64,000 bases of DNA from Epiperipatus broadwayi (taxonomy: Eukaryota > Animalia > Onychophora): contig JAQFVV010000006.1 in NCBI GenBank assembly GCA_028023455.1, positions 14,260,001 through 14,324,000 on the forward strand, read 5' to 3'. Below the pieces are notes generated by a model. It saw only the letters and a list, made by a program, of their open reading frames with translations, was not told the DNA's origin and did no database searches. Of this stretch, positions 1 to 64,000 are shown in pieces (the stretch's first letter is position 1; each line of letters begins with the position of its first letter). The position numbers and the translations under genes are program-made.

Positions 1-735
1 GACGGTGAAGAAAAAGTACAAAGAAGAAAATTCAAAGAAGCTACTCACATGACAATGGCAAATGATCCAGAAGGCAATTTAATGTGATAATTCATAATGT
101 TTGGAAGCTATTCATCAAACTTGCTCATATGAAAAAGAAGAGAAATCAGGAAGAGCCTCAAAAATGAGCATATGAAAATTTCTATAAGAATGACCTTCAA
201 TATTTTCGAATCTAAAGGTCTGGGGTTGATTACCTTGCTAATACTATTACTATTTAGGCCAACAACACCCGAAGAGAGGAGAATATTACAATGCTAATAC
301 TATTACTGCTTAGGCCAACAACACTTGAAGATAGGAGAAATATTACAACTAAACATATATTAAACCCGTGTGCTATTACTAACTGTTAAATGCATTTGAT
401 AAGGTATACGAAGTTTGAATTTTTCTAAAGACATTTAACATGTGTAATATTAGTTGATAGAAATTGCTGTGTATAGTTACTACTAAACCATTAGGGCACA
501 TAGCTAATTGGCTATTGTATGTAAATCACGTCACCCCCAGTCAATGCTTAAGATTAACAAATAAAATATCATCAATCTGTTATTAAAGCAGCATCCAGAT
601 AATAAATGGAATATTGTTGATATTTTATTGGTTAATGTTAAGCATTGATTAGGAGTGATGTGTATATAAAAGTTGGCGGTACTCATTCTATCTATGCTCT
701 ACCTGTAGATGGAGTCACCATTCATATAGCAATAA

Positions 736-1290
736 CAGAGGGTAAACTCTCCATACAGTAGGCCACTCAGTGCAAGCCAGAGTAATTAATGGATGCAAGG
801 TTTGGTTTTCATCAGTGAAGAGCCTTGGATCTGAGAGCATGGCACCTAGATCTTGGAATCTAATGCAATCCTCCAGCAACCACCATTTAACTTATTATAA
901 TTATAAAGCTTTAAGTCCAAAATGAAAACGCAATAATATTTTCAATTAAAACTCATTAGCTTGTATAGTTTTTTTTTTGAAATTGTTTAGATCCAAACTC
1001 AATTCAGCATCCATACTTTTTGGTTCTTTAATAACCAAACTCACCATAATCCTATTGGGCAGGATTGGTATTAAACCACTAAACATCTCACTGATGAAAG
1101 CCACAAGCTAAAAACTAGTCTGGGGATATTAAATGAGTAGGCACTTGATAGGTATTTTATGCAGTAACCTTCTTGCATCCATTGATTACTCTGGTTTGCA
1201 CTGAGTGGTGCTATTGTATGGAGAGTTTAACCTCTGTGTAAACAGCTTGTGTAAGTATAAAAAATGGTGATCATGTGATTAGTGGTTTAA
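736..1290. mobile_element. Hammerhead-repeat family A, inverted pair (minus arm ~736-1085, plus arm 1086-1290)
   Basis: Homologous to copies at 21.9, 32.6, 33.8, 41.7 and 45.5 kb. The plus arm starts at the ribozyme stem I. Confidence 0.85.
1086..1125 (+). ncRNA. Type I hammerhead ribozyme, family A, core G12 mutated
   Basis: TCTCA CTGATGA AAGC CACAA GCTA AAAAC TA GTC TGGGG (GAAA changed to AAAA). Confidence 0.65.
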
Positions 1291-1544
1291 TATAGATAGG
1301 TGTATAGGAGATAGTTTATTTGTAGTTACACAACACAGATATGATAGGAATACAGGTAGACAGTTATATATGATTTTATAGATATAGAGAAGGCATATGA
1401 TAGAGTAAATAGAAATAGATTATGGGTAAGTTTAGTAAATTTGAGAATGAATGGAGCTTTAGTGGATCTTCTTTAAGAGATGGTATGAAAATAATTACTA
1501 TCCATATCAATTAGGAAATATAGAATCAGTTAAAATTAAAATGG

Positions 1545-2560
1545 GGTGGGATTAAGGTAAGGATGCCCTATGTTATCTATTTTGGTTTTTATTATATTAG
1601 AGAAATGGAGAGAGCAATAGAAAGACTGGGACGAGGAGTAGAGATACCATTAATAGATGGCAAAAAGGTATATACATTATCATGTCTTATTTGCTGATGA
1701 TATCTTGTGCACAGAAAGTAGGGAAGATTTAGAAGTTATGAATGAAGACGTTCACAAGGGTGGGTAAAGAGATGGGAATTAAATTTAGTGAAGAAAAATC
1801 AAAAGTAATACTGGGGAAAAAGAAGTCAAAGAATTTTTATTGAGGTTTATAAAGGTAAGTGTGGCGAATAGGTATAACTATTTGGGAATCATCTTAAATA
1901 ATCAGAAAAATTGCTTGAATGAAACAAAAAAAAGAAGAAAGGAACTGATAAAGAAATTAAGTGTTTTCATACAGTAAGTCTAATGTAGCTAGAATTGTAA
2001 GGGAATGGTAGCAGCAGTGTTAACATATGGTAATGATGTGTTATGTGTTAGTAAAGGATAAGATTACTTATAAAAAGTACAAAGAGAAGTGGGAAGACAT
2101 GCATTAGATGCGGTTGTGTGGACTGAAAAGGAGACAATTCAATGAGAAATGAGATGGTCAAGTTTTTATATGAAAGATGCAAAATGAAAATGTTTGTTAG
2201 ATTTGCAATTTATGGATAATAAGTGAATATCCAAAATAATTTTAAATTGGGTTATAAGTAAAGGACAGACAACAAGATCAGTGAGAAAGGTAGTATGGTA
2301 CTCAGAAGATTCGGATAAAGACTCTATCAGTATACTTATACAAAAGGTGGGATGATTGTGTTAGAATTGTTGAGTATTATAGTGGCAAAGAATGTAGAAG
2401 AATAGATGCATTAATAAAAAATAGGGAATCGGAGAGATGGAGAACTAGTATGGAGAGTAAAAAAAGTTTAAATATACATAAAAGTAAACAGAATATTGGG
2501 AGCAGAAAAATATTATATTTAATGTATTTAGAAAGTAAACATGAAAATAATATATATAGC
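1545..2560 (+). mobile_element. Degenerate non-LTR retrotransposon (RT 3' part), CATCA-tail LINE family
   Basis: LFADD-like RT motif near 1690. Colinear with the copy at 43225-44700. Many stops and frameshifts. Confidence 0.8.
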
Positions 2561-2879
2561 AATCAAACCTGTGCACAATGATTGAGATCTATACAAGTAT
2601 TCTGTTAGAAATTAAGGTGCTTATTTAGAAAGTGTTCTCCACCATTTTGGTTCAAAGGAACCCCAAACCACTGCTGACACAACCAAATGCTAAACAAAGT
2701 TAAATAATGCAGGTGCCTAACAGTACAACGTGTTCCAATTATTTTGACCACTAACTAAAAAAAAAAGCCATTTCTTTCAAAAATTAACACCTAAATTTTC
2801 TATAACTATGCTCAATCAAATATTTTTACAAATCAAAATATAAAACAGTAGTAGAGTAATTAAATTAGCGATATGAGCA

Positions 2880-3800
2880 AAAAGCAATTATATAAAATTA
2901 AATTAACAATCCCATTCATGAATTGAACACAAGGTTTCAACAGGTATAACAATATAAAAGATAACTTTCGAATGAGAGAACAATAAATTACTCAATGATA
3001 ATAAAGCCCTTTGAAATCAGAGGTTTTATACACCCACACTCCAATTCCCCAAGCTCTCACAAATTTGCAGGCCTTCAAGCATTTTTATACAGAAATATGC
3101 AACTGTGCAAGTTTGAAGCAGATAGAAAGAATAATATACATCTCTACACCAAAGCAAGCAGGCTACAAACTCAACACTATTAACAATAAAATTAAACAAT
3201 TTTATAAGAAAATCGTAGACTAAAAACGATACTCAAATTCCATATATCACTCTTCCACACATACCTAAAATCTACCAATTAATTAAGGTTTTGTCCAATA
3301 AATTTAAAATTAATTTTCATACACCCCCATGTACTAATCGTCTAATCAACAACTCTAAGGATAAAATCGAACCATCTCAGACCCCCCATGTCGTTTACAG
3401 CATATCATGCCCACAACCCGGTTGCCGGGCCATTTATTTTGGGGAAACCAAAGCAGGCATAATCAACAGGACAGCACAACATAGATACACCTATAATAGA
3501 GCAAAGAAAAATAATGATAACTCATCAACATTCTTAGAACATTCCAATAAGACAGGACGTGTTTGAACCCTCCAACCCCAAAATAGTTGGCATTGAGAAA
3601 AACGACATCAAGCGGAAAATCAGAGAAGCATACTTCATTAATGGCAATAATAATGCTATCAATAGACGGGATATCTGCTTTGACATATCCAAACGTTGGA
3701 CTATCTAGCTCATTTGCATACCACTTTGTTTCCTTGCCTTATTTCCTCATTATGCATCTTGCATTATATGAAGCAAATGGCCTCGAAAATGCTTAGCGTA
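2880..3800 (+). mobile_element. Penelope-like element remnant (RT thumb plus GIY-YIG endonuclease)
   Basis: IKPFEIRGFIHPHSNSPSSHKFAGLQAFLYRNMQLC resembles the PLE RT C-terminus. VVYSISCPQPGCRAIYFGETK...RTAQH is a GIY-YIG motif with the PLE-type Cys/His pattern. Frameshifted. Confidence 0.85.
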
Positions 3801-5024
3801 TAATAATTTTTGGAATCTTTATAGCTTCTCATTCAAGTGTTTCATACGCTTTTTAATTTGTAAACTAATCTATAAACTAAATGATTTTATAAATCCATAT
3901 GAAATAAAAATCCAAAAAGGTATCTGTATAAAGTTTCATTTGTGTCAAAATCCGTATAAAGTAAAATCATGGAAATAAACATAAATGAAACTTTTCACCT
4001 GTATAGTTTTATGGCATAAGCGTTGTTCCATTTTCTTTGTCAATGGGCATATTTTTGTATTTTTATTTCTTGTGGATTTACTACCAATTACTTACTTATG
4101 GATTACATGATTCACTTTTTGTATTTTGCTTATTAAATTCTTTTCTTATATTCAATTCACAAATTGGGTTTTTAATTTAATTTCTTTTGCAGGTGCATTT
4201 GCCCTTGCCACTCATTTACGTGGCATTTTTTTGGGATTTTAATTTCTTATGAATTTACTATCAATTATTGTATTTATGGATTTCATGGTTAATTTTCTGT
4301 ATTCTTATGCTAGTTTAGATTCTATATTTGGATCCGTCCATACATTGGTTTGTAATTTAATCGCTAATTCAATTTCTTTCAGAATGCTTGTTGAATTTTT
4401 ACAAAATGTATGAAAATTTTTTAATATTATTTTTTTAATTGCCGAATTTATGTATTGTTGCTATGTAAGATGGTGGCTTCATTCTGCAGTAGAGCATAGA
4501 CTGTACAAAGGCGGTTATTTTCATAACCAATTTTTACGTTTGTTTCCTTTAGACGAAACCATTAGGTTAGAAAAAACACGTTTTAGACAGAAATGAGGTA
4601 TTTTTTTCGTCATTTTTCATCTTCTTTTTATTTATTCATTCTTTCTTATTATATCACTATTGAATGTGAGAACATTGTGTTCCACTTTGGGTCTACAGAA
4701 CCACAGATTAAGAACAACTGATATAAATGATGTTCTTGTTATGTTTTGTATGTATGATGGAATTAAGAACTTGTACTTATTTTGTTGTTGTTTACTTGTT
4801 AATAATTGCTAAAAAAATAAATCGCTACCAACATTTGACTCTGCTATTTATATATTATTATTTGGCTAGCGATATCAGAATCTTTTGAATTTTGTTTTCA
4901 TAATATTAAAAAAGAAATATTCTTATATATTTGAATAGGAAGTTTTTAAATAAACATGTCAACTTGAGCACTTGACAGAAGAGTTGCTCAGTCCACTCAA
5001 TGAAATATGGAAAGATGTATATTA

Positions 5025-5340
5025 GAAATAACAAATAGGATCGAAGACACATGGATGAGGAACCAAACATATTATTAACAGCATTAAAGAGACTGAAATA
5101 AAACTGGATTAGATATATTGCTAGAAGAGGTAGTAATAGTAGGATAGTTGAATATTTAAACTAGACCCCAAGAGATTGTAAAAAAAAACCCCGAGAGACT
5201 ACATGTGAAGTGGATAGATGAAGTAAGAAAGTTTTTTGGTTTGACATGGAGAAGAGAGGCTAGAGATCGAACAATTGGATTAAGCTTGGAGAGACCTTCA
5301 TCCTGCTCTGGATTAATAATGGTTGAAATGATGTTGATTT
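5025..5340 (+). mobile_element. RTE LINE 3' fragment
   Basis: Matches the 3' end of the 7251-10386 element (gagaccttcatcctgc...tggattaataatggttga tail). Confidence 0.8.
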
Positions 5341-6481
5341 TCTGATGAAAATCAATCCTCTGAAATATTAAACAATTATGTGAACAAATAATTGTATTTT
5401 GTTTTTTATTTATATATTTCTTTTAATTAGTTTATATATTTTTTATGGTTTCTATAGATATATAACTCGATTTACATAAAAACCATTTGTTAAGACTGCA
5501 TACTATCTAAATCTTTTAGCTTTGTCTTAATTGAACCAACTATTGTCCCAAGTAGGATAGAAAAATAGTCATCTCATTGTAACGCAAACATTCACTAGCA
5601 CTTGATACAATTAAAAAAAAAAAAAAACTGCTAAAATTTTATATAAAAAGGAACAAATTGAGTAAAAAATAAGTCGACAACTGTTAAATTTAGTTTAATG
5701 ATAAGTCAAATAATTTCTTTTATATATAAACTTACAAACATTCGATATTTGTGTATAAACATACATCACAAAAGTCTATAAAAGTGATGAAAAAAAAGTT
5801 GGTTACTCACCAATTACTGATTTGAAATGTCATTAGCTTATCTTCAGATCATAAAAAAAAATTCCTTAAACATATTAATATTCTAATCGAATTTTTAATA
5901 AAACAAATCCATGGCATTTCATATTCCACATTTCTATTTCAGTTCAATCTATATTTACTGATGTTTATAACAGTTGATAAATGAGTATTTTGATATCCTT
6001 AGATGAAGGATAAAGCAAGAATGTAAAATCGTTCAAACTTTTACTGTTGATAACTTGCAAGCCTGATGATTACTGCCTTTCGCTGTAAAGGTCTGCTGGG
6101 AAAACCTCTGTCTTGTATTGGGCTGCTTATTGAAAAGATTGCTGTAACTATAGCGACTGTAATAATCATTTAAATCCCAGATAGTTAGTCACATATGTAC
6201 ATAAAATATCAAAAGTTTACCACAAGCTAAAATTAAAAAAAAATGCTATCAGTGAAAATTTTAAATTTTGATTTAATTGCCAATTGGTGACCTAGTATAT
6301 ATATAGCCTGGAGCATTATTACACTTATTATTTAACTGAAACACAGGCTTAATATATATCATGTGTCTATATATGTAATATAGGGTATATGAGCACAGAC
6401 TTTCACATGACCCACCACTCTCCACTCTATCTAATAACACTGATACACTCAAGCACATATATGCTGATAAGATAAATAATC

Positions 6482-6525
6482 ACCAATATACGTATTTCAT
6501 GCTAAACCAGCAATCATCAGCTGGT
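6482..6525 (-). ncRNA. Type I hammerhead ribozyme, family C
   Basis: Reverse complement: ACCAG CTGATGA TTGCTG GTT TAGCAT GAAAT ACGT ATA TTGGT. Confidence 0.8.
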
Positions 6526-6913
6526 CCGGATTATCATCTCCCACACATATATACTATAAGTGAAAGTCTGTGCTCATATACCCTATATTACATATATAGA
6601 CACATGGTATATATTAAGCCTGTGTTTCAGTTATTACATTGTAGAGATGTCTGCCCATCCTTGCATCTGTATTTAATGGATTATGTCCTGTACATGTGGG
6701 GTTCAGATTGACCCTGGGTCAACATGGGTGTGACAAGAATCTCGGCCTCAGGGTGGCCTTCGAGCATTCCATCATTGGATTTTCAATTGGATGGACGGTT
6801 GAAGAGTTGGAGTGTGGAGTAGATTGGAGCCAGTCCATTAAAGTATGAAGATTGTCTATCTTAATATATATCTGAGCACTTATAGTATATATGTGTGGGA
6901 GATGATAATCTGG

Positions 6914-6957
6914 ACCAACTGATGATTGCTGGTTTAGCATGAAATACGTATATTGGT
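6914..6957 (+). ncRNA. Type I hammerhead ribozyme, family C
   Basis: ACCAA CTGATGA TTGCTG GTT TAGCAT GAAAT ACGT ATA^TTGGT. Palindromic stem III ATACGTAT. Stem I is extended by GATAATC/GATTATT. Confidence 0.85.
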
Positions 6958-7250
6958 GATTATTTATCTTATCAGCATATATGTGCTTGAGTGTATCAGT
7001 GTTATTAGATAGAGTGGAGAGTGGTGGTCATGTGAAAGTCTGTGCTCATATACCCTATATTACTTATTATTTAAGTAATACTGTGGGTGCAATTTGAGAA
7101 TTATATTTGCATTTTATAATGTTATAATTGACTATTTATTAGTCTGCATTCAAAACAGGTTATATTTCTTGTTTAAGGAGGTATTTAAACTTCTTTCAAT
7201 CAATAATTTCAATCTCTGGTCAAGTTGCATCTTTAATGTCTATATAAATA

Positions 7251-10200
7251 TCATCATCATTATCAACCATTATCAATCCACTACAGGATGAAGGTCTCTC
7301 CAAGTTTAATCCATCTTCTCCGATCTTTAGCTTCTCTTCTCCACATCACCCCTACACATTTTCTTATTTCATCCATCCATCTTACACGTGGTCTCCTTCT
7401 GGGTCTTTTACAATCTCTTGGAATCCAGTTTAAAATTTCAATTGTCCATCTATTATCATCTCTTCTAGCAATATGTCCAGCCCAACTCCACTTCAATCTT
7501 TTAATTTTTTCAATGAGGTCAGTAACACCTGTTTGTTCTCTTACCCATACATTGCGTTCGGAAGATCTCTTCTTGTTACTCCCAACATACATCTCTCCAT
7601 ACTTCTTTGAGTGGTCTGAAGTCTCTGTATTGATCTTCTATTAAGTGTCCAAGTCTCAGATCCATAAGTAAGAACTGGTAAAACACATTTGTTAAAAACC
7701 TTTCTTTTCAAACACATAGGCATATTTCCTTTTAATATCAAGTTATTTCTACCAAAAGCACTCCAACCAAGTTTAATTCTATGATTAATTTCCTCTATTA
7801 TGTTTCCATCTGTATTAATAATCTGACCAAGGTATTTGTAACTCTTAACTTCTTCTAATTCATCATAATCAATCTTTATTTTCATATTTGGAGCAAATCG
7901 ATTAAACATTACTTTAGTCTTTTTAACATTTATCTTTAGTCCTACTTTCATCTGATAACTCCTGCAACATTTCCTGCAGCTCGGAAGCATTATTTGCAAA
8001 AACAACTACATCATCTGCGAAATCTAAATGACTTAAATAATCTCCATTTACTTTCACTCCTTTAGTTTCCCATTTTAATCCACAAAATACTTCTTGCAGC
8101 ACTGCTGTAAAAAGTTTTGGAGATATGGAGTCACCTTGTCTTACACCTTTCTCAATGTTGACTTTCCCAGTATCATTATGTAATCTAATTGTTGCTGTTG
8201 CATTTTTATAAATATTCTTTAAAATATGACAATATCCTGGATCTATACCTTGATGATCCAATGCTTTAATCACTGAAGAAATGTTTATAGAATCAAATGC
8301 CTTTTCATAATCTACAAATCCAAAACATAATGACAACTCATATTCATTTGTCCTTTCTATAACTTCTCTCAATACTTGAATATGATCTACTGTACTAAAA
8401 CCACTTTTAAATCCAGCTTGTTCTCTTGGTTGGTGAAAATCCAAGGTTCTCTGTAGACGAGTTGTAATTATCTTGGTAAAAATTTTATATAAAACTGATA
8501 AAAGGCTGATAGGTCTGTAATTTCTAATATCTTCTTTATCACCTTTTTTAAATATTAATATTATTACTGCATTCTTCCAATCATCCGGTACATCTTTATC
8601 ATTTAGACATTTGGTATATAACTTTGCTAATATTTTTTCTGTTTCTTCACCTGCTTCTTTTAATATATCAATTATAATTCCATCATTACCTGGAGCCTTT
8701 CCTTTTTTCATACATTTAATTGCATTTCTCACTTCTTCATTTAAAATTCTGGGCAATTCGGAAGATGTAATAGATATAGGAGGTACTTGTTCTTTATTAC
8801 TATATAATTCTTGATAAAAATCTTCTACCAATTTCATAATGTCATCCCTCTTTTTAGTAATAATTCCATCTTTTTCCTTATTGCAGATATAAATTTCCTA
8901 CCAATACCAAAATGTTGTTTTACATTCTTAAGACTTTTATTTTCTTCTACAGCTTTTCTTGCTAGTTCACAGTTATACTTTCTTATATCATTTTCAACTC
9001 TTTTCCGCACCATTTTACAAAATTCAAGATATTCAATTCTTTTTAATGCATCATTCTTGCATATCTTCATATTCCTTCTTTTCTTCATAAGTTCTCTAGT
9101 CTCAGTAGAAATTTTATTAGTCAATTGCTGCTTTTTTCTACCAGCTATCTTTGTTGCAGTTTTTAAAAGTGTATCAGTTATTTTCATATTAATTTCATTC
9201 AAATCTGAATCATGTTCAAAATCTACTAATACTTGAAACCGATTTGTAAGTTCTAATTTAAATTCATTAGAATGTTTCTGAAGATTAGGAATATCAACTG
9301 TAAATATAGTTTTTCTTAATAATTTTTGTCTCTCTAGTTTTACATTAACATGTATCTCATCCCTTACTAATCGATGATCACTTCCTGTGTTAAATTTATT
9401 AAGAACATTACAACCTTGAAATATGTATTTCCTGTTAGTCAAAATATAATCCAATTCTGCTGTACCTTCATTTGGATGCTTCCATGTCCATTTCCTTCTA
9501 ACATTTTTCTCAAAAAAAGAATTCATAATATAAAGTTTTTCCTTCTCTGCAAACTCCACAAGTCTATGTCCTCTCTCATTTCTATTACCATAACCAAAAT
9601 TACCTACAACACTTTCATCTTTCATTTGTTTACCAATTCTAGCATTAAAATCTCCCATAACAATTTTAAAATGTTGTTTACTCTGATCAAAAGCCTTTTG
9701 TACATCCATATAAAAATCTTCTACTACTTCATCACTGTGAGAACTTGTTGGGGCATAAACCTGAATTATCTGCATTTGATATCTGCTATTAAGTTGTATA
9801 ACTAATCTTGCCACTCTGTCTGATACACCATCAATCTCCACAATATTGTTCTTCCACTTTTTATTTATAATGAATCCTACTCCACTTGTATTTCCAATAT
9901 TTGTGCCTTTATAATAGAGCATATGTCCACTTTTTAAATCAATTGTCTCTTCACCTTTTCTTCTAACTTCACAAAGTCCAATAATATCCCATTTAATATA
10001 AGAGAGTTCTTCTTCTAATTCTTGCAATCTTCCTTCACTTGAAAGTGATCTGCAGTTGTAAGTACCTAAATAAAAAGTCGTCATCAAATGGCAGCCTGGG
10101 TCCGCCTCCAGGATATTCTTAGCACCCTCCGCCTTCGGCCACCAACCGCTGCCTTGGTTGGTGACTTTACAGCCTCCTGGGATTAAGGGCCATGCTTTAT

Positions 10201-10386
10201 TTTTGTCTGTCATAATTGTATAATTGGGAAAAATCTTTATCATTTACACAAACATTCATTCTGCCTTATCAGGCACTGAGAAGAAAGACCATGGTGTTTC
10301 TTGATCTTAAACTCAGAGGTAAAAAGCCAATAAACTCACCACGCTGGCTAATGCGTGTTGGTGAGCAGCCCATCCATGTTCGTATA
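7251..10386 (-). mobile_element. Near full-length RTE-clade LINE (APE endonuclease plus RT), frameshifted
   Basis: TYNCRSL, VYAPTS, GDFNA and SDHR APE motifs in 8834-10243. YRPISLLS and FADD RT motifs in 7923-8837. WSWAGHIARR C-terminus. (TGA)n tail at ~7251. Candidate 11-bp TSD CTATATRAATA at 7240-7250 and 10387-10397. Confidence 0.95.
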
Positions 10387-12134
10387 CTATATGAATAAAC
10401 ATATAGTAATAACAGCTGCAACGACAAGAACGTATGGAGTGGACATTAGGAATTTGCCCTGCTCGGTTCCTTTAAGGCCTCCAAGAGGAATCAAAGGGTC
10501 TCCTTTCAGTTAATAGCAAACTCCTTTCTGCAGCCATATAAATATATGGGACCATTAATAAAGGGGGATTCCATCTTTATTGTTAAAAGGAGGTTGCCTT
10601 GACAACAGTTTGAAATTGATGATTGTTATTATTGGGATTGTCTTAAGTGTTGACTGGCTTTTAATGATATATATATATATATCACCAGTTCATATGATTA
10701 TTGACCTTTTGCCAGATCTAAGATATTTAATATAACATTACTGAGCTATTATTTGTACAATTGTGATAAACATTAGCCTATTAAAGTCACACATGCATGC
10801 CCAAACTGCAATCTTAGCCAACGCAAGGCAGCAAAATGGACTTGAAAATCATACTACCAAGAGTCTGTGGTCCATGGCGAAATACATAATATGATTGAAA
10901 TAATTCTCACATAGTCTCAATTATTACTACAACAACCACCTCTCACCAACTGCAAATAACATTGAAAGAGTTGCTCTCTCTCCCGCGGGCACATTGCCCA
11001 CAACCAACCTGGAATGCTTTTATTGAATGAAGAATATTGTAAACCTAACAGCTTTTCAATTGGATGATGCATTCCTGGATAAAAACATTGCTGGTTCACG
11101 AGCTTGAGATTTCATTCGATCTTTCATGCATCATATTCGCTCAAACTCCTACTTCTAAAACTGAAGACAATATCACATGAGTATTTTGGTCTCCAAATGA
11201 TTCGACTTCAAGCATATTCTTTCAAGCCTGAATAAAATGTCAGATCTCAGTAAAATATGATTTATACTTTCGACCTTACTCAGTGCTGATTTTTTTTTCA
11301 ATGTTGGAGACATGTTAATCAATGATTATGGATGAAGTTGAAATGCTAACTTGCTAACTGAAAAATCCATCAGGAAAATGTGATTCCTCACCATTAGGAG
11401 TATACCGTATCCTACTGCACTAAATGTTCATGGTCTTACAGCAGCAACAAAAATTGGAAAAAAAATTTCCGGTTCCAGTCAGGCTTAGGATTTTTCTTTT
11501 AAGGTATCTGGCCCATAACTAATCCAGCTAACTATTCAATATTGGTCAGAAAATGGATAACTAGTTACTCTTCATTAGGTAACAAAACAAGGTTAGAAAT
11601 CTGCCAAACCCATCACTTGCGGAAAGCTTGGTATTACTCTCATTTGTTCCTCTAGGGCAGAACCATCCAAAATGCAGCTCAGGGAATCGCATATGCAGCC
11701 GATCTAAAGGTTTTGATATTTTTGAATGGAAAAAAAAAAAAAATTTGAATCGAATGCTTAATAGATATTTTAATTCTCCCACTAATCGGGAATCTTTATG
11801 TTGATATTATTTTCTGCTAAACCTAACTATGAGTAGGAATCTAATAATTTAATATGTGTACTGTATTATTTTGAATGCCGTCTTCAAATAAATATATATT
11901 TTTAATGTGACCCTTGACCTGGTTCATGGGGAGATTATTGTAAAAGCCTTTACCCTACAATAAGCTATTTGAATACTGTTTCACATTTAAATTATACATA
12001 AATTGGGTTTCTAAAAATGGAGATAAAGTGTTCAAATTTTTAAGGCCATCTTTCTCTTCTATATAAAGTTTTTAGAATTTAACATATACTCATTTAATTA
12101 AAAATAGTTTCAACCATGTTTTTTGTAAAAAAAA

Positions 12135-13121
12135 CACCGTATTTGCTGACATATAGGATCTATTTTTTCTCCCTCAAAATACGACTAAAATATGGGTGCG
12201 TCTTATGCGAAGTAATCAAAATTATGAGTTGAAATTTCAATCGGTGTAAAACTTCTGGTTTATATTAATATACATATATAAATAATAAATATAATGGTAA
12301 TTAACTATTATATACAATCTTTCAATCAACAGAAGTATGGTTAATTCCTTAACCCCCCTCAATTACCATTTAATTTAAAAAACAAAATGGAAGCAAACGT
12401 CATCCATTCAAATCCCATGAATCCTGAATTTTAATTATATATGTTTGTGCATGTTCATCCTAAAGGCTGGATGGATGAAGGAGGATGATGTTGTAAATAT
12501 ATAAGGTGTGGCCTAGGCACCTTTGTGGACTGTTAAAGAAATCTGCTTGCGAGTACGGAATCAGTTTCGGAGTCACAGAACTGAGTCGCAGAACAGAAAC
12601 TGTGAAAAATAAAATCAACCAACTGAAAACTCAATTAGCTGTAATTACAGGTGGCCTATTGAGCCAGCGTCAACCTTTAGATGACTGCATTAATAAACCA
12701 TTTAAAGGAGAAATGAACAATTGGATGCAGTCTACAAATTTTGCAGTGCCACCATCAGGAAGAAGGAAGAGGTCTAGCATTTTGCAGATTTGCGGATGGG
12801 TCAAAACTTTATAGGTTGCTGTGAAATGAGATGTTCGTAAAGTCATTTAAGAAATGTGAAATTAGTAATTCACTTGATGGGACAGAGGAGGACTTATTGT
12901 TATACTCAGTTTCTGAAGAAGAGGATTCAAGTGATTATTTAGCTGTGGAGATGAATTTATGGGGTTTGAGGATGAAGATTAAAAGGTACCTAATTATAGT
13001 GTCCTCTAGTTACATTTTTTGTAGATATAAATCATTATGGAAAATCTTGGAAAAATTATATAATTTTTTCAAAAAAGTATTAAGGGGGGGGGGTACGTCT
13101 TATATGCCAGGAAATATGGTA
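12135..13121 (+). mobile_element. pogo/Tigger-like DNA transposon, internally deleted
   Basis: TIR pair caccgtatttgctgacatatagga / tcttatatgccaggaaatatggta. Transposase remnants QPLDDCINKPFK and KSFKKCEISNSLDGTEED. Confidence 0.85.
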
Positions 13122-14164
13122 TATTTATTTCTTCATAGAATCAAAAATCAAAGTTATGAATATTAAATTTTTTTCTATTGTTCTCAATGCTTTAACCATT
13201 TATTATATCAAGAATTTAAATAATTTACATAATGTAAAATATAAGTATGAGTACAAATATATTATTTATTATATGCCTGGAAAAATAGTTTTTATGTTGG
13301 TTACATTGTTTGCACCCCTCCCCCCCAATTGATTGGGTTTACAGTAATATATAATATCTTAAGTCCCCCCCCCCCACTATTTTTTTTCTGACCTCTTGGA
13401 AACTAGAAATTTGATATTTTAATATTTGTATTGATTTTTGATTATGTGAGCAATAATTGAAAGCTTTTAAGAAATTAATGATTGAAATTTTATTAATTAA
13501 CCTACTGTAATTAAAAGTATTTAGTGATTTAGAATGTTGTATTAATGTTATAAATTGGCTTGTTAAACAAAAACAAAGATTTAAATATTTTCTTTAATCA
13601 CTTTCATTTATTACTTACTGGATTGAAAATCAGCATGAATATTTAAACATCAAGGTTTATATTTTTGCCATTTCAACCATTAATTTTTGCCTTTTTCAAG
13701 GATAAGTTTAATATTACTCGCTGTTAAAATATGTTGAGACTAATGAATAAACATATAAAGAGCAAGTACAATTTAGAAAGAATAAAGATCTATAGATGTA
13801 ATTGGAACAATGTGTACTACTGAGAAATATATTTAAAAAGTGATCTTTAAAAAGCATTTGATGGAGTAAATTCAGTCATTTTGTTGGATATTTTGAAAAA
13901 AGAAAGATGTAAATTGATTTAGGTAGTTTTTATATTAATCAAAATATTTTTATAATATTAAAGTTTTTTTTTTCTACAAAAGAAATAGTTGTAATGAGGG
14001 TTATATGCCAATGTTGCTATTTGTCTTCTGTTTTGTTTAGCATTTATTTAGATAGATTGTTAAATGAATATTGTTTAGGTGGGATTATAATTGACATTAA
14101 AGGTAAACAAGAGAATCATTTTATGATAATCTAACTGCATTTACTAATATTGAAAATTAAAGGC

Positions 14165-14390
14165 AATTTCGACCCAGTCTTTCAACTCCCTTCAATATAA
14201 CCAACACCCATGACCATATATATACATGTGAAAAAGATAATTGATCTCCAATATACTACTAGTTCAGTATGAAATATATATGTTGGACAGCATTTATCTT
14301 ATTCATATGTATGTGATTATGTGTATTGGTTATATTACACAGAGTGGATATCTGAAGGAAGTTTGAAAGTCTAGGTTCAAATCTCCTACC
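14165..14390. mobile_element. Family C hammerhead repeat, short degenerate inverted pair
   Basis: Minus arm to ~14256 and plus arm from ~14259, both homologous to the 3' half of family C. Confidence 0.7.
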
Positions 14391-15559
14391 TAGCTTAGGT
14401 ATATAAACTATACTTGTATTTAAGTATTAAATGTGGAGAATAAATTAAGTCTAAAAAAAATAGTTGGACAGAAAGTAGTAGATTAGTGATTTTAAGCACT
14501 GTTTGATTTCTGTCCAAAGGTGGAAGTAGTGACAAAGATATGAGAATAGGAATTGGTTTTGATTAAATGGGCTTTTAATAGTAGTAGATTTTGTTTAAAA
14601 GTCAAGGAGGCTTGTTCTTATGCTATTTTAATTATAATTTTAGTTGTAGCTGAAATATAGGTAGTAGAAAAAAGGGCAGAAACGATTGGAGACTTGAGAA
14701 CTGAAGCTGGAGGAGAGTAGAAAAGACAAATTGAAAAGATAGGTTAAGCGTATGTTAAAGTGGTGGAGAGAATAGATGAAAAGATATAAAGGCAAAGGAA
14801 TTATTAAACATTTGTTACAATGATGATGGGGTGGGGGGGAGAAAGAAGTTAGTTAATATTATATAGTAGGGTAGTCAGAAGTGTTTAAAAAATAGAGCAA
14901 AGATTAGAACAGCTAGGGTAAGATTTTGAATTGATGTACACAAACTCTTTTGACAGGTAGTTGATGAAGATGAATTGAATATTATAATATTTTTAATTGC
15001 AAACTTTTGAGATAATGATAGAAGGGTGATTAATTTATATTATAAATCAAATTTGATGGGTAACTGAGGAGTAATCATTTGAATTAAAGTGAATAAAAAA
15101 TTGCAACAAAAATTGAATAAGGTAGGTAGACTTTATAGTGATATCCTGGAATTGGCTACAAGAAAAGTACTATTTAAAAAATATAATTAGATAACATTGA
15201 AATTATAGAAAAAATCATTTTTGCTTGCTTGATGCAGAATGCAATTTAGAGATAGGCTGAGTAATAAATGATTTTTAAAATGTTTTAAATTTAAGCTGAT
15301 GGGTATACTTTATATGTTGTTTTTTAAAAAATTTCAATGTATATATTATTTACAATTAAATATTTAAAGCTTGTAATTGAAACGTGATCTACCTTACGAT
15401 ATAATAATATAAACAGCCATTCATTAACAAGTATGGCCATTCTAACTTCATAAAGAGAGAGAGAGAACCAATATGATTACAGAAATGACTATACATATGA
15501 AACTGTGAACCACAAATACATCTATATGGCTAATCTATTTTCTTCATATTTTACGATTC

Positions 15560-15830
15560 GTCAGCAGAAAGTCTTTCCGAGATACTTCATCATGCCTAAT
15601 TGTAGCTCTTCAGTGTATATACTATTCTCTGTCACATATCCCAATGGAAACAACTGATATTGCACTTGTTTAAAATAACTTTGAAATAATCCTTATAATA
15701 TAGATGGGATCTATCTTCCCCATTATATCATGCTTCAGTTCACATAAAACATCCTTTTAAGAAATCTTGCATTGCTCTTTCATTTTACATGTCCAATCTA
15801 GTGAAGGTCTGCTTTTATAATGGTGGACTT
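15560..15830 (-). mobile_element. Degenerate LINE RT C-terminal fragment
   Basis: The reverse complement gives a WIGHVK...RMFY.ELKH pattern, with stops. Confidence 0.5.
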
Positions 15831-16399
15831 TATTGTATCACATCCAGGAAGTTGAAGAATACAGTGATTGGTTTTATGATCTTGTCATGATATTTAAAAA
15901 TTTTACAGAGCATTTTAAAATAAAACTTTTATAATGCTGTTATACTGTGCCAATAGAATGTCGAAGTTATAAAACACCAGAATGAATTGTGTAGAATAGC
16001 AATTCTTAATTTAACTTTCCTGGGAATACCAACTTTCCAGGGACACTTTAATCCTAATATTTCTATTAAATCTGTAGTTTGAAAATACTTCAAATGGTTG
16101 GTATTTATGTGGAAAGATCTTGAATTCTTTCTTATTCTTTCTCATGCTTTTTGACTTACATGTATATGGAAACTTCCAAAATATGAGAATAGCATGCACC
16201 TCCTATGATTCGTGAAACATTTCTGACTATGACTGAAGCATATATAAATACATTTGTAAATATCAGTTTCAATTTCATTCACATATGTATTCAATCAGCT
16301 CGTAATATTAAAATCTAATAATATGTATTCAATTTTCTCATTATATAAATTTGTATAATTTTTTTTCATTTAGTTTGAAGTTATTTTTTAATTTGCTTA

Positions 16400-18400
16400 T
16401 AACCGATGACGAATGGCTAAAAAAAGGAAATGTTGCCGATAGTATTCATATGTACTGAATAGTTACAAATATACTTGATATGCAAAACATTTTGATAAGC
16501 AAAGGAATAAACCCTTTAAGAATGAATAATCAGTTAAAAATAAAGCATTTAGAGAAAGCTAAGAAGGATGAGGGCCGTTTTCATGATTAAATTTGAAAAA
16601 GTTCAACAATTGAAGTATTGTTTACAAATAAGCCAATCAACTTGAAACGGAATTTGTGGCATCATATAAATTTTCAAATATAACTGCCAAATATGGAAAA
16701 GTGCCTGTAAAAACTTATTCCAGTAGATATGAAAGGAAATTTTATATGATGCATACGTGATCTTACTATTATTGATATAATATCTTTAATTGTGCTTAGC
16801 AACAGTTAAATATCTGATAGGTGAAATGGCAGAGTATATTAAAATAAACTCAAAGCTGACTTGAAAAATACTGAATTTTGTTTATAGTTTGACGAATCTG
16901 CATTATTTGACGAATCTTTATTATTGGCTTATATATCACGTTCAACCATTTGGGATGATTTTTCCAAGTTTAACCCAGTTTATCAGATCCATAGCCTTTC
17001 TAATTCACATTATGCCACAAACTACCCTATTTCATCTATCCATCTCATAAGTCATCTCTTTCAAAGTCTTACAATTTCTTGGGATCCATTTTAAAACATC
17101 AACTATTCACAATTTCTTGAGATCCATTTTAAAACATCAACTATTCAGTTATCATTTCTTCTAGCATTATATCTAGTCCAGATCTATTTCAGTCTCTTAA
17201 TTCAAAATCAATGATATTAGTGATACACATGCTATTTAAATATCAATCAAAAGTCTATTGGAGATTTCTTATTCGTTTAATGATGACAAATTAATAGAAA
17301 AGTCTTTACGATATATAAAACAGTTAAGCAATTTTTTCATGATACAGTTGTTTTCCTTATGCATGTTATTGCATGTTAACTGGTGGATTTCATTCTAGGT
17401 TTGGTTACCAATGTGGATTTATAACACGTCTTAAAGAGAACATTTCTTGTGAGTGCCTGTACTGCCTGCCACATTCATCAACATTTGGCCGCTAAACAAC
17501 TTAATAATTTACATAACGCTTTGCAAGTGTTTATCAAAGTAGCAAATAAAATAAAAGTCCTTTCATTGGATTCATATATTTTGGCATCTTTGCCATGAAA
17601 GAGGAAATGGAATGACATGTACTACATACTTAAGTTGGATAGCCTTCGAAAAAAAATGCCTGCAATGTGTTAATGATCTCTACGATTTTATTTTTGAATC
17701 TTTCAGATCATTTACTGCTAGTATTGCATATTTTTCTATTATCTTCAACAAATTAAATGAACTTAACATTAAAATGCAGAGAAACAAAATGTGCCTAATT
17801 AAAGCAAACAAAATTTATCGGCAAGAAATTAATTACAAAGTGGTGTAACAATGTACAACTTTTATCAGTTTTTCCTTTTGCAAACAGTGATGGAACACAA
17901 AATGCTTTTTTTTTGTTAGATGTAGATTTGGACTTCTATCATTCTCATACTTCAAGCATTGAAGGAAGATATGGTAACATAATTTAAAGATTTTAGTGTG
18001 CAACTAAGCTTTAAATCGATTGTAGGCCAATACAAATAATGCTGAAATAAATTTAACTGAAGAGCTAGTAGACTTGAAACATGATTCTGAAATGCAAATC
18101 ATGAAGTATTTTGGTTAAAGAAACAAAATAATTTATCCCAGCTTTGACAAGGAATGCCATTGTTGGTACTAGTTTTCTCACTTTCATATTTGGTTGTGAG
18201 AAGATTCAGCGTAGACATCCGAGTGCATTCAATGTAGACATCTGAGTGCTTACTAAATAGCAGAATAGATGGCAAGTAAGTTATAAAGAGGGATTGTGAA
18301 GATTGATTGATAAATAATGAACCCGATATTGATAACTGAGTGAAAATCTGATTATGGTGAACTTCACCAAAAGTGCACTCATTTAGATTTGTAAAAAAGA
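16400..18400 (+). mobile_element. hAT (Buster/ZBED5-like) transposase remnant, interrupted at ~16960-17230 by a LINE fragment
   Basis: Decayed motifs: BED-finger-like MKP.R...L.TKH, an FCL.LDES-like motif, an H.EVRWLS-like motif, FNKLNELNIKMQ, and a dimerisation-domain SYLVER.FS-like motif. Confidence 0.7.
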
Positions 18401-19623
18401 AAGAAACCACTTTGTAATGCAGACGAACAAATATACGCAAATTTGTATGCAACATTCTTTATACAATTACTAATCCAAAATTGACAAATTATTCTGTATA
18501 TATGTATATTTTAGGAGCAATCATTATTAGCTTACTTGGAGAGCATCAAATGTCCATGCAAATATTATAATTGCTCATCTTGGCATTAATACTGGTAAAT
18601 TGACTAGAGAAAACATCTTATGTTGAAGTTCAAATGTTTGTTGCTATAATTGGCTGATTCAGTACTAATCAAGGCAGAATCATAAATTTGCTTTATTAAA
18701 ATTTAGATAAAAAACCTAACCGAAATATATAACGAATAAATGCATCTTGAAACTAGGTAAAGAAATTTGGAGGGATGTTAGCTCTAGTCATCATGCATGA
18801 AATAGTTTTTGTCTCCTTGCCATACCACGATGAAAAAATTGAGAAATCATTTTGATGTATGTATGTGTTTCAAGAACAGCTATCATTAACTGTCTACCAC
18901 AAATATAACAACTATTTATATTACTATTGACTAATTTATGGAAAACAGCATTAAATATTCATATTTTAATATCAAGGTGGACAATTTGTCCATCTTAACA
19001 GAATGTAAGCTTCTATTTTATTTGTGTGGACAATTGTGCCAATTGTTCAAGAAAGTGGATGATGATTATTTCTGATTTGTCAATTTTCCCTGTAGAATGA
19101 TGACTGGATTATAGATGTTTCATGAATGGTAATTGGAGGTGACATTTCGCCAGATATTAATATATTTTTAAAGTGCATTTATTTATTTTTTATTATATGT
19201 ATAAATTATCAAATATTTGTTTTTTAATTATTTAAGAATAAAATCATTCTTGAAATTTTTATTATTTTCCTAAGTATAATTGCAAACAATAAAATTATTA
19301 GTACTTAAAATCTCAATGTATGATTTATCACATATCTGTGTCCATTTACCATGAAATATCGACATAGAGGGTACTGAGGAAATATAAGTTAAGAATCACT
19401 AGACGAAAGCAATCAATATCAAATTACCACTGAATCATAATGTCACTTATCATGCTATTTTATTTCATACTCCTATTTACTTTCAGATTTAAAAAATTAA
19501 ATACATTTTAAAATTTTAAATTATTGTGTAGAAGCCTAAAGTAATGCCTTTACTTATCAGTTATTAATGTTATATATAGAGCTCACAAAATAAGCTCTTA
19601 ACAAGCTTTGAGAATATCCTCAA

Positions 19624-19661
19624 CCCCAGACCGGTTTCTGCTTCTGGCGTCGTCAGTGAGA
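19624..19661 (-). ncRNA. Type I hammerhead ribozyme, family B
   Basis: Reverse complement: TCTCA CTGACGA CGC CAGAA GCA GAAAC CG GTC^TGGGG. Palindrome ACCGGT. Confidence 0.85.
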
Positions 19662-20082
19662 TGCCAGGGTATTCAAGCATTAGATTAAAAATACCAGGAC
19701 AAGCCCAGCACTTTATCTAATGTATAACTAACTATTGAGTAGAAAATCAAATTGTCAGACACATATGTCTTCCAATCCAGCTATCTAACTCAAATAGTCA
19801 TATGGGACTGAACTAAATTAAATTAAGTCATGTGACATCTGACTTGATTTTTATCATTTTATTTTTTGCTAATAAGGCTTTGATGATTTTATATTACTAA
19901 AGCTATTAATATATGGTGTATCTGAACTTGGTTCAGTCCCATATGGCTATTTGAGTTAGATAGCTGGATTGGAAGACATATGGATGTCTGATAATTTCAG
20001 ATTTTCTACTCACTAGTTATACATTAGATAAAGTGCTGGGATTGTCCTAGTATTTTTAATCTGATGCTTGAATATCTTGGTA

Positions 20083-20120
20083 CCTCACTGACGATGCCAG
20101 AAGCAGAAACCGTTCTGGGG
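20083..20120 (+). ncRNA. Type I hammerhead ribozyme, family B (stem III point mutation)
   Basis: CCTCA CTGACGA TGC CAGAA GCA GAAAC CG TTC TGGGG. Stem I is extended by GAATATCTT/AGGATATTC. Confidence 0.8.
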
Positions 20121-20599
20121 TTGAGGATATTCTCAAAGCTTGTTAGAGCTTATTTTGCGAACTCTATATATAACATTTGTAATTAGAAGATTATTAAATT
20201 AAGTCATGTGACATCTGACTTGATTTTTTGTTATCGTTTTATCAAATATATATATTTAAAACTATAATGAAATTGCTAACCAAAAACCATCACACAAGCA
20301 TCAATCATGCAGTAGTTAGGACAACAGGTTCTGGGGCATGATCTGTTAAGTTGTTTGCAAACAAGCTGAGCATTTTTGTATCAAGTAATTAGCCCATAAT
20401 CAAATATCTAGTGTCGGTTGGTAAATGGATATCTATTATGGTCATTAGAGTCTTAATGCACTGACTGTAAAAAAAAAAAAAATTGGTCTTCTACGGTCAC
20501 TAAGGTGCAGAGTGTATTTTGTATTGATAAAGTGAAAACATTTGATTAATAAACTGAGCTCAAAACATTTTAAACTTCACTGGTGAAAGCTGTTAAATG

Positions 20600-20790
20600 T
20601 GCAGAAGTAATGTATCAGCCTGCCATGTCTTTGATATGGGGTTCGAATTCACCAGAAATTAATTATTTCAAAGTGACTTAGAAATTTTTTCTCCGCTAGC
20701 TAACGGTTAATCAACCATCTAACATTGATCACTAAATGGGTATCCTGTTTTCGTTGGTAAGAGGGTAAAGCAAGAATAGAAAAACGTTTT
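20600..20790 (+). mobile_element. Possible tRNA-derived SINE remnant
   Basis: B-box-like GGGTTCGAATTC followed by a taaatgggtatcc...gggtaaag segment. No clear A box. Confidence 0.35.
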
Positions 20791-21910
20791 ATCTGACGTG
20801 GCAGTCGCATTTGCCTGGTTAGTATTCCCTTCTCGTTCACTGTTGTTTTATGAGAAACTCTTTGGAAGGTCTTTATTTTACGGCGGGATGTTTTTAAAAT
20901 GAAGTCGATTTTTTAATAACACGCTATGGCCCATTTTTGCTAGTTATTGTTGTAAAATCACTTTATTAGTTTTAAAATTCTCACAAGCAATAAAGTATTA
21001 AAAGAGAAAATCTTATAATTTGAAAGCGGAATTTCAAAAATGTTGGTTTTACAATTAGATTTTATTTATAGTACAGTATTTTTTCTCCCCACTTAAACTG
21101 TTTTTAAAATAAAATCATTATAAAGTTATTTAATGACAAACTTGCTAACGTATTGTATATTTAACATTTTATAAACTAATTTTAAAACTCAGATTATTAA
21201 GTAAATAAGTTACAAAATATTTGTTTTATTAAAAGCCAACAACAACAAAAAAATGCGAAAATCTGTAATATAATTTGTAAATCTTTCCGTTTTATTAGGT
21301 TTAGAAACTAAAAATAGAAAAATGATTTACATATATGCAATCATAGCATAATTCACACCTGAATAAAATCTGAAAATTCTTGTAGGTTCTAAAGAGTTTA
21401 GGATTTTCTTTCAAGTAGCCTCTCGTTGCCAAATCAGCTTAGTTTCGAATATTGGTCAGGAAAAGAGTATCTAGGTATTCTTACCTAGCGATAGGGTGGA
21501 TGCGGAGAGTTAACAAAAGGAGAGAAACGGCTTATGCTCTCATTACCTGGCAAGAAGCAAAGTTGACGATTAGTGCCTTCGCTTTCACTATTCCTCTGAA
21601 AGGGTCATCTTTTACTCACATCATCATCACCATAGCGGTCAAATCATTATTGCATATTTCCCCCGAATAATCTAGCAAACTGTTTGATGTTCCCCCTATT
21701 TCATATTGGGTCTTTTCTTACAATACTTGTCTTTTATCAACAAGACATCACATGACTTCTGCTTACGTCATATCCTGTTCAGTAGCAAATTCTTTTCTTT
21801 TTTTTTTTTTCAGTACATTTCTGCCACTTATTGGAATCTTTTAGTAATCAATCTAAAACAGGTAATAGAGCTTTGGGAGGAGCTTTTTAGATCTGTGGGA
21901 CTGCAGCTGG

Positions 21911-22654
21911 ATCTTTTGGATTTAAACCACTAAACATCACATGATCACCATCTCTTATACTAGCACATAATTGTTATTAAACAAGGCAAAACTCCATACA
22001 GTAGTGCCACCCTGTGCCAATGGTTGCCAGAAGGCTTGTGCATAAAATCCCTATCTAATGCCTACTCATCCAATATCCCCAGACTAGTTTCTGGCACGTG
22101 GCCTTCGTCAGTGAGGAGCTTTGGATCTGAAAGCACTGCACCTAGATCTTAGGATCTAATGCAACCTCCACCAAACACCTTTTATCTCTACTTAACTACT
22201 AAAGTATGAGAATGAAATTTAAAACAATAATATTTTTAATCTAAGCTCAATAGCTCATATAGTCATATGGGTCTGAACTCAGTTCAGCACCCATACATTT
22301 TGGTGTCTTTGGCTCTTTAACAACCATAGCCACCACTATCCTATTAGGCAGGATTGGTGTTAAACTGCTAAACATCACATGATCACCATCTCTTATACTA
22401 GCACATAATTGTTATTAAACAAGGCAACACTCCATACAGTAGTGCCACCCTCTGCCAACCAGAATAATCAAATAATCAATGGATGCCAGAAGGCTTGTGC
22501 ATAAAATCCACAAGCCAGAAACTAGTCCGGGGATATTGGATAAGTAGGCATTAGATAGGGATTTTATGCACAAGCCTGGAATCCATTGATTACTCTGGTT
22601 AGCACAAGGTGGCACTACTACATGGAGTTTTGCCTTGTTATCTTTTGGATTTAA
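21911..22654 (-). mobile_element. Family A hammerhead repeat, 1.3-mer with 5' inversion and 15-bp TSD
   Basis: 438-nt period (taaacatcacatgatcacc at 21931 and 22369). Plus-strand fragment 22508-22639. ATCTTTTGGATTTAA occurs at 21911-21925 and 22640-22654. Confidence 0.92.
22077..22116 (-). ncRNA. Type I hammerhead ribozyme, family A, intact core
   Basis: Reverse complement: CCTCA CTGACGA AGGC CACGT GCCA GAAAC TA GTC^TGGGG. Stem I extension ATCCAA/TTGGAT. Confidence 0.87.
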
Positions 22655-22879
22655 TGTACTCTTTCTTTAATTATAAAGAACATGCTAATATCTCTAAATA
22701 AGCTTATTTTATTATTTTTTTAAATTTAATTTAATTTTTACCGATAAATGCAGCAAGAGCTGGAAACCGGTTTGGGGATGGGGATGTCTAGATAGAGATT
22801 TTGAATGCATTCTTAGCAAGCTCTTTTTATTACATTTATACAAAGTCATGTGATGTATGGCTTGATTAATGGAATAAAG

Positions 22880-23070
22880 AATAACTGCTGGAGGAATGGT
22901 GCATTAGATCCAAAAAATCAAGAAGCACTGCTCCCAGATATGAAAGCTTTCTGATGAAAGTCATAAGCCCGAAACTAGTCTGCAGATAATGGAAAGAATG
23001 GTAATGGATAGGGATTTAATAAGCATTACCATCTGGCATCTGTTGAATTATTAAAGCTTGCACTAAGTAA
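22880..23070 (+). mobile_element. Older family A fragment with hammerhead core at 22951-22980
   Basis: CTGATGA AAGTCATAAGCCC GAAAC TA GTC. Stems are decayed. Confidence 0.65.
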
Positions 23071-23925
23071 CACAAATATGGTGAGAAAAAAGAATTGGTT
23101 TATTATTGATAGCCCTTGGATTGTTTATATTTTCAAATAATGCTGTAGTCTGATTGTAACATTCAAGAACTAAGAATGATGGGTAGAGTCAACAGTTTGT
23201 TCAAATGATCAAGCATTAACCCTTCCCCCATTTAGGACTCAATACATCAACTTTTAGCTCTTGAATCTGCTACTCTATTGGACACCAAAGCTATACTATG
23301 ACGAAACTTTCAGGTGCTAGGTTAAATTATAGATTGTAATGTACTGATGCTCACTTGTCCCAGCTGTTTAGGGAATTATATGGATCTACAGTTATATTAT
23401 ATGATTATGGATGTAGTAATATGGATTCATTAAGATGACCAAAGTTACACATATCTACCCAATAGTAATTGATTTTTTACCAGATACTTCTTAGACATGT
23501 GATTATAAAAGTAGTAATATGGATTCATTAAGGTAACCAAAGTATATACCCCATAGGAATTGATTTGTATCAGATATTTCTTAGAGTTTATCTGGAATCA
23601 AAAACATTCAATAACAACTAATGTTATTATTAATAGCTACCCTTATGCAAAGGCTATTCATCTTTGTGTTTCTTAGAAATTGCTTTATGCAATTTTCAAA
23701 ATCCACAATAGCATCATGTTCACAGATTGTAGGTAATATATAGTCACTTCATGAACTGAAGTCTAAATGACTAAGGAAAAGTTTTATGTGATGTCTGATT
23801 ACCATAAAATGATCCTGATCTTAGTTTGAAATGATTAAAGAATTACTGTTGTGTTTGCATCACTACAAACATAATAACCATTTATCTTAACAGTATAATC
23901 ATATCTTTATCATAAAACTCTTGAG

Positions 23926-25177
23926 TCATTTATGGAAACATGAGTAACTAATGTGGTATAAACAATCCTATCTACATCATATTCTAACACATTTATGTAA
24001 ACAGTTGTAACCTTTAGACACATCTATATAAACAGATGTAACCTTTAGAGTGGATCAACAGTTAAGTCTGACTACATCATTATACTCTAGAGATATGGTA
24101 TATTAACATTTAATCCTATCTACATTATTATATTCTAAGACATCTCTATAAACATGTATAACCTTTAGAGTAAAATTCTATTTACATCATTACACTAGAA
24201 ACATCTGTGGAAGCATGAATAACCAACAGCATGGATCAAGTTATTTTTATCAACATTGTTATATTATGGTGACATCTATGGAAACATGTAACCAATAAAG
24301 ATCACAGTTAATCCTATTTATGTCAAAGACATCTACGGAAGCCTGAGAAATCAACAATTAATCTTATCTACATTATTATAATATAGAGGTATCTATGGAA
24401 GCATGAGTAGGTAATATGGTATGTTAACAGTTAATCCTATCCACTTTATATTCTAAGATATTTATGTAAGTTTTTATAACATTTAGCTAAAGTGGATCAA
24501 CAATGAATCCTATCTATATCTTATTATGGTATGTTAACAGTTAATTCTATTCACTTTACATTCTAAGATATTTATGTAAGCATTTATAACCTTTAGCTAA
24601 AGTGGATCAACAGTGAATTATCTATATTTTATTCTAGAGACATCCACAGAAACATGAATACCCAATAGAATGGATCAAGTTAATTTTATTAACATAATTA
24701 TACCAGGAAGATATCTGTGGAAGTATATGTTATCAATAGTGGATTACAGTTAATCCTGTTTAATCAAAGACATCTATGGAAGCATGAGTAATCAATAAAG
24801 TAGATCAAGTTAATTCTATGTCATTATATACTGATAACATTTATGGAAACGAGTAATCAAAAAATGGATCAGTAGTTAATCCTATCATTATACTCTAGAG
24901 ACATCAGTGGAAGTATGAATAATGAATAGTGGATCAATAGTTAAGCCTATTTATACCAACCATTACTCTTTAGAGATTATCTATTGAAACATGAGTAATC
25001 TGCAGTGAACTAACAGTTAATCCTATCTACACATCATTATATTCTAAAGTTATATGTATAACCATGAGTGGATTAACAGTTAATCTTATGTATATCATTA
25101 TTCTCTAGACATCTATGGAAGCATGCTTCATCTTTAGAGTGGATTAACAATTAATTCTATCTACAGCATATTCTAAA
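23926..25177. repeat. Degenerate tandem minisatellite, unit ~65-75 bp
   Basis: Recurring GACATCTATGGAAGCATG...GTGGATCAACAGTTAATCCTATCTACATCATTATA.TCTAGA blocks. Confidence 0.85.
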
Positions 25178-26037
25178 GGAGGCATGGGTGGGTAACTTGT
25201 GGTCTCCCTATGACTTTCAATTTGGCACATAATATTATTAATAATTTATTTATTATCAACTTATATATATCATATATAATGTTGATATTTGTAATACTCT
25301 TGAGTAAATATAAATTTAATTATACATTCAGTGTTTTTTAATGATTATATTCATTTTTGAAGCTAAAAGTTTAAATTCCTTGTGCTTGTATAAACCTATT
25401 CACAGAACAAATAACCTCAAATACTTTACAAAGTAGATTGACCTTCATGTGACAAAAGGTGTAAGTTATTTACAAAGTCATTTAAAAGATTCATTGAGAA
25501 TTTTGCTTATGAATTATTTTAGTAATGTATACAGACTTCTTTGTTTCATGAATAGGTTTATATTTTTAGGATTACTGCATATGTTTTTTTCATGGCGTTT
25601 GGTCACAATTTATTAAAATGAGATCTAAAATAAAATTATATCTATATATAAAGAAACATCTCTTAGTTCCAAGGTAGAATATTCACATTACCATTTCTAA
25701 GAACTGTTATCCAAACTTGGAGTGAGAGAAGTTTTTTTAAGATATAGGATTTTTTTTTCATGTAGGTATTCCATAGCCAACCTAGCTAACTCCAAGATTG
25801 GACAATTAATGGCTATCCAGATATTCTTAATTGGAAATAATGTAAGCATGGAAAAATGCTCAAATTTAGTAAGTCTGATCAGTGCCAACTTATCCATCAC
25901 TGTTCAAAGTGGCTTCTAAAGAGGTCTTTGTCTTTCTCCCAATAGATTTATAAAAAAAAAAAAAGCGCCACCCTTATATACACAATGAATACAATTAGGA
26001 AAAGTGAGTGATTCTTTCTTCATGCTCAGCAGGGTAT

Positions 26038-26500
26038 TACATGGTGACATAATTTAGCTATTCACCACAAAAATTTTGAGGTGTCACTGTCATTGAATCT
26101 AAAGTTATGACATGAAATGTGATAGCATGTTTTTATGATAAACAATGTGTAAATTTGGTTTTAAATTAGGCAAAATTGATGCTGCAATGGTTGGAATGAT
26201 TCAAACTGTGTATGATAGTGAAACCATGAGTCACAAAAATGTTTCCAGGTGGGTTGTAAGAGTTTATGATGATAGGGATAGCACTGAAGATAATCCATAA
26301 AGATATGAAACATACTTGTATTTTACTTGATGATCCATAAACACTTAAAATTTTGGGTGCGGTATAGCTAAACTATGTCATTACATAACGTGTGTTGATT
26401 CAGGCAGTTTGGAGAGATAACCAATCACCTTTTCACTAGGACATGCTATGTATATGAAAGGAGATGATATTTAAGTTTTTATCACTTAATGTATGATGAG
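26038..26500 (+). mobile_element. mariner transposase N-terminal remnant
   Basis: KF.FKLGK...MIQTVYDSETMSHKNVSRW...STEDNP pattern, with stops. Confidence 0.7.
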
Positions 26501-27269
26501 CAATATCTAATGAGGGGATGTTCATCACTTTTGTCCTGCAAACATTTGTGTAAGCATGGGTAATCAATAGAGTGGAGAGTATGATTAATGCAGATGTTAA
26601 TTATAAGCTAGGAGTCATTTGATGCTTTGTTTTGGTATATGCCATCTTTTGTTAAACGATTAAAAATGTCTACAGCTAATACCTTCATGTCAAATCTGTA
26701 TGATTAGATAAAATTGAACTGGGATTCAAAATCTTGGGGTATCAAAACTTTTATGTCATTTACTTGAAAGTAAAGATTGCTACTGCAGTCAAATATTCCT
26801 CGCTTACTAAAACCAATGGCCAAAAATTTAATGTTGAGATCTGTTTGGTATTGATTACTCAAGCTTATGTAAATAGTCCTGGAGTAGGGATTTAAAATGG
26901 ATTACTGGTGCTAATGCAGATATTAATTGCAAAGCAACAGGAATTATGATGATACTTTTTAGCAAATGAAAATAAGCAATACGCGAGAACTAAGGACGGC
27001 ATTGATTTTTACAGTTACTGAGATTAACATGGGTAGATTGTGTACTTGCCTGAATCCCCATACTTTTAGAATCTCCATACTTAGAAACTTTCAAATTTTG
27101 TAAAAATTAAATGAATTAGGTGCAGTATTATATATGAGATATCAAATTTTTGAATTTTTAAACTACATTACACTTATAGGAAATTTACAAAGGAAATCAG
27201 ATTGTCAAGAGTGGTAAAATGATCTATTTATTTGCATACATTATACTTCTAATATTACAGATTCAGCCT

Positions 27270-27655
27270 GTATCCTGCCCATCTGTATATTCAGGGGTCA
27301 GAATGACTCAAGGTCAACATGGGCATGACATTAATTTTCACATCAACAAGAGATTTGGTGTTCCTTCATCAGATTTTCGATGGTATGGATGACTGACGAG
27401 TTGGAGGGTGGAATAGATTGAAGCCTGTCCATTAAAGTTTGAAGATTTCCTATTTTAATATAAGCTGAGCACTGATTCTATATATGTGTGGGAGATGATG
27501 ATCTGCACCAACTGATGAGTGCTGATTCAGCACGAAATACATATATTGGAGATTATGTATCTTTTTCACATATGTATGGTCATGTGTATCCGTCATATGA
27601 GATAGAGTACATAGCTGAAAAGAGCTTGAAAGTCTGTGTTCAAATCCCTTACAAT
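27270..27655 (+). mobile_element. Family C hammerhead repeat
   Basis: Colinear with 6690-7050. Confidence 0.85.
27508..27549 (+). ncRNA. Type I hammerhead ribozyme, family C
   Basis: CCAA CTGATGA GTGCTG ATT CAGCAC GAAAT ACAT ATA^TTGG. Perfect 6-bp stem II. Confidence 0.85.
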
Positions 27656-27802
27656 TATATATATAATAAATGTTTTTTATTTGTTTTTTTTTTTTTTGTT
27701 TTTTAAAGAAAATTTTAATATTAAAAAAAAAGACCTAATAATTTCATGACTCAAGAAAAATTTCTTAATTGATGAACTTTAAGTTTCTTTAATTAATGAT
27801 TT

Positions 27803-27951
27803 AGAACAACGCTTTCACAGGGGTTGCCTAAGACCATTGGAAAACACCATTTTTTTGATTCATAATAGTAGCAAAATTAAAGGTTGTGGGTCACCACAAC
27901 TTAAGGAACTGTATTAAAGGGTCGCGGCATTAGGAAGGTTGAGAGCCACTG
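27803..27951 (+). mobile_element. SPIN/URR1-like hAT MITE, 3' part
   Basis: ctttcacaggggttgcctaagaccattggaaaacac...gggtcaccacaacttaaggaactgtattaaagggtcgcggcattaggaaggttgagagccactg closely resembles the URR1/SPIN consensus as I recall it. Ends in a hAT-type CCACTG terminus. Confidence 0.75.
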
Positions 27952-29262
27952 ATTTAACAGGAAATGAGGATTCTTAATATCCAAAAAGATATCCTTCTAT
28001 GTTAAAAAAGACATCTGGAGTGGGGTCTTATGTGAGTCGGACATGATTACTAGACTTCAAAACAAAACAAATTACAAGCCTTTATATGTGCACTGCTTGA
28101 TGAAAAGATCATGGATCGTTAGCTTAAAAAATGTTTGATTTTGAGATTAGGGTTCCTGGGTGTCATTATTCAAAGAAGAAATAGTACAGTCGATCACTTG
28201 GTAAGACATTCAGAATGATGCAGACTGTTGACAGAGGGAAGGCCAGTATGGGTAAGTAGAATGGAATATCTGGAGTTAAGGGAAAATGGATTTCTAAATG
28301 TACGAACAATTTAGGTGATGGAGAAAAGGCTGACAAACTGTGCTGTTAATCAGTCTATGGACTGAAGAGAAAGAATTAACAATTTTTCAGAATAAAAAGC
28401 ACGAAAAGTTTATGAAATAATTATTCTTCAATTGCAATTTTGAGAGAAAGAAGCATTCAAGTTTTTATTTTGTTATTATTAGCTGATAAAAAATCATTGG
28501 CAAGTGTAACTGGGCTCATGACATTGAGAGGTAAAGATTTCTGTTTCTAATTATGTTTTCAATAGTAGGGTTTGGTGTAATATCAAAATGGCGAACTTTA
28601 GAACTCAACGTTTTTCGATCGCGACTCAGTTGTGACTTTCAGTGCTCAAACTTTTTATGATTCATGAAAAACAAAACAAAAACAACAATTCGATTATTAT
28701 CATTATTATTTTTTTGATATCAACTTTGATCTCGGGTCTCGATATCTCTAGAAGCTGTTCTGGATCTGTGCATCATATTTATTGAATGTTTCGCACCTTT
28801 GGTTGAAGTTGTTTACATATGTTTGGATATGCCAATCAAATTTACGTAAATAGAGAGACCAGGCGGTTTTATTCTTTTATTTGTAATATATATTAAATAT
28901 ATATTACAGAAAAGGCATCAAATTACATAAATAGAGAGACCAAACAGTTTGTAATATATATATATTAAATATTGATAATAGCTACAGAAAAGGCAATCGA
29001 AACATAGGAAAAATGGAAATAATGTATTTTTGAGTATATCTTGAATAAATAAAGTTTTTAAAAAGAAAAAAAGGCCAATATTTTTATTGGACTTATGTAT
29101 ACGAAAGATAAATATTGATATCATTTGATTGAAATAAAACAATTATCAGTTTCTATGCTATCATATTTCCGCGGGTAACAATATCTGCGGGCCGCATTAA
29201 CTTTTTAAACTGATTTAATTCAAACTCATTTTCAATTCGCAATTTTTTTTTTTTTTTGATAG

Positions 29263-29292
29263 CTAACCACTAGGCCACCAACGCTTGACTGG
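29263..29292 (-). pseudogene. 5' fragment of a tRNA-Gly-like sequence
   Basis: Reverse complement gtcaaGCGTTGGTGGCCTAGTGGTTAGC, with the same gtcaa leader as the 57.3-kb copy. Confidence 0.55.
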
Positions 29293-31444
29293 TCAGGTCT
29301 AGTTAGTGCTCATTTATCTATAGATTGAAAATAATTTTTATTTTATTTAATTGTTTGTTTGTTCAATTGCATTTTCAGTTTTTCAATGGTTAATTTTTTT
29401 TATAGTTTTGACATAGTTTATGTATCGTTATTATGAACTATTCATGGATGTGTTGGCCACTCTAATTCTAAAAAAAAAAAAATGAAACAAAGACAAAGAG
29501 ACCCATTTAGAAAGATAAAAAAGCGTACTAGTTTTAAATTAACTAATTGTTAGTTAATGGTTTGGAAGGTGTCGTTTGTGAAAGCCCGAGAGGCAGATTG
29601 AATTATTTTATAGTTTCATTCAGTTAGTTTGAAATAAGTTTTTTCTATCTGAAGCTGAGAAATGATCTTAGAATCTTTAGCTTTGAGTTAGCCATTTTAC
29701 CTCTGTATTAATCTCAGATAGTTTTAAAGCATTGGTCGATTTTGAATAATCAAAATAGAAAAAAGGCCAATATTAGTAATTGAAATAAAGACTATTTGAA
29801 TTTCATTCTCTTCCCCTAACTTTGTAATTAATAATTTGTAAAGCGCATACTCATTACGTAATATATATTAAGGCTATAACCTTAAGACTTTGTGCCTAAA
29901 ATGCAAGAGTAAGGACCTCTACAAATCTAAACACAAGATTAACGACTTTAAAAGACAAGAGCGGCTCTTATCTTCGACCTAATTTCTAAATATATAGGTG
30001 AATCTAAAGCATTTTGTGTTGTGAGCGTGATGCTATAAACTACTTCACTGATTAAGTCCACAATTTCTATACAAACTAACATATGCGAAATCTTTCGATT
30101 TACAAGGAGTCAATATGAAGTTCTTATAATAAGAAATCTTTTAAAACAATTTAAAGTTGTAATTAATAATTCGTAAAGTGCATACTCATTATGTAAGTAA
30201 TATATATTAAGGCTATAACCTTAAGACTATCATCATATCTGACCTTGCCTTAGAAGTGGACTATTCCAGATTTCTTGCCTGATCGGCTAGCTCCCTGTCG
30301 CTATTCAATGGGGACAAATCCTTCATTTGTGTTCACGCACATAAGTGTTTCCAGTAAGATAGGGGATCTTCCATTAAAGGGTCAGCCTTTTTGGAGGCGA
30401 GGCAGAAAGTGCATTACTTCTGTCAATCTGAACGTGCTCTATAATAAACCCTCTTCCATCAGCAAAAGTATTTTCTCTAATCATTACCACGATGTCTATG
30501 CAGTGAGGCTGGTCCACCTAAGGACTGGAAACTGCAATGTCCGCAGCCGACTTGAGGCAAGCTGTCCTGCACAGCCGGAAGATTCTGAATTAAAGCCAAC
30601 TCGAGGCAAGCTGTACTGCACAGCTGCAAGAGTCGTACTTGAACTTGCGAGGCAGGCTACTTATATAGCTGGAAGTGAGTTCCATTACTCAGCATGACTA
30701 CCTCAGCATTAAATTTGTGTCAATCATATTTATGTTTTATTAACTAACGTGTGTATATTTTTGTCACTAATAAATTATACATATTAATTGTTGAATAGTG
30801 TCATCATTTGTCTGTTGGTTTGGAATCGAATCTGTAAGCCTAACCAAACACAACAATTACTTTCATTTATTTTATTTCATAGTTATTTTTATCCTATGAA
30901 GGAACCATCTTGTCTGTTATCTCTGACATTTTTGACCTTTTTCTTTTGTTTTACTTTATTGTCTTAAGTCACTTAAATTATTATAGAGTCTGGTGAACCT
31001 CATGCCATTTTAAAAGAATCGAATAGTATTTCATTTAGGAAGTCACATGATCTTTGATCTCAAGAAGTGAAATAATTGAATGTGATTGAGACTTTTAGTT
31101 ACAGAGTCCACCACTACCTAAATCCAGCAGACTACCATTGGTCACCTAAGCCAGTATCACATTTTGGTCATTTAATTGCATGCTCAATGATTCTGACTAA
31201 TCTCCTTTTTAATATCAGCTTTCATTAAACTTTGATGGTAGCTGGTATTCATTATTATACTTCTGACATATTTGTTACTTGTAATTAAATAATATTTATT
31301 TTATTGAACACTTATTTAACTTAGAAATTGTGTTTATTTGTTAGGTTAAATTTTAACATACTTATAGTAAATAGAATTTCTTCAAATTTTGTACACATAT
31401 TAGGTATCAATGATAATGCAATATAACCATGCTATATTTTAGGG

Positions 31445-32230
31445 TATATACCTCTTGTCCAATGTAACCGTGTTAGCAGGTTCAATTTCAAACCATGTTA
31501 ACATCGGTTCAATAAGTTTTCAATTCTTCCCGATGACCGTGAAATGCTAAAAAAATTATCAACATAATCACTATCTGAAATAATTATTTTGGTATCAATT
31601 TCTAAAATAGGAGTCTGCATCTTAGTTGTTCTCAAGATCTTAATCAATTTCCATATGATGTATAGAAATAGTTTTTATCTGAAGACATATTTTTGCTACC
31701 ATCTTGTAGAGTGGAATGCCATTATAGTGGATATTTAAAATCTGTGCATACCACAACCACACACTTGAAACTGGACCACGCACTGAAGTATAATATTTTG
31801 TTGTTTGGATGTGATCATTTTTCCATATTGTATATCTACATAATACAATGTTCACTTTCATAAATCGCCTTACAATGTAAAAAATAAAATTTATCCATTT
31901 ATATTTGCATACGGTTTCAGTTTCCCAGCAGTCATCATCAGATCTACAATATTCAAATATTTATGACTTTACAATTAGTGCTTATATGTACATGGATTTT
32001 TTAAAATGTGCCAAGAGACCTCATGAGATAAATGGACAAGATAAGAGAGCTTGTTGAAGTGCTGCAGATATATGGTTCCCCTTGCTCTAAATGGATGATG
32101 ATTAAAAATGATATTGGCTCATATATGTGTGTGTTGAAAGAATTTTTCTGCGGATTCAAAATGACAATTATCTCCAGTGTTTTTTTTTTCGGCATTGTTC
32201 GCTATAAGTGACAGCTGTACTAAGCATGTT
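31445..32230 (-). mobile_element. Possible Tc1/mariner-like transposase remnant
   Basis: Decayed HTH-like and IIFSD-like stretches on the minus strand. Weak. Confidence 0.35.
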
Positions 32231-32599
32231 CTATCTTCTTTGGGAAAGAATTAACTTAGTATTTATAGCTAATGTTAAGGCATTGCTCATCTACACAAAA
32301 TAGAAATAAATTCACAAGTTGACCTTCAGTACCTTCAGTTATCATGAAGAAGTTCACAGTTCACAGTAAAGCAGATTGCGACAGAGACATATTTTTTTAT
32401 TCATTTAAAAGTTCATTGGTTTTCAGTATTTGTTTATCGACTGCAAAATTTAATTCAATATGTTATTGAATAACAGTTGAACCTTTACATAGTTCATCCT
32501 TAAAGCATAGAGTTGAATGAAAGATGAATTAAAGTTATCTTTTAAATTAAATCCACTTACTATTACTGACATTTATAAGGTCATTATTAAATGACCAAA

Positions 32600-33050
32600 A
32601 TATCACATGACCACTATTTTTATGTTTACAAAATCTATAATGATGGTCATGTGATATTTTAGTGGTTTAACACTAATCCTAGCCATGATGTTGGTGACCA
32701 TGGTTATTAAAAACCAAAGACACCAAAGTATATAGATACTGAACTGAGTTTAAATCTGCAGGACTGTACAAGAAAATTGGACTGGATTGAAAACATTGTG
32801 TTTTTGTTTGGGCTCATAGTTTTATAGTTAACTAAAAAGGTGAAAAGTGATTTGTGGAGGGATGCATTAGATTCAAACATCTAGGTGCAGTGCTCTCAGA
32901 TCCAAGACTCATCACTGATGAAAGCCACAAGCTAATAACAGTCTAGAGATATTGGATGGATGAGCATTAGATAGGGATTTGATGCACAAACCTAGCATCC
33001 ATTGATTACTACAGCTTGCACTAGGTAGCACTATAGTATGGAGAGAGTTG
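32600..33050 (+). mobile_element. Family A hammerhead repeat (core mutated) with short 5' inversion
   Basis: atcacatgacca / tggtcatgtgat inverted pair at 32601-32655. CTGATGAAAGCCACAAGCTAATAAC at ~32915. Confidence 0.8.
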
Positions 33051-33974
33051 CGACTGTTTAAATCATTGTTTCCTGTTTTATTTTCTTTCACCCTACTCTC
33101 TTCAGCTATTTGGGCTGGAATAGTCATTATAAACCTCTTATGCTATCAATCACTTCTCCTTACTAACTCTCAATAAGACTATTTGTTTGCACAACTATAT
33201 TTTATCTTTTAATTATATACGCAATCTTTTTTTTCTTTCCTTATTTTATATTTTTTGCCTTTCTCTTTTTCCCCTGAAGTTAGAATGGCAATACTTATTT
33301 ATGAGTGATTGATAATGATGACATCATCAACATTTTCAATGGTTATTGATTTATTTAGGATGAAAATCTCTCACAAGTTTAATACAGTTTGTCCGTTCTT
33401 TAACCTGTCTTCTCCACATCAGGTATATGGACCAATATGGCAGAGAGCAAAGTCCCTATCTAACAGATATAAGAATAGTGTGATAGGATTTGGCAAGTTT
33501 TAATAATTTTTCGTAACCAAAATATGACAGATTAACTTCATATTTATTCTACATACAATGCATAAATAAAATGGTAATTAATTAATACATATCCCAAATA
33601 TGCCATAAGGTGCACAGAAAGAATCAAATTTGTCAATCCGTTCATTTGTCCCTAGGCTGTCTTTGATAGAATTTGATGGACAAAATTACTGGGATCAGCT
33701 CCTCTTCTTGTGATGAACTTGGTCACTGATTCCTCTAGAATCTCTGGTGTATGACTGGGTTTGTGCAAGCTCATCTGTCTAAATCTGTTCTCAGAAGACA
33801 ATATTCTATTAAATTTTAACATCACATGATCACCATTCTTTATGCTTACTCAAGCCGTTTACACAAAGGCAAAACTCTCCATACAATAGCACCGCTCAGT
33901 GCAAGTCAGAGTAATCAATGAATGCAGGAAGGTTTGTGCATAAAGTCCCTATCTAATGCCTACTCATCCAATAT

Positions 33975-34014
33975 CCCCAGACTAGTTTCTAGCTTATGGC
34001 TTTCATCATTGAGG
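33975..34014 (-). ncRNA. Hammerhead ribozyme, family A, C3 mutated
   Basis: Reverse complement: CCTCA ATGATGA AAGC CATAA GCTA GAAAC TA GTC TGGGG. Confidence 0.65.
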
Positions 34015-34190
34015 AGCCTTGGATCTGATAGCACTGCACTTACATCTTAGGATCTAATGCAACCTCCAGCAACCACTTCTTACCTTATTAGCCAACTGTA
34101 AGGCTTTAAGTCCAAAATGAGGTAAGAAGTGGTTGCTGGAGGTTGCATAAGATCCTAAGATGTAGGTGCAGTGCTCTCAGATCCAAGGCT

Positions 34191-34231
34191 CCTCACTGAT
34201 GAAAGCCACAAGCTAGAAACTAGTCTTGGGG
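34191..34231 (+). ncRNA. Type I hammerhead ribozyme, family A, intact core
   Basis: CCTCA CTGATGA AAGC CACAA GCTA GAAAC TA GTC^TTGGGG. Confidence 0.85.
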
Positions 34232-35517
34232 ATATTGGATAAGTAGGCATTAGATAGGGACTTTATGCACAAACCTTCCTGCATCCATCGACTACTCTGA
34301 CTTGGACTGAGCGGTGGATTGTATGGAGAGTTTCGCCTCTGTGTCTATTAAATTTTATGTGAATAAATTGTTAATCCGAATTGCTACTATTTTTAACACA
34401 ACCATTAGATTTCTGTTCATTTGTTGGCCTTCTGTTTTATCTATTTTTTAAGAAACTACAACCCCGGTTTCTTTCCCCACTATTAACTTTCTAATTAATT
34501 TCTCTTTTGCTAATATATAATTCCAATTAATACCACGTGACTTTTATAATCTTCCTATAATAATTTATTTCATTCTAATGAAGAATAAACTACTGTTAAG
34601 TTTGGATGATCAATTGATCCCATCCCCAGATTGAGGACTTGGATTCAAAGCTGGAATTATTGCATCTATGCATATAATAGGCAACTTTTATTCCGCTTTG
34701 GTAAGGACAAAAGGTAGAAACCTATCTGGGGATAATGATCTGTGTATAACAACACGTAAATGAGTGTTGATAAATGTAAAGTAAAATTGTATTTGCAGTT
34801 TATTAAAATAACTTGTTACGAATCTGCCTGGAAAAATAGTTTTGAGTAACATATTTGGAATAGTATTCTGTGATATGACATACACATATACACGATTAAT
34901 ATACAACCGAGGTTATTAAAAGAAAACTTCACTGATGTAATTTCACTGACGTTAGACTAAAATTAATTTTAATCTAAAGTATAATTATTGCTCATAGGAA
35001 AATCATTAGTCAGTGTTTATTATATTGTTAGATTAGTATTTCTTAATTACTACAAAATTAATTTTTTGAAATTAATTAGGTTTTTTTTTAATAATAACAA
35101 AAAAAATCTATAAAGACTTAGTTAACGTTTTCCTCAAATTTCATAATCTTTAATTAAGGGAAGAAATTATATGCCGTACTCTTATGAAATAAAGTTAAAA
35201 TGAAGTCCTAATTTTAGCAAAAAGATTACTCGTTGGCAAAGTGCATATTTATAACTATTCCTAAATACTATGGTAACATCCCTAACTGAATAATTTTTAA
35301 ATAAATAAACGAGAACGAAGAACTGCGGTCATTGGCGGAGATAGGATGCGTTTCCAAACAATTGATAAATCATTCGGAATCTCTTTTTATTTATTTCACA
35401 ATATCATTGAGCGAAAATAATTTATATTTCCGACTGTTTTTATTGATTAATAGTTGAAACCTAATGTGAATTGACTTTTCAAATAAATTACAATATCAAA
35501 TCTTCGTGCAAAATAAT

Positions 35518-35873
35518 TACCGTATTTTCGCGAATATAGCGCGCATCTGGTTTTTGCAGTAAAAATTTCAGATTTTTTTTAAAAAAAAAAATTAAATAAT
35601 ATCTATAATAATAAAAAGAAAATAGGAACAGTACTATAAAAAATTGCTTTATTATTTTAATCATAGATATCAAAAATTCTTCATCACCTTGTTCATAAAT
35701 TGTCTCGTCTTTTGTATCTTCAAGGGCATTGGAAATTCCAGTATTGAAAGATTTTATAACGTTTTCTTTCTTGGCATTGTCCCACAATTTATTCCTTAAT
35801 CACACACCTGTGTTGATGTTAAATCATAATTTTCTGACTATCGCATTTTTTTTTGTACTACACATATACAGTA
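35518..35873 (-). mobile_element. pogo-like transposon, deleted derivative
   Basis: TIR taccgtattttcgcgaatatagcgcgca. The minus-strand ORF WDNAKKENVIKSFNTGISNALEDTKDETIYE resembles the pogo C-terminus. Confidence 0.7.
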
Positions 35874-35961
35874 CACCCTCCCCTCCCCCATTTTTGTTTA
35901 CTATAAAATTAATTCAATATTTATTTCATTAGCATGTAATCTATAAAATATGTGTGTGTGT

Positions 35962-36270
35962 GTGCTTGGCGCATAGATAATGAAGTTAGTAAAAGCAAAT
36001 AATACTCTGCAATTTAATGAGATGAGCGCTTTTGGGAGGCTTTATGCTCCCATAATCATAGCTACTAAAGTGTGGAGAACTATACAGATGTAATATGCAA
36101 ATATATGCAAATTAATGTGAAGGGATTAAAGAGGCCATTTGCATATTGCATTTGTATAGTTATCCACACTTTAGTAGCTATGATTGTGGGAGCATAAAGC
36201 CTCCCGAAACACTCAGCTCATTAAATTGCAGATTTGAAGAAAATTAACTTCATTATCTGTGTGCCAAGTA
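35962..36270. repeat. Foldback element: ~140-bp inverted arms with short spacer
   Basis: cttggcgcatagataatgaag ... cttcattatctgtgtgccaag. The arms are reverse-complementary along most of their length. Confidence 0.85.
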
Positions 36271-38649
36271 CATATATATTTTATAAAATTAAAAAAAAAA
36301 GATGTGGTATATGTGTCCTTTCATACTTATAAATGAAATCAGAATAAAAACAATTTTTATACATATAGATGATAATAATAATGACCATAGGGGTTAGCTG
36401 GCAGCTTCTCATACAAGAACAGTGACAGATTTCTCGGCAGTTTCCCATAGAAGAACAGCTGAGTAATAATAAAATAAAAAAGGAACAATTGATCAAAATT
36501 GTTGTATTAAAATCCATAATTTGTCATTGTTATTAATTCTAGCACTGATATTCAAAACGTTTTATGGATTTGTGAGCAAAAACTTTTCGATTAGTAATTA
36601 TTTTTATCCTCAATAGTTATTTGTCAAGAAGCCGATATTGTGTATTAATTCAGATCTTTCTAAATATCTTTCTATTACTAATCTGCTCTTCAAGCATTCG
36701 TATGTCATTCCTTTTTTAAGATCTGCTCTTTCTTATCGTTTACCTGCCAAAACCTTAAGTAAAACAATCTAGCTTTTACCATTTTTCTAGAATATGTCCA
36801 TACTTTTCCTTCTTCACCTTTTCCAACATCTGTAATATTCCATGACATTACTAACCATATTCTTTCAATTTTTCCTCTAAATTTATTTCTTTGAAATTTC
36901 CCAGTTTCTTTTTTCAATCGTCCAAGTTTGGACTCCATATAAAACTGCATAGCAAATAAAACATTTAACAAGCTCATTATGCTAATAACTAATTATTATT
37001 GTTGTTGTTGTTATTCTTATGCTTATATAAGAAAAAGATAGCAAGTGTTATTTAGTTGATGGATGTAGCCATACATAATAAGAAATGACTTTGAAATAAA
37101 TTAAAAAAAAAAATATCCTTAATTTCTTGAGATATTGTGATGTTTGAGCACCTAAGCTGATGGTTGAGACAGTAATTCGTTTAATTGACCTAACTGGATG
37201 CTTTTTTTACTTCATTCAAAGGAGAATTTATTTATGAAACCATAGCTCTTAAGTTTCTCATTATACCACTGATCTAATCTGCCCAGATTGGTGAAAATTT
37301 TTATTTGCATTTATCTATATACTGCATATCCTACAGGTTTCATGAAAGTTTACAATATAGTTATAAATATCAAGGTGCTATAGCATTATCTTGTCATAAG
37401 GATATGGTCAACTATCAATGAGGACCAAATGTTATCTTCTCTTCATAATACCAATTATCTTGACTTTGCATTGGGCAAAGATATGCATAATAAGTAATAA
37501 CTACACTATAAAATAGAGTAACTAATCGGAAATGAAAGACTTTAGCATGCTCCTAAACAAATGTAAATTGATAAGATTATCCACTGACATCTCAGTATCA
37601 GATCAGTCCTCACTCACATGTATTTCAGATGAAGTTATCCTCATCAGGTAGGTCAGAAGTTTGAATTTCTGATAAACAAATAAAAGATTTTGATATTTAA
37701 TTGAAATATTTCTTCAAACTTATAATTAGATAGTGATGTAAATGTTTCATATATTTTAACATATGGTTGTAAAACATGGGCTTTGAAAACAAAAATGAAA
37801 TTAGATTATTAGAAAGTCAAAATAAATACATTGAAAATAACAAGAAAATGTCGGGGAAGTGAAGATTACATTTTGGAAGAAACACAGAAATATGTATTTA
37901 AATAGATTGATTTAATACTATTATAAGTATAAAAAAAAATTAAATCTGATATAAGAACATGAGATAAAAATATTTATTATAATTCTGTAGAAAAGTTGAG
38001 ATTGAAGTTTTGGAAAAGTCTTAGAATGGATAGAATCTTGCTTATATTTGCACTCAGTATATTGGTCATATATTGCACTAAAGATATTTAGGAATGACAA
38101 ATGAATACCATCACTTTGATTTGTAATTATTAAATTAATCTCATGGATATTTGCTTAGGAGTCGAGTAACATTCATTTACTTTAACAGATTTTTTTATAC
38201 TTAGCGGGAATTTGTAGAGATCTTTGGTTCTTGAATCCACCACAATACCTTATCTTTAAAAGATAGTATATATATTAAGAAAAAAATCTTTTTAATAAAT
38301 AGTTCAGTGCAGAACAAAGGCCTCTCCAGAATACCCTCACAGAGAAAGCCAGTATTGGACCTCCAAATTGGTGGTCAGTGAGGATTTGAGTGGTTTCCCA
38401 CCATTCTTCTTTTATCATCTAATTAAGGATGCCTAGATTTTAATTTACCAATCAAAATTGAAGTTAACTGGATCAGCTGTAAGCCAGGTATATGAGAGAA
38501 AAATCCTGTCTTTTGAAAAGAATTTCATTTGGACTTGATGTGCAGATATTAAATAAATAATTTGTATATGCTTTTCTGTCTGTGAAATCTTGTAATTCAA
38601 TTTTTTATCCATTTTACAATTTTCTCTAGTTAAAATCTTTGCATTACAT

Positions 38650-40600
38650 ATATATGAGATGAGATGCATTGTGACCTTTTTTGGAATCAGGAATCTCTCA
38701 GCTACCATGCCTAGAGAAACCTATTAGCCACTTTATCTTCCTTTTCCATTCCCCACCCTAAATTTTTCCCATATTCTTCTCTATCCTGCTCCATCCTATT
38801 TCCACAACATAAACTTTTATCAACTCCATGGCTTTTATATCTAAATCCCCCTTATACCTTTTTCCAAACCCCACATAAAAACCAACACAACTTCATTATT
38901 TGTACCCTTTCTACTTGTAAGCATTTACATTCAATTAATAGATGCCTAATATTTTCTATGTCTTCCTTACCTAACTTGCAGACTAAATCACTCACAGTTT
39001 TCCATTTTTCTGTATATTACCTTGTTGCTAAAGATCCTGTTTGAGTCTTAAATAATAAACTACTTTCCTTTCTATTATCATAAATTAACTTGCACCCAAT
39101 ATTCTGTTTACTTCTATATATATTTAAACTCATTACTCTCCATACTAGTTCTCCATCACTCCAACTCCCTATTTTTTATTAATGCATCTATTTTTCTTTC
39201 CCATTCCTTGCCACTATAACACTCAACAATTCTCTTAACACAATCATTCCATCTTTTGTATAAGTATTCTGACATAAATTCTTTATCCAAATCTTCTGCA
39301 TACTGTACTACCTTTCTCACCCATTCTGTTGCTTGCTCTTTACTCATTACCCAATTAAATACTATTTTGGTATTCTCTTATTATCCATAAACTGCAATCT
39401 ACTGAACATTTTTATTTTGCTTTTGGCATCTCATATAAAAAAAACTTGATCATCCCATTCCTTCTTGAATTGCATCCTTTGCCATCTACACATCTGCATC
39501 TAATGCATGTCTTTCTACTTCTCATTATGTAATGATATGATGTGATGTATTTTGGCTTCTCCTTAAACGAAGTCAAGAATATCTCAGCAATTATGCCCAG
39601 ATAAACCTGTTAGCCACTTTATTTTCCATTCCCCACTCAGTCTTCCCATATTCTGCCCCATCCCATTTCCACAACATAATCTTTGTCAACTCTATGGCCT
39701 TTATATCTAAATCCCCCTTATCTTTTCACAAACCCTGCATAAAAACCAATAACTCACTTTCTGTATAGGCACTTTGTTCATACCTATTCTCCCATAACTT
39801 CATTATCTGTACCCTTTCTGCTTTCAAGCATTTACATTCAATCAACAGATGCCTAATATTTTCTATACCTTCTTTACACAATTTGCACATTAAATCACCC
39901 ATAGTTTTCCATTTACATGTATACTCTCTTGTTGCTAAAGATCCCATTTGTGATGTGATGTACTGTGACTTCTCCTTAAACGGAGTCAGGAATTTCTCAG
40001 CAGCTATGACCAGAGAAACCTGTTAGCCACTTTAACCTCCTTTTCCATTGTCCACCCTAAGTTTTCCCATAATCTGCTCCATCCCATTTCCACAACATAA
40101 TCTTTGTCAACTCCATGACCTTCATATCTAAATCCCCCTTATTTTTTCCCAAACCTAGCATAAAAACCAATAACTCACTTTCTGTATAATCACTTTGTTC
40201 ATATTTAACCTTCCATAACTTCATTATTTGTACCCTTTCTGCTTCCAAACATTTACATTGAAGTAACAAATGCCTAATATTTTCTATGCCTTCCTTACAC
40301 AACTTTCAGACTAAATCACCCATATTTTTCCATTTACGTGTATATTCCCTTGTTGCTAAAGATCCCGTTCGAGCCTTAAACAATAAACTACTTTCCTTAC
40401 TATTATCATAAATTAACTCAACCCAATGTTCCGTTTACTTCTATATATATTTAAAATCGTTTTACTCTCCATACTAGTTCTCCATCTCTCCAACTCCCTA
40501 TTCTTTATTAATGCATCTATTCTTCTATCCCACTCCTTCCCACTATAACACTCAACAATCCTCCTAACACAATCATCCCATCTTTTGTACAAGTATGATG
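38650..40600 (-). mobile_element. Three head-to-tail 3' fragments of the CATCA-tail LINE
   Basis: Tails (tgtga/tgaga repeats) at ~38655, ~39535 and ~39950. CKLCKEGIENIRHLLIEC zinc-finger remnants in each. Confidence 0.85.
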
Positions 40601-41683
40601 TATTCAGTACTGCCATCTAGTGATATTAAATTGTATTTAAACTTTCTTTTTTCATAATTTCTGGAATTATATAAAACTAAAAAGTAGATTCTAAATGCAT
40701 TAAAAAGTAAAAAAAAAAAAAGTACTAAAATATAAAAATATTTCTTCAGCTTTTGTAAATAAAATCGTGGAAAAATTTCCAAAGAATCATTTAAATAAAT
40801 TTACATCTAATACCCATTTTGAATAGATTGGCATTGATGAGTAAGTGTGGTTTTATGGAATCTGACTTGTGAATTTTGCCTCATACTTTTATTTCTGAAA
40901 GTGGAAGAAAATTAATTTTCTACTTTTGATTGCATTTTTTAGTTTTTAGTGCATTTATGTGAATACCAGCATTGCTTTAAAATGTTTAAATATTGTTTTT
41001 TTTTTTGTAACTCATAACATTAATCTCAAAAAAAGATTGGTGGTTAATAGTTTTCTCTGCTGAGGATCGATTAGGAACCTTTTGCTCTTCGATCCGCCAC
41101 TGGACCAACTTTTTAAAAAAATGGTAATATATTTATGATAAAATAATCTTTTTAATAAATAATTCACTAGAGGGCTAAGGCCTTTCTGTGAATCCCTCAT
41201 AACTTTTTATTAAAGAACATTTCAATAACAAAACTAATTACATTTCATATGGTTTAGCACAATGATAGAATAGAGAAGGGGAGGGCAAACTTAAATGTAG
41301 CATGATCGACTTTTATATTTATTATCTATCAGTGATCAATTTTTTGGGTAATAAATGTTTTAGAATAAGAGCAAAACAAAATACGTAAAAACACATATAG
41401 ATACATTATACTGCTGCTCAAGCGCTACCAAGTCATTTAAGATGCCATAGTATTGAGACGAGATGTACAATGAGGAGTAAAAGCAAGAAGTCCAACACAT
41501 ACAGAAAGAATGATGTCTAACCATTGGTCAACTCAGTTATAGAATTCATTATAAATGTAAAAATAAAATGATTTGGAATTCAGGCAACAGTAATCTGATG
41601 GCAGAAACATCTGCGATCGATTGTTTTGCCTACCCCTGGAATAGAGAGTGAGTCTTCCTGAATTGAAAGTTCTACCTGTCCAC

Positions 41684-43212
41684 TTATCCACACAATAGTG
41701 ACATCTAGTGAAAGCTATGGTAATCAATAAATGCCATAAGGTTGTGCATTTTAATTTCTATTCAGTGCCTTCCCTTCCAATATCCCCAGAGTAGTTTATA
41801 ACTTATGGCTTTCATTAGTGAGGACGAGTCTTGGATCTGAGAACAGTGCATCTGGATTTTGAATCTAATGCACTTCTCCATCAGCCACCCAGTACCTTTT
41901 TGGTTAATTATAAAGTTATCAGTCTAAAATGAAAACACAATAATGTTTTCAATCCAAGCCAATTTGCTTATGTTGTCATACAGATCTGAATCCAATTCAG
42001 TATTTATATATTTTGGTATCTTTAGTTTTTTAATAACTATAGTCACCATTATTATTTGGCTAGAATCATTTTCAAACCATTAAACTCCCTCATGACAACT
42101 TTTTCTTATGCTTACACAAACCGTTAAAACAGTATCAAATTTATCCATACAATAGTGTCATCTAGTGTAAGCTATAGCAATCAATAGATGCTAGAAGACT
42201 GAGCATTTTAATCCCCATTCCATGCCTTCTCATCCAATATCCTCGGACTAGTTTCTAGCTTACAGCTTTCATCAGTGAAGAGTCTTCTATTTAAGAGCAT
42301 TGCACCTGAATCTTTAGATCTAACGCACTCTTCCAGCACCCACCTTTTATCTTTTTGGTTAACTATAAAGCTGTCAGCTCAAATGAAAACCCAAGTGTGA
42401 TATTTTAATGGTTTAATACCAATTTTAGCCAAAGGATAACGGTGACATCAAAATATATAGATACTGCTGTAAATTCAGTTCTGAATGTAATACAAGCAAA
42501 TTAGTTTTGATTAAAAATATTATTGTATTTTCATTTTGGACTGATAGGTTTGTAGTTAATCAAAAAGGTAAAAGGTGAATGCTAGAGGTATACAGTAGAT
42601 TTAAAAATTCAGGTGCATTGTTTTTAAATCCAAGATTGTTCATTGATGAAAGCTATAAGTTAGAAACTAGTCTTGGATATTAGATAAGGAAAGCACTGGA
42701 TAGGAATTAAAATAAAAAATCTTCTAGGGTCTATCGATTTCTATAACTTGCACTAGGAGGCTCTATTGTTCAGATCAATTTTCTACTGTGTTGACAGCTC
42801 ATATAAGTATAAGAAAAAGTGGTCATGATGATTTAATGGTTAAATATCAATGCTAGCCAAAGAATGTTGGTAATTATGGTTATTCAAAAATCAAGGATAC
42901 CAAAATATATCAATATGAACTGGATTCAGATTTATATGAGTATACAAGCTCATTAGCTTGGATTGAAAAATATTATTGTGTTTTTATTTTAGGGTGATAG
43001 CTTCATAGTTAATCAAAAAAAAGAGGGGGGTGTATTTGATTCAAGATCCAGGTGCATTGCTTACTGATCCAAGCCTCCTCATTGACGAAAGCCATAAGCT
43101 AGGAACTAGTCTAAGTATATTGGATGAGAATGGAGTGAATAGGTATTAAAAATATTTTAGCATCTGTTGATTACTATAGATTGCACTAGGTGGCACTATT
43201 GTGTGGATAAAT
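41684..43212. mobile_element. Family A: minus-strand dimer joined to plus-strand dimer
   Basis: Ribozyme positions 41784-41823(-), 42241-42280(-), 42638-42676(+) and 43077-43115(+). Spacings 457 and 439 nt. Confidence 0.85.
42241..42280 (-). ncRNA. Type I hammerhead ribozyme, family A, intact core
   Basis: Reverse complement: CTTCA CTGATGA AAGC TGTAA GCTA GAAAC TA GTC CGAGG. Confidence 0.78.
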
Positions 43213-43224
43213 TTACTATTTAAT

Positions 43225-44700
43225 CAGTTAAAGTTAAAAATGGGATGGGACTAAGACAAGGATGCCCTGTGTCACCTATTTTGTTTTGTTGTATTTGTGA
43301 GAAATGGAAAGACCAAAAGAAACACTAAAAAGAGTGGTAGAGATACCATTAATATATGGCAAGGGAGTATATATATATTATTGGGTCTTTTATTTGCGGA
43401 TGATGTCTTTTTGTGCACAGAAAGAAGGGAAGATATGGAAGTTATGCTGAGGACGTGCACAAGGGTGGGCAAAGAGATGGTGATTAAATTTAGTGAAGAA
43501 AAATCCAAAATAATGATGATTAATACTGGGGAAAGAGAGGACAAAGAATTTTATTGGGGAATATAAAGTTAAGTGTGATGAATAGGTATACCTATTTGGG
43601 AATCACCTTAAGTAATCACAGAAATTGCTTGGATGAATGGGAAAAAAGATTGATAAATGAAGCAAAGAAAAGAAAGGGACTGATAAATTAACGATATTTT
43701 TGTATAATAAATATGATGTAGCTAGAATTATATGGAAAGGAGTGGCAGTAGCAGAGTTAACTTATGGTAATGATATGTTAGTAAAGGTGTGTTATATTAC
43801 TTAGAAAAAGTACAAAAGAAGTAGGAAGACATGCATTAGATGCAGATGTGTGGGAGGCAATTCAAGAAGAAATGGGATGGTCAAGTTTTTATATGAGAGA
43901 TGCAAAAATAAAAATGTTTGGCAGATTGTAGTTTATGGATAATAAGAAAATAGCCAAAATAGTATTGAATTGGATTATGAGTAAAGAACAGGCAACAAGA
44001 TGGGTGAGAAAGGTGGTATGGTATGCAGAAGATTTGGCTATAGAATTTATGTCAGTATACTTACACAAAAGGTGAGTTGATTGTGTTAGGAGAATTGTTG
44101 AGTGTAATAGTTGTAAGGAATGGGATAGAAGAATAGATGTATTAATAAAGAATAAGGAGTTGGAGAGATGGAGAACTAGTATGGAAAGTAAAAGAGTTTA
44201 AATACATATATAGAAATAAACAATATTGGGTGTGAATTAATTTGTGATAATAGCAAGGAAAGTAGTTTACTGTTTAAGGCCTGAACAGGATCTTTAGCAA
44301 CAAGGGAATATACTCATAAATGTAAAAATGTGGGTGATTTAGTCTGTAAGTTGTGTAAGGAAGGCATAGAAAATATTAGGCATCTGTTTGTTGAATGTAA
44401 ATGCTTGCAAGTAGAAAAGGCACAAATAATGAAGTTGTGGGGAAATAAATATAAACAAAGGGATTATATAGAAGGTGGGTTTTTGGTTTTTATGCTGGGT
44501 TTGGGAAAAGTTAAGGGGGATTTAGATATAAAGGTCATGGAGTTGATAAAGATTGTGTTTGGAAATGGGATGGAGCAGGATAGAGAAGAATGTGGGAAAA
44601 ACTTAGGGCAGGGAATGGAAAGGGATCTCTCTGGGCATGGTAACTGAGAGAGTCATGACTCTGATAAAGAAGAAATCACAGTGCATCTCATCACCATCTC
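43225..44700 (+). mobile_element. CATCA-tail LINE, RT to C-terminal CCHC zinc finger, degenerate
   Basis: GLLFADDVFLC...KFSEEKSKIM and CKLCKEGIENIRHLFVECK. Tail gcatctcatcacc. Confidence 0.85.
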
Positions 44701-45515
44701 ATTTATTGTTAAAGCTTGTACAAGCATAATAAAAGAGATGATCATGTAGTTGGATATAATACGATCTACAAATTATCATTCAATTAATTTTGTCATATAT
44801 GGTTTAGCACAGTGATGGAATAATGGATCCAAGAGCTAAAGGCTTCTAGGTTCATTCTATTATTTTTTGTTTGAATGTCATGTCACCCCAAGCTACTAAT
44901 CATACACTTATACATATATATATATATTCTTGCTATTAAAAGGTGTGAAGGTTGCCTTGACAGCAGTTAGAAATATTGATTGCTATATTTACTGTGAATG
45001 TTTAGGTGGTTACTGGTTGGAAACTAATTATATATATATATATATAACTAATGACACCAGAAAATTTTACCAACTATTGTATTGCTCGATTTAGCAGTTT
45101 CATGAAAGGAAGTTGCAGTTTTTAATATTTATTAAAAATAATCTTTGAAATTTTCAATACATCATTCCTTATATAGACTCATTGGAATATGGCTCCCATT
45201 TTTGAAATGACAAAAGTTAAAATTAGCTGTAACTAGTAAAAAGTTTGTTGTCAATTAATTGCTAATCAGATTTAATAAATCCGTGGAATATATAAATATT
45301 TGTGAGCTTACATGTTAAGGTGCTACAAATAGTTCATCTCATTGTTATCGTAACTAAATAAGCTGGATATAGAATTGTTATTTTACCAGTCTATTATGTG
45401 GAAGTGAGACTTGGACAACTTATCAGTGCATCATAATGGTATTTAGAAAAATTTCATTTAAAGATTCTCTTCAAAATTTTAAATATTCAATGCCAAAATC
45501 GTAAGATCATTCAAC

Positions 45516-46026
45516 GATCTTCAGCTTACATCACATGATCAGCATTTCTTATGCTAGTACATAACTTATGTGCTAGCATAAGAAATGGTGATCATGTGAT
45601 ATTTAGTGATTTAACACCAATCCTGCCTTATAGGATTATAGGATAGTGGTGGCTATGGTTGTTAAAGAACCAAAGACCAAAATGTATGGGTACTGAACTG
45701 AGTTCAGACCCATATGCCTATATAAGCTATTGAGCTTAGATTGAAAATATTATTGTGTTTTCAATTTTATTCTCATAGTTTTGTAGTTAAGTAGAGATAA
45801 AAGGTGGCTGATGGAGGGTTGCATTAGATCATAAGATCTAGGTGCAGTGCTATCAGATCCAAAGCTCCTCACTGATGAAGCCACAAGCCAGAAATTAGTA
45901 TGGGGATATTGAATGAGTAGGCACTAGATGGGGATTTATGCACAAGCCTTCTGGCATCCATTGGTTACTCTGGTTGGCACTGAGTGGCACTATTGTATGG
46001 AGAGTTTTGCCTGATCTTCGGCTTAC
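45516..46026 (+). mobile_element. Family A monomer with ~35-bp 5' inversion and 14-bp TSD
   Basis: GATCTTC(A/G)GCTTAC occurs at 45516-45529 and 46013-46026. Hairpin catcacatgatc...gatcatgtgat at the 5' end. Confidence 0.9.
45867..45905 (+). ncRNA. Hammerhead ribozyme, family A variant
   Basis: CCTCA CTGATGA AGC CACAA GCCA GAAAT TA GTA TGGGG. Confidence 0.7.
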
Positions 46027-46749
46027 TGGATATGATAATACTAATGAGTTCACTACTGTAAAATCATACCTTGAATCGGACATGTGAAATGAACAAACAA
46101 TGCAAGACTTCATAAAAAAAAATATTATGAACTTGAGTATGATTTTCATGAGAGAGAAACAAACCTATTCACATTATAATGATATGTCAGAGATTCTAGA
46201 GAAATGTGATGTTTGTTTGTTTTTATTAGGAGGCCATGACTGAGGACAAAATATAATGAAGAGCTACAGTTAGATATGTTGTTGAAGTCTTTCAAAAAGG
46301 AAAAGTTAAGTCACCATTTTAAATATCAACAGATGGAGTAATGAATAGGATAGAACCAAAGAGCAGTCACTTGCACAAATTCATTCATTTTTCCACTCTT
46401 TTCTTCATTGCCCAGCTCTTCAAATCCACATATCTCTTCCCATCTATCATCCAGCAACATCAATCTTTTCTATCCTTTTTTTTTTGTTTTCACTCAATAT
46501 TCCTTTCAACATGTCTTTCATCAAATTATTCTTTCTTTTTAATATGTCCAATGCAGTTTTTTGTTTTTCATTTTACTCTTTTTGTCATTTTATTCATTCA
46601 ATTACTTGTTTGTATCCTTCTCCATGACCACATCTCAAAGGCTTCCAATCTATTCCAATTTTTTTTTTTACATATTGTCCATGTTTCACAAACATATAAT
46701 AATACACTCCACTGATAGCATTTAATTAACCTTAATCCTTATCTAAGAG

Positions 46750-47310
46750 CTTGCCAATAGCTCTTAACAAGTTTTTCAGAATATCCCCAACCCCACACCA
46801 GTTTCTGGTTTCCTCAGTGAGGTATTAGGATAACAAAACAAGATTTAAAATACCAGGTCAAGGTCAGCACTTTATCTGATGGTTAACTATTAAGTAGAAA
46901 TGTCTTCAAATCCAGTTATCTCACTTAAATAGTAGCCATATGGGACTGAACTAAGTTCAGATACATCATATATTAATAGCTTTAGCAATAGAAAATCGCC
47001 AAAGCCTTAATAGCAAAAAATATAATTGCAAAAAATTCAAGTCATATATCACATGACCTAATTTAACAAGCATGTATTACAAATGTGATCTAATGAGCCT
47101 GCCATATCCCCAACCCCAAACCAGTTTCTGCTTCTGACTTCCTCAGTGAGATGGTAGGACATTCAAGTATTAGATTTAAAATACCAGGTCAAGCCCAGCA
47201 CTTTATCTAATGGTTAGCTATTAAGTAGAAAGTCTCAGATAACATTTGTAATACATGCTTGTTAAATTAAGTTGTGATATATGACTTGATTTCTTTGCAA
47301 ATTTTATACT
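46750..47310 (-). mobile_element. Family B degenerate tandem copies with short inverted piece
   Basis: Ribozyme remnants at 46791-46822 and 47114-47151 (323 nt apart). Plus-strand fragment ~47238-47310. Confidence 0.8.
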
Positions 47311-47329
47311 TAATTGTCTGTTCAAAGGA

Positions 47330-47520
47330 TCACAAAATATTTTCTTTTTCTTAGTAAATGCATTCTTTGCCAGTACTATTCTTCTTTTAACTTCATATGT
47401 GGATGTATTTGTAAGTGTATGAGTTTGTACAGTCATCACTAGTGTTTTTTTTTCTTGGACAGTACATATTTGTTTGTGAATAGCTATTATTTCTGTTGAA
47501 TTCACAGGCAAATATGTATT
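47330..47520 (-). mobile_element. RTE-like LINE fragment
   Basis: STYEVKRRIVLAKNAFTKKKKIF resembles an RT C-terminal motif. Confidence 0.6.
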
Positions 47521-47689
47521 TTTATCAAATTTTGCAATTATCAGCTGTGTATTTAATGGTCATGTTTTTAATCGTTATACTTTTTTATCCTCTCTATCAT
47601 TTTACCATCTGATGCAAGCTTCAGTAATCAATAGTTTCTAAATAATAGTGCTTAATAAATCCTTATCCGGTGCTGTTCTATCTAAGTAT

Positions 47690-47729
47690 CTCTAGACATG
47701 TTTCTAGTGTATGGCCTTCATCAGTGAGG
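47690..47729 (-). ncRNA. Diverged family A-like hammerhead remnant
   Basis: Reverse complement: CCTCA CTGATGA AGGCCATACACTA GAAAC AT GTC TAGAG. Core intact, stems decayed, palindrome ACATGT. Confidence 0.6.
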
Positions 47730-50074
47730 AGCTTTCTGGACTTCTTTGAACAGTGAATTTGGATCTTAATTTTCCTTTCCTCTAGCAGCCATTTTTAATA
47801 TTTTTGTAATATGATCAAGCTATTAGCCCAAATTGAAACATTTTAATTTTTATCCAATCAAAGTCTATTTGTTTGCATAGTTATATAGATGTGAAATTGG
47901 TTCAATTCCTACATATTATGGTGACTTTAATTTTTTTATAACTTTTGTCATCTTTATTATTTGGCCAAAATTGGTACAAAACTTGACCAACAAAATATCA
48001 CATGATGTTAGTTTACACACATTTAAATAAGACAATAAGCACTTCCATCAATTGATTACTAAAACTAACATTAGATGGCATCAGAGTAGGGAGAATAAGA
48101 GTTTGCTAATGAATAGTAATATATGTAAGCTAAGACCATGTGATGTTTTGTTTGGTCATATTAATGATTATATTTGTTTTGTTATAAGAGTATATATACA
48201 TTTACATTGTAAAACAAATCGTTTAAAAATTATCACAATAAGCTGTGCTAAGATCTTAAATTATTATGCATTAAATATTGTCAAATATTACTAAATGGTT
48301 GGAATATGTTTAAAAGATTCAACAAATTATCAATATCCTATTTGTCAGATGAAAAGAAACTTTCTTTCTTTAAGGCCATAAATTGATTTCTAAAATAATA
48401 TCCCCCAAGGAGGTGGGGGCCAATTTTATGAAATAATGTGACCTAAATATAGTTTTTAAAATGTTACCATTAATCCTAATCCTCTCTAATTTTTTCATTG
48501 GTATATTTTTTTAGGAAATTTTTCTGCCACCCGTGAATACATACATTACAGATGATATTTCAAGAATGAATGATCTATGTGGTTTGCCAAGAGCTAAGTT
48601 ATGGACTCAAGATTCTCAGTTAAAAATAAAATAAAAACTCGCTATTGGATCAACTGAACAGAATTAATTGTTGTGCATAACATGCCCTGACTATGTGACA
48701 TCATAAGATCCTTAACAACTGACCATACCATTGTTAGCTCAATGAATGAATGTTGAAAATCAAATGAGAATCAAGATTTAAGAGGATAGTATATATTACA
48801 TATATCTCAGTTGACCAAATTAGTATTTTAGTTTTTTTCAGTCAGAGTTTTGCTCACCGAAATTTATTTTTATGACTGAGTTAATGGAGTAACAGGTTTA
48901 TTTCATTGTAAGGTTTGACTTTGCACATAGATTTTACCTTCAGGGTTTATCTTTCCCATGTTCTAATCTAGAGTGAGTATTATGCAAATTTACCGTATCA
49001 ATGTAATATTTTTAGCTTACATCTGTTTTCAATCATTTTATTTCACTAAATGGTTGTATGATTACTAATTGTTTTTTTTATTTCATTAGAAATTACTTCA
49101 TTTTATATAATTCTTAAATAAGCTTTAAATTTAATAATATTTTATTTAAGTATTATATTTACAACTCTTTTTTTTATAACTTATTCGCTTTTTACCCATA
49201 CATCAGTAATTTTATTCTATGACTTTTGAAGTTAACATCTATACTCGTGACTTTAAACATATAGTTGTAAATGCTGAAACTATGCTAATCACTTCCAGCC
49301 TGAATTTCATTAAATCAGACTTGAATTTGCTCCACACAGTTCTTTATATCCCTACCCCACTGTTTGAATTTATTATATATGTTTCTCTTAATTATGAAAG
49401 TATTGAATTGAATTTAAAGTTATCAAGAAGTCTATGAAAAAATAATAAACATCTATGTGTAATTAAGATCTTAATGTATTATTATAAAGCGCTGAAAACT
49501 TTTTGAAATATTTTTTAAGATCTTAATATATATGAATAATGATAGTTTTGTTATTTGGGATATTGATGGCACTCTACACAGCTATTGAGAATTGCTTGAT
49601 TCAAAATACATAAATATTCTGCAGAGCAATTCGTCCATTTTTTCATATGGTGTAGTGATCAGATAAGCAATGTTTGGGATATTATGATTGGAGAGTAATT
49701 GTTTATTAAAAATACTTCGGTTAATATAAAATAACAATCTGTTATACTTAGGGGGTCGGGTGGGCTTGGGCAAGCTGATAATGTCAGCTAAAATGAATTC
49801 TGACAACTGTTAGCATAATTTTTTTCCCAAAGTCTATGTTATATGTTTGAAAATTTTAGGAATGTATGTTGATTTCAAATAAGCTAGAAATTTTTATATA
49901 TATATATAATTAATTACTTGAGGAAAGTCAGTTTTAGATTGAACACAAAATCAAATTAAAAAAAATAAATTCAGCCGGCTAAAATTAAGTATTCATGTCA
50001 TCTGAAGATAGTATATTTATTCAGATCATCTATGGTTTATTATTATTGTTTTTTAATAAAAAAATTTGTTACAG

Positions 50075-50209
50075 GAAAATGGCCTAAGACAGTAACTGGA
50101 TTACCAAGCACATCGGGAACAACAGCAAGTATAGTATTTATTCGCAGAGGGAAATTGTTTATAGGACATGTTGGAGACTCTGGAATTGTTCTCGGATTAA
50201 GAGAATCAG
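50075..50209 (+). CDS. PPM1D: PPM1D/Wip1 protein phosphatase, internal coding exon (first one found in window)
   Basis: tttgttacag|GA AAA TGG...TCA G|gtatta. Encodes [44 protein letters not shown], a PP2C motif region with [15 protein letters not shown] as in PPM1D. Phase 1 at both ends. Confidence 0.95.
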
Positions 50210-50480
50210 GTATTATTTTAATATTAATTCTTTTGGCAATTTTTCCATTTCTTATTGCAAATGTTTTAATGAATTATTCATATTAAGTCATATGTAAGTT
50301 TTTCACTGTAATTGCTGATAAACAAATTAACTTGACCATGGCATTGATATAACTGTACCTGTTGATTTTTCATTTAAAGCCATTTTTGCTAGAAGTTAAT
50401 TTTAGATATAGTAATATATGATTTTTTTCTATAGTACAGGCTTTTTCATATTTGCAATCTAATATGTAATATATAAGGGG

Positions 50481-50992
50481 TTTGAACTCAGACTTTCACA
50501 TGACCCTCAACTATTCCACCCTATCACACACATGTCAAAAAAATAAATAATCACCAATAAACATATTTTGTGCTAAACCAGCAATCATCAGTTGGTCCAG
50601 ATTATCATCTCCACACACTATATACAGTCAATGCTCAGCTTATATTAAGATAGCCAATCTTCATACTTTAATGGACAGGCTTCAATCCACTCCACCCCAC
50701 AACTCTTCAGCCATCCATTTCATTGAAAATCTGATGATGGAAGATTCAAAACTCACATTGGTGCCAACCATCTCATCCTACCCATGTTGACCATAAGTCA
50801 TTCTGACCCCTCATGTACAGGACATAATCCTTTTACATACATATACGAGGGATGGGCAGACATTACAGCACTATATTTTAATATATGAATTTTTTTTTGG
50901 TGATTATTTATCTTTTTGATATGAGTGTGATCAAGTGTGTCAGCAGCATGAGATAGTGTGGATAGTTGAGGGTCATGTGAAAATCTGAGTTC
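50481..50992 (-). mobile_element. Family C copy with 5' inversion inside a PPM1D intron
   Basis: Minus arm 50481-~50870 with a mutated ribozyme at 50554-50596. Plus arm ~50890-50992. Confidence 0.85.
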
Positions 50993-51299
50993 TAATATTT
51001 TACATATAGTGTAAATTAAGACATTTACACAAATATGTGTATGAACATCTTTTTCAAGTAAATTGGCTGAGTAAATTAGTCATAATTATAAAGTCATCCG
51101 AAAAAAGTTGGCTTAACTATTAAAAAATAATTGTTCTCATTATGTCAATAATGATACAATCATATGGAAACAATATTTAATTTTAAAAAGTGAATTAAAG
51201 AAGAAAGATGACGAAACAAATTATTGAAGAAATGGGTTTTTAAGGACAAATTGTTCATAATTATTTGTAACTGTTAAAGTACAAATTTGGAAAATAGTT

Positions 51300-51912
51300 G
51301 TCGAATAATCATTCCCTTTCAGTTTCCAGTGCTACAGGAATGAGTTTGGTAAGAGTGACTTGCAATAAATTTCATAGGTCGAAAAGAATTTTCATTATTT
51401 TGTTGAAATTATTGAAAAAATTCAATCAAATAATCATTCCATTTCAGTTTCCAGTACAAGAGTAAGTGAATTCAGTAAAGGTGACTTACGATAAATTTCA
51501 TAAATCGAAAAATAATATTCCTTAAATATTAATGTCTCATCTGTTTATTTTTATTATTTTGTTGAAATTATTAAAGAAATTCAATTAAATAATCATTTCT
51601 TTTCAGTTTCTAATTATAAATTTATTAAACGCACATTGATTACGTAAGTAATATTTACTGAGGCTATAACCTCGATAATATGCGTGTAAAATGCGATAGT
51701 AGGGACCTCTACAGGTGTTTTAACCACAAGCTTACACTATGGAAGAAAAGAGGGGAACCCCTTCTTATTTCAACCTACTTTCTAGTACATCAGTACATTA
51801 ATTTGGTAATGGTGACTTGCAATAAATTTAATAAATCGAAAAAGAATCAACCTTAAATATTAATATCAGATCTATTTACTTTCATTATTTTGTTGAAATT
51901 ATTGAAGAAATT
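51300..51912. repeat. Imperfect 125-165 bp tandem repeat interrupted by an insertion at ~51611-51795
   Basis: Recurring aataatcatt...tttcagtttc and ttattttgttgaaattatt blocks. The insert resembles 29815-29920. Confidence 0.7.
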
Positions 51913-52042
51913 CATTATTAAGATGTTAAAAGGATTATTTAAAGTTCGATTCATATCACTATGATGGTCAAATATCCAATATAATTTATTTGTCCATAAT
52001 GTTGTCACAAACACATAAATAAATAATAAATAATAAAAAAAA

Positions 52043-52616
52043 AAAATCAGATATATTAATCTTTAACTGAGATTTAAAGTTTATATCTGTGCTAGAGATA
52101 ATCTCTAGTTTCGAAAATGATTAGTAATAATCATTAGTGTATTTATCTGAAATGGATGGTGTCAAAGCTGTGAGTGGAGGAAGTTTGACAATGGTAAATG
52201 AAAATGTAGCAATTTACTCTAGATAAATACTTTGCATATAATAAAGATATATATGAGAGTGACCTGGGCCAACTGATGAGTGCTGGTTCAGCACGAAATG
52301 CATCTTGGGGATCATTTGTCTTTTATTATGTCTTTATTTGTATGATTTTAAAAAAAGAATTGGGAAGTATGGAGGTATTTATTATATCTATAAAGATATT
52401 ACATACGGGACAGAGAAAGGTGAATAACTCGTGTGTGTAAAATTTAAAAATCAGATATATTAATCTTTAACTGAGATTTAAAGTTTATATCTGTGCTAGA
52501 GATAATCTCTAATTTCGAAAATGATTAGTAATAATCATTAGTGTATTTATCTGAAATGGGTGGTGTCAAAGCTGTGAGTGGAGGAAGTTTGACAATGGTA
52601 AATGAAAATGTAGCAA
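52043..52616 (+). mobile_element. Hammerhead-repeat family D: 404-nt monomer with 170-bp direct repeats
   Basis: 52043-52212 and 52447-52616 differ at 2 positions that I could see. The ribozyme lies between them. Confidence 0.88.
52269..52308 (+). ncRNA. Type I hammerhead ribozyme, fully canonical core (family D)
   Basis: CCAA CTGATGA GTGCTG GTT CAGCAC GAAAT GC ATC^TTGG. Predicted cleavage after 52304. Palindrome ATGCAT. Confidence 0.92.
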
Positions 52617-53149
52617 ACAACTATTAATAAGTATAATTAAATGTTTATCAAACCGGCTTTCATCTCCATTGAGACGGTTTGATAAACATTTAATTATACT
52701 TATTAATAGTTGTTTATTTCAATCTTGTTTGATTGATTATTTATTTTCGATTCATATTTACAGAATAATAATTTACACAATTTCTTTCGCAGCTCATACA
52801 TATGTTTGTAAATCATGAAAATAACGTGGCAAGATCGTACAACAGTTGATATGTTCTGTGATGATCCTCTATTATAAAGGCATTTATTCATTAAATTGGC
52901 CATATGAGATGAGTAAATGTTAACATGCTTCCGAAGAAAAGTATTTTAAGGTGAACTGGGACATATTTTAAAGGGAGAGACAGACTGTTTATATTATAAA
53001 GATTATCTTAAAAATATTTAATATCTATTAGAAAGACCTGATTGAGATTAGAATACAATGAAGAGTTGTGATTAAGACAGAAAGCAAAGTTTTTCCCAGA
53101 AACAACAGCTTCATAAGGTATCCAGTGACAAACATGTGACATACATGGA

Positions 53150-53592
53150 TGTATTTTTGGTCTTACCAAAAAATTTTTTACTTATTGATCTGAGATTTGG
53201 ACACTTACAAGAGTAATCCAGAGACTTCAGACCACTCAAAGAAGTACGGAGAGATGCATGAAGGAGTAACAAGAAGAAATCAAAAATGAAATACATGAGA
53301 AAGAGAACAAACAGGTGTTACTGACATCATTGAAAGAATTAAGAAACTGAAATGGAATTAGGATGGACATATTGTTAGAAGAAGTGATAATAGATGGATA
53401 GTTGAAATCTTAAACTGGATTCCAAGAGATTGTAAAAGACCCAGAAAGAGACCACATGTGAGATGAATGGATGAAATAAGAAAGTGTGCAGGGATGGTGT
53501 GGAGAAGAGAAGCTAAAGATCAGAGAAGATGGATTGAACTTGGAGAGACCTTCATCCTGCAGTGGATTGATAATGGTTGGAAGTGATGATGA
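53150..53592 (+). mobile_element. RTE LINE 3' fragment
   Basis: Homologous to 7251-7700, with a gtgatgatgat tail. Confidence 0.88.
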
Positions 53593-54132
53593 TTTTTGTT
53601 TTACAGAGTTGGTTTAATTAGAAAACTCCTTTTTAATAGTTTATTCTTTGTCTTTCTGTCTATTTTCATTAGAAAGCTATACTCACAAGTGGCTGCTAAT
53701 GAATTATATATATATAGGATGCCCCAAAAGTTTCATACATAGGGAAAATGGGAAATTGTAGAAAAATGTACCTTTTATTTACAGAATATTCATTACAAAA
53801 TTTTGTGTAATATTCTGTATGTGCTGGCCACATCGTTATACACACACATGAAGTCTTTTCTCCTACTCATGACGAACACATTCCAAAAATATCTTTTATT
53901 ATGCAAGTAATTGTATATTTCAAATGCATTTCTTTAAATGATCCAGGTTTCTAATTTTTTCATAGTTATTATTTCCTAAATATGGGGATTTTGGGACACT
54001 ATTCATTGAAAAAGCCACCCATTTTTTTTTAATGATTTTTTACATTTTGGATCTATAGAGAATTTTTTGGCGTAATATAGGTAATTATCTTATTCATTTT
54101 TTTCACTTTACAAATGAAGATCTGATTAGAGC

Positions 54133-54337
54133 GGATTTGAACACAGACTTTCAAACTCCCTTTAGTCATCTACTCATCCCACACACACACACATATATAT
54201 ATAAACTAATGAATGCTGGTTCAGCATGAAATATGTATATTGGAGATCATTTATCTTTTTCACATGTATGTGGCCACATGTATCGGTTATATAAGATGGA
54301 GTGGAAGGAAGCTTGGAAGTCTGTGTTCAAATCCCCT
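54133..54337. mobile_element. Family C short inverted pair
   Basis: Minus arm ~54133-54200 and plus arm ~54204-54337 with a decayed ribozyme. Confidence 0.75.
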
Positions 54338-54504
54338 CTAATTACATCTAAAGAGTATATACGCTATACTTGTATTCAAATATTAAATAAAGATCTGATA
54401 ATAGATGCATTTATAAATAATTTGATTTATGAAATACTTTAAATACTGTACTTGTTATAATTATTATATGTAATATTTAAATACTAATCTTAATGCAATT
54501 AGAA

Positions 54505-55290
54505 AGGATTTGAACTCAGATTTTCAAGCTTCCTGCAACTATCCATTTCCATCCTATACAATTGATACGCATGACCACATATATGTGAAAAAGATAAATG
54601 ATCTCCAATATACATATTTCATGCTGAACGAGTGCTCATCAATTGGTCCAGATCATCACGTTCCACATAGATAGATATATAATTAGTGCCCAGTTTATAT
54701 TAAGGCAGAAAATCTTCAAACTTTAATGGACAGGCTTTTTAATCTTCCCCACCCTCCAACACTTCAACCATCCATATCATTGAAAATCTGCTGATGGAAT
54801 GCTCAAAGCCCTTGTTGATGTCAATATTATTGTCATACCCCTGTTGACTTTAAGTCGTTCTGGATTTAAATGGACCTATTAAGGTTCTATAGATGAAGGG
54901 TCAGAGTGACTTTAAAGACAACATGGATACGACAATAATATTGGCAGAGTGACTTAAAGTCATTATGGGTATGACAATAATATTGACAGCAGTAAGGGCT
55001 TTGAGCTTTCCATCATCAGATTTTCAATAATATGGATGGCTGAAGAGTTGGAAGGTAGAGAAGACTGAAGCCTGTCCATTAAGGTTTGAAGATTTGCTAT
55101 CTTAATATAAACTAAACACTGATTATATTATATGTGTGGGAGATGATAATCTGGACCAACTGATGAGTGCTAGTTCAGCATGAAATACTTAGATTAGAGA
55201 TCATTTATCTTTTTCACATGTATTTGGTCATGTGTATCAGTTGTATAGGATGGAGTAGAATCTGCAAGGAGCTTACAAGTCTGAGTTCAA
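54505..55290. mobile_element. Family C long inverted pair
   Basis: Minus arm ~54505-54860 and plus arm ~54905-55290. Ribozyme remnants at ~54604-54648(-) and 55156-55197(+). Confidence 0.85.
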
Positions 55291-55467
55291 AGCTCTTTTA
55301 ATTAAATTATTATATGTGTTTATTTAACTATATATCTTCTTATTAATTATAATAAATAAAAAAAATCGTATATAACAGCTATATAAATATATTAAAAATA
55401 GTTATACATAAAAAGCTTTTTTTCATCACAATTTTGTGCCCTTTTCAAATGTTAATCTATTTATCAT

Positions 55468-55880
55468 TATGTGATGTGATGCACTGTGATTTCTCCTTAT
55501 ACAGAGTCAGCAATCTCTCAGCAACTATGCTCACAAAAGCCTGTTAGGCACTTTAACTTCCCTTTCCATTCCCTGTCCTGAGTGGGAAAATCTTCTCTAT
55601 CCTGTTCCATCCCATTTCCATAACATAACCTTTGTCAACTCCATAGCCTTTATATCTAAAGCCCCCTTATCTTTTCCCAAACCTAGCATAAAAACCAGTA
55701 AGCCACTTTCTGTATAATCATATTTATTCTTCCACAACTTCATTATTTGTATTTTTTCTGCTTTCAGATATTTACATTAAATTAAAAGGTGCCTAATATT
55801 TTCTATGCCTTCCTTACACAACTTGCAGACTAAATCACCCACATTTTTCCATTTATATATATATTCCTTTGATACTAAAT
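55468..55880 (-). mobile_element. CATCA-tail LINE 3' fragment
   Basis: atgtgatgtgatgcactgtg tail. Homologous to 44300-44700. Confidence 0.85.
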
Positions 55881-56317
55881 TATTGCATATATAAGACCAT
55901 CTGATGTTCATAATAAAAGTAAAATAACAACATTAACAAAATAAAACATCAGTAAAATAGAATACAACCTTCATATAGAGAACCAATGTAATTTCAAAGA
56001 ATTGATTATATAACATAACAATATACGGAATAAATAATTCATATATTATATAACTTCATGTATATTATCTTAAATAATTTTCTATTCATATTTAATTGAA
56101 TTTATTGAATTTAACTAAATTTATTGAAGTTTAAATTATCTTTAATGTAATATGTTTCATATTTTTGTCTTTACTATTATTATTAATAATGTATTTAAAA
56201 AAATGTTAAATATTTAATTGGAAAATGATATTCAAAATACACGTTTTAATTTTAAAATATTTTGTAATTATTATTATTTTGAATGAAATTTTTATTTTTA
56301 TACCTATTTTTTTTAAG

Positions 56318-56533
56318 GTTCGGACCATTTTACTGCTTTGCCCTTAACAAAGGACCATAAACCCGAATGTCCCACAGAAAGGAAGAGAATTGAAAAACTA
56401 GGCGGTAGTGTTATTAGCAAATCTGGTGTCCAAAGGGTAGTTTGGAATAGACCCAAATTAGGGCATAAAGGACCTGTGCGTCGAAGTACAAGAATTGATC
56501 AAATTCCATTTTTAGCGGTTGCGAGATCATTAG
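56318..56533 (+). CDS. PPM1D: PPM1D coding exon (B-loop region)
   Basis: ttttaag|GT TCG GAC...TTA G|gtacaa. Encodes [72 protein letters not shown], including the PPM1D-specific basic loop. Phase 1/1, compatible with both neighbours. Confidence 0.96.
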
Positions 56534-56777
56534 GTACAAAAAGTCTTTGCAAATATTCAAATTATTACTTGTTCAATGAAATGTGTTTGTGGTTTGTTTT
56601 AGATGTCTTTTCTTTTCACCCTAATAATTCTCTATCAAAATAACTTAAATTTTTATTTTCTAAAATGCAAAAATATTTTCTTTACAAGATTTTTTTTAAT
56701 AGGCTCTATATACCCACACACGCATGATATATATTATAAAAATTTATCTATTATTATAAAGTGCTGAAAAATTTGAA

Positions 56778-56932
56778 ATTATTCAAACAGAAGTCAACTT
56801 TTGATAATGCGTTATTTTTTAAATATTATAAATCTCCGCACTCTCGCCCGCACTCGCTTGAGCAAGTGCGCGGAGATTTATAATATTTAAGAAATAGCGC
56901 ATTATTGGAAATTGACTTCCATTTGAATAATT
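56778..56932. repeat. Long palindrome with GC-rich nested hairpin core (MITE/foldback-like)
   Basis: aaatattataaatctccgc...gcggagatttataatattt, with outer arms gaagtcaa / ttgacttc. Confidence 0.8.
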
Positions 56933-57230
56933 ATCAAAACTTATGGGACTTTTTACCTTAAAATAGTATTTTAAATTTAATGTATATTTATTGTCTATAG
57001 TCTCAATCAAACATTATTTATAAGGGGATTATATTTGTTTATCATGAATTCACTTATAACACAAAGGATAAGGACTCCGGACGTAATTAATTGTGGCATT
57101 AATGATGTAATTTTTATTTTTATAAATGAAAGCAATAAAAAACTATATACTTAGAATATAATTTAAAAATAGAGTCAAAATACAGTTTAATTAAATTGTT
57201 TTTTTCCTTCTTCTTTTTTTCATATGTCAA

Positions 57231-57302
57231 AGCGTTGACTGGGAAGCGAACCCAGGCCAGCTGCTTGAAAGGCAGCTATGCTAACCGCTAGGCCACCAAT
57301 GC
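57231..57302 (-). pseudogene. tRNA-Gly(TCC)-derived pseudogene with TTC anticodon
   Basis: Reverse complement: GCATTGG TG GCCT AGCGGTTA GCAT A GCTGC CTTTCAA GCAGC TGGC CTGGG TTCGCTT CCCAG TCAACGC T. The body matches tRNA-Gly(TCC); the acceptor stem, T loop and discriminator base deviate. Confidence 0.8.
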
Positions 57303-57414
57303 TTGACAGCCAGTTTAAATTGTTATATCACAATTTTAAAATATTTTTATGTAAATAAAATCTATTTATTCATGATTTTAATATCGATTTAATGTGCGAC
57401 TGTAATTGTTTTAG

Positions 57415-57641
57415 GAGACTTATGGAGTTATAATTTTTATCATGGTGATTTTGTCGTATCTCCAGAACCAGATGTAAAAGTGGTAGAAATTGATTTGAAG
57501 CGTTTCCGTTGTATGATATTGGCCAGTGATGGCTTGTGGAACATGATTTCCCCTCAGGAAGCTGTCCGTGCAGTTGAAGAAGTGGAAAGACGAGAAGAAC
57601 AGCAAATTTGGGGAGATGTGCATAATAATAATAACAATAAA
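57415..57641 (+). CDS. PPM1D: PPM1D coding exon (DLWSY...ASDGLWN)
   Basis: gttttag|GA GAC TTA TGG...AAT AAA|gtaaga. Encodes DLWSYNFYHGDFVVSPEPDVKVVEIDLKRFRCMILASDGLWNMISPQEAV...HNNNNNK, with the metal-binding DG motif. Phase 1 in, phase 0 out. Confidence 0.93.
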
Positions 57642-58019
57642 GTAAGAGAAGAGAAATATTTAAGCCTAGATTTTAAATTATTAATATTATAGTTTATAAT
57701 ACAAAATAAAATGCTAAGTATTAAAATAGAATATATTATGGTCAAATATTACATGTATTATAAATATCATGCATTGTATTTTGGCATTTCCTTTGTTTTG
57801 ATTTATGTAATATAGATTATTCATATTACATGCGATCATATAAGTAATAAATAAATAATTCTGTCTATAATATAAATTATATACACACATACATCTATGT
57901 ATCATGCAGAGAAGAAAAATTCGATAATAGTAGTAATATTTAGGCGAGCCTGCTTTCATTACTGTATATTAGTATACGGTATGTGCAGTAGAGGGAGAAA
58001 TAGTAGTTATAACGGAAAA

Positions 58020-58392
58020 ATATGGGTGATTTATTTTGTAAATTATGTAAGGAAGGAATAGAAAATATTAGGCATTTGTTAATTGAATGTAAATGTTTGA
58101 AAACAGAAAGGGTACATATAATGAAGTTGTGGAAAAATAAATATGAAAAGAGTGATTATACAGAAAGTGAATTATTGATTTTTATGCTGGGTTTGGGAAA
58201 AGATAAGGGGATTTAGATATAAAGGTTAAAGACTTGACAAAAATTATGTTGTGGAAATGGGATAGAACAGATTATGGGTAAATTTAGAGTGGGGAATGTA
58301 AAATAAAGTGGCTAACAGGTTTATCTGGGCATAATTGCTGAGATATTCTTGACTTCGTTTAAGGAGAAGCCATAATACATCACATCACATGT
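58020..58392 (+). mobile_element. CATCA-tail LINE 3' fragment
   Basis: CKLCKEGIENIRHLLIECK and a catcacatcacat tail. Confidence 0.88.
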
Positions 58393-59599
58393 GATTATGT
58401 AAAAAGTTATGTCTTGAAAATGTCATAATATTGAACGAAAAACTGGTTAGAATAAAATAATTATTTAATAATAGTTGTTTATTTCAATTGAGTTGAATTG
58501 ATTATTAATAGTAATTATGGAAATAACATTATGAACAATTTGAATATTGTTAAGGAAATATACCTTTAAAAATAATAATCGTATAATTACTCGTTTAGGA
58601 TCTCATTTAACATGTGAACGCTAATTTTATATTGAGTGTAATAATTTCATTGATTTCAAATTTTTTTTTTTGCGTTACCCCACAGGAAATTGATGCAGAA
58701 ATCCTTATTTGAGAGTCTTCTATTCTATCATTGTGCTAACTATACAGAGTGGGAAATAAATGTATGTTTAATCGAGGGATGAATGAAGTTGTGATGTTCA
58801 AGCACCCAAACGGTGGTCAAATGCAACATTTCTATCCAGTTGACACTGGCTGAGATTTTTATTCTTTCACTTCATTCAGATGAAAATTGATCTCAAAACT
58901 TTATCTCTTAAATCTGTCAGTCTTCCATGTATACGAGATGTAACTTTTATATCGTTGATATAATTGAGTATTTTCTGCATCTCTTTTTGTGGGTGGGCTT
59001 ATTTCACGTTATAATAGTCAGTAGGTATATTTCGAAAAGTATTTTCTAATAAATTAGCTAATGCACCAGAGGTTTATTTGTAACCAATTAAATCTTTTAC
59101 ATGTCCGGTACCCTCCACATAAGCACGTTCATAAATCATGAACTAATGTCCAGTATAAAAATTTCTCAGACTATTCTCATTCATGATATGCATGAGATAC
59201 ATGTAGAGTGAAAATGGTTTGTCTGGAAATTTTTTTTTATGGAACGATAGCTCAAGATTTAATTAGTATGGTGTGTAAGTAAACCCAAAAGATTTGATTG
59301 GCTATAGATCTCAGGTGCAATAATATATATTTATTACAATATGATATTTCTGTTTCACTGATCATTATAAGTGTCCTAACCATTGTCAGATTTGAATGGT
59401 GATGCATTGATAGATTAAACACTATGATAGTCCCAGGATTGTGGGCATGCAAATGGATTCGTTTCTTCATATGATCACCAAATATATAAGTATCTAGAAA
59501 ATAATCAGCATTATGATTTATTGCATGTTTACACATACACACACACACCCCACACACACATATATATATATAATAAAAATATTTAATTATTTAGCATAT

Positions 59600-60600
59600 G
59601 TATTTAGACAGCTTAACTAATAACAAGTTATTACCAAAAAACCTGTAGAGGTTCCAACCAGAAGTTAGAATTACTAATGGCTTTATTAAATCCTTCAGTT
59701 CCACCACTGTAGTCCAAATCTGACAGTCATTAATGACGTGAGTCATAGTTTGTATTTGTCCATATTTTCAAAGATCAATGGCTGATAAGTTCCATTGATG
59801 AAGCAGATCGGCACAATGGCTTTGAGTTGTTCTGAATCTATTGATAAGGCCCCATTTGCGCCTAGAAAGATCACATCCAGTTGACTTTATTGTCGAATCT
59901 GGAACAAGAAATTTATTTGGAAACTTATAAGAATTCCATTTTTTTTAATGTCATAATTCTTTGATTGTAGAGTTTTGACTGAACATCCAAATTGGAGATC
60001 TTGATTTGAATCAAGTCTTAAGTAATGAAACTATATATGAAATTATTGATATGTCAGATCTGCTTATTATTTCTTTATACATTTTCTACAAGATAATTTT
60101 TCCTCTGATATCTGGTGGGGAAACATGTGCAAGAATAGGAAGCCACTGTTCCAGTAATATTTCTCATGGTAATTTTTAACTGGGTTAGTGTGATCAGCTT
60201 TTCTCCGAACTGGAGACCAATATTTACCAGTGGAATGCTAAAGAAGTTGTCCATAAAGTACTTTGGATCACAACCCCAAATAGTACAACCAGCTTTCCAA
60301 GGTTATTTCTAGAAAATAATTTTGATCTAATCTTAAATAAATGAGGAAAACAAGTTAGGTTATGATCCAAAGTTATTCCAAAATAGCACAGTGTAAGGTC
60401 TTATTTTAGACTGCTATTGCAAAAACTTATAATCAAATTGTGAGATGATTCCCTGTCATTTAGATGAAAAATTGCATATGCTGTCTTTATTGCATTAGGA
60501 ATAAAATGCCAGTCTTTGAAAAATATTTTGTCATATTCTTGTTAATTCGTAATTAGTTTTTTCCATTATTAACCAAAAGTAGAAATTCTCATTTAGCCGC
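59600..60600 (-). mobile_element. Degenerate Ingi/Vingi-like LINE 3' region
   Basis: Minus strand PNKFLVPDSTIKSTGCDLSRRKW resembles the PT..PPGFDLPR..W C-terminal motif of that group. Confidence 0.5.
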
Positions 60601-60996
60601 TTCAAAGATATATTGATATATTTTATTCTGCAGTATCCGTAATCAGATTAATTGTTATTGTTTGTAAATTATAATATGAAATTTTATTTTTAACAGAAAA
60701 GTTTAAAATATAGTTCATATAGCAAAAATAAAGCCATAAACTGAATAAAACTTAATGTTTATTAAACAACTTATAAATTTAAAAAAATACAATAGTTTAA
60801 TCATTAAAGAAATAACAACTTTACAAAATACTGTGCATTCCTTTGAAAAGGGTGACTGGCAACTGGTTCAGTCCTCAAGCTTCCTGCAGCACAGTCTGAA
60901 TCAGCACATGTTACGTAGCAACATAGTTTAATTATTCACGACAAAAATTTCCAATTGTTAACATATATAAATCATAAGTGACATTAAATGTTATAT

Positions 60997-61692
60997 AAAT
61001 GCAATTTATCCACTCTATTTTGAACACCTTTTAGCAAAAAAACCTTTTATTGTATATATATGCATACACAATCTTAAGTTTCGACTATCCTGCAATCTTC
61101 TTCAGAGCTATGTTATAATGAACAAAATAAAATAAAATACACAACTATATAAATAATACCATAAAAAAATGTAAACAATAAAATTAACGAAATAATAAAA
61201 ACATAAAATATAACAAAACATAATAAAACTGAAATAAATAAAATCAAACCCAAATAAAATAATCCAGTTAATATAAAATAAAATATACATTATAAATATA
61301 AATTATACATGTGTATTCCTGACTGCATATATACACATATTCATGAAGAATTATTAATGTATAATTTATATTTACTTTATATTTATATTGTATATTTTAT
61401 TTTATAGTAACTGGATTATTTTATTTGGATTTGATTTTATTTGTTTCAGTTATATTATGTTTTGTTATATTTTATATTGTTTTTTAGGTTTTTTTAAATT
61501 AGTTTTTTATTAATTTTACTGTTTATATTTTTTATGGTATTATTTATATAGTTATGTATTTTATTTTGTTCATTACATCATAGCTCTGAAGAAGACTGCA
61601 GAACAGTCGAAATATAAGATTGTGTATGCGTATATGTACAATAAAAGGTTTTCGCTAATAAATGTTTAAAATAGAATGGATAAATTGTATTT
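60997..61692. mobile_element. Family E: AT-rich inverted pair, each arm with a CTGAAGA-type hammerhead remnant
   Basis: 61582-61620(+): AGCT CTGAAGA A GACTG CAGAA CAGTC GAAATATAAGAT. Mirror copy at 61070-61109(-). Confidence 0.75.
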
Positions 61693-61724
61693 ATACAAGA
61701 TATTATAGCAAATTAAAGGAAGTG

Positions 61725-61990
61725 GTGAATTTGGTAACATTAAATTTTGTTTTAAATTGGGCAAAATGTTACTGAAACATTTGGAAATGATTTTAATTGC
61801 ATATTACAATGGAACTAAACATTTTCAAGTGATTGATGAGTATTGAAGCCCTTCCACGAAGCTACGAAACATACTATCACATTTCATATCCTATCTCTTA
61901 ATCCAGACATGCTACCACTTGAAATTTTTTGTAATGAATGACTAAACTACGCTGCTAGATGACGTATTGATTCAGATATAGTACTGCAGT
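61725..61990 (+). mobile_element. mariner N-terminal remnant
   Basis: An IKFCFKLGK-like stretch, similar to the 26.1-kb remnant. Confidence 0.5.
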
Positions 61991-62281
61991 AGCTTATAGA
62001 ATGAATCGATCACTTTTCATTGCCACATGCTGATAGTGCACCCCTAGGTTCTGGAGCCAAACATAACATCCTGTCTTTCTTTATAAAGATAGTGGTATAG
62101 TATAGTTCACTTGCATATGTGTGCAAGATTAATTTTATGATATAAGTTAATATTTTTAAAAAAAGTTTTAAATGAGAAAATAATTTGAGTATATTAGTTT
62201 TATAATTATCTTAAATTTTAGAGTTTAGTTTGCGCTATTAAAAACAAATCTTATAATACTTTTATGTGTTTTTTTTTTTAG

Positions 62282-63799
62282 ATCCACAAGCCATTAAATC
62301 CTTCCAAATTATTAGTAAAAAAAGCATTGGCGTTATGGAATATACAAAAAATGCGAGCTGATAATACAACGGTAGTGACTGTTATGATTGATCCCCAAGG
62401 ACCATCACGTTGTGAAGTTCTCATAAGGCACCGTACAATGAAACGTCTCAGATCACGAGGAAGCTCTGATACTAGTATGTATTTTTTAACTGACCCTGAT
62501 TCATCAATCTCATCACAACCCATTTGCAAATCCGAAGCTTCCGATCGTCAAACGTACAAAACAATAAGTAAAAAAAGTGATTGTTTAAAGAAGAAAACAG
62601 ATATTTTGCATTCTTGCGCAGGATCTTTTGATTTACCTAATAAGGATCATTTCGATTCTTTTTCTTCAAAATCTGCTTGGAAGAACGATATTGTTTCTAA
62701 AAGAAAATGTTATGATCATTGTGTTCCTACTCCGATAAAACGGTCTTCACTGATTGAAAATGTTGATAAATCTGAGAGCAAATCTTTTGATTGGAAAATA
62801 TATAATGATAACAGTAACAATAATGGTATTAGTAATAATAATAATAATATTATTAATAATAATAATGTGTATAATAGTAATATTAATAATGTTCATAATA
62901 ACATTTCTTCAAAATTTAAAGTCGATAACAAAAGTGAAATTGAAGGTTCATCTTTATTATCATTTCCACGAAATGGAATAGGAAAAGTTATACCTCAAAT
63001 ACAAAAATCACCCGATTATTCAAACACTGAGCTTGGAAAAGTTTCATGTCCTCGTAAGATTTTGGATGACATGTGTACAAATATTAAAATGTACAACAAC
63101 GTTAATTTCAATACTGAAGACAGCAGTGAAGAAGATGGTGTGGAAACATCATGTGAATCTTGTTTAGATCGGCAAGTTTGTGAAAACACTCATTTGGGAA
63201 TCGGTGAGGATTCCCATCATAGTACTAACAATAATACTGGATTAAAAACGTCTTATAAATTGACCGCTAATTCACGGATTATAGAAGAGGAAAGTGACTC
63301 TCAAAACAAATGTTGTATATGTAAGGATATTGTTGTAGTTCCTCCTAGCCAAAAGAAATTGTCTAGTAACACTCATCTTATTAAAAATAGTAATAGTAAT
63401 TTAGTACTTCCATGTGAGGATCTACCTGTAAATTCAAAAATTGGTGAATCACCTCCCTCTGGACTTGTTTTGAGAAACAAAAGAATATCTTTTACCACAA
63501 AAGATTTAAAATCTCATTCAAAGCATCATAAACGATTAAATTTGTTGCTAAAAAGAAAATCTGTGGTAAAAGAAATATCACATTCTTTGACTGAGCAACA
63601 ACAAAAATATACAAATCTGAAACATTCTCAGTCATCCTACCATAAAGTTGAAAATTGCTATACATGTGACAACACCTTTTTAAAGCTCGACACAAACTCA
63701 AACCCGTCTAAAATACTTCTTTCCCATGTCAAATCAAATAGAAAACGTAAAATATGTCATGAGAAAATATGTAATTTGAGAAAGAAAGGTCATGCATAA
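62282..63799 (+). CDS. PPM1D: PPM1D terminal coding exon (end of catalytic domain plus long low-complexity tail)
   Basis: Poly-T tract + ag|ATC CAC AAG, phase 0, matching the previous exon. IHKPLNPSKLLVKKALALWNIQKMRADNTTVVTVMIDP carries the RADNTT PP2C motif and reads open for 505 codons to TAA. Confidence 0.93.
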   Translation: MHKPLNPSKLLVKKALALWNIQKMRADNTTVVTVMIDPQGPSRCEVLIRHRTMKRLRSRGSSDTSMYFLTDPDSSISSQPICKSEASDRQTYKTISKKSDCLKKKTDILHSCAGSFDLPNKDHFDSFSSKSAWKNDIVSKRKCYDHCVPTPIKRSSLIENVDKSESKSFDWKIYNDNSNNNGISNNNNNIINNNNVYNSNINNVHNNISSKFKVDNKSEIEGSSLLSFPRNGIGKVIPQIQKSPDYSNTELGKVSCPRKILDDMCTNIKMYNNVNFNTEDSSEEDGVETSCESCLDRQVCENTHLGIGEDSHHSTNNNTGLKTSYKLTANSRIIEEESDSQNKCCICKDIVVVPPSQKKLSSNTHLIKNSNSNLVLPCEDLPVNSKIGESPPSGLVLRNKRISFTTKDLKSHSKHHKRLNLLLKRKSVVKEISHSLTEQQQKYTNLKHSQSSYHKVENCYTCDNTFLKLDTNSNPSKILLSHVKSNRKRKICHEKICNLRKKGHA

Positions 63800-63977
63800 A
63801 CTTATAATCAGATATATTTTATACGCACATTAGATTTTTATTTTTCTGGTATCTGTCCATATCAGTTTTTAATGATGTGTTGAAGCTAAAGCGTATCATT
63901 TACACTACAAATATATTGAAAAACTGAAAATTTAATATACCAGAATAATGATACCAGTGCTTTTTTGTCTCCGTTAC

Positions 63978-63983
63978 AATAAA
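63978..63983 (+). terminator. Possible polyadenylation signal of PPM1D
   Basis: AATAAA ~180 nt after the stop codon. Weak evidence in AT-rich DNA. Confidence 0.25.
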
Positions 63984-64000
63984 AACGTTGTATATTACCT

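Follow-up and report, generated by a model that had tools for sequence, protein, structure and literature searches.

Introduction

Minimal hammerheads of Penelope-like elements (PLEs) occur in pseudo-LTRs, as dispersed single motifs and as pairs 100–700 bp apart on opposite strands (Cervera & de la Peña 2014, PMC4209133). Among the features of PLE insertions are 5' truncation, partial tandem copies, an inverted and likewise 5'-truncated neighbouring copy, and a 30–40 bp tail that in many cases is confined to a single end (Craig et al. 2021, PMC8557442). With the purified protein of an Anolis PLE both strands were cut and extended, hammerhead cleavage was not required, and initiation took place at two adjacent internal sites, ~85–92 nt downstream of the hammerhead cut as calculated from the positions in the paper (Frangieh et al. 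2024, PMC11167929). [quoted passage not shown] The SINE-like schistosome elements Sm-alpha/Sj-alpha and newt satellite 2 carry hammerheads with a weak helix III and are processed from multimers. Plant LTR retrozymes, thought to spread via self-cleaved RNA, have type-III hammerheads in true LTRs, a primer-binding site, a polypurine tract, 4-bp duplications and Gypsy-type mobilisation (Cervera et al. 2016, PMC4918200).

The window, i.e. the whole 64,000-nt stretch of the AT-rich Epiperipatus broadwayi genome that was analysed, holds old, non-coding repeat units of 0.37–0.47 kb, each with a minimal hammerhead motif. A preliminary description of the same DNA had placed such dispersed families, built around a type-I hammerhead with a palindromic helix III, in the class of Penelope pseudo-LTRs and metazoan non-LTR retrozymes, and this placement is upheld (PMC4209133, PMC7229834, bioRxiv 10.64898/2026.07.22.740005): since the architecture of the copies agrees with the published PLE insertion signature, the repeats are best read as non-autonomous Penelope-type elements.

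Results and Discussion

Hammerhead motifs: CTGANGA-N6–30-GAAA occurred 32 times in the window, vs 3.65 ± 1.89 (maximum 8) in dinucleotide shuffles. The full type-I descriptor (helix I ≥ 4 bp, CUGANGA, helix II ≥ 3 bp, GAAA, a helix III palindrome with A15.1–U16.1 as its closing pair, H17) was satisfied at four sites (CUGANGA box starts 6520−, 6919+, 22111− and 52273+) and in 0/300 order-1 Markov simulations. Family-model scans gave 30 hammerhead sites, 20 of them in superfamily A/E and the other 10 in superfamily B/D; exact CUGANGA...GAAA boxes were retained in 14 of the 30, and the earlier count of about 25 intact or decayed motifs was about right. Intact motifs number only 4 of ~30.

Each unit carries one minimal type-I hammerhead on the sense strand, its helix III a loop-less palindrome of 6–8 nt, which fits the "minimal" Penelope-type hammerhead. 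Because helix III is palindromic and loop-less, activity is predicted only for two paired copies, be it in trans or within a multimeric transcript, and would probably need protein help. Helix II of A/E is non-canonical (A·A at 10.1/11.1 plus 2–3 bp) and lacks the G10.1–C11.1 pair, which elsewhere even the minimal PLE hammerheads have conserved (PMC4209133).

The Rfam search of the whole window, a check the preliminary description had proposed, returned zero hammerhead calls at the gathering score or at E ≤ 10. The best copy (52034–52616) reached 16.4 bits with Hammerhead_1 (RF00163) in end-to-end alignment, vs a gathering score of 34; for the B1 and A3 copies nothing was reported, even in very small searches.

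Pairing, covariation and conservation: of the helix cells in the A/E alignment, 90% were paired, vs 28–41% with the partners slid; for B/D the values were 87% vs 28–47%. The A/E covariation score was 0.243 vs 0.166 shuffled (0/500 shuffles reached 0.243); helix III covaried (ACUAGU, ACCGGU, ACAUGU), as did the outer pair of helix I (U–A/A–U). No excess of covariation over shuffles was found for B/D. Conservation of unit A peaks at the hammerhead block, with identity 0.83–0.87 vs 0.64–0.80 across the remaining unit.

Repeat families: the unit of A is ~438 nt, that of B 472 nt and that of D 404 nt; E shows repeat offsets of 323 and 376 nt. E is a sister family of A, and D carries a hammerhead module common to B. 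All periods measured earlier were reproduced as direct self-BLAST offsets: 438, 452 and 457 for A; 323 (46781→47104) and 376 (19817→20193) for the family formerly called B, here E; 472, formerly family C, which is the terminal direct repeat of the B1 copy (6560–6595→7032–7067); and 404 for D (52034→52438, 97% identity). ORFs of at least 75 aa inside the elements had no Pfam match, in agreement with the claim that no protein is encoded. Tandem A units abut directly with no ORF between them; the copies are therefore not merely the terminal fragments of a coding element. The loci are collected in Table 1. Family F has a core-like box only; its helices I and III cannot form, and it is not a verified hammerhead. 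A 421-nt tandem (38652–40596) was rejected as a hammerhead family, being the 3' UTR of a LINE.

Table 1. Repeat loci of the window (A, B, D and E with hammerhead motifs, F with a core-like box); positions are those of the window.
Feature	Span	Strand or arms	Hammerhead sites	Remarks
Family A, locus 1, head-to-head pair	725–1293	minus 725–1090; plus 1086–1293	minus arm without 3' half (deleted); 1070–1144 in plus arm	nhmmer family model; arm overlap 91% identical
Family B (B1), youngest locus	6330–7067	minus 6372–6563 (tail to ~6330); plus 6560–7067	6482–6525(−), 6914–6957(+), descriptor-positive, U·U at 10.1/11.1 in both	arms 98% identical; plus arm: 36-nt terminal repeat 6560–6595, then full 472-nt unit 6596–7067
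Family B, short head-to-head pair	14152–14389	both strands	truncated	5'-truncated copies
Family E, head-to-head pair	19545–20242	minus 19545–19831; plus 19873–20242	19613–19683(−), 20062–20131(+)	arms 90% identical; terminal direct repeat at 376-nt offset
Family A	21916–23077	minus 21916–22509 (A3m, 1.35 units, 438-nt repeat); plus 22531–23077 (1.2 units)	22076–22117(−), intact A-type; predicted cut between 22082 and 22081	
Family B, single 5'-truncated copy	27282–27660	+	27506–27553; canonical G10.1–C11.1, 6-bp helix II, one mismatch in helix III palindrome	MFE contains helices I and II; z = −2.6
Family A, single copy, ~1 unit	32637–33061	+	32885–32966, decayed	
Family A, head-to-head pair, 5'-truncated copies	33815–34347	minus 33815–34120; plus 34125–34347		arms 93% identical; minus arm tailed, plus arm without tail
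Family A, head-to-head multimers (A6)	41683–43225	minus 41683–42399 (A6m, 1.6 units, 457-nt period); plus 42359–43225 (A6p, 2 units, 439/452-nt period)	two per arm, delimiting a whole monomer; boxes partly mutated	self-BLAST, hammerhead scan; arms decayed, about 71–78% identity
Family A, copy	45567–46175	+	45842–45924	start = natural unit start (model position 124); unit folds at z = −4.0
Family E (E8m)	46739–47297	minus 46739–47242; short plus 47234–47297	47096–47173 and 46782–46837, 323 nt apart; latter without helix II	
Family A, single copy	47604–48006	−	47676–47755, decayed; helix III palindrome ACAUGU	
Family B, head-to-head pair	50461–51007	minus 50461–50874; plus 50893–51007		
Family D	52034–52616	+	52269–52308, best in window: CCAA / CUGAUGA / 6-bp helix II / GAAA / AUGCAU / C; predicted cut after 52304	one 404-nt unit + 179-nt repeat of unit start, 97% identical; cut off by hairpin element starting at 52617
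Family B, two head-to-head pairs	54122–55358	54122–54204(−)/54204–54347(+); 54449–54864(−)/54945–55358(+)		second pair: arms 81–83% identical, tails on both
Family F, head-to-head pair	60828–61875	both strands	core-like box CUGAAGA, bulged A, 5-bp helix II, GAAA at 61586(+) and 61105(−)	arms 83% identical; fragment 26146–26316(+)

Copy architecture: the 3' ends of the copies are fixed ~115–120 nt downstream of the hammerhead cut site, with an optional tail of ~45–50 nt, and the hammerhead invariably lies on the strand bearing the fixed 3' end. In family A the 3' ends fall at model positions 86–124 (seven copies) and 162–175 (three copies), with one outlier at 290, and the 5' starts are spread over positions 1–404. 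Family B ends at 457–471 of 472, tailed and untailed ends both being present, and starts at 2, 41, 92, 107, 109, 281, 319, 321 and 358. An extension of ~50 nt was found on one arm only in pairs A1, A3 and A5. Of the earlier view that the copies are circular permutations of the monomer with terminal repeats, or dimers, the repeats and the longer-than-unit copies stand; arbitrary permutation does not, the 3' ends being fixed and the 5' ends truncated.

Twelve pairs are head-to-head (3' ends outward) and none is tail-to-tail (binomial p ~2 × 10−4, our own arithmetic), an arrangement absent from the preliminary description. The arms of one pair are usually mutual closest relatives (98, 93, 91, 90, 83 and 76% identity). 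No target-site duplication was demonstrable around the pairs, a point against the Penelope-type reading.

At 12 loci the copies form long inverted repeats, constant at their outer ends and variable in the middle, as would also be expected of foldback or MITE-like DNA transposons that bear long terminal inverted repeats and in which the hammerhead-like boxes are incidental, and other hairpin elements are present in the window (e.g., 52617–52713 and 36050–36189). This origin is nevertheless highly improbable: single-arm copies have the same fixed 3' end (27282–27660, 32637–33061, 45567–46175, 47604–48006), whole-unit tandems occur within arms, the arms of one pair are truncated differently (e.g., model positions 151 vs 404; 297 vs 104), no short fixed-length duplication flanks the pairs, and the hammerhead pairs, covaries and is the best conserved block.

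A decayed satellite or segmental duplications, i.e. an old tandem array broken by insertions and rearrangements whose units never transposed, can scarcely be credited either. The A copies are indeed clustered (19.5–23, 32.6–34.3 and 41.7–48 kb), and a LINE-2 insertion separates an A copy that breaks off at 43225 (model position 120) from one that takes up again at 45567 (model position 124), as if an array had been interrupted; against this stand the strict orientation of the 12 pairs, arm identities of 76–98%, which indicate events of very different ages, the same architecture in unrelated families (A/E, B/D, F) and the recurrence of identical 3' ends beside unrelated flanks.

Source of the reverse transcriptase: the only reverse transcriptases in the window belong to two LINEs, one RTE-like (7246–10243), the other a LINE-2 (1294–2504 and 43226–44696). 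The 5'-truncated LINE-2 copies adjoin 3' ends of A(+) at 1293|1294 and 43225|43226, at different LINE positions; these two contacts are left without explanation by the Penelope-type model and count against it. They and the presence of two RT-bearing families would suit SINE-like passengers, whose hammerhead RNAs are copied by a LINE of the window or a relative, the inverted pairs arising by L1-type twin priming. Such an origin is improbable, since A, B and E share no 3' tail, poly(A) or microsatellite with either LINE (shuffles give the same alignment scores). Moreover, twin priming puts the outer end of the inverted segment at an internal RNA position, whereas here the outer end of either arm generally coincides or nearly coincides with the canonical 3' terminus, tailed or untailed (E2m ends early), and an optional tail has been described as unique to PLEs (PMC11167929).

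The Penelope-type machinery proposed in the preliminary description gains structural support from the fixed 3' ends, tail, 5' truncation, partial tandems and 12:0 head-to-head twins, but none from coding content: the window ORFs of at least 75 aa include neither a Penelope RT nor a GIY-YIG ORF. The link to Penelope is supported by the agreement of copy structure with the PLE signature (PMC8557442) and with two-strand internal initiation (PMC11167929). As parts of the best explanation we infer the identity of the enzyme (PLE RT/GIY-YIG), ribozyme activity and any circular RNA stage.

Template: the hammerhead cut site is never the start or end of a copy, and every copy that reaches one continues across it. 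The template was therefore uncut, multimeric or recircularised RNA and not a ribozyme-processed linear monomer. Arms with two hammerhead sites that bound a whole monomer are A6m and A6p only, at one locus. Even an active ribozyme could free no monomer from the majority of copies.

Classical retrozyme propagation, in which a tandem transcript is cut by its hammerheads into monomers that are circularised by tRNA ligase and copied by an RT rolling round the circle into longer-than-unit copies, is a variant of the main explanation that differs in the form of the template, not a true alternative. It is possible, though rather doubtful. Some copies exceed one unit (2 in A6p, 1.35 in A3m), and every hammerhead site reached is read through, as a circle predicts; an uncut multimeric transcript, the dominant substrate of the one PLE tested in vitro (PMC11167929), yields the same features. 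Circular RNAs of 170–400 nt are documented for such elements in corals, mussels and axolotl (PMC7229834), and here the folds of the better preserved units are more stable than those of shuffled sequences (z = −4.0, −3.6, −3.0, −2.5); the other units fold weakly (z −0.35 to −1.1), the boxes of A6m/A6p are partly mutated and the second motif of E8m has no helix II.

For the Penelope-type reading the following course may be proposed. A multi-unit locus would be transcribed, and an RT/GIY-YIG protein supplied by a PLE at another place in the genome would bind the RNA near the hammerhead and cleave both strands of an AT-rich target. Reverse transcription would begin at one of two neighbouring internal sites, ~115–120 or ~165–175 nt downstream of the hammerhead cut, and the cDNA would extend toward the 5' end of the RNA, passing the hammerhead site in its uncut or religated state and stopping after a variable length that may exceed one unit. 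Where both DNA ends act as primers, two copies would result, joined in the middle by their truncated 5' ends and with their 3' ends facing outward.

Comparison with known systems: the repeats share with minimal PLE hammerheads the type-I topology, a helix I of 4–6 bp, a palindromic helix III that has no loop and so points to action as a dimer, numerous diverged copies that group into families, and opposite-strand pairs a few hundred bp apart; with PLE copies they share 5' truncation, partial tandems, the inverted twin, an optional, often one-ended tail and a 3' boundary ~100 nt downstream of the hammerhead. They differ in having no RT/GIY-YIG ORF between or beside the repeats, whole non-coding units being directly contiguous, in the tail (~45–50 vs 30–40 nt), in the 3' boundary (~115–120 nt from the cut vs ~85–92 nt in the Anolis PLE) and, for A/E, in helix II.

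With metazoan non-LTR retrozymes they have in common non-coding units of a few hundred bp, one type-I hammerhead, low GC, species-specific sequence and the lack of LTR, primer-binding site and polypurine tract. Here, however, arrays comprise at most 2 units, most loci have one hammerhead, inverted twins predominate, and the units (A ~438 nt, B 472 nt) lie at the top of the published 150–450 bp range or beyond it. Several copies are located in a host-gene intron, unlike the exclusion from introns seen in a vertebrate retrozyme survey. Sm-alpha/Sj-alpha and newt satellite 2 are alike by description, as short non-coding repeats with a type-I hammerhead, but theirs are canonical and modelled by RF00163, with which the copies here score 16.4 bits at best (gathering score 34); no tRNA-like promoter part was found by eye in the present repeats. 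Plant LTR retrozymes are likewise non-autonomous and hammerhead-bearing, while their type-III hammerheads, true LTRs, primer-binding site, polypurine tract, 4-bp duplications and Gypsy-type mobilisation have no counterpart here.

Conclusion

No relatives were retrieved from other genomes, and the families of this window are apparently undescribed members of an element class that was already known: the hammerhead repeats are probably non-autonomous Penelope-type elements, i.e. metazoan "non-LTR retrozymes" or pseudo-LTR-like PLE derivatives.

Hammerhead motifs

The loose box CTGANGA-N6-30-GAAA was found 32 times in the window (3.65 expected). The full type-I descriptor asked for helices I and II of at least 4 and 3 bp respectively, the core, a palindromic helix III with A15.1-U16.1 as its closing pair, and H17; it gave four sites, against none in 300 order-1 Markov simulations; profile scans with the family hammerhead alignments gave 20 sites of A/E type and 10 of B/D type, A/E and B/D being the two superfamilies of non-coding hammerhead repeats. 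The exact CUGANGA...GAAA string was present at 14 of these 30 sites, the remainder being mutated; only four of the approximately 30 motifs are intact, with the complete core (C3 U4 G5 A6 N7 G8 A9, G12 A13 A14, A15.1-U16.1, H17) and three helices. The hammerhead repeats reported in the preliminary description were thus borne out, and its periods reappeared as direct self-BLAST offsets of 438, 452 and 457 (family A), 323 and 376 (E), 472 (B) and 404 nt (D); what it called A, B, C and D are here named A, E, B and D, in that order.

Helices I, II and III pair, with the open end in helix I, in both alignments. In A/E, 90% of the helix cells pair (28–41% with the partners slid) and the covariation score lies above every one of 500 shuffles, compensatory changes being seen both in helix III and at the outer helix I pair; in B/D, 87% of the cells pair (28–47% slid) and the covariation is not above the shuffles. 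Within unit A, conservation is highest in the hammerhead block. In B/D, helix I continues past a GGA bulge into an outer segment, GAUCU/AGAUC. Helix III is a palindrome (ACUAGU, ACCGGU and ACAUGU in A/E; AUACGUAU in B; AUGCAU in D) that can be formed only between two copies. Judged by its sequence, this loop-less palindromic helix corresponds to the minimal Penelope-type design (min-HHR), the active site of which exists only as a dimer (PMC4209133; review PMC6765202). Single-motif MFE folds mostly lacked the hammerhead fold, and dimer cofolds were likewise uninformative.

The conserved G10.1-C11.1 pair of the min-HHR (PMC4209133) is kept in the best B/D copies and absent from A/E: G-C occurs in D and in the single plus-strand copy B3 only, G-U in both arms of B7 and the plus arm of B6, and U.U in both arms of B1 and the minus arm of B4. 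Helix II has 6 bp without a bulge in B/D. The A/E motif has the full core, a 6-bp helix I and the palindromic helix III, yet A.A at 10.1/11.1 (A consensus, followed by only 3 bp of helix II; N.A in E) and a helix II of 2–3 bp; it could be a working hammerhead variant, assisted by protein and overlooked by current descriptors and Rfam.

The best copy (52267–52310) was aligned with RF00163 end to end at 16.4 bits (E = 0.22 in a 201-nt search; gathering threshold 34 bits), and no Rfam hammerhead match was obtained on 6450–7000 (B1) or 22040–22160 (locus A3) searched alone, because helix III is a loop-less palindrome of 6–8 nt. The Rfam search of the whole window, proposed in the preliminary description, returned no hammerhead at gathering score or at E ≤ 10. 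Hammerhead-centred patterns gave no match in metagenome and viral sequence; motif strings retrieved nothing relevant from the literature.

A possible fifth family, F, consists of a head-to-head pair, built like A and B, and a fragment. Its box comprises CUGAAGA, a bulged A, a 5-bp helix II, GAAA and a G10.1-C11.1 pair; in no register was a helix I or a helix III closed by A15.1-U16.1 found, position 16.1 being A, not U. Family F was therefore left out of the hammerhead count; it may be a hammerhead element that has lost its function, or else have no relation to the others.

Ends and units of the copies

The family A model has 438 nt, with its origin about 3 nt downstream of the hammerhead cut site. 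The 3' ends of A lie at model positions 86–124 (seven copies, six of them within 103–124) and 162–175 (three), with an outlier at 290; the 5' starts range from position 1 to 404. For family B, the 472-nt unit was delimited with the terminal repeat found in B1, the youngest copy; 3' ends lie at 457–471, and 5' starts at 2, 41, 92, 107, 109, 281, 319, 321 and 358. Fixed 5' ends for B were considered and rejected as an artefact of the reference copy, since the starts vary on the 472-nt unit. From the clustered 3' ends and scattered 5' starts it follows that the units are linear, with a 3' boundary fixed about 115–120 nt downstream of the cut site. The 5' truncation is variable and a 3' extension (tail) of about 45–50 nt is optional: it is carried by one arm only in three of four A pairs, and both tailed and untailed 3' ends occur in B.

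In copies longer than one unit, the non-coding units directly abut one another: 2.0 and 1.6 units in the plus and minus arms of locus A6, 1.35 and 1.2 in the minus and plus arms of A3, 1.44 in D; the minus arm of E8 shows a repeat offset of 323 nt and the plus arm of B1 consists of one unit with a 36-nt terminal repeat. Tandems are short, not exceeding two units (both A6 arms, the minus arms of A3 and E8, D), and most loci hold a single hammerhead. The hammerhead-containing portion of the unit links A with E and B with D. Unit identity within a locus is 71–97% and tracks the arm identity.

The cut site is never the start or the end of a copy; every copy that reaches one reads through it. The template was consequently not a cleaved linear monomer, but either a multimeric transcript left uncut or a circle closed again by ligation. 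Folding z-scores of the units (−0.35 to −4.0) are only suggestive of a circular or linear monomer RNA stage.

Inverted pairs

Twelve inverted pairs were found in the window, in every case ordered minus arm, then plus arm from left to right, so that the 3' ends point outward and the truncated 5' ends meet centrally; tail-to-tail pairs numbered none, against 12 head-to-head. Arm identity is 98% (B1), 93% (A5), 91% (A1), 90% (E2), 83% (B7 and F) and 76% (A6). The paired arms are usually mutual nearest relatives, and hence each pair arose from one event, the events being spread over a long time. Around all 12 pairs, the search for target-site duplications gave only 6–7 nt matches, the chance level in the AT-rich flanks.

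A foldback or MITE reading conflicts with four observations: the same 3' end is found in single-arm copies, arms contain tandems of whole units, the two arms of a pair are truncated unequally, and the hammerhead is constrained at the RNA level. Derivation from a broken-up satellite explains neither the strict orientation rule nor the wide spread of pair ages.

LINEs, and junctions of LINE-2 with family A

The RTE-like LINE has open APE and RT reading frames; its closest database relative (Centruroides, scorpion) is only 57% identical. The repeats at 4988–5341, 16963–17198, 33323–33421 and 53175–53597 are probably 5'-truncated 3'-end fragments of it. Exact-protein look-ups of the LINE ORFs gave no match.

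The 5'-truncated LINE-2 copies start directly at canonical 3' ends of A(+), at 1293|1294 and 43225|43226; their truncation points differ, lying before RT motif A at the first locus and just before the GLRQGCP motif at the second. Past the second copy, family A is taken up again at 45567, with the model position that follows. The RT fragment at 43297–43566 beside A was tried as the coding part of the element and rejected: it is a FADD-type LINE reverse transcriptase, with its own 3' end and different 5' truncation points at the two loci. Likewise rejected as a further hammerhead family was the repeat of about 421 nt, which is the LINE-2 3' UTR; it has no hammerhead, is locally tandem (TRF: 2.0 copies, 86% matches), and all its copies have one fixed end in common.

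That a LINE mobilised the hammerhead elements is unlikely: no 3' tail is common to these elements and either LINE, and the two arms generally both reach the canonical 3' terminus or stop close to it, an outcome that twin priming of the L1 type would not give. The LINE-2/A junctions could reflect coincidence, mutual target preference, break capture or template switching. Were there coupling, LINE cDNA could have been captured at double-strand breaks made by a Penelope-type endonuclease, or the template could have been switched between LINE and A RNAs. The combined proposition, that the A/E motif could be a functional hammerhead variant and that the junctions could reflect mechanistic coupling, is regarded as improbable.

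Host gene and other features

The window is animal DNA with a GC content of 30%; this low value, together with the matches of the host gene, suggests an invertebrate. Two PP2C ORFs, the right-hand one 73–79% identical to PPM1D of hemichordates, molluscs, arthropods and others, are predicted exons of a PPM1D/Wip1-like PP2C phosphatase gene. The intron between them holds the loci B4, D, B6 and B7 and a LINE tail. As D lies within this PPM1D-like intron, its hammerhead, the most intact one, would be intronic and in sense orientation; in a vertebrate survey retrozymes are reported to be excluded from introns (bioRxiv 10.64898/2026.07.22.740005). For a 490-aa ORF no homologues were found. Sub-threshold Rfam "miRNA" matches were rejected as inverted repeats; the "MIR395" match (34057–34148) is the centre of the A5 pair.

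Features of the window (window coordinates; A, B, D and E loci are hammerhead-repeat copies named by family)
Feature	Position	Strand	Remark
Hammerhead, descriptor-positive	6482–6525	−	box start 6520
Hammerhead, descriptor-positive	6914–6957	+	box start 6919; predicted cut after 6952
Hammerhead, descriptor-positive	22076–22117	−	A-type; box start 22111; predicted cut between 22082 and 22081
Hammerhead, descriptor-positive	52269–52308	+	family D; box start 52273; predicted cut after 52304; most intact
Locus A1	725–1293		
Locus A3	21916–23077		
Locus A5	33815–34347		
Locus A6	41683–43225		
Locus E2	19545–20242		
Locus E8	46739–47297		
Locus B1	6330–7067		
Locus B3, single plus copy	27282–27660		
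Locus B4	50461–51007		
Locus D	52034–52616		
Loci B6, B7	within 54122–55358		
Family F	60828–61875		head-to-head pair
Family F	26146–26316		fragment
RTE-like LINE	7246–10243	−	open APE (469 aa) and RT (304 aa) ORFs
LINE-2	1294–2504; 43226–44696		FADD-type RT
Repeat of ~421 nt	38652–40596; 44280–44696; 55468–55879; 58011–58392		LINE-2 3' UTR/tail
PP2C ORF	50032–50286	+	profile positions 95–130; predicted exon
PP2C ORF	56338–56643	+	profile positions 135–182; predicted exon
PPM1D/Wip1-like gene	62327–63799	+	possibly a further exon
tRNA-Glu(UUC)-like	57230–57303	−	Rfam 37.4 bits; also called by ARAGORN
Near-perfect long hairpin, MITE-like	52617–52713		Rfam: sub-threshold microRNA precursor; cuts off element D
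Near-perfect long hairpins, MITE-like	36050–36189; 528–661; 32588–32669; 45537–45593		Rfam: sub-threshold microRNA precursors
Other tandem/dispersed repeat	23896–25178		period ~110/463 nt; no hammerhead box
Other tandem/dispersed repeat	51263–51941		period ~125–490 nt; no hammerhead box

Relation to Penelope elements and retrozymes

Insertions of Penelope-like elements (PLEs) are highly 5'-truncated and often form partial tandems; at their 5' end there is often a further copy, inverted and itself 5'-truncated, and a tail of 30–40 bp is often confined to one end (Craig et al., PMC8557442). Each of these published features is reproduced by the elements of the window, which show 5' truncation with a fixed 3' boundary, partial tandems (pseudo-LTR), an inverted twin and an optional tail, of about 45–50 nt as against 30–40 bp; only the ORF is missing. 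Among the ORFs of at least 75 aa in the window there was no PLE gene with a telomerase-like RT and GIY-YIG. Minimal hammerheads sit in pseudo-LTRs, mostly as dispersed single motifs, and pairs on opposite strands 100–700 bp apart also occur (Cervera and de la Pena, PMC4209133); the elements of the window match this pattern too. Metazoan non-LTR retrozymes are head-to-tail repeats of 150–450 bp with a type-I hammerhead in each (PMC7229834); in the window such tandems do occur, none with more than two units.

The class is already known: Penelope hammerheads were described in 2014 (PMC4209133) and metazoan retrozymes in 2020 (PMC7229834); in vertebrates, the retrozymes were traced back to Penelope pseudo-LTRs in a preprint of 2026 (bioRxiv 10.64898/2026.07.22.740005). 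On the features read from the sequence, the elements of the window fit the non-autonomous derivatives of Penelope that are today regarded as one and the same as the non-LTR retrozymes of animals (PMC7229834; bioRxiv 10.64898/2026.07.22.740005). Of the earlier retrozyme interpretation, the class and the Penelope link were retained (hammerhead type, insertion signature), with processing into circles as a conjecture; a cleaved linear template is contradicted, the cut sites being read through.

With the purified protein of an Anolis PLE, Frangieh et al. (PMC11167929) showed cleavage and extension of both DNA strands; reverse transcription starts at two adjacent internal RNA sites, 111–118 nt into the ORF, the hammerhead cut being 26 nt in, and hammerhead cleavage is not required, the ribozyme being protein-assisted (PMC11167929). 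For the present elements, a PLE RT/GIY-YIG protein supplied in trans would recognise the hammerhead-proximal RNA and nick both strands of an AT-rich target; cDNA would be primed either about 120 nt 3' of the hammerhead or, at a second site, about 170 nt 3' of it, and two cDNAs would then be joined head to head.

Rfam overlooks elements of this kind, and in genome annotation an inverted pair can pass for a hairpin or microRNA precursor. The template was uncut, or religated, at the ribozyme, in agreement with the dispensability of cleavage for insertion in vitro. The main new result is the copy architecture, i.e., the full Penelope insertion signature (fixed 3' boundary about 115–120 nt past the ribozyme, one-sided tail, 5' truncation, head-to-head twins) on small non-coding hammerhead units; the window is a compact, internally controlled example in which the retrozyme class is tied to the Penelope machinery structurally, not by co-occurrence.
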